In this document: one piece after another, positions 1 through 64,000 of the stretch
Layout of the letters: each line of letters opens with the position of its first letter
How positions within the stretch are numbered: the stretch's first letter is position 1
DNA from: Hydrolagus affinis
Taxonomy: Eukaryota
Direction: 5' to 3'
Assembly: GCA_012026655.1 (NCBI GenBank)
Contig: JAAILG010000533.1
Coordinates: forward strand, 1 to 64,000
DNA length: 64,000 nt
Program-made: the position numbers and the translations under genes
The notes under the pieces: model-generated
What the model saw: the letters and a program-made list of their open reading frames with translations, nothing else
The model's database searches: none
Told to the model about the DNA's origin: nothing

Positions 1-140
1 GACAGCGCGCCGGCCGCCCCTCCTGTTTACTGTATTTCCGAGGCTCAAAATTTCTTGTACCTGCGTATAGGGCGCACCCCCAACTTTCGAGATCTTCCGA
101 CGTGAAAAAAAGTGCGCCTTATACGCGGAGATATACGGTA
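1..140. mobile_element. Terminal part of a pogo/Tigger-like (Tc1/mariner superfamily) DNA transposon or MITE
   Basis: CpG-rich segment ending ...GTGCGCCTTATACGCGGAGATATACGGTA, which resembles a pogo-type terminal inverted repeat plus TA. The other end is outside the window. Confidence 0.55.
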
Positions 141-1193
141 TCTTGTTACCTACATTTCTTCCCAGGCTGCTTCACCTTTATTTGAAATGGAAGCAAATAT
201 GTGCTCCCTTGACAAACATTGCTGCCTTCTTTGACAGTACCGTTTATAAACTAAGAGTAACATCAACAGTCTCAATAAATACAATTCTTGTTTACTGCTT
301 GCAAATTTGTTAAGCACACGTTTGGATTACTACACAACTAATTTCTTTTTAGAGGTTATAGGTTCATATCATAGTTGTTTTAAGTGAAAATCTTCATTTA
401 AGTGCTATGTGTAAATGTGGCACTTGTTCATTGGAATTTGCAGCAAGATTTTAAGACACCTATAATACAAAAAGACCTGATAAAGGTTAAACAGTTAGTA
501 ATAGTTGGAGTGAGTCGATAATGCAGATTGGAGAGAAAAGCGCGATTGAAGAAAGTATTGTTTTTGTTGTAAACCCACATCTGAGTCTATTCTTTATCTT
601 AGCATTTGGCTGCTGCGTTTTGCTTACAAATATACAGTCAATTCACTTTACACTATATTCTGTGAAGCACCTTAAGACATCTAGAAGATGTGAAAAGCAC
701 TGTATCAAATGCAAGTATTATTATTATTCTACAGCAACCCTAACACAGCAACCCCAAATATATCTCCATAGACAATACCACTTTACTATTCACTTTAAAA
801 TGGAGGACTTTTGCAGCACTGTATATTCTATGGTGATAGGTTTGAGAGACACACAGATGTTGGCTGTGTTAAGATGCTACCCTGCATGAAAGTGAGTTGT
901 TATTGTTGTAGTCGTCAACACTCAGAACACTGGATTTAAAATGCTGCTTGTTGTGTGGGGAGGATGTTAGGGATGAGATCAGATAGCCAAATGTCCTTCT
1001 TCATGGAAACTGAACTTTTGAATAAGCATATACTTGTGAATAAGTAGTTCATTTTAAAACAATTTAAAGCATATACAGTTTTTTAAGACATTTTTTTTAT
1101 AAAATAGTCTAAGAATCTATCAGCCTGTGGATGATAGAGATAGTTTAGAATATTTTCAATTCTCAATTATTTTTATATTCCAATGAAACTTAC

Positions 1194-4100
1194 ATTTTCA
1201 TTATTGATCAAGCAACCAACACTTTGCAATGGACAAAATGCATTAAATTGCACATAAAATTCTCCAGTTTCAGGAATCCAGATCATAGTGTGTGTTTGTT
1301 CTTGAGTAATCACATTCACTGTTGCTCCCTTCAATATAAAAATTGATAAAATATTGTCAGATTGTGTCAGAAGAGCATCTGGACCAGCAATTCAAAGACC
1401 AAGGAAAGCAACAGCATCCTTAAACTTAAGGAAAGAACCACTTTTTGCTCATGGATTTAGCCTATAAATCCCCAAGACAAGCATACAATGCAAGAAAATA
1501 AACACAACATATATCATAGTAATTGAGAGCAACAAGGGTCCTTTCACAAATATAAAAGTTTGATTTATGCAAGTAAATTAAGGAACAATTTGTAAATACT
1601 GTACTCACTGTGAGAACTGAGTTTCCTAAGACTATGAAAGCCTTCATCCCCATGTGCAAGAAGTAATTACAAAGAAGGACTGCATGTTCTGCTTCATCTC
1701 CAACTGCCAGGTTAAGAAATTGCTAAATGGAACCCACAATAATTTGAGGTATTATTTGATTATCTTCATGTCAATAATATATCCTTTCAGAATCTTTTCA
1801 AATTCTCAAGATTCTGTTATTTTTCATCTTATTTTTCTTCTCTGTTCCTTTGAAAAAATATTCCAATATTTTAAGCCTACTATCATAACGATAACTCTTT
1901 ATTCCTAATATCATCCATTCCTCAATCCTAATGTCATCATTGTATATCTCCGCTTTACATTTTTCATGTTACTGACGACTTTGCTATAATGGAATGATCA
2001 AAACTCCATGCACAATGTTAACTGTGGCCTAGGCACTGTCTTGTATAAAATGAATTAAATATTTCACTTTGCATTCACAATATGAAATCAAGAATCCCAT
2101 TTGCTTTTTCATAACTCTTTTGACCTGCTGGATAGTGCTTTCAGCAGTAGACTGTTACAAAACAACTGAACTGGCATCCAAAAATATGAGCTGCTGAAAT
2201 AGCACAAAAATCCCTTTCCTTTTATTCTTTTCGCCAACAACGACAACTTGGATTCATATAGTGCCCTAGCCATTAGATAATGTTAAGCAGCTCTATCCCA
2301 TGTTTGTTTGAGAATCCACAAAGTATTTTTCATTTACCTGTGATGTTAACCAAATATTGCAGCTATTAGAAATTCTCAGACTATCTGGAATAAATGGAAT
2401 CAAGGACACAAATCTAGCTATAAGTCTCTGAAATGTAAAACAAAACACACAATTTAATACTAATGCTGATCACATTTAGATATTTCAAAAACTGTAACTC
2501 AATTTACTTGATGTTACTTAAGAAACAGCACAGATTGTTAAAGACCTATTCATGCAGTAATATATATTGTTGAAATATTCATATAAATAAATTGTAAAGT
2601 TAAATCAGAGGTAGTAAATTATTCTGTAAGTTAAACATACAGACATATGAGATGTCAGAGCAGCAAATTCTATTAGTTTCTTGAGAAATAAAAACTTGAT
2701 ACCAAAGTTCCTTGTGAATTCCTAGGAAAAACCTCCAACAATTGTTGTGGTGGGGCCAATGGCCTAATATATCTTGTGATAAGCCCAACTCTGCATTCGC
2801 TATCGATGACACTGGTAATAAGTCTTCTCTTTGGAAAAAGATTTTCACATTCCTTTTGAAATTTATAGGCCAACTGGGTAATCTTCTCATCTTCAATTGT
2901 TTCCAGCTAAAATGAAGGTCAATACATTTAATAGAACAAAATCCTGTATTAACAGGTAATTACATAAATGGATTGGCACATACATTAGAAATGTGATTTT
3001 TAAATGTTACTCGCCTGCAACAAAGGTGAATGTTGATCTTCCTGAGGCAAAATGAAATATATTAATAGCATACTCAGAAAACAAATAATTGAAATTCCAG
3101 TCAAGATAATATCACACTTATGTTAACTACTTTTCTTTTAAAGCCCTCCATGGCCTTGCCCCAGCCTACCTCTGCGTCCTCCTAACCCCCTACCAACCTG
3201 TCCGCTCCCTCCACTCAGTGGGCTTCGACCTGTTCCACGTGCTCTGACCCATCCGCCCCACCATCGGTGGGCAAGCCTTCAGCCATTCTACCTTCAACCT
3301 TTGGAATTCCATCCTGCAATCCCTCTGCCTCGCTCCCCATTCTCCCTAGGCTCCTTCATGATCTACCTCAAGACCCTCCTCTTCGACCGTGCCATCGGTC
3401 ACCTCCCTTCCTCCACACCCTCCATGATCCTGACCCCAGCTCAAGTCCAAAACACTAACTGTCCAGCACTTTGGGACGTCCTCCTGAAGTGAAAGGCGCT
3501 AAATGTAATTTTGTTGTTGTTCTATCTCACAAAGGTATGAATGTCAACATGTTACTTGGTGTTCTAAAAAGTCATATTTTTATTTAGTTTTTCCAAATGT
3601 TTTCAAAAGTTACTTCTTCCACAATAAAATTAAAACTTACTTCATCCGGACATGAAATCTGAGGATCCAGAGTAATAAAAATTGTTAAAAGGGATCCCTC
3701 CATAACACCAAATTCAAAATATTCTTCACAAGACTCTGCATCTTTTTTCTTCCAGGTATATCCGAGTAACATTGGTGGGGTATTCATTTTGAATGTCCCA
3801 CTGACCTGAAATCATGCAGCAAGTATAACAATTTATATACATTCACATTTTATCTATAAAATGTTTTAAAACTTTTCTAGAAGGGTTGTTCTGTTGTAAT
3901 TCTATTAAAACCAGTACCTTTGATTGCTGGAGGATAGTATTAAATGGGATAGTCATGGATCCCAGCCAATATTTAATATGCGGCTTAACAGTGCAACTCT
4001 TGTAATTGTCAACCTATGATAAAAAAAATTGTCTATTAGTTCCACACAATAATAGTGATGTGTTGAAATGTGTCATAAACTGGGTATGGAAAAAGACGGT

Positions 4101-7100
4101 TAACACAATATAAATTGCATCACAACCAGGCAAGAGCACAATAATCACCGTTCACATGGAGATTTAAATATGGTGAAGCTACCTATAGTGCAGAAATGTT
4201 GTGATCTCCAACTGTTTATCAATAACTTTTGACTTTAACTTTTGTATTTAAGCAACTCTTAAGTTTAGAAAAATAATTAATAAAAAAAAGTAAGATAGTT
4301 CTGATCTACTACATACAATATAAGAGTCAACATCCTTATTCTATTCCATGTGTTACTCAAAATATATTGAATTACCTCTATGTTATCCAAAATTACACTA
4401 TCAAATACATTGATGAATATTTTATCCTGCATTTTGCATAAAGTTGTACCATTGTAATCTCCATTCAGGGATCTGTAATCAAATACATTTATTCTTATTA
4501 AACTTGGAAACATTTTATTATTCTATTGGCTCAAACTGCTTGAAAATTTGCATTTAATGATTTACAATTCAAGATATCTGGATAGCTTCTGTATGATGAT
4601 AACATGTGTCTGTCCATAGCTGAGCAAATTTTTTTTTAATGTTGGGTGATAACCAGCCTTGTTCTCCAACAGGTATAAGTGAAGTTTTTTTATGTAATCA
4701 GAATCTCTTAGCGAGCTTGGGGACTATTGGTCCACTCTATGTAAAAGCTCTTCTAACAACACTTTGCATTTATATAGCGCCTTCCATATGGGATAGCATC
4801 TCAGAGCACTTCTATGACGTTTTTAAGGTGCATGCTCATAATTTGGTGACCAAACAACCAAACAAAATGAATAACCAAAATTACTCAAAGACTGTTTCTT
4901 CTTAGAGATACAATTTTAAAATTATTGAATTAATACTCATTGAACAGTTATAATATAAAATATTGAAGAGAATAAGTATCTGTAACAAATAGAATATTGA
5001 AATAATACTTGAAATCCACTTCAAGCTTTTGATTCCAACATGGCTGGGTTCCATCAGCAATACTTGTCTGATATATTGATCGTTGAAATGATACTTCTAC
5101 AAAAGGTTGGACTCGAATCTGCAGAAGATAAAAAATACAATTAATTTATTTAAAGCAATGTCATTATCCTCCCTAATAGTACACTTTGAAGTAAGCCCTG
5201 TTTATGGTTTAATAAGAAGATTCTAAAATGCTTCATGCTAGAATTTATCTAGGTGAAGAGAAAATTTAAGTATTAGGGGAAAAAATTATTAAAGCAATGA
5301 TAAATCAATATGATTATCAAATTCTACAAAATATACGTACTAGGCACTGCTAAAACAACGTTTTTACTGGAAATATGTCTAAGCAAAGCCCTAAGACATC
5401 TGAGTCCAGGCTTGTTGCCTTATTCCTTTAATTTCCCACTGTCTTTATTCCCTATTCCTTTTTGATTAATAGATTTTAACCTGATAAAAAGGATCCTCTT
5501 CACCCCTAGGCTTGTTGTAATGGCCCCCAGTGGTGATTCCAGCCATTGGGGAGAATGATCGAATTGGTACCCTGAAATGAAAACAAAATGTATTATATGA
5601 ACCAGAAAGAATGACTACAGTACCCCTGGCCAGTCTGAAAGATCAAAGCATTTTGGGAATGACCAGAATCGAAAATGTTCCTTTAAGTAGATAATAATAA
5701 TAATCCTTGCATTTTTATATAGCATTTTTCGAGTCTTCTAGATGACTCAAAGCACTTCACAGGAGATACTGTAATGTAAATTGATTGTGTATTTATGGGC
5801 GAAATGTAATAACATAGAAAGTATACTTTACAACAATCACAACAATAAAAATCTGTTGTGATACAGGGGAACCTTTATCTGATCATTCTTTTTTCATGTC
5901 CAATTCAAAAAAGAAATGTTAAAAAATGAGAATACGGGTCAATTTGATGATACAGTATTTCTTAATTAAGGGATTTCTTAAACACACAATATTCTATAGA
6001 GTGGAGTGAATGTCTACTTTGTGGACAAACGCAGCAGCCAATTTTTTGCACAATATCCCACCAATAGCCTTGAAGTGAACAACCAATTTTAGTTTGTAGC
6101 TATATTTTCTGTCTTATATATTTCCTGGTTAATGTATAGAATGGGAAATGATACCAATCAGCATAATTTGCTGTGAAAACATTGACTGAGCATCAAGCTA
6201 GATACATTCTGTGAATTGTTTTTACCTGTAAATGCATTTCCTCATTGGTATATTATATCCTGCTATTATGTTGATGAGCAATTTGATATCACCATCAGAC
6301 AGGGTCTGTGCAGGGACTCTTTTTCTCTCCTTTCGCAGTGGTTTCAAATTTTGTCGAGGTGTAATCAAATTAAGGAAGGCACTGCTTATTATGCTTTAAC
6401 AAAATTTAAATATAATATTTTAGTAACATTTTGATGTTAGTATAGATTTAATACATTCAATTCCAACAAGGAAATTAATAATAATTGGGCGAAACCTCAG
6501 GCAAGTTTTCTTACTCCATACATCAAATAATAATTCCTCAAGAAAAAAAATAATAAATTGGTCACTTCAATCCATGACTGTTTGTGGGACACTGCTGCGC
6601 ACAATTGGCTGCTGCATTTTGCTCATGAATACACATTCAATTCACTTTACAATATATTCTGTGAAGCACTTTGAGACGTCTAGAAGATGTGAAAAGCGCT
6701 ATCTCAAATGCAAGGTTTATTATTATTAAGGAAAAACAGCAGGTCTTGTTTTTTTTAAAAAAAATTAGAATTGTTACACCAAACCTATTTATACAGAATT
6801 CACATATAGTAAACATCCTTTGAGAGTTTTGAATCCTGCTGAAATAAAAAAAAACCTGAATTTGCACCTGTACATCAAAAAAAAGCTTTGAAATAATAAT
6901 GGTAATGCTTGCATTTGATATTGTGCCTTAGCATGTCTTTGAGACATCTGAAAATGCTTCATAGAATATAGTGTAAAGTGAATTGATTGTATATTTTGTG
7001 GGCGAAACATGGCAGCCAATTGTGTACAGCAGTGTCCCACAAAGTGGTGAATTGAGTGACCAAATAATTTTATTATATTTTGAAGGGATTATTAACCCGG

Positions 7101-10100
7101 AAAAGGACAAACAACCAAGTTCCTACTGAGTTAGGTTGATAGAGGTGTGTGGAGTAAGGAAATTTGCCCAACGTTTTGCCATGCCCAGGAATCAAACCTA
7201 GGTTATCTTTTTTGAGGGGCGACTAAGCAACAGGACTCCACATGCTTTATGTGTTTTAAACTTATAAGTTTACTGAGTATAGTTTTTTGACAATATCTTT
7301 TTTATACAGTACATTATACAATATATTTATACAGTCCTTTTTATGCAGTATTTTATACATTACACAGTACATTATAGCAAGATTATAATGATTTATCACT
7401 ACAAATGCAACATCAAAGTCTTAAACAGTTAAAATAATTTGAAAAAGGAGAATCAGTACTGCACAATTTATATCCACACTTTATTAATTTATTCAATCAA
7501 CTGTTATTGGATATTTATGCACCAGTTCTCATTGCAATACTGTTAATATATAAAAACACAATAATCATGAAATAAAACATTTTATCTAGTGACAGTTGAG
7601 AAAATAAAGGACATGTTTATTTAAACCAGTTAGATATTTTTACATGATTCAACAAATACATGAAGATCTTACCTTATGGTAGAAACTTCAGCGCTTTCAA
7701 CAACAATATCAGATAATGTGTATTGATATTTAACCCTCAAAAGTCGTTTTAGAATAGTTGCTTTTACCTTTAATATAATAATATCGATAGTTATAAAACT
7801 TCAAAGTAAATAAAAAGAATTTGTCAAAATAACAACGATGTTAAATTTCCTACGTTATCTATTTTATATCATGTCTATCTGTGATAGTTTATCTGGGGTA
7901 TGCCGCTTACATTATCTTTAAATTATTCACCAAAACATTTTAAATATTTCAAAAGCATCAGGTGAGAGTTAAACAGAATAATTTCCATGAAACACCTCAT
8001 TAATTACAATCTTCCCTTGACTTTTTTCCAACGTTATTGCTTCTTTTTCAGTTGAAGAAGAATACACATTCTCAGTGTATACTGCACATTTTGCAGAAAG
8101 TCAGATATCTAAAACTAGGTGTACTCAAGATTAATGGTCAGCCTTCTCGAATAGAGTTGAGGAAAACATTTCTTCACACAGAGGGTAATTAATTTATGGA
8201 ATTCTCTACCCCAGAAGGCTGTGGATGCTCAGTCCTTGAACATATTGAAGACTGAGATTGACAGATTTCTGATGGATATTGGGATTAAAGAATATGGGGA
8301 TAGGGCAGGTAAATCGAATTAAGTTAGAAGATCAGCCATGATCTTATTGAATGGTGGGGCAGGCTCGAGGGGCTGAATGCCAAACTCCTGCTCCTATTTC
8401 TTATATTCGTATGATAATTCATCCCAAATAACACAAAATAGATCAACCCTGAACAGTACAATAAATATGTAGGTGAATGGTCCCAAAGCTGTGAGTCTGC
8501 CCTGAGAAAGATTTTTGTCAAAACAAAATACCTACAAGTGAAGAGAATTGTTTTAGAATTGATTCCTTGAAAACACCCTAAAAATTTGAAGGGACCATTT
8601 TTTTAAATAATCATACGGCTTACTCTATAATAGAAATTTTAAATTACTATTTAGTGGAATTCCATACTTCGTTAAGAATGCATAGAACTGCTCTCAACCC
8701 GGCCATTAGAATTGTCAAATCTAAAATACTGCAATTTCCATTATACTTTTTATAGCAATAGCAAAACATTGTATGAAATTATTTTACTGGATTACAAGAT
8801 ACAAATGATTTTATCCACACAATTTACTACCTTTTCCAAGTATTTAATGGCCATTATTTTTTGTTCACCTATGGTGTCTTCACCAGTAATAACAAAAACG
8901 TCATCCTTTTGGCTTTCAACATCCTAAAAAAACATAAAATACTATTTCATCTTGATGAAATTTACTATTTTCTATAAAAGGGATAAATAATAAATGATGC
9001 TAAAAGAGAGCATGGCAACACTTTGTAGATAAACAAACATGTTTTTTCTTTTTTTTCAGCCTTGTCTTCATATGCACTTATATTAAAATGTTTGTGTTAT
9101 GCTTTATAGGTATTTTAAATGCTTTCATCCATTTTAATTTTATTAAATCAGAATTATTTTCCTTGCGTGCCATGCAAGAATTCCTAATGAAGAAAGAAAA
9201 CTTATGACTTAGTACCAGGCCAGGTCATTTTATATTGGTATATGATTGGTGCACAATTCCATTATCTTATGAACATTTAAAAATACATATTGATAGATTT
9301 TAAATTTGGGGGAAAATTATACCTGAAAGATGCTGTCAGGTATTTCTCTATCATATGGAGGCACTTGCTTAAAGTATGAATATTCAGCAACTCCAGAATC
9401 TCTAAGTAATAACAGCAGAAAACGTTTAGATTTCTCCATCTCTTTATCTGTAACAAAGTTAAACTCTTCTTGCATTTGTTCTAATCGAAAGTATTCAAGA
9501 GCATGTTGATCTGCACCACTTTTATACTGTAGTGAAAGGAAAACACCAATAGCAAACATGAACGTTAATGAATGTAATTTGTGTATTTTAAGGCATGGAT
9601 TTTTATTTACAGAATCTTACAGCAATCTTTCATGAAATGAAAAGGTATATATCACAATAATTAAAAAAGGAAATAGAGGATTTGTTTTGCGATTTAATAA
9701 ATAGCAATAGATGCTACACTAACCTCAATTAATTGCATCAGGCTTGAATTCTGTGGATCATGTGGATCAATTCTAGCTTTTTTTGCCCAGTCAGCAAGTT
9801 TCTGTACATCATTCAACCAGGATACCCCAATTGATGCAATAGCATCAATGGCATTTAGGTCACTGAAATTAGATACAATTTACAATTGTTTTCAGAACAT
9901 ATTTATTTACCATCAATAAATTTATTTTTCTAGCTGTCTCTTAAACTGTTTTTTCCTCTATTTCTTAATTTGTCTGCCTGACTTTCCCTGATTCAATCTC
10001 CAACTTTTTGACAGACCTGTTCCCTCTGTTTGATTCTCTGTTTCGTGTGTTTATCTCTCCGTCTCTATAATCCTGTACATATCTCTAAAAATGTAAATTT

Positions 10101-13100
10101 GTGCTGTTGGATAACAGTGACACTGAAGCAAAATTGTGTTATTATAATAATAATCCTTGATATTGAGCTTCATATCATAAGATATTAGGAATTCTGGCAA
10201 GCGATTCCCAGCAGGGTGAAACCATGGGCAAGTTTCCTACTCCACATGCCTGATAATAATCCCTCAAGAAAAAAAGAACAACAATAATTTGGTCACTCAA
10301 TCCATAATTGTTTGTGCACAGACTGCTGCGCACAATTAGCTGCTGCATTTTGCCCACAAAATGTACAGTCAATTACTTTACACTATATTCTGTAAAGCGC
10401 TTTGAGACATCTCGAGGAAGTGAAAAGCACTATATCAAATGCAAGGATTATTATTTTATTATGTCTCAAAGTGTTTTGCAGGATACAGTTAAAAGTGTTG
10501 TAACTATATAATTGTAGGCATTTCAGAACACTAACATCTTTACATCTTTGTAAATTGAAATGAATAATTATTTTACAATTATTGTACAGTATTTGATATG
10601 CAGACTTACTTCTCTATAAAGGCTTTTGGCCTTGGTGCAGGTGGTGCAAGCGCATTGCCATTTTTATCGATTCCCCATGATACATGACACGTTATAATTC
10701 CAGATGTCAATAAAAAAACTGGTTCAGAATTATCTTCATCCAAAAATAAAAGGGTATCTATGCATTGAAAACATGATTGATAATGAATGACAAAATACTG
10801 TTCAGTTATTTAATTTAGGCTGAATTTAATTCAGTTATAAAATCTGTTCAGTTATTTAATGTATCATGCCTAAAATTCAAATGTGAATATTACTCATTTA
10901 AACAGAAGTATTTGGAATTCTTAAAAGATGTATTCAGCAAAATGAATGTGTTTGTTTAATGTACTTGATTAAATTTGTGTCCCGTGCTTAGTACAAAGCA
11001 TCGTCTACACTGTGTTTGAATTATTCTGAAATCTGATCCAGTTATTTGACTTGCTTGAGTAGTCATGAAGGCAGACATCAAGTCCACATTGCCCTTTGAC
11101 AATTTGGGGCTTAGAGAGTTCGGGAATATAAGCAGCCTGTGACTCTACCCTACATAAGGGTCGCTGTATAAACAACAAGTTATTGTTGTTTTCTGCGGGT
11201 GCACCCTCATTCTCTCGTGGATTCAGTCTAATTCAGTTAACGGGGGTGAGAAGAGGTTAACCGACTCATTCCCCCAAAATCTAAAAAGTTGCAATTTGTA
11301 GAGGTATGCAGAAAAGACAGGATAGCATTGCTCTTTCAAAGAACCATTATACAAACATTGAGCTCCTTTGCTGTAAAATACTGTATCAAGCTTCTACATA
11401 ATCAGCAAGTTCTTAAGAATTTACTCACTGCTTCCAACCCCTTCATGGCTAGGTGAAACTGTTTCCTCACTGCTAAATTCTATCTCTTCCAAAACAGCAC
11501 TGCCTGTAAGCAATGTCACTTCAGGAATAGCTACAAACACATTCGCTAATACATTGTTCATTTTGCTTGTGACCTCATGTATCTAAAATGTAAAACAATT
11601 AGGTGAGTGAGAAATATTAAAGAAATATTGTGATCCCCGTCCTTAACTCCTTAAGTCCTTAACGATCATGAAAATTATATTTACTGATATACCTTACTGT
11701 TCTTTTATATAAATCTAATAAAAACCAATTTATGACTTTCAGGTGGTGGGAGGGAAGAGTAAGCAAGGTCTCTCTGGAGTTGAGTTAACTCCGATGTGGC
11801 ACAGATAGCAAAAAAAGCAATAGAGCACGGTCACCGTTTGTCAACAATGTTAAATGAAAAACTATTCTTCACACAAAATGAAAAAAAGTTAATGTTAGCA
11901 GCAAGTTTTCTTTTCAATTTAATGACACGGTATATGTTGTATTAAGCTTTGTGTCACTTATAAAACACTACATCCAGTTATAGTTCCAAATGCCACAACA
12001 GATCATTCTAAAAATCTATTCTCTTATCATGAGATTCTTATCATGTGTCAGCATTGGGATGTCCTCCTGACGTGAAAGGCGCTCTATAAATAAAATTTTG
12101 TTGTTGATGGGATTGGTGCATGACATGCTGATGCTGCCAGCGCCTGAGGTGTGGAGGCACTGACACGAGCCAATCAGGAGGGCCTCAGTCTTGCTGACGT
12201 TGAGCTGAAGAAGGATGCCCTTGTTCAGGACTCAATGTCAGACAGACAGGCTGTCAGATCACCGGAAGTCCTAAGTTAAAGGTGGAAGCAGAGCGATAGA
12301 GTTAGGTGTCATCCGCATACACGTGAAAATTTACCCCACATCTGCGGATGATGTCACCAAGGGGGTGCATATAGAGGGTGAAGAGGTGGGGACCAAGGAC
12401 AGAGCCCTGAGGAACGCCGCACAAGATGGTGCAGGGACTGGAGGAAAAGCCATTAGCAGACACAAAACGGAGACGGTGTGAAAGATAAGACCTGAACCTG
12501 TCAAGGACAGAACCTTGAAGTTGAGGTGGGAGGAGAGGCGGTGAGGTCCATGGTATTGAAGGTGGTGGATAGATCAAGGAGGATGAGGAGGCAGAGGGAA
12601 CCCTGGTCACAAATGGTCAGGACGTCATTTGTGACATTGACCAGAACAGTTTCCGTGATGTGGACAGGAAGGAAGCCCAATTTGAGGGGCTCATGGAGGG
12701 AGTGGGATGAGAGGAAAGAGCGAAGCTAGGAGGCAACGACTTTTTCAAGGACATTTGGCAGAAAAGGGAGGTTGGAGATGGGCCAGTAGCTTGAAAGCTG
12801 TGAAGCATTGAGGGAAGGTTTCTTCAGAATGTGGGTGATAGTGGCTGTTTTGAGGAGTGTGAAAATGGTGCGAGATGAGAGGGACAGGGACAGGTTGATA
12901 GCAAATCATTCCCAATTTGTAACTTAGTTTGAAGATTTCAGGATTGTTCAGAACATGTTCCACCTAGGTCAATGCAGTATAGATAATTCGAACTGGTAGA
13001 AATTGGGTTATAACTTGGATTTACATCCAAAATATTAAGTTATTTTCTGTTGAAAAACAAACACTTGGCATATCTTTCACAAAAGTGTATACAGTATTAT

Positions 13101-16100
13101 AATATAATATACAATGATAAACTTTAAAATATAATTGGAACACTTAAAAAATTCAAAGGCAATTACCTCCAGTCTAATACTTTCAGGATTGTTAATTATC
13201 TGAATGTTGAATATCTGCTTAAATTGAACACGAAAATCTAACTGTAATTTACAGACAGCAGTGGAAGAAACAAGTTTTTCATTGTAGAAAATATTAATAA
13301 AGAATTTATGTTCTTCTACTTCCATCCTTCTCTGTACTTCTTCCCTAAAATTAAATACAAATTGAACAATGGTGAATGAAACACTATTTTTCACACCAAA
13401 TGAAACATTTTTCATGTCAGTAGCAGGTTTCCTGTACAAATTAATTACACAGGATATGTTATATTTGTGTCACTTATAAAAATATGTACCGATTTGCTTG
13501 CAAGAAACAAATGTTAAAACATGGGGATTTCCTCAAATTTGTTATTTGAGTTAGCTATGGTTCTGATAAACCATGTTAACCTTATCAAAATACTATTAAT
13601 ATTTATGCTAAAATACTGAAAGACAATGCTGCATTTCCTGTACATCCAGTTTCCAACTTCAAGTTTTATTTTATCTCTGCAGAATTTAATGCCATCCTCA
13701 TTGTTCCCTTCTGTTTTGCTTCTAGATTTTGGGCAGGCCCACCTCACCCATGTCACAGTGAACAGAAATGCATATAGTATTTCAAGTGTGGCCTAATAAA
13801 CACTGTATGGCTTGAACACATAGCTTGTATGCTTTACAAAGATCAGTGGTAATAATGGGACTTTTGAATATAATGAAGAAATGGATCAGGTGACGACCAG
13901 ATGAGAGGTAGGGCAAAGGAGATTTGAGGCGGACCAGTTGGTGAGACACTCTTTAGATTCTTGCCTTCTACAATTTTATTAATATTTTGTAAACATGCTT
14001 GGTTCTATGAAATTCTTAATTACATTGTAAGCTTTCATTTTATGAACTAGCTAAGATGAAACAAATGAGCCCCCAAAAATGTAAAAACGTTGTAAAAATT
14101 ATTGAAAAACAAAGCATTTGCAGGTGGACTACATCCTGCAGTCCCTCCGCCTCGGCCCCTCTCTGGACTCCTTCAAGTCCTGCCTCAAGACCCTCCTCTT
14201 CAATGGTCCCATTGGTCACTCCAAATCCCCACCTTTCCCTCCACCCTTCCCATCCCTGACCCCAGCTTAGGCCTTAAAGTAACTTTAGGACGTCCTCCTG
14301 ACGTGAAAGGTGCTATACAAGTATAATTTTGTTGTTGTTGTTGAAGACATGGTGAACATACCTCCAAACAAACCAATGGTGCTTAGGAGAAGCTTTTATT
14401 CATATCATGCAGATGCAGGGAAAACTCATGTAGGTGACTCCAACAACATAACATGTGATGCCATATGAAAGAGAAATTTGTTTTTTTCCCCCCAGCAATT
14501 ACATTACCTTCTGTGTCAGCAAATCTGGATAGTTAAGCAATGTTGCTAGAACAGGAAATTAAGTGATTTATTGTGAAATGAACAAATCGTTGAAAAGGGA
14601 GCATTAACTTAGAATACAAATATACACACAGTACCAAAAACACTTTGATATTAGTGTTACATCCGTTGTCAGTGAAAGTTCAGGAATTAGAATCAGCTCA
14701 TCATATTGTCTAGAAATCATCTTATTTCTTTTTTTCACCATAGTTTCGACTGCTGCTCTATCGAGTGGAGCAGATGGTTCCAGTATTTTTTCTAGATCAT
14801 AGTCTGTATACGCATCAACTGATTCCTCTCCTTTTCCATATTCTTTGGTTCCCTGGTAATACATTAACATTTTAATGTATTTTTTTTTAAATGATAACTG
14901 AACCATTACATATTCTTATCCATTTATTGTATGAATGTTTCACAGTGGTCCAATGCTTCATGTTGTACAGAAGTTGCTAGCTAACATAAAAGGATAAGTT
15001 ACAAGGTTGTACACCAGTTCAGCTTCATTTACTAAAGTGAAAAAGTTGATTTCCACTTTAGAAAATCAAGCTGGAATGGTGTGCAACCTTGTAACTCGAT
15101 TTACAACATGTAAACCAGGACACATGCACATCCTGTTACTGAGATGTAAAAAGTGTTCCTGAATGGGGAATTGTGATTAAAATGAATGCATTCTAAATTC
15201 ATTTACTGCAAATGTAAAACTATGCAAAATAGCAATGGAGTTCATTGTCACTAACTCATTGAAATCACATGTTACAAATGATTACATGATTAATATGAAG
15301 TTTTGATCTGCATTCTTGTCCAGTGTGTGCTTCACAAATTCATAAAGAAATGGCCAGGAACCAGGCAATTCATGCACTCCAGAGCAATACTACATTTAAT
15401 GACAGCTTAACCACTGTTTAAATCAAGCAACCATTACAGAGTACAATATTCTGATCTGCACGCAATTGAGGTTATGGATCAGATCATTTCTTCTCACTGT
15501 AGTAAGTTGTTAGTGCCTTGGGACGTCCTCCCGACAGGAAAGGCTCTCTATAAATGTAATTTTGTTGTTTTATAAAGAAATAACAGATATATAGAAGGGA
15601 AATAAAACAAACAAAATTGAATCTTCCTGCAACCAGAAGTAAAACTATTCTGATGACATAGTATACAAATCTTAGGTCTGAGCACCATACATGCTACTTT
15701 CATTTTATAATTTACACTATGTATTTATATACCTGTTTCTTTTTCCATAATAGCATTTTTTCTTTATACACCTCCATTTCTTTCCTGTAAGTTTCTTGAA
15801 GTTCCTGTTCCTGTTCAATTATTTCTGCAAATAATTCCACTTTATGTTGGTTTTCAATTTCGTCGCGATCCACTTTCACTCTGTTTACAACAAATCAACT
15901 TGTATTTATAGCACGCTAATATAGTTTAAAAATTGATATTGTACTAGGTACGAGAAAACATCTGATTCATTTCATCAGTAAGGTATATTCTTTACAGCTA
16001 GTTCTAATAATTTTAAAATGATTGATTACAAAAGAAATGAACGCACAGATTTCAAAACTGTATAGAACAAACTTGAATTTCTAAAGTGCCTTACGCTTAA

Positions 16101-19100
16101 GAAATTACAATAAATATTTCAAAATATTTCACATAATCTGTTTGTGCATTATAGCTAATTTGTTTCTGCAATTTATCTGTAGTTCAGTTATTGGATCTAT
16201 TATTGTCTTGAATAAAAATGAGGAAGACTAGAAAAGGTTTTAAAAATTGGAAACTGAAGACACATTAGATGGCACGATATTTCTTGTATTTTATTCACCT
16301 ACACATGTTGCAAATTTATACACAGGAAACTCTACCATTAAGAACATGAAATGCTATTGATATTAGTGACAGAATATGGATAGAACGTATGTACAACCTA
16401 TCATATTCAGCAAGTGCATATTGAACAATAACACCTGGTTCTCAAATCTAGACATAGAATAAACATAATTAAGTACTTATATAACTAAATTATTTTATTT
16501 GTATACAGAAAGTCATGAAGATAGATTACTAAAGGTAAACAACTTACTTTTGCACTTGTAGTTTTACTGGAGTACAGACACAATGTTGAGATTTACGCAA
16601 AGACTTGATCTGTTTCCAGACTGTCAAAATATTTTTACTCAGAGTATGATCTTTTCCCCGTTCAACAGCCAGAAGTCTCCTCGTTTCTCTAAAATACATT
16701 CAAATCTTAGTGCAACAACTTATGTACAACTCTGATTCACAATAATTTACATATACAAAAGGTAATTAATGCCTGCGAAAAGGTAGCAAGGAATGCTGGT
16801 GGAGGCCAAGAAATTGAACGCATTTGAAAGCAGCTTAATGCTGTGATAGGAGGATGGTCGGATGAGTATGTTGGTGGGTTGAGATCAGATGGACCAAAAG
16901 GTCTTCTTCATCCAAATCAATCTTGTAACCTTGTGAAACTTCAGCAAATATAATGATGAGGTTACTATGACTGATATCTGCATACCTGATTTAGGGAGGG
17001 AAACAACATTTATATTGTTGCTCTTCTTTAACCCTCTACTACATATCAAGATGAATGTTTCTACATGTATTGCCCAATCTATTACTAAAGAAGGTTTGAT
17101 TACATAGTCAGCAAATGAAGACAGCATTTGATGTTGCTGTCAGACATCCTGTTAATTTTGGTAATTTCAAAGATTGTGAGATTTTACTAGTTAGAAAACA
17201 TATATAAGATGATCGCATTGTGAATTTGATTTTCCGCATTTGTCCACATCCACCATTAAACAGATGCTAACAGGGAAGGAATAATGGAATAAGTCCATCT
17301 CAAATGCAAACCACCATAAGCAGGAGACTGAAAACAAAGATAAAGAGATATTTGAAAACATACCTTATATGCTTCTTTAAATCTTCAATTTTATCAATAT
17401 TTATAGAATTGCTTTCCAAGTGACTTTCTAAATTCTTTATGGTATTTTCCAGTGTTTGAAGCTATCAAAAAATACCATTGTGGAAAGCATTGTAGATTGT
17501 TTCAAATCATTACATATATAGTTTTCAAACATATTCAATACGTCTTTGAGCTCATAGTGAAGGATGACAGGGTAATGCTGCGTTACAGAGGTGCTGCATT
17601 GTAAGAGGTGCCATTCTCCAGGTGAGATTTTAAACTGAAGTATGGTTCCATCGGTGGCCAGGCTTTCAGCCTCTCTGCCCCCACACTCTGGAACTCCATC
17701 CCGCAATCCCTTCACCTCGCTTCCTCCCTTTCCTTCTTCAAGGCCAGTCTCAAGAGCTTCCTCTTCGACCGTGCCTTCTGCTGCCCTCCTAACTCTCCTC
17801 CCTTTCCTGCACTCCTTCCCCCCCAACCCTTCCTCCCCCGCTCAGGTTCTGACCTAACTATTCAGTGCCTTGAGACGTCCTCCCGACGTGAAAGGCGCTC
17901 TATAAATGTAATTTTATTGTTGTTTCTAGACTTCCCCCAGAAACATTTCAAATTGTATAAATGAATGGTAAAAAGGTTTATTTTATAATTAAAATTATTC
18001 TCTATCCTCAAGTTATTTCAATGTTTCGCTTCTTAAACAGTCCGAAATGCGATAGCTTACTTTTTCTGTTAGGACTTCGGTGACATTTTGTTGTTGCCTG
18101 TGTTGATAATTGTCATAAAGCTGTGAAAGCCTAGCTGCCAGAACATGTTCCTTGCTAAATAAAGGATGGTGAGTAAAATGCAAACTTGAAATATCAATAT
18201 CCAATTGGTAAATATGAGTGTCTCTTAAATCTTTCATAATATGATGAGTCGACTCACTCTTGATAGCCTATAAAAGCAATAAATATTTTTAAAAACTTAA
18301 TAATTTTAAGTATGTATTTGCAACAGAAATTCGGTTCTTGTTTAAAGGAATAAGTTATTTTATATTAACTAAGGCAATCAATCAGCAGTAGCCAGTAATC
18401 TTGAAGTTATATATTCTAAAAGAAAGAAGATTTAAATTTGAACAGGATAAATACTTTAGATTGTGAATGCAAAACTAAGATTTAATTAATTATCCTGTTT
18501 GTATAAAGAGTAACGGATACGTACAACACACTCTGTTTGGTAGCCAAACTGAAAAGAGAGGACAGTTGAAGAGTGAAGTCTTCGGGTGAGTTAGGAAGAT
18601 GAGCAAAGAGGGAGCAAAACTGAAGGAGTTCCAGAGATTCGGAACACAGTAGCTGAAAGCAATAGAATAGGGGCAGCAATACTTGAGACGCTACCGTCCA
18701 CGCAGGGTAGCATCTCAGAGAGCTGAAAATTTGAACTTTTGAATTTGATTTTGAAAAATTCCAAACATGAAGAATTGCACTTTGTGACTTAGAATTGTAC
18801 TTCCTGAGCTTTCTGACAATATGGATTTCAATTAACTTAAAATATTTCATTTCAAAACTAAAACTTTATCCCAAAAATAAATTTTACTATAAACAAGTAT
18901 GTTGGTTGTATTATATTTTTCAAAGTATTATTTATTTTGTAAGGAACTGTAAAATTATAGCCTAAATAGCAGAAGTGAAGAGAATGATCACATACTTTCC
19001 TGTATATTGTCTCTAACTTTGGTTCAACATCTTCTGAAAGATACGATGTTGGCAGTTTGTAGTTCCAGAGTTTTTTAATTGGGTCTGGTAATGCAATCAT

Positions 19101-22100
19101 TTTCCCATCTTCTCCAAACCAGTCCTCTTTCTATCATAAACATATTGCAGATATACTGTAAAGTCTTTTCAATTCCTGCTATATCAGTAATCACAATACC
19201 TGTATTAAAGTACTAAATAAATATCTATTAGTTTAGCTGTAAACAGTGTAAGCGGTTACTTCTTTATTCCCACTTCTTTTAAAAGCAACCAGATTGTCAG
19301 CCTAGACCCCGAGTTCAAAATCCCAATGTGAAACTTTCATGTGGAGATTGTTATTTACAAATGGAATTAACAGTTATACAGCTATAGTGATTTTTTTTAC
19401 ATTTCATTTAGTTTTCCTTTTTTTTATATTGTTTTCTTATTTTAGGTCTATCTTTCATACTACAGACTCTTCCCAGAATCAGCTGGCTCATAGTGAACCA
19501 TCATTCTGTCAACAAGTGTTAAGTCATTCTGTCAATTCAAATCCAACAAAAGGTGGTAAAATAGCAGGCTGATTTGCATAACAATTTTCTTGCTTTTGCT
19601 TGTTGTCTTGCTTAATAATAAATAATAGTCCTTGCATTTGATTTAGCCCTTTTCAAGTCTTCTAGACGTCTCTAGTGTTTCACAGAATATACTGCAAAGT
19701 GAATTGACAGAATATTTTCGGGGGAAACACGACAGCCAATTGTGCACAGCAGTGTCCCACAAACAGTCATAGATTGAAATGATCAATTTTTTTTTGAGAG
19801 ATTATTATTAGGCGTGTGGAGTGAGGAATCTTGCTCAAGGTTTCGCCCTGCCCAGGTCTTTTGCTTGCAAGATAAGTGCTCTAACCACTGAGCTCCAGGA
19901 CTCCACTTCCTCCGAAACCCACAGAATGCTATACTTGTTTATATACTTCCAAACTTTGTATATTCACAGAGAATACCAAATCAGTTTATAGTTGTAAAAT
20001 TACCTCTGTTTGCATAAGAAGGCGATTCTCCATTTTGTTTGAATTTTTCTTCAACGCATAAGGTTTGCGATGGATATGGAAGCCTTCCTCCTCTAAATAA
20101 CGGGGTTCCACATTTTCTGGCAGTTTACTAGTTGAAGGCACTAAGAACATAAATGGTTTTGATATACAGTATCCGCCAAATTTGTGGAAAACCCTTAAAA
20201 AAAACTTTAGAAAGTAAAACACCAGCACTGCAGTAAATGCTTTTTTTTAATGATTTCCTGTAGTGACAATCATTGGTGGGTTATTATAATAAAATATAAC
20301 AATTGTACTTTATCAATAACACTGCACAAATCAATTTTATAATCTAGTTATATTACCTGGTGACATTCTGGGATTGCAAAGATTTTGTGGTTTCTTTTCC
20401 CTCTCTTTTCTCGATTCATATTCAGCAGGTACCCTTTCTAATATATCAGCAAGGAAATAGTCACTCAAGTATAAATCAAGTTGGCTTTCACTCTCTGATA
20501 TAACACCAGTTACTTGGGTGGGCTTTTCCAGCTCTTCCTAAACAGGAATACATAAATATTTGCTAAATCAAATCTGCTATCCAGTAAATGAAGTCATTAC
20601 CTTTTCTTTATTAATGCTAAAATAGTAAAGGAGAAATATCAAACTGAATTGTGAAAAAAACATTAAAAAAAAATAAGAATTGAATCTACTGAGGACCACT
20701 TTGGATTTAAATATACCTGCCCCCCCCCCCCCCACCCCCCATGTGGTACACATGAACAACATGTCTCAGAGTACATACAGCGTTTGTGTCTCACTTACAC
20801 TGTATTCTATTTTGTTCTTGTTGATAATTGGTGTCAAAAGTGGAATAGGCATCTGTGAATTATCAGCAAAATAGTGAGCACAAAGGTTTATCAAAATGAT
20901 CCATGTTAAAATTATTCTCTGTGGATATTGTTGAATTTTATTTAATGCAACTTCTGGTGCATTTATCTGTAATGCAGCTTCTGGTGCATTTATTTAATGC
21001 AGCTTCTGGTGCATTTCAGGGACTCGAACCCTCGAACCTTTTTTTTTATTATGACTTCAGGCGTATTTTGCTTTCGCTTTTTCTCTTGTTTGAGATGTTT
21101 TTTTTTAAATTTCCAAATTGAATTAGAATTTTTTTTTCAAAATTTATAATGGCAGTGTCGCAAACACCAAGAGAAGATCAGAGTGGGTTCTCTTTTGAGA
21201 GTGAACAATTTCAGTGTAAGCAAATATGCTCACCTCTTCCCTGGATGTGGTGAAATTGTTCACTATAACCCCGTTCTCCGCCGTCCGTCCCCTGGTGCCT
21301 ACGAGCATGCCATCTCGGTGGGACCAACAAATGTTGAATTTTGTACAAGAGACACTGTTTCCACACTGGAGGAGTTTGCCATTACTAGATAATATGTCGG
21401 TGCTACAGTTCTGGTAGAGCAATCGGGGAAAGTAAATTCAGACCAGTTAAATGGTCACAAGGTCAAAAATCATGAACACTAAAAGTACCTTGTCTTGTTT
21501 TCCCATTCTTTGTGAAGTGATACTTCTAGCTGTTTCCAATCCAATAACATGATCATCAGATATCTCATTTAATTGTGTCATTTGGTCTGGTATTCCTGAA
21601 TCAGATGCATCTTCAAAAGTTGCATTAAAAAATGTAGATCCTTCTTCGTCGAGCTCAGTATCATTCTGAAATTTAGGATAGTATACTAAAACAAATGTGG
21701 AACTTGTTTATTTCAAACATAATACTGTACATAAAGCTAGACTGCCCAGTTTTAAATGTATCGCTACCATTCTCCAAACGAAGGTGTATTTTGTGCCGTG
21801 GCATTTTCTTTGCATTCGATATAGCACCTACAATGTCCAAACATCTTGAAAACACTTGACAGCACAAACATCCATGAAGTGAATCACCAGTTAATCAGAT
21901 AGTTGACCAAGGAGACAAGCTCTTGGAATCCTGAAGATTCTACTGAACTCAGAAGTATACCATTCACCATATAAACTGAATGACCAATGCAACATATTTT
22001 GGTAAACTATATAATATATAGAGCCCCTTCCAAAGGTTAATGTGACATTGTTCGTTAAGCCTAGCTGCCAGAACATGTTCTTTGGTAAATAAAGGATGGT

Positions 22101-24235
22101 GAGTAAAATGCAAACTTGAAATATCAATATCCAATTGGTAATCCAATTAAGAATTTTGTTTAAACTTACTGTCCTGTCAGATCTTTTCACTGTGCCTTTA
22201 CCACCAAGGGCCTGTATAGTCTGTGTAGATGTTATTGATTCGTGCACAGTGAATGAACTTGCAACCCCTGCCTGTAGAAACAGTACACATCACAACATAT
22301 AATTTCTCTAAGAAGTACACTGTTGAGTATTCTAACAAACACTATCGTGATATTATTCTCACCTTTACTGCTTTCAGCTTATCTCTCACTCTGTCTCGTA
22401 TCATATCAGCTAGACGATTTTCATTTCCACCTGGATCTGTTGGTAAGAATATCCAAACCAGCCAGTATATTTATTGTAACATTTGTAATGTGCAATTTAG
22501 CTAGTCAAAGCAAGTGAAACAATTTAAAACCACACATAGTTAATATGTGAGCTAAAGTAGAAGACATACGTTCCTGTATGTTTGAATCATTGTATCCTTC
22601 AATCTGTTCAACTGGTCTACGTTCAGACTCTTCAGCAAACTAAAATCAAATCAAACATTAAAATTACAGTCAAATTTAATGCAAAAAACAACAACTTGCA
22701 CTTATATATAATAGCACCACCACACCTGGTAGCATCTCATAGCACTTAACAGTGGCTGAGCTGGGTGGGGGGAAGGGGGGTTGGTGAGTTGGGGGGAGGT
22801 GGCTGTAAACATGGTCAAAGAAGATTTTCAGGCATGATTTAAAAAGGGGGAGGGTGGGGGGCACGGGGGCAAATATAGCAAAAATTGTAGTTTCACATTC
22901 ATAAGAAACAGTTCAGAAATTTGCCCACAGCAAATTGATTGTGTTAGAATGAGCAGAACGAACATCCTAATCAAATACAGTTTACAATGTTATCATTGTC
23001 ATCACACAACAGAAAGTCATGATATACCCTTTTCCTAATATTTTCTCTTCTGGATGAAATCCTTCTTCTTAGATGTTCTTCTTGAGCCTCCTCATCCTGC
23101 GAAAGCAATTTTTTAAGAAATTAAAATGATGGTAAGACTGCATATAGAAGGTAATTAATGACCTGGAATACATTACCAGTAAGGGTGGATATGGCCAGGA
23201 TAGTGAACTAAGTTAAATAACAGCTTGATGTTGTTATGGGAAAACAGTAGAGTGGATATTCTGGAGGACAAGCTCAAATGGACTGAAGGGCCTTCGTCAT
23301 CTAAACCTCTCTTGTAATCATATAATTTGAGTAGTCTTATTTCAAATATGGAGTTTGCACCATACCTTGTTCTAGATAACGAGCTAATTCACAGCATAAC
23401 CACAGCTTTCACCATTCACTCAGCTCACTAAAGCGAATGCTTTCCAGCACCTTTTGTATCAGACCTCAAAGTTCCTGTTTGATAAATATTGACCTTCAGT
23501 ATGTTGGAATAGCTCACAATGTGCCATGTACCAGGGTTGTTTTTCAGCACCTTGGGATATCCTCTCAACATGAAAGACACTTTACAAATGTAATGTTGTT
23601 GTTGACACAAACTGCACAACCTTGTGTAAGGGGCTTTGACAAAGGCATCTTGCTGTAAATCCAACACTGCATCTAGAATGCAGAATAAGAATAATAATCC
23701 TTGCATTTGATGTAGTGTCTTATCACATCATTGAGATATTTCAAAGCACTTGCCAGAATATATTGCACAGTACTTGTATCCTGGGAAGGGGGCAAAACAC
23801 AGCAGATAGTTGAGAACACCAAATATACCAAAGCAAGCAAGAAATCAACCTCCATGCAAATATTTTATGTATTAAGATTTATAAAATATTGTACAAAATA
23901 TTTAATACATACCGATGTTGCATACTTGGGTATAATTTTACTTTGGCTGTCTTCAGATTTGGTTTCTGCAGGATCCTTTCTCCTTAAGAACAAAGCAAAA
24001 AGCTATCAACATGAGAAAATAACAAATGAATAAGAATGACAGATACTCAATATATCAGTTGCACATTTAAATGTTGTTAAGCTAGTAAACAACATAGTGT
24101 AAATGGAAACAAAGAGCATAACATTATATGCTTGAAAGATCAACAATGCAAATGTTATTGGTACAAAATACAAACAGTTGGTACAAAAAAGCAACGATTT
24201 TATCAAAACTTTAAGGAAAATACTTACTGTGACAT
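1194..24235 (-). CDS. CC2D2B: Coiled-coil and C2 domain-containing protein 2B (CC2D2A/MKS6 paralog); multi-exon, 3' end runs off the window start
   Basis: Phase-consistent GT-AG exons, 5'->3': 24235-24228 (putative ATG, uncertain), 23982-23913, 23096-23028, 22639-22570, 22436-22363, 22211(or 22220)-22170, 21665-21489, 20537-20357, 20140-20004, 19130-18996, 18267-18061, 17461-17364, 16688-16548, 15880-15733, 14852-14635, 13344-13167, 11582-11429, 10757-10610, 9862-9724, 9526-9323, 8923-8831, 7767-7673, 6393-6226, 5571-5481, 5118-5009, 4472-4376, 4013-3918, 3805-3641, 2906-2703, 2427-2338, 1722-1609, 1328-1194. About 1352 codons with no stop. CC2D2-family peptides: [88 protein letters not shown]. 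Divergence from CC2D2A and proximity to BTAF1 favour 2B. Confidence 0.88.
3133..3520 (+). mobile_element. L2-clade LINE 3' fragment
   Basis: C-rich 3' region ending GCACTTTGGGACGTCCTCCTGAAGTGAAAGGCGCT..(TTG)n. The same tail recurs many times in the window. Confidence 0.7.
6487..6728 (+). mobile_element. tRNA-derived SINE, 5'-truncated
   Basis: Family core GGGCGAAACC..GGCAAGTTT..CTCCA and tail GTGAAGCACTTTGAGACGTCTAGAAGATGTGAAAAGCGCTAT..AAATGCAAGG(TTA)n. Confidence 0.8.
6893..7239 (-). mobile_element. tRNA-derived SINE, near full length
   Basis: Reverse complement of the same family, from the GGAGTCCTG head to the CAAATGCAAG tail. Confidence 0.75.
8141..8408 (+). mobile_element. CR1 LINE 3' end
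   Basis: ..TTCTTCACACAGAGGGT..TGGAATTCTCTACCCCAGAAGGCTGTGGATGCT..GGCTCGAGGGGCTGAATG..CTCCTGCTCCTATTTCTTAT; close sister copy at 57640-58020. Confidence 0.8.
10217..10460 (+). mobile_element. tRNA-derived SINE
   Basis: Same core and tail as the other copies. Confidence 0.78.
12110..12900 (-). mobile_element. L2/CR1-group LINE reverse-transcriptase fragment, frameshifted
   Basis: ORF 12302-12610 encodes [38 protein letters not shown] (RT motifs including YADD); neighbouring frames are disrupted. Confidence 0.9.
14127..14342 (+). mobile_element. L2 LINE 3' fragment
   Basis: CTCAAGACCCTCCTCTTC..GGACGTCCTCCTGACGTGAAAGGTGCTATA..(TTG)n. Confidence 0.7.
17650..17923 (+). mobile_element. L2 LINE 3' fragment
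   Basis: Same family as 3133-3520; ends GACGTCCTCCCGACGTGAAAGGCGCTCTATAAATG. Confidence 0.72.
19620..19904 (-). mobile_element. tRNA-derived SINE, full length
   Basis: Reverse head GGAGTCCTGGAGCTCAGTGGTTAGAGCACTTATCTTGCAAG (Pol III A box) plus family tail. Confidence 0.8.
20938..21016. repeat. Short tandem repeat, about 3 units of 25-27 bp
   Basis: TAATGCA(A/G)CTTCTGGTGCATTT occurs three times. Confidence 0.85.
22057..22141 (-). repeat. Intronic duplicate of part of CC2D2B exon 18267-18061
   Basis: 85 bp matching 18127-18211 at 83 of 85 positions. Confidence 0.92.
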
Positions 24236-24978
24236 AATGTTGAGCCTGGTGTACAGTTCATACAGAGAATAATATGGTAGTACTATACCACATTTGGTCT
24301 GGTCTTGCTGCAAAATAGTATTTGCTGGATTATAGTTAAACAAAACATTAGCAAAATCGAAATTTCTAATCAAACAGTCTAACTTAAAATGTATTCACAA
24401 TTGCCTGTTATTGTCTCCTCAACTCATTGTAATTGGATTATTTTCCCATCATAATCATATAATAATGCTAAGAAACATTTCCAGAGACCTCACACACTTG
24501 ACTTCTCCTCCCCTTCCAGTGTAATAGATTAATAGAAAATCTTCTTGGTTAAATAATGCAAACAAATACATATTTTCATAATACAGACATATCTCCAAAG
24601 TTGGTACTGTTCTGAAAGCGGAGTTAGGAATATACGAAAACTGTTGACCAGTCTTTTCTGTTCTCCAAAGAATTATCTGATAACTGATCAACAATTATTA
24701 CATTTGATTTCCCTGAAGTGCAAGAAAATACTGTGATTATATTCATATACCATATACAGTATTATGTGTTTATAAAATATGATTGTATTTATACAAGTAG
24801 TACACTGTGATTGTGTTGGGGAATTGTTGCCACTGGAAGTAACTCTATCCATTTCAAAACAGCCATGAGATTTTGATTTCCACCTGAACAAGCAGTTAGG
24901 GTCGTGATCTGTTTCAAATCTCATAAGAATGGGTAAGGATACTGTGTTTGGTTGCCATTCATAGTTAGTTACTATGAA

Positions 24979-25212
24979 ACAATCCCTCCGCCTTGTTTCT
25001 TCCCTTTGCTCTTTCAAGGCCGGTTTGAAGACTTTCCTCTTCGACCGTGCCTTTTGTTCCACCCCGAATTTTTCGACCTCCCCTATGTGTTTCACCCCTT
25101 CCCGAACACTCCCCTCCCAGCTCGGGTCACACGCCTCCTGTGCAGCGCCTTGGGACATCCTCCCGACGTGAAAGGCGCTTTATAAGTGTAATTTGTTGTT
25201 TGTTGTTGTTGT
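24979..25212 (+). mobile_element. L2 LINE 3' fragment
   Basis: Family tail GCGCCTTGGGACATCCTCCCGACGTGAAAGGCGCT..(TTG)n. Confidence 0.7.
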
Positions 25213-25422
25213 TACACCTTACCTTTGGGGTTGCAAGTTGGAGATTTAAGTCGTCATCATATTCTAGCAACCAACATAATAATTATATATAATAATTCTT
25301 ACATAGCTTATCACATCTTCTGGACATCTCAAAGCGCACAGAATATACTGCAAAGTGATTATATTTTTTCGTGGGCGAAATGCAGCAGCCGATGGCGCAG
25401 AATGGTGTCTGCAATTCACTTT

Positions 25423-25762
25423 GGAATTCCTGTGGCTCAGTGGTTAGAGCACTTGTCTTGCAAGCTGGGGAGAACAAGCTGGGGAGACCTGTGTTCAAAT
25501 CCAGGGAGGTCAGGACAAAACCTTGGGCAAGTTTCCTTATTCCACATGCCTATTAATAATCCCTCCCAAAAAAATATAATAATAATATTGGTCATTTCAA
25601 TCTACGACTGTTTGTGGAACTCTGCTGTGCACAATTGCCTGCCGCGATTCGCCCACAAATATATAGTCAATTCACTTTACAGTATATTCTGTGAAGCGCT
25701 TTGGGACGTCAATAAGATGTGAAAAGCGCTATATCAAATGCAAGGATTATTTATTATTATTA
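25423..25762 (+). mobile_element. tRNA-derived SINE, full length
   Basis: A box TGGCTCAGTGGTTAGAGC, B box GTTCAAATCC, then family core and (TTA)n tail. Confidence 0.85.
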
Positions 25763-25907
25763 TACAAACAGCCGTGGATTGAAGTGACTAAATTATCGTT
25801 GTTGATTTTTTTTAAAAAGGGATACAATTGTGTTGTGCCTGCCCTACAGATGGCTAATATGTAATACAAGGAAGTTAACAGGTTTGGAGATTAGAGGGTT
25901 AGTAGGT

Positions 25908-26390
25908 TTGGAGTCCTGGAGCATTCACCTTGCAAGAGAGACCTGGGTTCGATTCCAAGCAGGTTAGGGCGAAACTTTGGGCAAGTTTCTTTACTCCACA
26001 CGACCGATAATAATAATCCCTCAAGACAAAAAACAAGAAATAATAAATTGTTCGTTTCAATTCACGACCATCGAAGCGCTCCAAGACGCCGTCCGGCGTG
26101 GAGGACGCTATAAAAATCAAAGTTGTTGTGGCTATTGTTTGCGGCACACCGCTGTGCGCCACCGGCTGCCTCATTTCGTCCGCAAAACATACCGTCAATT
26201 CGCTTTACGGTATACTCTGTGAAGCGCTTTGAGACGTCGGTAAGATGTAAAAAGCACGGTATCAGATGCAAGGACTATTATTATTATGATTATCATTAGG
26301 AGTGTGGAGTAAGGAAACTTTCAAGAAGTCTAGAAGGCGTGAAAAGCGCTGTATCGAATGCAAGGATTTTTGTTGTCATTATTATTGTTA
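25908..26390 (+). mobile_element. tRNA-derived SINE plus a second partial copy
   Basis: B box GGTTCGATTCC and family core, tail at about 26285; second tail at 26320-26390. Confidence 0.78.
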
Positions 26391-26399
26391 TTTATATCA

Positions 26400-27250
26400 A
26401 TAGTATAAAACACCGAGCTGACCCTGAGGGTGGGGGCGGTAAGGAAGGAGCTCCTGCCCTCCCTGAAGGCGGTTGAGTTTGGTTCCTCCTCTTGTTTTTG
26501 AACAGACAATGCTTCGCTCTGTTAGCGTCACGCTCCTGAGCATGCGCGCTAACATGTTCTGGAAATTTCCCTGGCTGTTCAGAGGCGCTCGTGCAGGGAA
26601 TATAGGACAGACGCACAGGGAGAGAGAGACACAAGATAGACAGAGAGACACACAGGGCAGCGAGAACTGCTAATAAATAACTCTAGCAATTATAATTCAA
26701 AGAAAGAAAAGGACTGGAGAGAGACAGAGAGGGGTGAGGGTGGGGGAGAGATGAGAGGGAAGGTTTCTTTCAACTGATTCCAAAAGAAAATGCAATCTGG
26801 TAATTAAAAGACAACCACCACCTTACTTCCGGAATGATCTTTGGAGTCTAAACGCTGTTCACTGAGCCGATGTTTTGTGTGAGAGGATCAAGGCCTAGTC
26901 TGGTGGCTGAACATAACCGGAGTTAAATCGTTTAAACAGCGCGATTTTTTTCCCCCCCTCTCTCTTTATCTTATTTGCTGCGGTGACTTACTTGTATCAG
27001 CGGTCCCCTTCTTAAAACCATGGTGAAGAAGAATACTGTCCCCGATGGGTAAGTATGATGAGTCTTGACGATTTAGACGGATTTAGTTTACAGAAGTAAA
27101 AATATTAGGTGAGTCCAGGGCCTGAAATATCTACCAACAACAGGGTAAGTAACGAGCGTCGCCATGTTAACGCGGTGATTAAACAATGATTTGGTAAGTA
27201 AACGAAACCCCTTCACCATTGTAAGTATCGACGTTAGTAGGAGTTTCGCA
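26400..27250. promoter_or_regulatory. CpG-rich shared (bidirectional or overlapping) promoter region of CC2D2B and the DUSP11-like gene
   Basis: Local CpG enrichment; NRF1-like GCATGCGCGC near 26540; ETS-like ACTTCCGG at 26825; X-box-like GTCGCCATGTTAAC at 27158-27171; minus-strand donor-like sites at 26826 and 26991; plus-strand ATG at 27020. Confidence 0.6.
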
Positions 27251-30200
27251 TTTTTTTTGGAGGATGAGTTCTACGTAGAAAGGTAGTATATTATTTCATA
27301 GTGTGGAATGCCCTGCACGTTTTTTTTAAAAAAAGCTTTACAACACTGGGTTTCAATACCACATTTCCGAAGGAGCTCTTGTGTGTCTCTCATCAAATAC
27401 CTTCTCGGGAGCAGGTCTGCATTGACTTAACTGCGGTTCCTGAGTATTTTGAAGCGCAGATTTTATACGTCAATGATAAGTAACCAAATAAACAAATGCA
27501 GCTCATTATTTAAAAGATACGGGGGGGGGTGGGCGGTTGCAAACTCACATAACTGCATCATTTTCCCGCATTATGGGCCTATATTGGTGAAGATCACAAG
27601 CTTTTTCCTGCTTTGTCGGTTCTGGGTGGGAATAAAACTTCTCTCAAGCCAACCTTATTTACACGTGAACGGATTTCTATTTTGACCATTTACTTCAGCT
27701 AGTCCTGCAGGATAATGAATAAAACGGTGCCTTAATACATCTTCCAATCCTTTGGTGTAGAAGTTAACGGTAGATTTGAAATCATCTGTAAAAGGGGAGA
27801 TTCAAGGGCAAGAGAAACAATGCAATATAGTATTCACAAATGCCGTTTCTTACTACAACAACAACAACAAATTATAGATACTGTATTTAATGGATGAATA
27901 CAGAATGCTGAGATAAAGGGTCACACTTCATACTTGACTTGGTTGAAAGCAGCTCTTCTGGCCACAATCCTGCAAGGTATGGCTACATATCTACAATATT
28001 TCTGGAGATGCAGTTGAGCAACTTAATTGTCTGCTTTGCATTTTATGCCAAGAATATTACGCTGATGGTTTGAATTAAAGAGTATAAAAAGAAAGGAATC
28101 TGCTCGTATAACATACAGCAATGTTGGAGCATTATGGCTGGACGGTCAGCCTTCTCCAAGCATTCTGATTGTTTAAGGCAAATCTTTGTGTTTATACTAG
28201 CAATGCAGGACAGACATATGGCAATTCAACATGGCATCAGTCCAAAAGGAACATGTTAGAATTCTGGTGGTGAAAATTCATACACTTCTCATCTTATACA
28301 CCTGTGAAACTCTTGACTACGTGTCACCTGGAATTCACAATCCTTCAACTTGATTGGTTTAGTCAGCTTCTAGCTTTTTAGGTGCCGTTATGCTGTCACA
28401 TCCAAATGAGAAGGTTGTGTGTTTAGGCTCCACATTGGGACTTTGCAGTCGTAATTAGGCAAACTTTGCTATTCTATATTGCTTAAGGTATGTTCTTTTG
28501 GATGGCTGTTAAAAGATTCCACACCATTGTTCCAAACAATCTTGTTAAATTGGTTATTCACTTCGTAGCCCTTGTCACAAATTGTCCGCTGTGTTTGCCT
28601 ATCTCTACTACACTGTAATGTAGTCTTTTGTCCTAAGGTGCTATATTAAATGGAAGGATTATAATAAATATAATCCTTGCATTTGATACTGCACCTTCTT
28701 CCATGGTTGAGGTGTCTCAAAGCTCATCAGGGAATATATTGTAAAGTAGATTGACTATGTATTTTATGGTCAAACTGCTTATTATTTCACAAATGCCTGC
28801 TCATCTACAAAAGCAGCTGCTATTCTTAACAGTAATTATTGTGAAACAGTTGTTATATTTTGATGTAATAAAAAATGTTGACATTTTTAAAAGGCAAAGA
28901 ATTGGATGAAAAAGGACAATGTGGAAATAAAATTATTGATAGAAATTATAGCATTTTGGAAGAATACAAAACGGTTCGGATCGGCATCCAGTTAAAGTGA
29001 TGGTGTTTTACTAAATGAAGATTATTCAGCATCCAAGAAGACAGAACTGCTATATGGAAGGAACCTGCTTCCCAACAGGATTAAAATTTGTGAAAGGGTT
29101 GTGGTATAAACTAATAAAACTAAGAAATAATAGAAATTCCAAAAGAAAAAGGTAAAATGTCTTGCTTAAAAATCTTTAGACTTTATAGATTTCCACTGGA
29201 AATTTAATGGAACAGTTTAATAAAAAAAACAGTTTGTAGTATTTCTCAAAACATCAATGGACGTTTCTTCCCAGCGTAACCATATACTGTACTTGGACAT
29301 CTAGTAGGTAAATTGCACTTGCATGAATAAAAATAGTCATACACTTCCAGGTGTGATTGGTGTGTAATTCTGTTTTTTGAAGCTTCAATGCCGGTAGACG
29401 GTTTGAATCAGCTCTAGCATTTTCTAACAAGTATTTCTATACTTTTCTATTTTGTCACAAGAAGACTCACATTTGTTGCTCGTGATTTCTCAATTGCTGG
29501 CAACAAGTTATGCATTTCTCTTGAGCATCTTGATTACCCAGGAACTAGTTATGTGGTAACTCGCATGACCATTTATTCTGTACAGGATGTGCTAATTGAA
29601 ATTCTACAATTGCAGTGTTCACATCTGTTACAATGTGTCTCCCTGGCACTTGCAACTGTTGTCCTTTTGAATCTTCAGAATTTCTACAAAACTGATGTTT
29701 TTCTTAATCCATATAACTGCACCATTTCAAGATTGTAAACATGTTTTCAAATTAGCATACTGGGTCTAACTAATATTCTTTTAGTTGGCATTATCTTTTA
29801 TTCCTCTTCACTAATGTATAGATAATTTGCAATAACAAAACTGTTCATGATGTTTGCAGTAATATAATCTTATGCAGACAATATAGAACCTACTGATTGT
29901 TTGAATAGAACTGCTAGCCGCACAATAAAGAATCTGAAGCAAAATCGAAACACCCTAACGATGAAGAATGCTTGCTTCCTTGGGCCATCAGCCAAAACCT
30001 AAGGGAACATCTCTTTTTTTTGCAGAATGGTCAGAAAGGTCTCAAATTGTTCCTCAGGTAATGTAACCAGACCAGGTTTCAATATTTAGGCTACTGATCA
30101 TTAATTCCAAAGACTAGTTTTACAGCCAGTAAGAGACCAAATGTAATAAACAAAATGCAAAATACTGCAGATGCTGGAATTCTGAAAAACAGAAATCACT

Positions 30201-33200
30201 GGGAACACTCAGCGGGTGATGCAGCCTTCGTCACAACTGTTGGGAGGGATAGGCTTTTAAGGACTAACAGGGAGGCAGGGCAAGGAAGACAATTGAGAAA
30301 ATGTGGTAGAACACAGGAGATGATGGATTCAAGAATTCTTAATGGTGCTAAACAAAGGGGGGAATTGCAACCAAACTGGAAAGAAGAGATGTTGATAGAC
30401 AACGAGTGGGAGGGAATTGCCACAGAACATGCAGACCAGAGAGAGAAAAGGTGTGTCTGAGATCCAGATGATGTGATAATGGTCATAGAGGAGGGGGAGC
30501 AGGAAAGTGAGATGTTATGGTATTGAGAGCCAGAGAGCTGTAAGATCCCTACCAGATAGATGAGGTACTGTTCTTTGAGCTTGTGCTGTAGTTCATTGGA
30601 ACAGAGTAGGAGACCATGGGTGGAGAGATCAGACTGAGTTGGAAGGAGAGTTGAAGTGGCAAAAAAACGAAAGCTTAGGGTTGTGCTTGTGAACAGAGGT
30701 GTTCGGCAAATCAGTTACCCAATCTGCATTTGGTCTCCCCAATTTAGAGACAGCGAGTGCATTGAATGCAGTATACTGCATTGGTGGTAGGACATTTAAA
30801 TCGCTGTCTCACTTGAAAACGGAATCCTTTCTCCAAATCTAATAAATTGTAGGCTCCATCTCCAGCATGAAGAACAGGTTGGATCAGACAAATGAAATGG
30901 GCAAATTAAAGTTTTAAACAAAAAAACGAGCCTAAGAGTTACAAATGTATAGGTGAGTACATATTTAATGAATTTGGAAAAATCAAAATGAGCAGAAATT
31001 ATTATTATTATAAAATTACTTCAAATGGTATGGTATTGATATTTTCTTCAGCATTTGGGTGTGAGTTCAAAACTTGATTTACTAGCTATACTGGTTTTCA
31101 TAGAGATGTTTTAAATCGCTTACCCTGTAGTTTCACAGATTAATGGATATCTTTGTTTAATTAAAAGATGGCAATTGTAGCATGGGATTCATATGCAGAA
31201 TGGCAAATTTCATACCAAATAGAGTTAAGTATTTAAGGTATTGACACTGATGTAAATATTCAGATTTAGTTAATTAGAGAGACCTTTGATCTTGATTTTA
31301 AAATAATTATAATAAGGGATATTCATATGATCATTTCAAATAGCCCTTGCAAATCCAGTTTTAATTCTATTTTAAGTGAAACCCTTCAAACAGTTCCTAG
31401 GCCGGGGTTTTTTAAAACTTAAAAAATGCAGACTGGAAATAAAATTTGAACGAAATGGGCGGGCAGGTTGGTAGGGAGATGGAGAGGGCAGGCAGGTTGG
31501 TAGGGTATTTAAATACATACTGAGACTTTATCAGGAGAAATTCCACCTGGATATAGATTAACTATTAATATAACAACAAAACCAAATTACATTTATAATA
31601 ACGTTTCATATCCTGGAGAATTTTGCGAATTCTTGAATACAGCCTTAACTTTGAAGTCTGTTCTGTAAGATTACAAAAAGCAATGTCAAAATTGAGAATT
31701 CAACACTTTGGTAAATTCTGACCATTCTGAAATGCTACGTCAATATAGTTAATCTGGTCTGAGGTGGAATTTAATACCAAAGGTGCCTTTTGGGTATTCT
31801 GTTATCAATCCATTGAACTATAGGCAACAAGACATACTTTCTGACACTACAGACAGGTACTTCATATGAGGAACATAATCTACTTTTAGGTTTGTGGAAA
31901 CATTATTTGGCTTAACATTCTTGATACACAATTTGTGCAAAGCAATTGAAACATCTACAAAGGAACTGTGTCAATTTCTTTGGAGTAGGAAATATTAATT
32001 ACTGCTTAGCAAAAATTGGGTCCAGCTGTGTACATGAACTCTCAATGAAGAGGGAGTTACTCTTTCACAAGTACTGGTTTAAGCACTCTTGGGTGCTACC
32101 ATGTGTGAAGGGGGCTATATACAGTACAAGCAAGTTGTACCAGCCACAGGAAAGCACAGTCAACTTTTGTTCCTTTTATTCTTTGTGGGTCTTCAGAAAT
32201 TTAGTCTCCAGTAACTGAAAAGTGCTTTGCACAAGTTTTTTTTAAAGTTGTTGAAACTGGTTCCAAGGCTTAAAACTCCAGCAATTGTGAAGAGTAATTG
32301 TAAGAAGAGTAATGCTGAAATACATGAGGGAATAAGTGAAGTTTTGAATGGATCAGTTTTTGAACCCCTTTGGATACCACATAAATGTCTTAAACTTGTT
32401 GATAAGACTGATTCATGCAGAGGAATTAAGCAAATGAATAAGTTTGCAATGATTGAGTTTAAATTGGCAGAATTCTTTGAAAGGGATAGAAACAGATGGT
32501 AGATTTGTCATTTTAATGTTAGCTAATGTGAACAAATTGAAAGGGCAAACTAAATGTTGACATATAAAGCCAGAAAAAGAGTGCATATTTCCAGAGGTTA
32601 TATTAGACTACAAGTCACTGTTGGAATATTGGCCTCCTTGACACAAAAAAAAGGAAACATTAGAGAAGTTGCATAGAAAAGCAATAAGATTGAACTCAAG
32701 TGTGAATGGAATGAGCAAGGCTGTATCTAACCTGTCAGCTAATATTTCCTTACTCAGCAATTCAGCTTTGAAAACTACAAAATATACTTTTGAAACAAAT
32801 GTGATCAGACCATTGAAGTGCATTATTATCTTGTATGAAATATAGCAATGGCTTGATTACTTCACCACTGCGTGCTGACACATTGTTCCATCACAAATAT
32901 GCAGCTTATCTTATCCAACAAAACATGCTGCTTATCTTATGTAACACAAATACACTGCTGTATATATAAATATCTTCACGTTTCCTATCTTAAGAAAATA
33001 GGCAAAATAACAAATGGAGGAAAGAGACCAGAGTATTCTGACAGAATTGGCAGGGTGTCTGGGATTTCGGTTGAACATGGAGCTCAGTAGTTAGTGCACT
33101 CGCCTTGTACGCGAGAAACCTGGGTTCAATTCCAGGCAGGGCGAAACCTTGGCCAAGTTTCCTTACGCCACACACCTGATAATAATCACACAAAAAATGT

Positions 33201-36200
33201 TTTAATTGGTCATTTCAATCCATGACTGTATAACTGGCTGCTACATTTCGCCGACAAAATACAGTCAATTCACTTTACATCATATTCTGTGAAGTGCTTT
33301 GAGACATCTAGAAGACGTAAAAAGCGCTATATCAAATGCAAGGATTATCAGTAACATCTCATTCAAAAGAATGCTTCCAACATTGCAGTATTTCCACAAG
33401 TGTCATTTGAGGGTCAGGTGGGAGAGGCTATATTATCAGGGAATGTCTCCAAAGTTTAAGGGAATGATCAGGAAAATTAGATACGGTTTGATAGTGACCG
33501 CTTTTCACATAATGTCTACAATGATCTCACATTGATTCCTGGGACACCAGGTGTTGGACACCATTCTCTTGTCATTGGTTTATATTAGAAGTGGAATGTG
33601 CAATTTTCCCTAAAATTCACTGATTGATGTGTTGCCCACCTTTTGGGTGCCACATTTACATCTTAACATTTTTGTAGATGTTGATGTGTTTTACAAGATG
33701 TGCGTAATGTACATTAAGAATCCTTCAATCTATCCAATATTTGTACATGCATTGTTTTATACTGTATTTTAATTCTAGTTTAAACAAAAACTTGCAGTGA
33801 GGGGAATAAAAGTGTGTGTGTATGTACATATTTAAATATTTAATATTTTTATAATGCTGTAATGGTGGAATATTAGTTAACCTTGTTAATCTTATTTTCC
33901 ATATTTTGAAAATTACCTTGCCTATTTCTTTAATTGATTATTATATGGGATGAAATCTGGGAATATTTTTTTTAAAGTTGTGTATCTGAATAATGCATTT
34001 CTTAACTTAATTTCATGTTTGATAATTGTCTTTGTACATGGTGTACATCATTTGAATGTCTATTAATGCAAAACTATTCTAGAATTTATTTGGCAGTAAA
34101 TTTTTGAGGTGTTTTACTTATTCGTTATTTTTTCCTAATGCCCATCATCTCATTCTCATGTGCTTATTCTCAAAAGAAAGGCAGCATAGTTTTAGCTAGT
34201 TATAGTATAGTAAAAGCCCGTTTATCCGGAACCCGATCAACCGTAACTTCCGTATAACTGCATCGCAAAATAAAAGGTCCACATTTGATTAACCGGAATT
34301 TATCCAGAAAAATACATTTTTTAAAAAATTAAAAAAATTGCGTTTTCGGCCGAATATCCAGCATGCGCTTTAACCGGCATTGGCCAGGTCACAAGGGTGC
34401 CGGATAAATGGGCTTTTACTGTATAATGGCCTGCTCAAAAATAGTCTTTTTGTTGTCTGTAGTCTTTCATTTATGTTTGATTTAATGGCAACGATTGCAT
34501 GCATAATAGTATCTGTCAACAGTAGGTCAATTCTACTTATTATTTAAAATACTGTTTTACTTATCAAAGTGTTTCTCACATTAACACTGATTGTATGGAT
34601 TGATCTGTTACGAGATATGCTGTATGTCAGTCAACAAGACCGAGGCCCTCCTGAAAGTGTCGCACCAGTGCCTCCACACTTCAGACACTAGCAGTATCAT
34701 CCTCCATGGATGCACACTCCTTATTCAATCCTCAACTGTCTTTTCTCCCTCATGACCCTCTGCCATCCCTCACCTCCACAACATCCCTCACCTCCACAAC
34801 ATACCTCAACTCCAACCACTACCTCACCCCTCAGGTTGCTGAAATTCTTATTCATACCTTCATCACGTCCGGGCTCGACTATCCTAATGCCCTGCTTGTC
34901 AGCCTTGCCAATTCCTCCCTCCATAGGCTGCAGATATCCAGAACTCTGCAGCCAGTGTTCTTCTCTCGCCACAAACTCCACGATCCTATCTCCCCCATTT
35001 TTGCCTGACTCCATTGGTTTCCCACCATTCAGAGGATTCAATTCAAGATCCTAGTCCTCACTTTTAAAGCCATCCATGGCCTTGTCCCAGCCTATCTGCG
35101 ACCTAACCCCTACCAACCTCTTTGCTCAGTGGGCTCTGGCCTGCTGCCCCACCATTGGCAGGCAAGCCTTCAGCTACTCTGCCCCCAACCTTTGGAATTC
35201 CATCCTGCAAACCCTCCACCTCACTCCCTCCCTAGCCTCCTTCCTGCCTCAAGACCCTCCTCTTCAACAGTGGCAGCGCTCACTCCCCTACCCTTCCCTC
35301 TATCCTCCCTGATGCCGATCCCAGGTCAGGTCCGAAACACTGACTGTTCAGCGCATTAGAACATCCTCCTGACATGAAAGACACTACCAATGTAATTTTG
35401 TTGTTGTCGTAAAAATTTTAATTAAGCCTCATTAATTTCATATGTAGTAAGTTGGGGTACCAATATTTAGTGAAGTGTAATTCCACTACCATCCATTTGT
35501 CTTGTTGTTTTCCCTTTCTCACACACACTGACCTCTGCTGATCTTTACAGCTAGATCTTTCTCCAAGACCTGATGAAAAAATTTTGATTTAAGATTTTTT
35601 TCTGTACATATTAGGCTAAGGACGTTATAGGAATAATTAAAAGGATGAGGACGAAAGATGATGAAATAAACAATGAGTAAAATATTTTGGAAGTAAATAA
35701 GTAACATTTTAAAGTTTCTTAGAAGCATAATGTGAGTAGCAGTACAGAACTGAAGAATTGGTGAGTCTGCTAAGATTTAATAGATGGAATGAAGAGCCTG
35801 AAGAGAATCAGTCCATTGAAAAGAAGACTTCAAAAACAGTTTTTGTAGTGTAAGCTTTACTTCTGTTGTAAATCTTTTCCTTTTGAAAGGATCTATCAAG
35901 ACTAATGGGCTTTCTGGATTCATGCAAATCAGTTTTTTGAATTCATTTGATGTATTTGAATGCATCAATGGAATGTACCTCATCATATAGCATGTGTATA
36001 ATTTGCAAATAAAATCTATTGTATCCAGGTATGCCGTTATGCTTTACTGTTGAATCAATTTCACAAGAACATCTTTTAAGATTCTGTTACATAGTGTGAC
36101 ATTATTACTTTTTTAATATTGCATTTTACCACAATGTTTAAATATTGGTATAAATAGTTGCTGGAGGTAGAAGCTAATGTTTGTATGTATAGTTTCTGGA

Positions 36201-39200
36201 GATAAATGGCTCAAATGAATTTTGTACTTCGAATAGTACTGTATGCAAGCAATATGTAGTTTAATACAGTTACATGTAATGTGATATTCAGTATATTAAA
36301 ACAGTGCTCCCTAAATAAGGTAATTAATGATTGACTAAGAATTTTCAGTTAGTGTAAAACTTTATAAAGTGGATCAAAGCACTGGAATGCATTTCAGCAG
36401 TGTTTAACTAAAAGAAAGTACTGTTCTAACTTTGTAGAAGTAATTGAAAAGGCTATTTTGGGAATCCAGTGTGCAGTTTTAGGCATCCTAGTTTCAAAAG
36501 GACATTGATGCAGTGGAGAACATATTTTAAAAAAAAAGTTCTAAATTGTCAAACGTTACAGAAACGAATTTATGGTGGGGAAGAAAGCTGATGGAGGACT
36601 TTGTCCCTTTTGATAATTCAATCAACATTAAGCAGACTTGGCCTTTATTTATAGAATTGTAGTTGGTGGTCTAAAATTAACGAGTGACAAAGTTAAAGAC
36701 AAAGCTGGAGATATATGAGGTGAAATACAATTTTTTTTAGAGCAGTGGATATATAAAAGAGACTTAGTAAATTTAGTTGGTAATGTCAATTTAAACTTTC
36801 AAAAAGATTTGAATTGAAGGTTCGCTGCACATTCACAAATTTGCATACAAAACTTAATTATATATTTCTGCAATCAACAGAAATGTGCACAATTAAGGAA
36901 TGGGCATGGATAGCCAGGTTTATTTGATCTAAATTGGAGAGGAGATTGAGGAGAAATTGTGAATGATAGTTCTCAGGATGAGAGGGGAGTTTGAGGTGAG
37001 AAGTGCTTACCAACTGAGTAAACTAACATTGGAAGGATGTCATAGTGCTTTGACTATTCAAAAGTTAAAAAGTAAATCCAATCCTTGACCCATACTTAAC
37101 AGTAAATGCACAAAAATGGCCATTAATAGATAAATCTAACCAACCAATGTTCAAAAACTACAGTTTATGTCACCCTTGTTCTGAAAGAACTGTCCTTATA
37201 ATGGTTTTAAACAGAAATGCACTGAGAGGAGATCTTTTGGAATTACAGTGGTAAACGAAGCCATCTTGAAAAAACACGTTTAAATTAGATTCAAAGTTTT
37301 GATATGGAAGTTATTAGCTCCATATTACACTGACCAGATTGTGACCAGAATATTGAAAGAGGGCTGAGCTATTCGCATCCTAAGAAATGTGCCATGTTGT
37401 TTCCTTTATTGCTTATCCACCAAACTTAGTATCAGAAAACAAAACAACAGTGTTTCTATATCGCATTTCCAAAGCATACTTTATATCTTACGTAAATATT
37501 TTACTGGCTTCACATGTCAAAAATTATTTTGAAAGCTGCTACAGAAAGTCTACGGGTGGTTGGGGTGTTTGTTTTATTAATAATAATAATCATTGCCTTT
37601 GGTATAGCGTTATCACATCATCGGGGACGTCTCAAAGTGCTTCATAGAATGCAGTGAATTGACCATATTTTGTGGACAAAACAATGTAGCCAATTGTGCA
37701 CAGCAGAGTCCCATACACATTCGTGTGACCACATTTTTTTAAGTGAATATTACCCGCAGAAAAGAAATCTTCAGATCGACTAACAACCAGGTTCCTACTT
37801 ACTGCTAGATAAACAGAGGCTGTGGAATAAAGAAACTTGCCCAACATTTCACGTTGGAGAATCAAACCCAGGTCTTCGTGCAGTTCTAACCACTATGCTG
37901 CAGAATTCCATGACAATATATTCAATAACAAACTGAAATATTTTGAATTGCAAAATAAACCCACACCAGAAGCTAGTAACTCACTACATGAAATAAAGTA
38001 GTAAACTGTGCCATATGATGCTTGTTAAGGTTACTCAAAATTCACAGCACAAATTTTTATGTAAATTAGAAATTGGGGTTTGTGGTAAATAAGTGCGAGA
38101 TTCCAGGATCATTTGATTCTGTATTCCATGTTCTCCATTTAAAATCCAAAGGGTTGATCACTTATTAAAATTAAGATCTGATCAGCGCCTTGGGACATCC
38201 TCTCGATGTGAAAGGCGCTATATAAATGTAAGTTTTGATTGATTGATTGATTGATTCATACAATGCCAGCTGAAGTCAAATCTCGGAAAAATGGATATTC
38301 ATTTGTATTATAACCATTTTGGGGGATTGAATTAATTCACTTATATGAATTGTCAAGGTGTATTTCCTAACATTTTGTCAATATTGACATCAGCTCTACA
38401 TCTGTAGTTATAATTTATGGATTGTTCAAATGATCTAATCATAGCAATCAATTAAATATATTCCAGTGATGGCAAATTAGGTGGATTGCACAGTTAGGCT
38501 ATTGACAATGTATCTGTTCATTTGGCAGCTACCCAGTTTACTTTCTGGGGCAATCCCAGGTACAGTATAAATGTCAGTCAAACTTAATAAAATATAGGTC
38601 ACTGGTACAGATGTAGCACATCACACCAAGCTCTTCAAACCCTTCCTAGTGGTACAGGTATTTTGTAAATGATTACAAAATGCATCAGTTTTGAAGATGA
38701 CGGTGTTTGTGTCATTGAGAAATCAAGCTATCTTACTAACAAAGGTGCTTTTTGCTTATATTGAACATTCTAGCAAACAAAAGCTTAAAACAAGATAGTC
38801 TACTGTAGTAGGCACAAAAGTAGGCAACATTTTAAATAGAAAGATGTGAGTAATTAAAATTGAAAAAAATCAAATAAATTCAAACTAAGGAGATGTAAGC
38901 CAAGGACCCATCTGCTTCAGGTGGATGTTAAAGATCCCATGTTAAACTTTTTTTGTTCATTTCATCTTAAGATTCTATCAAAATTGTTTCCTGTAATCTT
39001 AACAAATGTTGTTGTTTGTCTTGTCAACATGAGGGAGAGAAGAGGCTTCACCAAATTCTTCCTCATTCCATTGTCTTTGGAGTAGCAGTAATCCACTTTG
39101 ATGGGACAGATTCCAGTTAATACTCCTCACTTTGTGACACTGGCGATATTAGCTCCTGGTTTCTGCATTTACATTCAGTACTATGGATCCTGCCAATTTT

Positions 39201-42200
39201 TGTCTCTATGTCCTGTTTCTACACAGAATTGTAGCAGCCTTGTGCCCCACGTAGCATTCACTTCATTTCTAATTGCAACATCTGCAACAAAATTACACTT
39301 GTATAGCACCTTTCACGTCAATTAAGTTGATTGTGCAAACATTCCTATGATATGAAAGGTGATACTTTATACACATCTATATATATACACACTATATACA
39401 CACAGTATAACAGTAAATGTAAATTGTACAGTGATAACATAAACCTTGTATTAGGTTGATTTCGACCATAATTGTTCTGTACCAAACATAGGATTATACT
39501 TTGCACAGAAAAGAATGGTGTTATTCTTTATACAGTAGATAGTTATTAGATACAAGTGAGTGCAGGTTCACTTAAGACTGTTACAATAAAGATAAAATTT
39601 GTATTTTCCATAGGGAGGAGATGTACACTATTTGGTCTTTCAGTCCCACATCTCAAACTTCCCTACTATAATTTCATCTTTTAGTCTGATGATTGACTGC
39701 TTTAGTTAAGAGAATTAAGAGATAATTATCTGATGCTCAGAGACTTACATATCCCCTAACTATCATTTCTAGCACTATACAAAAACATAGATTGAAATTG
39801 ATGTTAATTATGATGACTACCAACACCAATATTTTAAAAGACCTGATTTAAACTGTTTTCTGATCTACTGAGATCAGTTTCAGTGGAAAAAGTATTGCTC
39901 GGGTTCATTCTCAGTAAATTCTTTATTAGCTCATTGCCACAGCCTGTGCCAACATCAGACATGATTGCTGTCCCCTAAACTACAATCTTACTGAACCTTG
40001 GCCACGTTTTCAGTTCAGTCTCTTGACCATACCTCGAAATATAACACTGAGCATCAGATGATTTTACTGCCAATAGTTAAGAAACAATTAGCAGAGTCTG
40101 GGCTATGGAAGTTATTGTTTTGTAGAGAGCACATGGGGTTTTGATCCTTTTGAGTTTAAATGAAATATGCCACTGACAATGCCAAAAGAAAAGTCCCAAG
40201 TCTTCCAGGAAATGTACTTTACTGGATTTTACTGAGCAGGAATGTTTATGGGAGTTGGCCTCCTCCCAGGCATAATGGGTGATGTTTTCTCAATTGATTT
40301 CAAATTTATTTTGCTATTTTCTATAACCAAGCATCAGATGTGAAATAATACAGATAGCATTATTCAGGCAATGAATAACCGCAGAAGTACCCCCATTTTA
40401 AAACTGAGAAAAGACAGGAATACTGAATCCATTTTACTCTTCTGGTTGGGCAAGCTATACCCCAAAAAACAAGACAACCAGTATAACTGGCAGCAGCCAC
40501 ATTCTATTGTCTTCAGATGCGAAATGAAGACCTAGTTCAATTGATATTAGCTACTGCCTTCTTACAATTCTATCTCCTAAGGAATATCTCCCACCAGAGC
40601 AATTGCTGTAACCTAAATAAGAATAAATTAACTGCTTACAAACCATCCTCAATAATTGCTTAGCAAATGCACACTATTTTATATATATTGTGTATATATA
40701 TATAATATATATTATACTTACCAGCCACGTAAAAGGCATTAAGAATGCTTTGAATTAATTAGAAATTGTAATCAAAGGAATCAAAATTGTAGCAATAGGA
40801 TATTACATTTGTCTATCTTTATTGTTTTGCCTACCCCAATTGCTCGCAATGATGTCTTGGGAATCTGATTAGAAAGTGCACATGAGGGCAGAATCTGACT
40901 CTTGTGATTTCCCCCCCAATCACCCCCCACCCCAAACTCCCTGATCAATTTCACATTCAACTATTTACATATTTGCAATCGAAGGAGGGGAAACGTGTTT
41001 TCAATTATTCTTCCAACCCCCACTCAGGATTAACAAATACTATATTATACTATAAACTAGGCTGTTTTCTTATGGATTATTGTATTCAGGTGTGTGAGTA
41101 TTGTAATATAATTAGATTTTATTATGTATTAAATGTCCAGATCACAGTTTATTTTGTATGCGAAGAAACACAATTTGTCACAGAATAACCAGCATGAAGT
41201 GAATAATGAATTTTGGCTGGAGGATTGATTCACTCCAGGATACTAGGGAAAATTGATCTTTCTTTGAATAATGCCGTGGGATCTTCAACATTTCTGAACA
41301 GCAGACAGGACCTTCAATTAAAATCTCATCCAAACCACAGGAACTCCCATCAATAGAGCAGTCTGCTAGCAATGCATTGATGCGTCAGCCTAGATTACGA
41401 ACTAAATATATTGGATCACTGAGGTGCTCAATGTAAATCAGGCTACTCATTATAAACTTGTTTGGAAAAAATGACATCTCGCTTCCAAATAAAACCGTTT
41501 GCTTTCTTCTGCTGGGAACTTTATTGTAATTGATGAGCATGTACATTTCTGGAGCTTTTTTGGACCAAATTCACTTTATAATAGATGACTGCTATGCAGC
41601 TATTGTTGTATTATATGTCATCTTCAGTTCTTCATTTTTATTCTATTCTTCCATTTCTGTGTAGAAAATAGCCATTTTAGCAATGCAGAACAGGTTAGAA
41701 AAATGTTACCTATGGATTGTGGCCCAAAATAAACCTTGTTAATCTTTAGGGTACAATTATTTTGAAGAAAGAGTTACAACTATCCCAGAGGCAGTTTACC
41801 TCTACCATCATCTACCATTGTGAAAAATTAAAATTTTTCTTCCTTGCTTCAACTATAAACTCGTTTACATGGCATGTCAAAACGCATCCCCAAATTTGTG
41901 TTCCATATCCTTTTGTAATGCTTCACTAAGAGAAATAATGGTACGTGTAATGTTCACGTGTCTATTAGATCACATTCTATATAGATTTTGTGTACAGTAT
42001 TTGGTTTAATGTTGCTTAGTGTCCCATTTTCACTAAATCTAAATTTGCTGTTTCACTTGGCTGCAAATATTATTCTTCATATCTTCAAGCAATCTCTTGT
42101 ATTCTAAGCAGGAAAAGCTGAATTTGGTCAACGTTTACTTGCTTTTATTTGCTAGTATGGTTGAAGGGAGGAAGACTCACAGTGATTAAAGTGTATTCAA

Positions 42201-45200
42201 CTGGAGTGTTATAGCAATGTGCTTTAAAATTAGTTTGTGTGATTCATTTAATGACCATAACAAATTAGTGAACCATATATCTTACAAAACCTTTCCCCCC
42301 ACCCCCCTATTTCTACATAGATGGAGAGGTATTATTCCTGTTGGAAAACGTCTGTCGGGAACTAGATTTGTTGCTTTTAAAGTGCCTTTGAAAGGGGTAA
42401 GTATCCTTTGATCCTTTATATTTAAAATGTTATAAAATTTAACTGTTAAAGGTAAACTGACATCTTCCACTCTTTTCTCACCCTTCTCCAGAAAGTCAAT
42501 TTTTCCCCTAGTCAAGTCAACTCAAAAGTCAACTCAACCATCATTAGTCTAGTGTATTGCCTGGTGTAAAATATGTTATATCATTTCATAATCTGGGTAG
42601 GCCTGCAGCAGAAAAAATCTTTTCCATTCCATAAACTGTGCTGGATATTGTTCCATAGCATGTTCTCTAGTGACTTTGCACAAATAGCTATTTGACAGAG
42701 ATAAATATGTTAATCATATAATACTTTGTTCCATTCTTTATTTTACAGGCAATAAGCCAAAGGCTCACAGCAAAGCAGAAGTTTTCTCCAAAAGATCTTA
42801 TAGCTAAGATCAAAGAACAGAGTGAGGAGCTTGGATTAATTGTTGATTTGACGTATACAACTCGCTACTACACAGAAAAAGTAATATAGATAGAGTTTAC
42901 CTTAAGCACAATTGATGATTATTACATTGACTTTTAAGTTGATATGGCTTCTAAAAATATTTTGTGTATTTAGGATTTGCCTAAAAGTGTACAGTATAAA
43001 AAACTTTATACTGTGGGGCATGAAGTTCCAGATGATGCTACCATTCTTCAATTTAAACGAATGGTCAGAAAATTCTTGTGGGAAAATGCAGATAATGGTA
43101 ATTATTCATTTTTATTAATTGAATAATCTGTAGTTTGTTATGTCTATAGGTATCAGTGCAGGTAAGCAGCATTTTTGTGTGGGAGGGTGGAGAACAGTGG
43201 AAGGACAATCCACTTTTTATCATGGCTGGTGCATTTTGCATAAATTCTGAAGTTTCATATGCAATTCTCTTGTAATAGTGAGAGTTGCTGCCTTTCATGA
43301 AAAATATTTGGATATTCACTTCTCATCTGTTTTACACTATAAAGTACATCAGTAATATAATGCCCTAAACAAAGATTTCAGGACACTTCACAGCAACAGT
43401 GTCAGTGTCAGATGCCAAGCAAGGTGGGGGTAAGCGAGGGTAGAAGTGGTTGAAGAGAGATTTATAGGTGGGGTTTAAGGCAAAGTACCATTGCAAGGGG
43501 TAGAGAAAAGGGGTACCAAAGGGTTTAGTTGCTGAAGGTTCAGCTTCAAATACAGTAAAACCTTATTTATCTGGTACCCAACCTACCGGCATACTCTACC
43601 AACCGGTATCTCCCAATTGTATTGACACTCGTAGTATGCTCACTTTGCGCATGTGTGGCGCATGCGCAGTTATTAAACTTGCCGAACGCTGGAATGCTTT
43701 TTTACCGATCATTTTACCGAGTGTGCTGGAATGCTTTATTGGTAAGTATCCATACAATATTCTGTTATTATTTAGTCTATTATTAATATGGTATGTTTTA
43801 AAATAAGTTAATTTTTTTGTAGGATTTTTGGCAACTTGTCACTTGACTATGCGGCATATTTAATTAACCGGCACCGGGGCAGGTCGAGGGTGCCGGATAA
43901 CAAAGGTTTGACTGCATAGCGATTTATTGAATGGTGACTGCATTGGCACTTGCAATTACTTTTTTCTGAAGAATATGTTGTAAATATTTTGTTGAAAAAT
44001 ATTTAGGAATTTTGCTGAAATTCATTTGTCAAATGTGGTCAAATATTTAATATTTTAAAAATCTGTATTCTTGTATACAGGGTTATTTTTCCAGTTGGAA
44101 ATTTTAAGATTTCAAAAGAAATCTGTATTTTAACATATTATTTGGAATTTATTTTTAGATGTTATTATTGGAGTTCATTGTACCAATGGAGTTAATAGAA
44201 CTGGATACCTTATCTGCAGGTAAATATTGGCGATTTTAAAAGTTTTCAAATGTTCAGTTGGGGTTAATGCAGTCAATCTTTCACACGTTGATTTACAAAT
44301 TGAAAAAGTGTCAGATTTTAATAAAATTAGAGAGCTAATAAAGGAGGTATTAACATTGAGAAATAGTTTATGATATATCTTTGAAATCCTACATAATTGT
44401 AACTTAATATAAATGTCTTTTGCAAACCAAAAAGTCATTACCTGTCAATGTTATTTTGGATTGAACTAATCCTTTTTATATTCCCAAATCAAGGTACCTA
44501 ATTGATGTAGAAGGAATGGAACCAGAAGCTACCGTTGAGCGTACGTACTTTGTATGTTCAGCCCTAAAGACATTTATTTTCTATCAAAAAAGTTAAACAC
44601 ACAAGTGACACATCCTCGTCCTATTTATTTTAAGTTTTCAACATAGCTCGTGGCCACAAAATGGATAGAGCTGTATATCTGACTGATATTCGAAGAGGAC
44701 CAATGAGAAGGTGATTTTGCAGATTTTCTAAATTATTTGATTTTATTATACATTGTTCTGAAACATTGTACAGGTGGACATTGAAAATTGTATGGAACTA
44801 TCCAAAAACAGAAGCCAGTTTTCCTGGTGTCTTGGCCAATAATCCCCTGTTAAATTTGTCATTTACTTTGTGGCTATTGTTAGCTGTGTGCTTATGGTTG
44901 TCACATAAGCCTATGAAATACAAACTCACTGCACTTTGCAGTATGAAGTGTTTTCAGATGTCTTCCCTATATAATGAAGGCAAGGATAAAATCTATTGCA
45001 ATCTAGTGAAAAATGCACTTGGTCAATTTTAGTTGTTTTATGATTAGTAACTCAAGTGGAACATAGTGGTTTTGTATAGAAAATATAGAATATTAAATAC
45101 TGTACTGTAATAAGATATGGATTTCTTTAATTTAATTTTTACATTTTCTTTAATTGAAATCTGTTTATTTTTGTGGCTACTCACCATCATCCTATTTACA

Positions 45201-48200
45201 GCTAAAAGAATTGGGATGACCTAGTTTGTGGTTTTCTATTCCTCTATCTTTCTTGCTGTGTTATTGAGTGGGAACGATTTAATCTAGATTAAAACCAAAT
45301 GGGAATGTGCTACAATTTGTTTTGCTTTACTCACTGCTATTTGCTGGCTTATGGTTGTCTTCATCACAAGCCTACTTTACCACAGAGTCCTTGGAACATT
45401 TTGAGTCTGTATCCTCTTTATCTTGAGCATGTGTCCTCTTATCTTTCCTTCACAAATATTTCATCAAAATATTTTGCGAATTTTTTACTTGTTCAAAAAT
45501 AAAACAAATTTCAGTAAATTCCATGCAAGAATTATGGGCGGTTAAGTTTAGAATTGACACTAACCTGTACTTTCTTACCTTTGATTATTCTTTTGCAGTA
45601 ATTTAGGAATGGACGTATTTGAACGAGAACCATCACCAATGGATCCATTTTCGCCATATTCATATTCACGTGGTCCAAGACCTCTACTCGATGATTATCC
45701 AGGGTAAAGAACCAAATCTCCTTTTTTATATATAGTGTAGAGAAAATCATATGAAGTACTGTACTTCAAAATTGTATTTTGGTAACTGGTTAATTTTAAG
45801 CTATATTTACAGGAGAACATGTGGGGGAGGAGGAGGATGGAAATACTTAAGCCTTTGGACAGCAGTCCTGTTGTGAATGTCTGGTCTGCTGCTAGTGAAC
45901 AGACATTTTATGAACATATGTAGATAATTGAGGAAGGAATTGGTTATTTATAGTAACTATGAAGTTGTAAATCTAGATTTGGAGACTCAATTTCGCATCA
46001 TAACCATTACTTTCTTTACTGTTCCTAACCAGTATGGATTTATGTCATGTTTCCCATTTAGCTCTGAGATGTGGCTGGTAAGTGGTAAGAAGGCTTCTGC
46101 CCACACTAATATTATCCTTTAATTGTCTAATACAGTATTTGCAAACAAGCCTTACTCAAAAAATCATACTGAACTTTTGTAATCTGCAAAATGTGGCTTT
46201 TCAATTGACTAGTTTGTGGTTTATTTTTCTCTTTAAATTTATAGTTTGTGTACAGAAAATAATAAAACAAATGATTATTGCTTTTCCTTTCTCCTGAATT
46301 CAGGCCTGGTTCAAGACATGGGCCATCTCATGGACGCCTACCTCTTCCTTCTCGAGACTTTGATGCACCCCCTTATAACAGGTGGCATGACAGGTAATTT
46401 CCATTTAAGGCTTTACGGTTTTATTTCAATTGTTGCTTTTGTATATTTTAAGATTGCATATTAATGCTAAGTCTAATATAAATAAGTATTATTCAAATGT
46501 GAGAATATCAACCCTGTGAAATTAAAACACTTAAAATACAATATCCAGTATTAGCTTTCCCCATTTCTCTCTTTCACTCTTCCTGTCTTTTATTTTAGTT
46601 TTTTTTTCTGTTTTCTTTGTTTTTTTTCTTAACAGCTAACCTTAAAATACTTTAATACAGTGGGTTGTTTTTTCTCTCTCTCCCTGTCCGTTTTAGGGGA
46701 GGAGACAAATTCCAGCAAGGCTTCCATTAGCTGAAAAACAGCTCGAAAAGCCAGTTTTCAGCCAATGGTAAGTCCGAGCATTGAAGATTGTAAAAGCAAA
46801 GCAGGTCAATTTTGCAATGTATAGCAAACTTTAAAACTACATTAATTTTTAACAGATATATTTAATAAATTCCAGCTACATCTTAGATTGTATTTCCCAG
46901 GGTCTGAAGGAAATTTGATTGGTAGGATGCTTTCTGATTGTGATGCTTGTTTTTCAGTGTTATTATGGTTGCACATTATACATTATTAATGTCTTTATAG
47001 TGTCATGTTTTGCCCTCCTCCACCCACTCCTGTGTCTCCCGAATCAAAATGACAACATGGCCCAGCTCTTGAACAGCATTGCAAATAATAATTGCTATTT
47101 TTGGTTGACCTTTGAAGAAACACACTTAATTGCAACATTCTTCTGTAAGAAAACAAATGAATGTTTCTTTTTGGGGGCGTGGAGTGCAGGCAGAGATTAA
47201 TGTGAATGTTATTGAAATTAGAATGAATGTTTGCTTGATTGACCAGTGTGTATATTAGGAAAAACTGAACTGCTATTATTTTTTTTCTGAATGTTGTGCA
47301 TATAAAAAAAATGATTTAAGCATTTGCCGAAGGATTCCACTCTGGATCAAGTACAATTAATCCACAGTTAAAAGATTTTTTAAATGAAATTTATTTCTGA
47401 AATTTGTTCTCGATAATTTAATTTCTAGACCAAGACTTCTTCCTCCACCACTTCCACCTCCTCCTCCTTCATTTCTTTATGGTGAACGCAGACTGCTTCC
47501 CCACTTTGATGACTATCCTCCAGAGGAATATAATGAACATTCAAGGTACTTGAGCATTAAAAATGTGAATGAGTCAAACTGGATATTGGTTTTGACACGA
47601 AAAGAGATGCAGAAAAACCTATATATGCAGTAAAAGCCCATTTATCTGGCACCCTCGGGACCTGGCCAATGCCGGTTAACTGGCATGCCAGATATTCAGG
47701 GATCTGACACCGAAAAACCAACACAAATTTTTTAAACTTATTTTAACACATACCATATTAATAATAGACTAAATAATGACAAATAATAACAGACCTTTGT
47801 TATTCACCTAAAAATCACCTTTGCTGGTAGATGCCTGGTTTGAAGCCATAATACTGGGGTAGAAGTGTGCAGTCTTATCTTCTACAATGGCCGACGTGAG
47901 GGAAAAAAATGTCAGCGCGACTTGAAGGCTCTACTAGCGGCAAGCCGAAATACCGATGCGAGGGGGAAAAAATGCGCCACCGCGATTATGCCAGATAAGA
48001 TCCGGTTATTCGAATGGGGACCTTTTTGTTTGAGGTGCCGGTTATACAGAAGTTACGGTTGATCGGGTCACAGATAAATGGGCTTTTACTGTAACACAGT
48101 TGCATTTGAGTGATTTGGTTCTTTTCTGATCCCCCCCACCCCCCACTTGCCCCCAGGTCCAACCATTTCAACGAGCACAGAGCGATACGTAACTCAGAAG

Positions 48201-48463
48201 AAAGTCCACGTATGCACGCTAGATATGCACCATACTCCAACAGACCACCGGCATCTCAAGATCGTTTCAGGGCCGATTTTGAGAGGAAATCGTATTCCAT
48301 TTCAGGCAGAAGAGAATTAGAACCACAGCGGACTGCAAGTTTCCCGGCTTTTACACGTGATTATAATCATGGTCATCCAATTGACCATGGTCCCAGCCCA
48401 CGTGAAGTAGATAGCAGTTGCTATCATAATTTTGATAGATTTCATGAGTATGAATGGAACTAA
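27020..48463 (+). CDS. DUSP11: DUSP11/PIR1-like RNA 5'-phosphatase (RNA/RNP complex-1-interacting phosphatase-like), 387 aa, probable DUSP11 paralog
   Basis: Exons 27020-27048, 42321-42396, 42749-42880, 42974-43097, 44159-44219, 44494-44540, 44635-44710, 45599-45703, 46304-46393, 47429-47545, 48157-48463 (1164 nt, GT-AG, phases consistent). Protein: MVKKNTVPDGWRGIIPVGKRLSGTRFVAFKVPLKG..ELGLIVDLTYTTRYY..VGHEVPDDATI..GVHCTNGVNRTGYLICRYLIDVEG..ARGH..EYEWN*. The symbol denotes the family; orthology to human DUSP11 is doubtful. Confidence 0.88.
30150..30820 (-). mobile_element. Penelope-like retroelement fragment (degenerate GIY-YIG endonuclease and 3' end)
   Basis: Minus strand near 30820-30695 reads FQVRQRFKCPTTNAVYCIQCTRCL*IGETKCRLGN*FAEHL, a VY..YIGET..RF.EH GIY-YIG pattern. 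The terminal CTGAGTGTTCCCAG..TTTCTGTTTTT motif is shared with 54390-54590 and resembles 60420-60550. Confidence 0.75.
33076..33350 (+). mobile_element. tRNA-derived SINE, full length
   Basis: GGAGCTCAGTAGTTAGTGCACTCGCCTTG..GGGTTCAATTCCAGGCAGGGCGAAACC.. plus family tail. Confidence 0.85.
34208..34421. mobile_element. Tigger-like MITE
   Basis: Terminal inverted repeats TAGTAAAAGCCCGTTTATCCGG / CCGGATAAATGGGCTTTTACTG, flanked by TA. Confidence 0.85.
34630..35408 (+). mobile_element. L2 LINE 3' portion
   Basis: Degenerate ORF2 C-terminus (AEILIHTFITSGLDYPNALL) followed by the family 3' tail. Confidence 0.85.
37580..37909 (-). mobile_element. tRNA-derived SINE, diverged
   Basis: Reverse complement of the family head, core and tail. 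Confidence 0.7.
43553..43914. mobile_element. Tigger-like MITE
   Basis: TIRs CAGTAAAACCTTATTTATCTGG / CCGGATAACAAAGGTTTGACTG; internal sequence shared in reverse orientation with 47628-48091. Confidence 0.8.
47628..48091. mobile_element. Tigger-like MITE
   Basis: TIRs CAGTAAAAGCCCATTTATCTG / CAGATAAATGGGCTTTTACTG followed by TA. Confidence 0.85.
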
Positions 48464-49501
48464 ATCACTAACTTTAATGTACTGTATATTCAACTTTTTT
48501 ATTTTGAGTATGGTAAAGACTTCTCATATATTTCATTACAGTTCTAGGCTTTTACCATGCAGCTTGTTTTTCCAAAAATGAATATTGAAGGACCAGAATT
48601 CCTCTAAAATGCCTTTTACTTGTTACATGGACATAGAACTGTGTAGATGTAAAGATGTGTTGGTTTTATTAGTATGATGTAAGATGAAAGCAGAAATGTA
48701 CACTAATTTTTTTGTAAATTCAGTATGAATATAAACTCATTGTCTGTTTCCGGTTTGTTTCTTGACTATCCAAGCACAACTGATTGTAGACTTTTTAAAA
48801 AAAAAAAAATCATCAGACTTTAAGTGTATCTAATATTGTACATTGCTTATGTGGCAGGAATTCACTGTCTATTGCAAATGATCAGTCAACTTTAATGTTA
48901 TGTTGTACATAAACAGAAAGGCAATATACAGTACTCTGTGAAAGGTTACTGCTGTAATGCTGTACAATTCGTACTACCGATCAAGTTGATTTTCATCATT
49001 ATAATATTCTAAATTGACCAAATCAATGAGCTAGCCCTGCTGAATTTCATAGAGACTCACTAATCAAGTCATATTACAATAAATTCCTTAAAATAAATCA
49101 GACTGTGCAATTTTTTTTTCTTTCCCCTCCCCAGAGTCTGGTTGACTTTGGTTAGATGGGCTGTGATATCACACAGGAAATGAAGCTTCAGCAACAAGCT
49201 TCCACTTTGCACCTATAATGGAAAGCATCAAAAGAATCTCAAATGTATTTGAATTCTGGTAAAATAAATCAATAAATTGTTGAAGCATACTGCTTGTGTG
49301 CATGCTGGTGCATACTATGTTAATCTAGAAAGGGTGGAATACAGAAAGATAGAAATTATTCTGTAATACCATTTTATAAAATTTATGATTACTCAATTGT
49401 GGAAAATTCTCAAATTCTGTCTTAATTTGGAAGCAGATTCTTTTTAAAAATTGCAGAAAACTTTTAGGTAAAATTAATGAAGAAATCACGTCTGACAAGC
49501 C

Positions 49502-52500
49502 CTAGAATTTTTCAAGAAAGGCACACATAGGGTCCTCTGGTCTCTGACGCTTTATCTTGTAGGTTTCAATTTCTGCTTCCATTGATTGCTTGCCATCATG
49601 CATGCAATTGTAAGGCCGTTTTCTCTCATCTAGTTTCATTAGCTCATCCACTTTCTTTAACTGTTTTCCCTCTGCGGAAAGAGCCTACAAATAAATTGAA
49701 TGGAAAACACATTTTAAGAACAATTATTTAGTTTACTTTTTTTATTACAATTTTTTTTAATCTTCAAATGCTAAAGCAACATACATAGTCATTCCACTTT
49801 CATTCCACATTCTGTAAAGTGCATAAACATTTACTGAAGGGAATATGGGGAATGTAAAACTATGATTTGAAAAATTAGTACACTGTTCAAAGAGGGACTA
49901 ACTTCCAGTGAACATTCAGTTGTTGAATGTTGTTTGACCACACATGGAAAACCTTCTTGAAAAGTCATCAGGTCCATTATCTCCTGCAAAAAAACACAAT
50001 TTACCATTAAGTAAGCTGGCTTGATTTTAAATATAATATGCAATTTCTATGTACATTTTCATACCTGTGCTTTTCTACCACTTTCACCGGAACAGTATGA
50101 ATGCTTGAGAAAGGAATGGCAGCACTTGTTTCCCCAATTTCCATTTTTCCAATATGAACCCCATACAGTCTAAACAGGAATAACAGCATATTTGGTTAAC
50201 AAAACATGCCACAAAACATGTGATTATGTAAAGGAGCAGAAGTGAATATTAACAAAATATGTTGAGCTTTAGGGGATTGACCGTGAACTGGGGAATTCTC
50301 ACATTGATAGCGAGTTACAAAACAGGATGTAGTAAACTAACCACACATAGGTCTGTAACATTTGTTACAAAACTATCGTTTAAATCTTTGCATGATTGCT
50401 TTAACTAATTCATATCTTTACAAGATTAGACTATCATATGTCTACAACATTAGACCCTCTTGGCAGAGTTGGCTTAGCTTCAGGAAGCAGAAACATCAAA
50501 CATAATCTAAATCAATGTTCTGTTTTACTATTATTAATCCTACAATACAATTGTGAAATACATCGGCACAAAAAATCTTGCCTACTGTATGATTGTTAAT
50601 GTACACATCCTCTTCATATTTTGACTTAGCAGTAGCCTTCAAATGCCTTTGAATGAGCAATCCATGCTTGGAGTATTCTGTGTACTCCTCGGTCTGACCC
50701 AACAACAGCATTCTTGAGGGTGGTTCCAAATAATCCTGCACTCCATACTAAAACAAAACACCATTTCATCAAAAACACTTGTCTTTTTTTCCTGGAATAA
50801 ACTTCTTTTTAAATGCAATATTTCAATAGTGTTATTACCTCAAACCCCTCAACAGCTTTGGGACATCCTCCCAATGTAAAATACACAATATAAATGCAAT
50901 TTATTGTTATTGCTAAAAATGTAATAGAGTAAGAATTAAACTGCACACCGACTTGCCTTTTCAATAATGCTTTCCCGTTGACCCTTTTTAAACTCTTCAT
51001 CTTTTATTACGAATGATTTATGCAACATCTCAAGTTTGGTGGGATCTGACTGGAGATGCACATCCACTCCATGCTCGTAGGCTTCCCAGGCAAACACTTA
51101 AAGAGAATCAAAAGTGTGGATTCAGGTATAAATTACATATGGTACGCAAGAACGAATGAGATTCACTTAAGTTTCATACATACATACATTGTGACTGAGT
51201 CATCATGGAGACGTCACCCATTAATCGCAAAACATTTTCAGCAATGTATCCATTTCTAAGAAAATACAAATTCATGTCAACATACTTTGCAAAATCATAA
51301 TGTACCCATACACTGTCCAAGGTTATGAACTGCAGTGTTACTGACGCAGAAGTTGATTAATGGTACGTATTAGCTGTTCTCAGAGAATGCAGTACTGTGG
51401 TAGGTTTGCTTCCATTTGCCTCACTGTCACTGATGCTACAATGTGACAGTGACAAATGTTTTAGCCTAAAAATAGAGCCATAGATTCTGCTCTTGATTGC
51501 TTATGTAGTGCTTAGTGATTGAGGTGATTGCTTATCCAGTGCCTTGGGACGTCCTCCCGACATGAAGGGTGCTCTATAAATGTAATTTTGTTGTTGTTGT
51601 AGTGGCCCTACCCCCACCCCCCGATTGTAAGATGCACATGAATAGTGACATCAACAAGGTGTGATTTTAATGGCGGAAATCCTGTTAGAAGCTGACATTG
51701 CCAAATCATATTGTTTTTAATGAGGATTTTTTTTGGTCAGGCCTCCTGCTTCTGATTGCTGCTCATTGTTATTGTGCCATTCAATATCAAGTACTTTCAG
51801 GCCAGTTATCACCAATACTAAGAGTCAAAATGTTTCATTGTCTTGCAATGACCACCCTTATATTTTAAATAATAAGACACTTTTTTTCAAGAGAAGGCTA
51901 TCCACATATGAATAAGACATCTAATTTTAGGTCTACCTGTTTGAAGAACCAAAATATATTTTTTTACATTCAAACATTCTATCGAAACCATCCATAAGAA
52001 ACATGAAAACAAAATCCTAAAAACACACTCATTGGGTTTCTTTCCCGAATATGGGTTCTCTCTCATTGATCTGGAGTAGGGGTCGTAATAAGCAGAGTTC
52101 AAATCCAGGTTCTTCAGGTACTGCGATTAAAAAGGCAAAATTAGTGATTAGCATTATTATGGGAGACCGCTGTGCTCAATTGGTTGCTGCATTTCTCCCA
52201 CAGTCAATTAACTTTACAATGTATTCTGTGAAGCACTTTGAGATATCTCGAAGACCTAATAAGGCTCTAAATCAAATACAAGAATTATTATTATCAATAA
52301 TTGGAGAATTTTAAAAAGAATTTCTAACTTGAAATAAATCTACCAACCTTAGCTGTATCTTCACGGATTCTGAGATTTCGAACAGTAATTCTCATTTTGG
52401 AATCTACTTTTTGCCCAGGCATATCAAACTCATCTGCATATTTGTCTTCATCCTTATCCTTGGCATCTGCATCCTGAAGGCGCAATACAAATACAGTGAT

Positions 52501-55500
52501 TAATGTCATCACCCAATTACTAAAATACAAGTAACCTGCATTAATTCGGGAGGGAGATTGTTAACTGAATGGAGGGGGCCATGGATAGAGCCTTAAGGTA
52601 CACCACAGGTGACTCTGATAGGGGAAACCATTTGTGGAGACAAAGTGTAAAACATCCATTTTACTTTTAATCTCATAAAACCCAGGATGAAGATAGATTA
52701 TTGTCCAAAATACAGAATAACATTTAATGGTATAAATTACCTCTTCTTCATCTTCCTCCTTCCCAGGACTGATTTGCTTTAGGAAAAAAAACATTAAATT
52801 ACACAATCATTTACATTTCACAAAAAGATACCTGCATCCAGATAAGAATTAAGATACAATTCCAGTATAGCAACAAAATCAGCGGTATTTGCTGATATGC
52901 AACACTCGCTAAACATGTTAATTAGCTAAAAGTTTATTTAAACCTTTGAAATGCAGGGAAACTGTTGGAATTAATTTTCGCATAGTACAAGGGACTAATA
53001 TTTTAATAATATTAACTTTTTTTTAAATGCAGGTATGCAATAAAGGATTATTTTACCAATAAACTTAATTCTGCTTCAAGATTGATTGATTACCGACACT
53101 AAACTGCTAACTTTGGAGCAAGGACAAATCAGAATTCTGATTTCAAGACATGTTTACACTAACAAGCAATGCTTATCCCATTTTAGAAAGCAAATAATCA
53201 ATTCAAAAAAATATTCACCACTGATTTGAAATAGGTTGGTAAGTCTAGGATAAATTTGACTGAAGTCTGGACAGATGTAGAATCTAGAAATTGCAGAAAA
53301 AAATATATTTCGTTAAGAGTTCACAAATACTCACCACTTTGTTTGGTACATTGTCACTTGATACCCCTTCCTGGATTTTCCGTGTTTTTAACTGTCTCCT
53401 AGTCTGCCATGTAAAATCCAGATATGAATGAAATTTTTACACATGTAGTTTGATAAAACACCCATATTTTTAACTGAGGCCTTGAGCCCAAATTAATCCA
53501 ACAGAAAGGAAAAGAATGTAATTATGTATTACAGGTGACAAAAGCAAGATTTAACTGTAAAAAAAAGTAAGGCTTCCATAGAGTTTGTTTTAATGTGAAA
53601 TCAATGTATTTATTTTATTATTCAAATTATTAATTAATAATAGATTTGTTCACAATATTTTAGAAAAATATGAAAGATTTGACTGCAGAATTTATTTAAT
53701 GAGAGACCAACGGTTATCAGAAAAATAAGACATCATTCTTCAGGACTAGTACAAAGACAAGACAGTAATTGAACTAGTAACAAATAAATGAATATTTCTG
53801 AAGTTTTTGAATTGCTCATTTCCATAGTTTCCTTACAATGTCAATTTTTTCGTATTCTGCTATGATCTTCTTCTGTTCCTCTGGATCATAACCATTCCAC
53901 TTGTCTCTTTTGCCATCATAATCAAGGAATAGCTGTGGCTGAGTGTACTCATCTGGAGCTATATTTGTTGCAGTGTACTTTGCTCCCACTTTTCTCGGCC
54001 TCTGCAAGAGTGCATTTATTTTCAGAATTTCCCATGTTACTTTATCTAAATCTCTCTTGTGATGTAAAGCCAGAGATAGAGAGAGAAGCCAGACGGATGG
54101 AAAGACAAACGGAGAGATTGATGGAGAGACAGATGGAGAAACAGAGCTGCACTGGCATGGTGTGTGGGGAGAGAAGGGATATTAATATGTGTGGGCTGAG
54201 AGAGTATACAGTACAATAGTAACAGTACAAATCCTGATGGAAGAAATTTTGGTTAGTGCATTTCATTTTGCACAATGTTCACTGATTTTGTATCAACAAA
54301 GATGCCAATTAGGGAAGGTAAAAGTCTCTCAACAGACATTTCAAAAATCCTATTTAACTTCTAGCTTTGCCCAACTCTAGCTGTACTTAAAAAAACAAAA
54401 ACTGCTGGGAACACGCAGCAGGTCAAACAGCAACTATGGAGAAAGGGAAAATGAAGCAACGTTTCAGGTCCACGACCCTTTGTCAGAACTGTCCACAACG
54501 AGTCGTGGACCCGAAACGTTGACTCACTTTTCCTTTCTTCCTAGATGCTGCCTGACCTGCTGAGTGTTCCCAGCAATTTCTGTTTTTGTTTCAGATTCAC
54601 TAGATTCACTAGACTAGGTACAGAATGCATTACAAGCACTCAATATCCTGTCCAGTGAATGCTTTCATTTCAACTAACCGTTTATCCAATTTCAACACTT
54701 CTTAACGCCCACAGAGAGCAGCAGCAGCATGGGTTGACTTCAATAGAAAAACTGCAGAGGACAACAAATGTAAATGAACATACATCTAAACAGAATAGCT
54801 GAATTTTTGTAACCTGCAAATTAATAAAAGAAAACGGAACCGCCTACCTCCATACATTCTTTCTTCGCATGTGTAATAGCACCACAATTTTCACATGCCC
54901 CTCTCCTGTATCTGGTTGTATGATTACACTATAAAAAACAAAAATGTAACTTTTCTGAAGAAGCTACCAGGTTTATTTTTACTGTACGTTTTTCCCATTA
55001 GCAACTTTGTATTCATAAGAGAAATATCTGGACAGGGAAGAATTAAGACATTGTTTATGGTTACACGGTACTTACATGGTATAACAATGAATGATTATGT
55101 AGTGTAGCAGATATTTTATATGCAATTTGCATTTATATAAGGTATTCTGCAAATACTCACCTTCAAATCGTGTATATACCAATCTTTTATGGTATTATAG
55201 TTGTATTGTTTCTCCAGGTGAGGGCGTTGATGCTTCAGAGAAGGTGTGTTTGTGCTGTCTACATACCATGGTACAGTTGAAATATACTCAGGAATATGTG
55301 GATTTATATCCCTTTAATTGAAAAAAGATTATTTCACTCAAAAGCTAAAAAAAAAGGGGGCAACATCTGAACATAATTGTCAAGTTCTTTGAACATAAAT
55401 TTGGTTTTGACCAAAATGGTATTGATGCATACAAAATGAATAATTAATCTAATCTAAAGAAACTCTCGCTTTCACAATCTTAGAATGTCCATCTACAAAA

Positions 55501-55846
55501 TACAGTCACTCCACTTTATGGTAACATTTTATTGTTCTTATTATTAATAAGATTTTTCAAAAACGTTGTGAGCCACAAAGATTTGTAAAGAATGGGCTAC
55601 ATTTTAACCAAATAGCAGCATTTAAACTAAAATAAAGACATTGAAATAGCAGTATCAAAATAAAGTCACCCATCCTCTATCTTAAATCATCTTCAACCAG
55701 AAATTAAATATGAATTACTTCCCATCTTCATCTGTTTCAGCTGGTACCAAGCCCAGCTTTCTCTGTTCTTCTACGTCTTTCTTTTTTCTCCGAGCTTCTT
55801 TTAGTCTTTGAGCTTCAGCAGATTCTGGCAAAGCGGCAAATGCCAT
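49502..55846 (-). CDS. SLU7: Pre-mRNA-splicing factor SLU7-like protein, divergent paralog, 528 aa
   Basis: Exons 55846-55719, 55311-55161, 54928-54848, 54001-53837, 53403-53335, 52776-52741, 52473-52348, 52120-52029, 51255-51188, 51096-50957 (GC donor), 50747-50586, 50169-50065, 49983-49903, 49684-49502 (1587 nt, open). Peptides: EEQRKLG..DINPHIP, zinc knuckle [73 protein letters not shown]. The symbol denotes the family. Confidence 0.9.
54391..54590. mobile_element. Inverted pair of Penelope-like terminal fragments
   Basis: Arms at about 54391-54477 and 54501-54590 are imperfect reverse complements (CTGCTGGGAACACGCAGCAGGTC / GACCTGCTGAGTGTTCCCAGCA). Confidence 0.7.
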
Positions 55847-57639
55847 TTCAAAAGGGCTTCTTCCCAATCACATCAGAAATTGGCACAAGTCGATAACTGT
55901 ATATGCTTCATTTCTAAGATATTAAAGAGAAAGTGGGGAGAGAACAAGTTGAATAATTCATTGTGAAGCGCCACAAAATAAATACTTTTGTGAAATAAGC
56001 ATGACAATAACATGAACAAAATTTGTATTACAGTATTTGGGGCAAATCTACTCTATATTATGTCTTGACGACGTGATAAGGCACTATATCAAATGCAAGG
56101 ACTATTAGCGTTATTATTATACAAATTCAATTTATATAATTTAAGACTCTGTTCAAACAGAGATTTTTAAAACATAAAACAATAAAGTAACACATTTAAT
56201 TGCACAACAAGATACTGTATAACTACTTACCTGACATAAGGCACCAGTTCCAGAAGGCATAAAGTAACACCAAGCAAAAAATTATTCAGAATAGCATATA
56301 TCGCAAAGCCAAGCAACAGCCCTACTGAGTAATCTGCTGCCCATATGAACTTGGCATGCAAAAATCAAACAAATGGGTTGAGAAGTACAACCAAAAAATT
56401 AATCAAACTACAAGATTGCTGAGTTCGTGCTAGGCTTATTGGGTGCTTGGCAACAACACTGGTTAAGTTGAAATAAAGCTATTAGTTGAGAAATATAAGC
56501 AAATTAAATAACTGAACTTGAACCACCAGACATAAACAACAATTGGGGAGATAGGCTTTTGTGCATCCTTAACATGAACATTTACCTGCAGTTTTTAATC
56601 TTTTTAGACAAACATTTTTGCAAACTCCTTTGGAAACTGACGGCACCAAAAGCAAGGCTCCAAGCAGCAGTAAGAAGCTTATGTAACTACTCGTAACCCA
56701 TGATGCTACTTAATAATTTTGTTGCTGCTTTTCAAGGTTGCCTTGAGATTTTATCTTCATTGTTTCTTCTTGAAAAGGAAGTTAATATTGTTCAGGTTAA
56801 TTTAAAACAAGATACCCGGATTGAATTTTAAATAAAATATTATATAATTTCTAGCCACTTTCAAGTTTATTGTTGTCTTCTAAGTGATATTTTGATTGAA
56901 AACTTCCATATAGATTTGTGGGCTTGAGGACAGGGCACTTGCCTTCAGTTACCCCAGTGGAGGAGCTACTACCAACATTGACACTATAGACCAAATGGAT
57001 TGCTTATGTGCTGCAATATGTTCCATGTTTGAATATAATTTTTTCCAATAACATATTTGCCCCGGCCCCAAAATACACTCCAATGAATTACACCCCTCAA
57101 CATAGGGCATAGTTTATTGCTCTTTCTTAAACATGCCATATTTATGAGCAAATAAAGTCAATTTCAATGTCGCATGAAAATCAGGGAGATGATGCTTGTG
57201 AAATGAGGTTCAATGTGCCTTTTGTTCTATGAAGAATGATTAATCTTTTGCTAAAACAGTGGCACTCTTGAGTTATGTGTAGGCAAGTATTCCACAATAC
57301 AAAACTCACTGTACATTGAGATAAAGCCGAATGCAGAGTGAAATAAAGCCCAATGTACTTCAAGTTGAAGCTTAAAATACACTGGGCAGAATCCAACCAA
57401 TCCATGAATATGACTGTTCTGTATAATCCAACTTTAAAGCTTTACGAGGAGTTTATGTATTATTTTTAGAATAGGGTGATGATGCATCACATTCTTCAAC
57501 ATAAGGGCAGTTTTAAGTACAGTATAACAAATTGTCAACTGACATCAATTTCCTACATGTCTCTTATTACATAGTCTAGCTGGTTTAGCTAGTTATCAGA
57601 GTATTACTGAGTTCTACAGGAGCTTCAACATCCACCTGA

Positions 57640-58020
57640 ACGCGAATGCAGATTATTAAGGGGTAAAACAGAGTAGATAGTGGGAGACTGTTTCCCCTGG
57701 TTGGAGAAACTGTAACCAGGGGTCACAGACTGAAGATTAAGGGTCAGCCCTTTTGCACTGAGTTGAGAAAAAATTTCTTCATTCAGAGGGTAGTGAATTT
57801 ATGGAATTCTCTACCCCCAAAGGGCTGTAGATGCTCAGCCCTTAAACATATTAAAGACTGAGATTGATAGATTTCTTATGGATAAAGGGATTAAGGGATA
57901 TGGTGATAAGGCGGGTAGTTGGAGCTAGAATAGATCAGCCATGATCTTATTGAATGGCGGTGCAGGCTCGAGGGGCCAAATGGCCTGCTCCTAATTCTTA
58001 TGTTCTTATATGTTCTTATG
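57640..58020 (+). mobile_element. CR1 LINE 3' end
   Basis: Degenerate end of ORF2 (TRGHRLKIKG..RKNFFIQRVVNLWNSLP) and terminal TTCTTATG repeats. Confidence 0.88.
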
Positions 58021-58084
58021 AGAGTATTGCCCTTTATGCATCACGTTGGAAGTTGCTGTCATGTCACAGAGGAGCGACGTGCAG

Positions 58085-58180
58085 CCAACCAACCATCCAA
58101 CCCAACTAACTAACCATCCACCCAACTAACTAACCATCCACCCAATCAACCAACTATCCACCCAACTATCCAACCCAATC
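58085..58180. repeat. C/A-rich tandem repeat, about 20-bp unit
   Basis: CCCAACTAACTAACCATCCA repeated with variants. Confidence 0.8.
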
Positions 58181-58235
58181 TACCGACCAATCATGCCACC
58201 CGACCAACTCAGCACCATGTCATGTCGCTGCTCAC

Positions 58236-58888
58236 CGCCAGGCGGCTCCTCGGTGGCTTGCCAAGGCAAACGGCGGCTCTCGGGAGAGACGCCGATCTCG
58301 AGAGAGACGCCGATCTCGATTGGTCGCCGGGAATCGGCGCGCGACCAATCAGAGGCGGGGAGGCATACTAGGTAAGAATAAATGCAAGATGGCTCCTCAT
58401 ATAAAACCAAACGCCGAGCCGCTCCGCCCGCCTCGCAAAAAAGCACGATTTTCGGCCGTTTTTAAATACCCTTTTCTGTTCACACCGTGTCCTGAGGGTC
58501 AGCCGTTCAAAGTTTGGTACCTAGTCGCATTTTTTTTAAAAAAGGGTCATTTTTTTTCCTTTCACCCGAAGAGAGAGAGAGAGAGTGTGGAAAAAAAAGG
58601 TGGTGGTGGTGTAATGGGGGTGGGGGGAGAGCTCTCTTCTCTCTTGCCACGAAGAGATGAATTAAAGCGCCGTCTCGGGGCCTGAGCTGCGCGGCCTGGT
58701 CCAGATCCAGGATATCCAACCAGTCGCCTTGGCCTTCAAAGCGTGTGTGTGTCCCCCCCCCTCCCCTCCTCCTCCCCGGCAAATGGTGGGATAGACAGCG
58801 GCATCGAACAGGGTTCGCAGCGAGTCGGCGGCAGCGGCCTCCCTTGTTTCTTTTTTGTTCATTTTATTAAATGCAATAAAAAGTCCAC
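58236..58888. promoter_or_regulatory. CpG-island bidirectional promoter for the SLU7-like gene (minus) and BTAF1 (plus)
   Basis: High CpG density; minus-strand donor GCG|GTGAGC at 58235; TCTCG-n-GAGA motifs at 58278 and 58296; inverted CCAAT pair at 58318-58350; GC box at 58352; YY1-like CAAGATGGC at 58385. Confidence 0.7.
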
Positions 58889-61800
58889 ATGGCGGTGTCG
58901 AGGTTGGTGGCTTGATCTTTCTCTCTCTCTCTCTCTGTCTTGTCTCTCTGTCACTCTCTCTCTCTCTCTGTGTGACTCTTGTTTCCTTCTCTCTCTGATT
59001 CTTCTCTCTTGTCTCTCGCTCTGTGTGATTCTTCTCTCCGTGTGATCTCTCCCTGTCTGTGTACGTGTGTCTCTCTGGCTTTTCTTGAGGTTGAAATAAA
59101 ACGCGAGCTCTCTGTGTATATGTGTGTGTGTGGGTGGGGGGCTGTTAAAGGCCCCGGTTTATTGCTGAGCCCGGCGTCAAGTGACAGTTTTGAACCATTT
59201 GAGGGAGGGGTGGTGTGGTGGGGAGTGGGGGGGGGGGGGAAGAGAGGTTGTCTGCTTTTTTTTTGATGGTGAACTGACTGTGAGCCCCGCGGTTGGCGAT
59301 GGTGTGGCCGCTCACAATAGGTGATGTCTGTCTGGCCTTTGTTGAATGAATGTGAGTTGTTAAGAGTGTGTGAATCTTGAAACTTCACGAGTGTCTTGTC
59401 TCCAGCGCTCTGAGCCTTTTCAATGATCGATGTTGGGGCCTAGCCGAGACTGCCAACCAGCCGAGCGAGGGCTGGTGTGCCAGCGGGAGGACTTTTTAAG
59501 TGTGCTTTTCAACAAACTGCCTGGGGGAGTTGCAGTGAATGTTGATTGTTGTTGTTGTTATTTATTATTCTGTTAAACAGTCACTAGAATTTTTTTTAAC
59601 CTCCTTCGCTGCCACTGTGTAAAGATCGACTTGAGAGCTTTACTACCGTTTCAGCGGATGGGGATCGATCGATGATCTGGGCGCAAAGTGACCGATTGAC
59701 GTTTGAAATCATTTGGAGTCTGACAACGCGCTTTTTTTTAAAAAAAGAGTTAATTTACGTATCCTTTGTACGTGTGTTTTTTAGCCGCTCTGACTTCTTT
59801 TAAAAAAAACTTGCAATAATTAATGTGTGTCGAAATAGGGTCCCAGAAACGTCCTCTTAACATTTGCACGTGTGATGCTTTCAAACGAGGAAATCGAATG
59901 ATCCATGTGTTAATTGGGATGGATGTAATTTTTTATTTTTTTTAAAAAAATGATGGATAACTGGGAATACCAAACTCCAGGAAATGCACGATCTGCTCTT
60001 GGAAACTTCTCTTGGGTTTGATTCATCGGAACGGAAGTGACGGTCTGTGGAAATCCAATGTTTTTTCAAACTCGACTTTTTCCCCTATTTTTCTCCAGCC
60101 CCCCGCCCCCCCCAGTGATATTGCGTGTCATTGTAGCAGAGCATGTTGTTACCTTTCTGTTGCAACTCCTTTGTGATTCTTCCAGTTAGTTGCTGGGATG
60201 TGAACAAAAGGGGGGCTAATGTGACACTTGTTTCCTCTCCTCCCCCCCCCCTTTGTGCAAGGAGACAGTGTTTTAGCTTTGTCTTGATAATCCGATGGTG
60301 ATTCCTGTCAAATTCGTGTCCAAATAATACAAATATAATTCTCGACTTTTTTTCCCCTTTTCTTGCCCCCTTCCCTGTTTGTCCTTATAAATTACTCCCA
60401 CCCAATATCCACCAATTCTGACGACCTGAAACGTTAACTCACTTGAACTTTTCAGTTCCTCACTCCATAGACGCTGCCTGACTTGCTGAGGTTTCCGTGC
60501 GAAATATGTTTTTATTTTAGATTTCCAACATTCGCAATATTTTGCATTTTGTTTACTAGATATAGATATTTGAGTGCTGAACCTACAGCAGTAACCTTAT
60601 GAATTTAGAGACTTTACATTTAAAACCATGAACTTGATGATTTAAAACAACTTCTGTCTAACTATTTACAGTATTAAATCCTCTTTGTTTGGTAGTTGTA
60701 CTGTGACTAACATGATGTAATTTCACCTCCTCAAATCACTCAGTTTAAAAATGGATGTGAAATGGTACATAACTGGAAGTAATGAACCTGTAAAATAGGG
60801 GTTCAGATGAATCAAAATCATAAGACAGAAGTTGAGTGCTATATTAAATTGCAGCCTTGTTTTCTATAATCAGTTTTACTCAAGGGAACCTAGTTGAGAA
60901 AAAGGATCATATATTGCTGTATGTTAAAGTGCTGAAGATAAATAAATCTGGTTGAGAGTATTAGCTTGGTGATACCTAGCTTTATTTTGGAAAAGCATAG
61001 GCAGAAAGGAAGATTGGGGAGTTAGGAGTTTTACAAATTAAATAAGTCTTACAAGACTGTAGAAGAACTTATGATTATATCAACACATGATGCCAGAAGA
61101 AAGTTGTAGTTGGAGCTTGACAGAAATCAGAGTAAAATTTTTGAGGAGCAATCATGTGTTTTTTAATGCAGAAACAGATTGAACGCCAAAGGTGAGGAAA
61201 TTATCATTTGTTGGCTTACAAACATTTTCACACTCGCGATTGCGATATCTATGCAAGTGAGATATTGGAAAATACCACATATGGTAGAAGAATTCAAATA
61301 TTGGATGTTATAGATTAAAGAATTACTAAGGGAAATTGTGTTTGGAACAAATGTTGAAAATTGAATTATATAATAGATTTTTATATCAACATCTTTCTAG
61401 TAATTCTTTCTTGGAATTGAACCCAGGTCTCTTGTTTTTGTGGCGAATGTTCTTGACCACTGAGCTGCAGGACTCCACGTTTTATTTTAAAGAATGCATT
61501 TGTCAGTTTAAAAGTTAGAACATCCTTACCTAAGTGAATGCATTTTAACTTCTCATTGGAGGAAAAGTGGGAATCTGAAATGATATGCCTATGTTTTAAA
61601 ATATTGGTCAAAATAGTTGTGACAGTTTTCAGGAATGCTGTTTATCAAGCTATTTTATTAAACTAAACAGCAGTGAAATGTTTGACTTTGTTTCACATAG
61701 TTCTTTGACGATTGGTTTACCAATCATTGTCTATTGAGTACAAGCATTGTCTTGTCATCATTCACTATTTAAAAGAAGCCCATTTCAACTGTATTTCTGA

Positions 61801-62122
61801 TTATTGTCCTTGCTGTTCCAGCTATTGTTTCAAGAACCTTACAAATTGACAAATATCCTGTCTACAAAACCACACTTGGTATTAGTTGTGTTAATGCCTT
61901 GCAGAATATTTTACTATAAAATTATTTAAATATGAAATGCATCAGGTCAGATTGAAACACTATTTTAGCTAACTTTGTGTACGTTTCTTTCTAATTAGAC
62001 TTGATCGTCTCTTTATTTTACTGGACACTGGCACCACACCTGTAACAAGAAAAGCAGCGGCTCAACAGTTGGGTGAAGTAGTTAAGTTGCATCCTCATGA
62101 ATTGCACAACCTGCTATCCAAA
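58889..62122 (+). CDS. BTAF1: TATA-binding protein-associated factor 172 (BTAF1/Mot1), coding exons 1-2; gene continues past the window end
   Basis: Exon 58889-58902 (ATG GCG GTG TCG AG|gt) joined to exon 61999-62122 gives [46 protein letters not shown], essentially the vertebrate BTAF1 N-terminus. Confidence 0.95.
58917..59080. repeat. Degenerate (CT)n simple repeat in BTAF1 intron 1
   Basis: CT/TG-rich low-complexity tract. Confidence 0.8.
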
Positions 62123-62139
62123 GTAAGTAATGTTTACCC

Positions 62140-62450
62140 CTCTAACCTTACACACTACCGGTCCATTTCTAACTTGACCTTCCATGCTAAAGTTCTGGAA
62201 CATGTTGTTGATGATCAACTTTGCTTACACCTTTCCTTCTACTCCCTACTTGAGCTATCCAGTCCAGTTTCCACCCTGCCCAAAATTCCCCCTGCCTTGC
62301 CTCCTTCCCTGTTTTTAGATCATGCTTGAAGACCTTCCTCTTCAACCATACCTACCTCATGACTTTTGTCTGTTGATGTGCTCAGCGTCAAGCTCCACCA
62401 CTATCTCTACCCTGCGTGAAGGCACTAAATAAATGCAAGTTCTTGTTGAT
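62140..62450 (+). mobile_element. L2 LINE fragments
   Basis: [18 protein letters not shown] (RT-upstream motif) followed by a 3' tail GTGAAGGCACTAAATAAATGCAAGTT. Confidence 0.65.
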
Positions 62451-64000
62451 CTTGAAATATGTGGATGTATATCTAGTGTTGCAATACCTTTACAGATGAA
62501 GATTATATTTTGCTGAAGGGACAATGATAAGTTTTGTTTTTTGTACCCAGATTTGAATGTCTACAGATACTGCCTGAAAATTCCTGGTGTCAAGCCATTC
62601 TGGACCTGAAACAAACTTTTCTGTGGGGCCCAAAATTTCCACAGGGCATGCATGTGTAGATCTCACCTCTCCTACCGAACTCCCCACCTCACAGCCCTTA
62701 CTGGCCTTCAGTGGCTGTGGAGGTCGACTTTGGCTCTGTTAATCTCGCGAGCAGAATCTAGTTTATTCTCTATCGTTTTCTCATGGAATTCAAACAACTA
62801 CAATACCAGTACCAGCATTTTGCACTGAAAAAAATATAGATGTAGATTTGTCCACTATGACTTTTGTTCCTGATTTCTTTAATGATTTAAAATATTAATG
62901 CAAAACCAGTTTAAATTGAAAACAAAAAATAGAATTGGAATTTATTTAACAATAGTAATTTCCTTGTAGTGTTGCTCCAGTTGAAGCTCCCAACTCCAGC
63001 AACAGCACCATTAATTTGTGCCACGATACTTAATGTAATCGAGGCAGCATTGCTATGTATGTCTCTGGAACACAAGCTGCCATTTTTGTCTGAGTGAATT
63101 AGGGTGGGTGGAGTTCTTAGCTTCTCCGGACCTCTATTATCTTGTCAGCCAAGAATGAAAATCGCATGATGTCATTTGCATTTTGCTGCTGGCACTGCGA
63201 AGTTTATCTTGCAGAAAAATTAGGTTGAATTTTACTTTACAATATAAATGTGATATCATTTTTCCATAAATGGAATAGCAAATGCAATACAACAGAAGCA
63301 AGTCTGTAATTGACCAGCACTGTAATCCTTTGTGCTGTTTTTAATTAACAATAGCTGTGAAGTCATTTTGATTTTTACATGCAATACTCCAGTTGCTGCT
63401 TTATCATCTGGATTCATTCGACCAGTCTTGTAACCCAAATTATAGTTTGCTGTTCAAGATTGGTTAATTAAATTGAGTCAGAGTAGTACTATATCAGAAG
63501 TTTCATTGTCATCAAATTAATATTTTCCTCAAATAGGTGACTATGTAAACTTTGGAGGGATGAGAAAAACAGTACTGCCTTTATGGTAAAACTAAAACTC
63601 AGGAAACATTGAGCAAGAGATGAGATTGCAGACAGATGTAATCTTAAATGTTTACTACAGCAAAAAAACAAGGTTATTCATTTGAATGTCTGACTGGTGT
63701 TTGATACCTACTGCAGTAGTCTATGGCACTCCATTCTCCTACTCGTTCCTGTTTATTGTTATCTTTCTGTAATGATGCTCTTCAGTGTTTGTCCTTCCCC
63801 ATGCCATTTAATAATATTATTCTTTAATTATGAGAGTTAATACTTTCATTAGGAACAGATGCAGAAATTGTGATATGCATCCACTGGAGCATCTATCTGA
63901 AATGCTTGGGAAGAGGCCCCTGGTTAAGGCTGAGAAGCTGTGAGCAGGAAAATCTAAGGGAATGGTTGCAGTATACAATTGGGCTCTGCGACCGAATGTG

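Follow-up and report, generated by a model that had tools for sequence, protein, structure and literature searches.

Undescribed second copies of DUSP11 and SLU7 between CC2D2B and BTAF1 in the chimaera Hydrolagus affinis, most likely leftovers of genome doubling

We identified two undescribed second copies of RNA-processing genes, a DUSP11-like gene with an altered active site (DUSP11L) and a fast-changing SLU7-like gene (SLU7L), in the first 64,000 nucleotides of Hydrolagus affinis contig JAAILG010000533.1 (assembly GCA_012026655.1; hereafter the window). Both are most likely leftovers of the early genome doublings of vertebrates. Our main reading, to which we assign a probability of about 0.7, is that the window is the 10q-like copy of an ancestral block, and that DUSP11L and SLU7L are ohnologs that met different fates. 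The genes are ordered CC2D2B (minus strand), DUSP11-like (plus), SLU7-like (minus) and BTAF1 (plus). This is the order and orientation that an earlier reading of the letters alone (the sequence-only reading) had given, and both middle genes are intact. The features of the window are:

1176..23096, minus strand: coding exons of a CC2D2-family gene (CC2D2B by position), continuing beyond the left window edge; the upper bound, 23096, is that of a candidate exon only
1176-1391 and 1465-1722, minus strand: Pfam matches of the CC2D2-family gene to CEPT76_peptidase
18861-19130, minus strand: match of the CC2D2-family gene to DUF5523 (Pfam and open frames)
26300..27300, no strand: head-to-head region of CC2D2B and DUSP11L, CpG o/e 0.79 vs 0.38 in the window
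27020-27048, 42321-42396, 42749-42880, 42974-43097, 44159-44219 and 44494-44540, plus strand: DUSP11L coding exons 1-6, GT-AG, open frame
44635-44710, 45599-45703, 46304-46393, 47429-47545 and 48157-48463, plus strand: DUSP11L coding exons 7-11, GT-AG, open frame
44159..44219, plus strand: P-loop exon of DUSP11L, with Cys128 and Arg134 kept and Asn130 at the family His (human His154)
44635..44710, plus strand: exon with DUSP11L position 168 (human Arg192), Arg in the window gene
46697..46767, plus strand: alternative DUSP11L exon with a stop and strong splice sites, giving a predicted 257-aa short form
48464..49501, no strand: gap of 1,038 bases between the converging stops (48463 and 49502)
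55846-55719, 55311-55161, 54928-54848, 54001-53837, 53403-53335, 52776-52741 and 52473-52348, minus strand: SLU7L coding exons 1-7, open frame
52120-52029, 51255-51188, 51096-50957 (GC donor), 50747-50586, 50169-50065, 49983-49903 and 49684-49502, minus strand: SLU7L coding exons 8-14
58000..60000, no strand: region common to the SLU7L 5′ end and BTAF1, CpG o/e 0.83 (58000-59000) and 0.80, window 0.38
58889-58902 and 61999-62122, plus strand: BTAF1 exons 1 and 2, ATG at 58889, open frame, continuing beyond the right window edge

The DUSP11L coding sequence (27020-48463) has 11 coding exons and GT-AG introns throughout, the first intron being 15.3 kb long, and encodes 387 aa in a single open frame, with 92.3% identity to C. 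milii XP_007894641.1 over 391 columns. The C-terminus of its short form matches C. milii isoform X2 (XP_007894649.1), and its best PDB matches are the human PIR1 structures. SLU7L (55846-49502, minus strand) has 14 coding exons, with one GC-AG intron, and encodes 528 aa that are 88.5% identical to C. milii XP_007894628.1. Five of the nine scanned SLU7-like exons match Pfam Slu7 above the curated cut-off, and the CCHC zinc knuckle pattern is present, with a Pfam zf-CCHC_4 match (E 3e-4) below the cut-off. SLU7L lacks the Lys-rich stretch that vertebrate and echinoderm SLU7 carry towards the C-terminus (no more than 4-5 Lys in any 20 residues vs 9-12), and tblastn with shark and coelacanth SLU7 found no Lys-rich exon in the window. 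SLU7L keeps 148 of the 168 columns that are invariant across 31 other SLU7 rows (20 changed), while its differences from the C. milii protein fall on 20/296 vertebrate-invariant columns vs 37/232 others (Fisher p 0.001); judged from these substitution counts, SLU7L is still constrained. Open frames and constraint rule out pseudogenes for both DUSP11L and SLU7L, and their 11 and 14 coding exons mean that neither is a retrocopy.

The CC2D2-family gene is probably the B paralogue, going by its position; its 5′ end was not found within the window. BTAF1 exon 2 matches PDB chains of Mot1 type that are named ‘Helicase-like protein’ (E 1.5e-5). The only hit of an Rfam scan was a tRNA-like repeat head at 33078-33138. 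DUSP11L and SLU7L converge, as the sequence-only reading had it. Poly(A) hexamers lie between their stop codons on the plus strand (49078, 49092, 49263 and 49271) and on the minus strand (48498, 48665 and 48891), and the two 3′ UTRs may overlap. Each gene also stands head-to-head with its outer neighbour across CpG-rich DNA. Candidate minus-strand donors occur near the CC2D2B/DUSP11L region at 26992, 26827 and 25223. On the other side, 3,043 bases separate the start codons of SLU7L and BTAF1, and candidate donors of a SLU7L 5′ UTR lie at 56231, 56586 and 58236 on the minus strand. Both CpG-rich regions are putative common promoters; the arrangement previously described as promoter sharing is present, with the promoters themselves only implied by it.

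DUSP11L belongs to a jawed-vertebrate-wide paralogue clade (15 tree rows, support 100/99) in which branching follows the species tree. Its named members come from sawshark, coelacanth, Xenopus (dusp11.2), Rhinophrynus, axolotl, caecilian, gecko, parrot, platypus, echidna and dog. Coelacanth and axolotl carry both DUSP11L and canonical DUSP11, on separate contigs (149.9 and 55.4 Mb, and 1,740 and 1,713 Mb, respectively), which rules out DUSP11L as the sole jawed-vertebrate orthologue. As judged from the protein tree, the split between DUSP11L and DUSP11 predates the chondrichthyan-osteichthyan divergence. Lamprey DUSP11, a single partial sequence, falls outside the jawed-vertebrate rows in the best tree (support 99/96), and grouping of this one partial sequence with DUSP11L is not rejected (p-AU 0.106), so that a first-round split would also agree with the tree. 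We consider the second, jawed-vertebrate genome doubling the most likely time of the split. Canonical DUSP11 rows form no supported clade in the tree, and none of the tree rows was identified by name as a chondrichthyan canonical DUSP11. The clade of P0242, P0246, P0251 and P0265 is a candidate for it. Ray-finned fish do not occur among the DUSP11L members that were named, which cover all but 8 of the clade representatives in a library clustered at 50% identity, and this is not evidence of loss. Literature searches found no paper on DUSP11L under its gene names; its ‘-like’ product name occurred in one paper, in a gene list only. Nothing relevant was found on a DUSP11 paralog in zebrafish, nothing on SLU7 in elephant shark, and nothing on either gene in the available parts of the supplements of PMC5577775 and PMC8302630.

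Across the clade, the catalytic CX5R motif is retained (Cys in 24/24 and Arg in 24/24 alignment rows). The P-loop His, whose position was read from a gapless alignment of the window DUSP11L to human PIR1, is present in 0/24 DUSP11L rows vs 119/121 other rows, being substituted by Asn, Ser, Gly or Thr. According to the PIR1 structure paper, His154 is reportedly needed for activity. DUSP11L departs from HCTHGXNRT, the RNA triphosphatase consensus reported for the family (PMC5785229), the second His being missing in all 24 clade rows. Arg192, suggested as a residue for beta-phosphatase activity (PMC12058148), has an Arg equivalent in 116/121 other rows vs 1/24 clade rows, the one being the window gene; the remaining 23 rows, including C. 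milii, lack it and mostly have Gly. At the level of sequence, DUSP11L keeps the cysteine-phosphatase core without the His, and mostly without the Arg, that mark RNA 5′-tri- and diphosphatases. The sequence-only reading had made no mention of this clade-wide change. Together, the two residue losses make a changed substrate likely. We lean towards the view that conversion of 5′-ppp RNA to 5′-p RNA would no longer be efficient, and that the protein may have another substrate or a mainly binding role. A single-sequence fold of DUSP11L (pLDDT 36) was useless and was dropped for an alignment-based model of the C. milii orthologue, P0148 (pLDDT 76.5).

The paralogous blocks of other vertebrates bear on the origin of both genes. 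As listed in SI Table 10 of the skate genome paper (PMC10115646), Leri_15C carries March5-1 (4.48 Mb), Btaf1 (4.69 Mb) and Dusp11-1 (4.74 Mb); Leri_11C carries Ccnj-3 (29.51 Mb), Slu7 (29.62 Mb) and Cpeb4-3 (29.77 Mb); Leri_1C carries Cc2d2a-2 (90.23 Mb) and Cpeb2 (90.58 Mb); and Leri_35C carries Stambp (0.67 Mb). SI Table 3 of the same paper gives the copies of linkage group I/Q as LER15 (=GGA6) 1-alpha, LER35 (=GGA22) 1-beta, LER1 2-alpha and LER11 (=GGA13) 2-beta. The synteny comparison with skate that the sequence-only reading had suggested places DUSP11L next to Btaf1 on skate chromosome 15. On LER35, Stambp was seen and canonical DUSP11 was not. Related groupings are SLU7, C1QTNF2 and CCNJL at chicken 13:8-9 Mb; CPEB2, C1QTNF7 and CC2D2A at chicken 4:76-77 Mb; CCNJL, C1QTNF2, C5orf54 and SLU7 at human 5q33; ENTPD1, CC2D2B and CCNJ in pig; and March5, Cpeb3, Btaf1 and Fgfbp3 in mouse. 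Two of the anchors, CCNJ and CPEB3, fall beyond the ends of the window; their positions come from pig and mouse only. These blocks show SLU7L flanked by the anchor families that also flank SLU7, in a paralogous segment with paralogous neighbours, LER15 (BTAF1/DUSP11L) and LER11 (Slu7) both belonging to linkage group I/Q. By a crude estimate, a gene would land no further than 300 kb from any of three blocks of this kind with a probability of 0.0004-0.0009.

The trees do not date SLU7L. Built without lamprey, hagfish or amphioxus SLU7, they exclude it from the canonical jawed-vertebrate SLU7 clade with SH-aLRT 98 under LG+G4 and 81/71 under a mixture model, on a stem branch of 1.28 vs end branches of about 0.1. 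Groupings with elasmobranch SLU7 (p-AU 0.204) and with the sequence P0042 (p-AU 0.238) are not rejected, and SLU7L has 2/5 elasmobranch-derived and 12/20 canonical-vertebrate-derived states. Among the best 120 of 4,234 matches, the next-best proteins outside chimaeras were 51-63% identical, with no elasmobranch or bony-vertebrate SLU7L, and none was a canonical chimaera SLU7. In an exon-2 search, C. milii was the sole match (94%). DUSP11L and SLU7 were not found linked in elasmobranchs, lying on different contigs in 12/12 species for which each of the two had a record specific to that species.

From its position, SLU7L is quite probably a first-round ohnolog of SLU7, since its block mirrors the Ccnj-Slu7-Cpeb4 and Cc2d2a-Cpeb2 blocks of skate. 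This origin requires two independent losses, in elasmobranchs and in bony vertebrates. No such losses would be needed if a holocephalan-specific SLU7 duplicate had kept its introns, moved into the block and then evolved fast, and the holocephalan-only matches and the unrejected clade with elasmobranch SLU7 agree with that history. Its arrival between the CC2D2/CCNJ and BTAF1/CPEB anchors, which flank SLU7 on the paralogous chromosome, would however be a coincidence (crude chance <0.001), and the best trees put SLU7L outside all canonical jawed-vertebrate SLU7; we regard such a move as improbable. SLU7L could also be the sole chimaera SLU7. It would then remain an ohnolog if the 5q-type copy was lost reciprocally, or else be an orthologue that had moved. 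RefSeq calls XP_007894628.1 ‘SLU7’ without ‘-like’, and no second C. milii SLU7 appears among the best 120 of 4,234 matches or among 15 of 39 listed cluster members. Yet these suffixes mislead, as coelacanth DUSP11L lacks ‘-like’ and canonical DUSP11 bears it, and the alteration of 20 of 168 otherwise invariant columns, together with the missing Lys-rich stretch, is hard to reconcile with a core splicing factor that has no second copy. This possibility we likewise hold to be unlikely.

For DUSP11L, the tree yields only an age bracket, which would also suit a small-scale duplication in the jawed-vertebrate stem. The tie between human DUSP11 at 2p13 and a GGA22-type segment draws on Stambp (Leri_35C) and on human gene order. 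A small-scale event nevertheless appears very improbable, because coelacanth and axolotl each have the two types on separate chromosomes, LER15 and LER35 form an alpha/beta pair of one linkage group, and human DUSP11 is at 2p13.1 (PMC12058148). Genome doubling is the highly likely origin of DUSP11L. The ohnology claimed by the sequence-only reading is well supported for DUSP11L, by its clade, the canonical copy on another chromosome and the Btaf1 linkage in skate; for SLU7L it is probable, through microsynteny only. That reading also proposed that both duplicates were kept through a promoter common with a neighbour, as their head-to-head positions across CpG-rich DNA might suggest. This is unsupported, since the matches listed include no SLU7-like protein of an elasmobranch or bony vertebrate although skate BTAF1 and DUSP11L stay linked, about 50 kb apart. 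Promoter sharing alone would not explain the coding-sequence constraint in both proteins either, and we doubt that it accounts for their retention.

Of the two genes, only DUSP11L agrees with a loss along the human line, and then with a late one. It was not the joint loss previously envisaged, because DUSP11L is intact in dog and SLU7L would need separate losses. ENTPD1-AS1-201 lies between ENTPD1 and CC2D2B, which would be the position of the window DUSP11L relative to CC2D2B and raises the possibility that it is a DUSP11L fossil. This human CD39-antisense lncRNA occupies chr10:95,873,761-95,907,842 in antisense orientation (PMC7676266). An account in which DUSP11L turned from RNA 5′-triphosphate removal to another function after the second doubling and died late on the human line, leaving ENTPD1-AS1-201 as its fossil, while chimaeras kept a first-round SLU7 ohnolog, is speculative, position being the one link to the lncRNA.

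Under our main reading, the ancestral vertebrate block may have had the order CCNJ - CC2D2 - DUSP11 - SLU7 - BTAF1 - CPEB, with the window as its 10q-like (GGA6/LER15, ‘1-alpha’) copy. DUSP11L would have arisen at the second genome doubling, keeping the catalytic core, losing the RNA-specific His and Arg and changing its substrate. SLU7L would be a first-round copy that underwent a burst of divergence, lost the Lys-rich stretch and survived only in holocephalans, as far as searched.

Core splicing factors usually return to single copy after genome doubling, which would make a retained SLU7 ohnolog unusual. The likeliest role of SLU7L would be that of an accessory factor for the second splicing step, or one restricted to some tissues, working alongside a canonical SLU7; its sequence is a naturally occurring case of SLU7 with the Lys-rich stretch deleted. 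DUSP11 has been described as setting the level of 5′-triphosphate RNA sensed by RIG-I. DUSP11L is a second conserved vertebrate copy without the RNA-specific residues, intact in Xenopus and dog, that could show how such residues set substrate choice. From the 10q, 5q, 4p and 2p paralogons, the four-gene block helps to reconstruct how one piece of the ancestral vertebrate genome was ordered. If ENTPD1-AS1-201 is a DUSP11L remnant, an immune-regulating lncRNA would gain a protein-coding origin.

The skate genome paper describes 68 differentially retained chondrichthyan ohnologs, doubling copies kept there and lost elsewhere (PMC10115646), an event of the kind seen here. Unlike these, DUSP11L is not restricted to chondrichthyans, its orthologues being known so far as automatic annotations, and SLU7L is apparently absent from skate. 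SLU7L shares the Pfam Slu7 domain, CCHC knuckle and C-terminal motif with the human second-step splicing factor SLU7 (chain 5XJC_Z, E 4.5e-190). Members of the SLU7 family take part in choosing the 3′ splice site within the C* spliceosome. It is 56-59% identical to canonical vertebrate SLU7, whereas canonical copies are 74-94% identical among themselves, and it differs from them in its missing Lys-rich stretch, its other chromosome block and its occurrence, as seen, only in chimaeras. The modelled DUSP11L fold resembles human DUSP11/PIR1 (PDB 4MBB, 4JMJ and 4NYH; best Foldseek matches, TM ~0.78, rmsd 2.2-2.3), whose catalytic domain aligns gaplessly (E 5e-70) with the catalytic Cys and Arg in common. 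Besides the replaced P-loop His and the mostly Gly Arg192 site, DUSP11L is unlike PIR1 in its loss of a conserved N-terminal Tyr, its long Pro/Arg/Asp-rich tails (200-830 aa) and its 10q-type block. The cysteine-phosphatase fold is also common to the baculovirus phosphatase BVP, which retains the HCTHGXNRT consensus that DUSP11L does not, and to the triphosphatase domain of mRNA capping enzyme. Capping enzymes, like most of the DUSP11L clade, have no Arg192 equivalent (PMC12058148), but DUSP11L differs from them in having no guanylyltransferase domain.

Gene models assembled from coordinates gave four genes in the window, whose GC content is low and whose exon translations share 94-100% identity with Callorhinchus milii proteins, with some differences:

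CC2D2-family gene, - strand, with Pfam DUF5523 and CEPT76_peptidase
27020-48463, + strand, DUSP11-like gene (DUSP11L), 11 coding exons, 387 aa
55846-49502, - strand, SLU7-like gene (SLU7L), 14 coding exons, 528 aa, one GC-AG intron
BTAF1, + strand, first two exons, right-hand gene of the four

The exon identities mark the window as vertebrate DNA from a near relative of C. milii among the holocephalans. The C. milii RefSeq counterparts, which are 92.3% (DUSP11L) and 88.5% (SLU7L) identical to our models, lie on a common 28.27-Mb contig; the RefSeq name of the latter is now plain "SLU7". The GC-AG intron of SLU7L follows coding exon 10 (position 50957, - strand). CpG-rich DNA occupies both head-to-head gaps, which are plausible candidates for shared promoters. 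The stop codons of DUSP11L and SLU7L are convergent, with 1,038 bases between them, and poly(A) hexamers on both strands of 48464-49501 suggest that the 3' UTRs could overlap by a few hundred bases. DUSP11L intron 1 (27049-42320, + strand; 15.3 kb) lies behind a 29-base coding exon, and its recognizable content consists only of repeats. An alternative DUSP11L exon with a stop and strong splice sites (46697-46767, + strand), conserved in C. milii isoform X2, is a candidate poison exon or source of a short isoform. Repeats headed by a tRNA-like sequence, probably a SINE family, are present in many copies that are 70-87% alike (603-728, 6487-6728, 10214-10463, 19613-19853, 25518-25762, 33078-33361 and others).

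DUSP11L is an old and widespread paralogue of canonical DUSP11, the ordinary family copy. A DUSP11 search over 50%-identity representatives returned 150 proteins, to which 8 earlier matches were added; a quick tree of the 144 out of 158 proteins that cover the catalytic domain, plus the window protein, recovered a DUSP11L clade of 24 rows (SH-like 99). Its members include sawshark, coelacanth, Xenopus (dusp11.2.S), Rhinophrynus, axolotl, caecilian, gecko, parrot, platypus, echidna and dog, as well as many sharks and rays. A more careful tree, built from 38 selected rows, supported the clade at 100/99, its branching order resembling that of the species, and placed lamprey DUSP11 outside the jawed-vertebrate rows (99/96). 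The canonical rows formed no supported clade of their own in this tree, and a grouping of lamprey with DUSP11L was not rejected (p-AU 0.106). Both types occur in coelacanth and in axolotl, in each case on different contigs. The available supplement rows for skate chromosome 15 place Btaf1 at 4.69 Mb and Dusp11-1 at 4.74 Mb (PMC10115646), so the link between BTAF1 and DUSP11L is at least chondrichthyan in age. Amphibian DUSP11L proteins (search matches P0205-P0211, P0217 and P0374) carry C-terminal tails of up to ~830 residues, compared with ~200 in chondrichthyans.

Since human PIR1 (the DUSP11 protein) aligns without gaps, window residues 128, 130 and 168 can be equated with human Cys152, His154 and Arg192. 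The catalytic Cys and Arg are retained in 24/24 rows of the DUSP11L clade. The P-loop His is found in none of the 24 (Thr in nine, Asn in eight, Gly in four, Ser in three) versus 119 of 121 other rows, and Arg at the 192 site in 1/24 (the window only) versus 116/121. According to the PIR1 structure paper, His154 is reportedly required for activity. The available text of two sources assigns the His to the RNA triphosphatase consensus HCTHGXNRT (PMC5785229) and suggests Arg192 as the source of beta-phosphatase activity (PMC12058148). A predicted structure of the C. milii orthologue has a PIR1-like fold. We infer, with a probability of roughly 0.6, that DUSP11L would be a conserved cysteine phosphatase that has lost efficient production of 5'-monophosphate RNA. 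Across the 185-residue catalytic domain, the window differs from C. milii at four positions, two of which are the signature sites: Asn replaces Ser at 130 (exon 44159-44219, + strand) and Arg replaces Gly at 168 (exon 44635-44710, + strand). The window's Arg at 168 is perhaps a reversion, or else an error in the sequence.

SLU7L is an intact, unusual gene of narrow distribution. In a full-length search with C. milii SLU7L, the best 120 of 4,234 matches, all but the protein itself, were 51-63% identical to it, shark SLU7 included; no canonical chimaera SLU7 was among these best 120. Identity to canonical vertebrate SLU7 is 56-59%, compared with 74-94% among the canonical proteins themselves. 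The zinc knuckle is present and the Lys-rich stretch absent, and 148 of the 168 columns invariant in 31 other SLU7 rows are retained. Between the window and C. milii, SLU7L has changed at 20/296 conserved columns versus 37/232 others (p 0.001). A simple model (27 rows) placed SLU7L outside canonical jawed-vertebrate SLU7 with SH-aLRT 98; a mixture model (20 rows) gave the same placement at 81/71, with an SLU7L stem of 1.28. A clade of SLU7L with elasmobranch SLU7 was not rejected (p-AU 0.204). Given this result, the weak mixture-model support and trees built without cyclostome or amphioxus SLU7 rows, SLU7L is not datable from sequence alone. P0042, a vertebrate SLU7 of 590 aa, grouped weakly with coelacanth (89/84); by eye it has a few residues in common with SLU7L, and a clade of the two was not rejected. 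The house sparrow protein P0011 ("SLU7-like", 569 aa) stands apart from the main cluster of bird SLU7 and is perhaps a recent bird duplicate.

The ohnology of SLU7L, which is probable, rests on synteny. In each of the 12 elasmobranch species for which both genes have a single-species record, canonical SLU7 and DUSP11L lie on contigs of different length. Linkage group I/Q has four skate copies, on chromosomes 15 (=GGA6), 35 (=GGA22), 1 and 11 (=GGA13) (PMC10115646, available part of SI Table 3). The available rows of SI Table 10 place Ccnj-3 (29.51 Mb), Slu7 (29.62 Mb) and Cpeb4-3 (29.77 Mb) on chromosome 11, Cc2d2a-2 (90.23 Mb) and Cpeb2 (90.58 Mb) on chromosome 1, March5-1 (4.48 Mb) on chromosome 15 in the same block as Btaf1 and Dusp11-1, and Stambp on chromosome 35 (PMC10115646). 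Excerpted gene lists in other papers group SLU7, C1QTNF2 and CCNJL in chicken and human, CPEB2, C1QTNF7 and CC2D2A in chicken, and Cpeb3 and March5 with Btaf1 in mouse; CCNJ adjoins CC2D2B in pig. These gene orders indicate that SLU7L is flanked by the same anchor families as SLU7 on a paralogous chromosome (CCNJ being placed in pig and CPEB3 in mouse), and a crude estimate puts the chance of random insertion between such anchors below 0.001.

The sequence-only reading had taken both genes for ohnologs, which holds firmly for DUSP11L and only probably for SLU7L. It had further attributed their retention to promoter sharing; this is not borne out, since BTAF1 and DUSP11L are linked in skate, yet no SLU7-like protein was found there, and the coding sequence of both proteins is constrained. 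Nor did the two genes disappear jointly on the way to humans. As an ohnolog, SLU7L requires two independent losses, and it seems to have been lost separately in elasmobranchs and bony vertebrates; DUSP11L is intact in dog, so that any human loss was late. We know of no DUSP11L in humans. If human CC2D2B starts at ~95.908 Mb, as we assume, the human antisense RNA ENTPD1-AS1-201 would be its head-to-head partner, as DUSP11L is in the window. The available text places this RNA at chr10:95,873,761-95,907,842, beyond the ENTPD1 3' end and on the opposite strand, at a locus that also holds CC2D2B and CCNJ (PMC7676266). Skate Entpd1 is 30 Mb from the block in the supplement excerpt (PMC10115646), and the ENTPD1 neighbourhood is thus derived. 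The available portion of a survey of lncRNAs from coding genes (PMC5577775, four supplement files) had no match to these gene names. That ENTPD1-AS1-201 is a remnant of DUSP11L, as its position beside CC2D2B would suggest, is a tentative and rather unlikely idea. The accessible text of PMC12058148 describes a single human DUSP11.

DUSP11L and SLU7L are known as automatic annotations. We found no description of either gene as a paralogue in the open-licence literature, and they may appear in the full skate and proto-vertebrate ohnolog lists. Ohnolog retention in cartilaginous fish is a known phenomenon, with 68 cases reported in the available part of the skate study (PMC10115646); what is new here is the clade-wide change in the DUSP11L active site, together with a probable ohnolog of a core splicing factor.

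Follow-up and report, generated by a model that had tools for sequence, protein, structure and literature searches.

Does the genome of the chimaera Hydrolagus affinis hold a second SLU7, and from which duplication did it come? The question is raised by the window, a 64,000-nucleotide stretch of one contig (C533), in which a strongly diverged relative of this step-II splicing factor, here termed SLU7b (its protein, B), lies beside BTAF1. Core spliceosome genes are thought to revert to single copy after genome doubling, and the retention of a second SLU7 for several hundred million years in a small fish group would therefore be unusual.

Structure of SLU7b and its canonical counterpart

Joining of the exons by coordinate places SLU7b on the minus strand, from an ATG at 55846 to a TAG at 49502. 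Its 14 coding exons sum to 1587 nt, corresponding to 528 codons and the TAG with no internal stop, and encode an intact CCHC knuckle (C105-x2-C-x4-H-x4-C), which bears out the open 528-aa frame and the knuckle described in the original prediction. The 13 introns measure 81–846 nt; all acceptors are AG, and the donors comprise 12 GT and one GC in intron 10. In addition, the Pfam Slu7 domain (PF11708) matches five exons on the contig, each above the curated cut-off. Coding exon 1 (55719–55846) holds the ATG, a shortened N-terminus and the EEQRKLG helix, and is 49% identical to the canonical copy and 81% to the B protein of Callorhinchus milii, and exon 2 (55161–55311) encodes DINPHIP..PWY..LKHQRP. 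The helix of exon 5 (53335–53403) is 30% identical to canonical SLU7 and 91% to the C. milii protein. Exon 6 (52741–52776) contributes an acidic linker of 36 nt, and exon 7 spans 52348–52473. Exon 9 (51188–51255) is 41% identical to the canonical copy, exon 10 (50957–51096) carries the GC donor, and exon 14 (49502–49684) ends in the stop codon TAG.

From the left, the window contains a CC2D2 gene (minus strand), a DUSP11-like gene (plus), SLU7b (minus) and a large plus-strand gene with its ATG at 58889, which we take from its translated exons to be BTAF1. The ATG exon of SLU7b is predicted to extend into a 5' UTR on the minus strand (55847–55913) with an acceptor and a 12-codon upstream ORF, and minus-strand donor-like sites are predicted farther upstream at 58236, 57310 and 56231. 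A CpG island (58001–58750; CpG o/e 1.03–1.07) covers the BTAF1 start, and together with the donor-like site at 58236 it suggests that SLU7b and BTAF1 may share a divergent promoter; a first exon predicted in this island would, if anything, fit broad SLU7b expression and not the tissue-restricted variant supposed in the original prediction. At the other end, the nearest minus-strand AATAAA (48665–48670) lies ~830 nt past the stop, and the 3' UTR predicted on this basis would run into the 3' end of the DUSP11-like gene.

A profile search of the genome with the Pfam Slu7 model returned 10 matches, and a primate SLU7 query returned 19 (30 candidates scored), in both cases on two contigs only, C533 and C8339. 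The gene on C8339, SLU7a, has 15 coding exons and 588 residues with all introns GT–AG, is 82–85% identical to the SLU7s of seven sharks and rays, and lies directly upstream of the best C1QTNF2 match of the genome (69–70% identity, best of 65 matches). C1QTNF2 also belongs to the human SLU7 neighbourhood, and the second, more conserved copy anticipated near human-type neighbours is thereby found. SLU7a groups with jawed-vertebrate SLU7 and adjoins C1QTNF2; SLU7b does neither. The two genes encode proteins of 56% identity, all 13 SLU7b introns occupy SLU7a positions in the same phases, and eight exons are identical in length. These common intron positions, phases and exon lengths argue that SLU7b is a DNA-level duplicate and not a retrocopy, in agreement with the intron-bearing retained duplicate proposed earlier.

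Conserved and altered parts of the SLU7b protein

Our comparison with canonical SLU7 (human, 586 aa, PDB 5xjc_Z; PF11708; SLU7a) reveals that SLU7b has in common with it the Pfam match, the 13 introns, the CCHC knuckle, the segments modelled in the C* complex and the C-terminal motif. It differs in its overall identity, an N-terminus 15 residues shorter, its chromosome neighbourhood, the absence of the lysine-rich exon and the 24 invariant residues altered in both B proteins. The substitutions in conserved stretches noted in the original prediction are real: 5xjc_Z reads VSYAGDNFVRYTGD and EWYKRGVKE, and for the latter SLU7b has DWYIHDLK.

The most conspicuous difference concerns the lysine-rich segment (human residues 461–523), which in all 33 canonical animal SLU7s comprises 60–106 residues with 14–35 K/R, as compared with 28 residues and 3–4 K/R in SLU7b and the C. 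milii B protein. Exon 13 of SLU7b (49903–49983) takes the place of two canonical exons, the second of which is the 114-nt lysine-rich exon, and no remnant of this exon was detected in SLU7b by blastn. New here are the loss of this exon, which none of the 33 canonical animal proteins has undergone, and the changes at otherwise invariant residues described below. The earlier description of the gene had missed the loss. According to a review (PMC9658179), the lysine-rich segment and the knuckle together keep human SLU7 nuclear; in SLU7b the knuckle lies in exon 3 (54848–54928) within a basic NLS region that is 76% identical to mammal and whose basic residues are intact.

By comparison, the parts that meet the spliceosome are retained. 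Human residues 62–196 and 265–371 are those modelled in the C* complex (PMC9658179), and both segments are present in SLU7b with one and two gap positions, respectively. They are 64% identical to mammal, compared with 81–85% for SLU7a and 61–76% for four invertebrate SLU7s, and reach 91–93% between the two B proteins. The PRP8-contacting block 238–297 is the best kept: the two B proteins are 100% identical there, and SLU7b still matches mammal at 80%. In yeast, the PRP8-contacting segments are 158–196 and 241–290, the latter located at the PRP8 endonuclease/RNase H interface (PMC12393901). By homology, exon 4 (53837–54001) would supply the PRP8 N/endonuclease-interface segment corresponding to yeast 158–196, and exon 8 (52029–52120) the endonuclease/RNase H-interface segment. 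The latter exon carries a change fixed in the B proteins, YDPK to YDPY (human K288); YDPK is found in the yeast and human structure sequences, and the yeast motif lies inside 241–290. Exon 12 (50065–50169) encodes the WGSYW..CC..YC cluster. Furthermore, the C-terminus of SLU7, which is located at BRR2/PRP8-Jab1 (PMC9984181), keeps its motif in SLU7b. An AlphaFold2 model of the C. milii ortholog was of low confidence and uninformative (mean pLDDT 35.8 alone and 52.5 with a 25-row alignment; pTM 0.18–0.19).

Among the 185 positions invariant in the 33 canonical proteins, 24 are altered in both B proteins; two of the 24 fall within exon 13, where alignment is poor. In a leave-one-out control, which favours rows with close kin, the worst canonical row breaks seven invariant sites. 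Changes private to one B protein number six in the lineage of the window and one in C. milii, a hint that constraint may be relaxing in the former.

Such a pattern could also be that of an ancient copy that is no longer a step-II factor and instead competes with SLU7a for PRP8, or has taken over a side role of SLU7 such as cytoplasmic shuttling, stress granules or protein stability. The loss of a segment that helps to keep human SLU7 nuclear (PMC9658179), the 24 of 185 invariant residues that both B proteins have altered, where no canonical row breaks more than seven, and the change at K288 of YDPK, kept in yeast and human, all point in this direction. We nevertheless regard it as rather unlikely, given that the PRP8-contacting block 238–297 is the best-kept part and that the knuckle, the basic NLS residues and the C-terminal motif are intact. 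Competition and step-II function both predict a kept PRP8-contacting block, and sequence cannot separate them.

Distribution and origin of SLU7b

With one SLU7b exon as query, a Callorhinchus milii protein at 91% identity was the best of 228 hits. This ortholog, RefSeq XP_007894628.1 (A0A4W3JXL9), has 528 aa, shares 469 of 526 aligned residues with SLU7b (89%), shows an identical exon-level layout and likewise has no lysine-rich segment; its best solved-structure match is human SLU7 (E 4.5e-190). It is already known, by automatic annotation only, as 'SLU7-like'. With the ortholog as query, identity stayed at or below 63% in the remaining 119 hits listed (best 120 of 4522). Five B-specific motifs were sought in 382 proteins and appeared in the two C. 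milii records alone. The best 150 hits of a search of 50% clusters included no B-type representative of their own; the four of highest identity come from beetle, mite, chytrid or unnamed clusters. SLU7b thus appears restricted to chimaeras among the annotated proteins that these searches reached. The split between Chimaera and Callorhinchus is dated to ~187 My ago (PMC12952989), the span for which the 89% identity has been kept if the species is a chimaerid or rhinochimaerid, and a crown age of 173 My is given elsewhere (PMC11521621).

A quick LG+G tree built from 40 rows recovers B as the sister group of the 26 canonical jawed-vertebrate rows (SH-aLRT 97). A site-mixture tree of 25 of these rows, from which 5 unnamed, 7 near-redundant vertebrate and 3 outgroup rows had been dropped, groups B with the vertebrates to the exclusion of invertebrates (100/98) and makes it sister to 16 canonical jawed-vertebrate rows (89/85). 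In this tree, built without lamprey, hagfish or amphioxus sequences, B falls outside the jawed-vertebrate SLU7s in 884 of 1000 bootstraps. An AU test rejects the union of B with the canonical copy of the same genome (p=0.012), and a chimaera-only origin of SLU7b is rejected with it. The B stem is long, at 1.06 changes per column compared with 0.13 between the two B proteins, whose tips measure 0.10 (lineage of the window) and 0.027 (C. milii); with this stem and an unstarred key branch (89/85), attraction to the outgroup is possible. The diagnostic sites are ambiguous as to the origin of B. Where all jawed-vertebrate SLU7s carry a derived residue (25 sites), B has that residue at 12, the ancestral one at 3 and another at 10, and at 10 chondrichthyan-derived sites it shares 2 and is ancestral at 3. 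SLU7b and sharks also have in common RRG and a non-Lys residue in the HxKK of the knuckle.

These data leave some room for a copy made at the DNA level in stem cartilaginous fishes, which moved beside BTAF1 and changed rapidly before sharks and rays lost it. A grouping of B with all chondrichthyan SLU7s is not rejected by the AU test (p=0.14), the knuckle states RRG/H-x-KK and E340 are in common with B, and a single loss suffices. We consider this origin unlikely, because B is placed as sister to chondrichthyan SLU7 in only 2 of 1000 bootstrap trees, and because it would then be by chance that the copy reached a paralogous I/Q chromosome and the vicinity of a CC2D2 paralog.

It is mainly the synteny that leads us to prefer an ohnolog of the first vertebrate genome duplication (1R) over such a transposed copy. 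The CC2D2 gene of the window (Pfam CC2D2AN-C2 and DUF5523) lies ~25 kb from SLU7b and is one of two CC2D2 loci in the genome. The other presumably resembles CC2D2A, and the gene of the window was therefore taken as CC2D2B; a sequence-atlas search gave no separation of CC2D2A from CC2D2B. As further anchors, CCNJ and FGFBP3 yielded no match on the contig of the window (0 of 35 for Cyclin_N and 0 of 2 for FGF-BP, respectively). In the little skate, according to the supplement of PMC10115646, Slu7 is on chromosome 11, Btaf1 and Dusp11-1 lie ~50 kb apart on chromosome 15, and Cc2d2a is on chromosome 1, and chromosomes 15, 1 and 11 are assigned to linkage group I/Q, 1-alpha, 2-alpha and 2-beta (SI Table 3). 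These assignments suggest that the two SLU7 neighbourhoods are copies of each other that date from the first genome doubling. In duck, CC2D2A, C1QTNF7 and CPEB2 form one 0.9-Mb block (PMC10875613), and this block allows the SLU7–C1QTNF2 pair and the CC2D2B–SLU7b block to be traced to one ancestral region. The linkage-group evidence is a proxy through skate, as the Hydrolagus assembly is too fragmented for a direct view; by this proxy, the segments that carry the two copies are paralogous and go back to a single ancestral linkage group, as do those of ohnologs of a whole-genome duplication. Our best reading of the tree and the skate chromosome map is thus that SLU7b is a remnant of early vertebrate whole-genome duplication. 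This supports the genome-duplication origin suggested in the original prediction and shifts it from the second round (2R) to, more exactly, the first. The 1R reading requires at least two losses.

Constraint, expression and a possible role

Genomic DNA of a close relative (run X1) covers the region with four contigs over ~6.5 kb and shows 85 other letters. All 12 indels listed between X1 and SLU7b lie in introns, and among the 40 differences listed six are coding (three silent, three replacement); the exon and intron difference rates, among the same 40, give a Fisher p of 0.26.

RNA was assessed in three single-cell runs (X2, X3 and X4) of one sample, covering 27–30% of the reads. In X2, ~69 bases fall in a bin to which exon 13 contributes 69 bases, ~94 in the exon 12 bin, ~20 at the end of exon 11 (50586–50747) and none in the intron bin. 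The bases have the orientation expected for minus-strand RNA and carry the letters of X1 at two places. This coverage fits about two spliced reads in one of the three runs and is only a hint of SLU7b transcription. No exon-specific coverage was seen in X3 and X4 in the 27–30% of reads covered, and no exon joint of SLU7b passed the three-read threshold in any run. The high-depth bins in the RNA runs are all repeats.

A young duplicate confined to chimaeras, or a copy decaying into a pseudogene, would account for several of these features, namely the finding of B-type proteins in chimaeras only among the proteins searched, the longer terminal branch in the lineage of the window (0.10 vs 0.027), the three residue-changing differences among the six coding ones listed against X1, and the near absence of RNA. 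It is nonetheless highly unlikely: the AU test rejects B with its own canonical copy (p=0.012), and the frame is open, the splice sites are intact and 89% identity is kept with C. milii. We infer instead that SLU7b first changed in a rapid burst (stem 1.06 vs 0.13) and then came under purifying selection.

PRP8 domain IV and PRP18 each matched a single contig in the genome. A co-duplicated partner set for SLU7b was rejected on these two partners. Since PRP8 and PRP18 are single-copy, SLU7b would need to rely on the docking surfaces of SLU7a. Our favoured explanation, to which we give slightly better than even credence, is that SLU7b is a likely 1R survivor, intact and common to this genome and the elephant shark, C. 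milii, and a predicted alternative step-II subunit that swaps for SLU7a. The gene would thus have arisen in the first vertebrate whole-genome duplication and would have been retained by purifying selection after early fast change; it appears to have been lost in sharks, rays and bony vertebrates. Judging from the protein sequence, SLU7b may dock on PRP8 surfaces in the step-II spliceosome in place of SLU7a, the lost lysine-rich segment is predicted to give altered, weaker nuclear retention, and changes such as K288Y, G311A and F314V may shift the choice among close 3' splice sites. With rather low confidence, we extend this to the view that chimaeras run two step-II variants: a 1R-derived SLU7b, about half a billion years old, would replace SLU7a in particular tissues or in stressed cells and so redirect the choice of 3' splice sites, an option lost by other jawed vertebrates.

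Variant copies of general splicing proteins are known in NKAPL, ZRSR1 and RBMXL2, which are lineage- or testis-restricted paralogs of spliceosome proteins and young mammalian retrocopies; SLU7b resembles them in being such a copy and differs in having introns and a likely far greater age. A closer parallel is offered by the 68 cases of differentially retained ohnologs of cartilaginous fishes (PMC10115646), in which, as proposed for SLU7b, a single jawed-vertebrate lineage retains a genome-duplication copy, and the chromosomes of this copy and its sister gene are paralogous. SLU7b differs from these in being apparently chimaera-only, and in being a core spliceosome subunit and not a developmental or signalling gene. 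The parts of that supplement searched contain one Slu7 row and no second copy. SLU7 is also absent from the searched supplement files of PMC10927551, PMC3964593, PMC8455134 and PMC8302630 and from the text of PMC12952989, and no publication on a chimaera or Callorhinchus SLU7 paralog, including the C. milii protein, was found in a search that lay outside subscription journals and bioRxiv supplements.

SLU7b adds a further case of ancient duplicates retained by chimaeras only. It represents a natural mutant in which the PRP8-clamping parts are kept, the lysine-rich segment is dropped and residues fixed from brachiopods to mammals are altered, and it could help to show how the individual parts of SLU7 govern 3' splice-site choice and nuclear retention. 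If the two-variant reading is true, SLU7b would amount to a naturally occurring separation-of-function allele of a core splicing factor.

Substitutions in and around the SLU7b coding region

The zinc knuckle region lies at window positions 54848–54928 in SLU7b and at G000:C8339:24548–24628 in the canonical SLU7 of the same genome. Two basic residues flanking the knuckle are altered in both the canonical and the B forms of chondrichthyan SLU7 (RKG to RRG, and HKKK to H-I/V/A/M-KK), while most other animals retain the RKG and HKKK states. These changes may be explained by shared ancestry, convergence or co-adaptation with a partner. N420 and T509 (window 50130 and 49564) are derived in SLU7b of the window's genome, with conserved Tyr and Ala at these sites in the close relative whose genomic DNA was compared with the window (run X1) and in Callorhinchus milii; either recent relaxed constraint or sequencing variation in the window's lineage may account for them.

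Processing signals of SLU7b

The donor of SLU7b intron 10 is GC (window 50948–50956), while the corresponding intron of the canonical gene uses GT. An upstream ORF of 12 codons, read from the sequence (window 55873–55911, minus strand), stops shortly 5' of the start codon and possibly contributes to translational control. At the other end, SLU7b and the DUSP11-like gene are arranged tail-to-tail, separated by ~1 kb (window 48463–49502). The 3' UTRs of the two genes would be predicted to overlap, because reading of this interval places AATAAA signals at 49078–49271 on the plus strand and at 48665 on the minus strand.

CC2D2 and DUSP11-like neighbours

One exon of the CC2D2 gene ([15 protein letters not shown]..) is present in two copies ~4 kb apart (window 18013–18267 and 21964–22146, minus strand). 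Either the exon was duplicated within the gene or the repeat is an artefact of the assembly. The ~15-kb interval between CC2D2 and the DUSP11-like gene (window 26500–41500) contains some coding-looking frames, including 32215–32502 and 32642–32845; a Pfam search of this interval returned zero matches. Cyclin J was sought there and not found, and none of the 35 Cyclin_N matches fell on the window's contig.

The DUSP11-like RNA phosphatase gene adjoining SLU7b (window about 42300–48463, plus strand) has a second copy on a separate contig (L019, G000:C104618:1–1378), with 43% identity between the two over the one exon compared. In little skate, too, the BTAF1-linked gene is labelled Dusp11-1 (PMC10115646). 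The DUSP11-like copies possibly represent a further genome-duplication pair retained in the SLU7b block.
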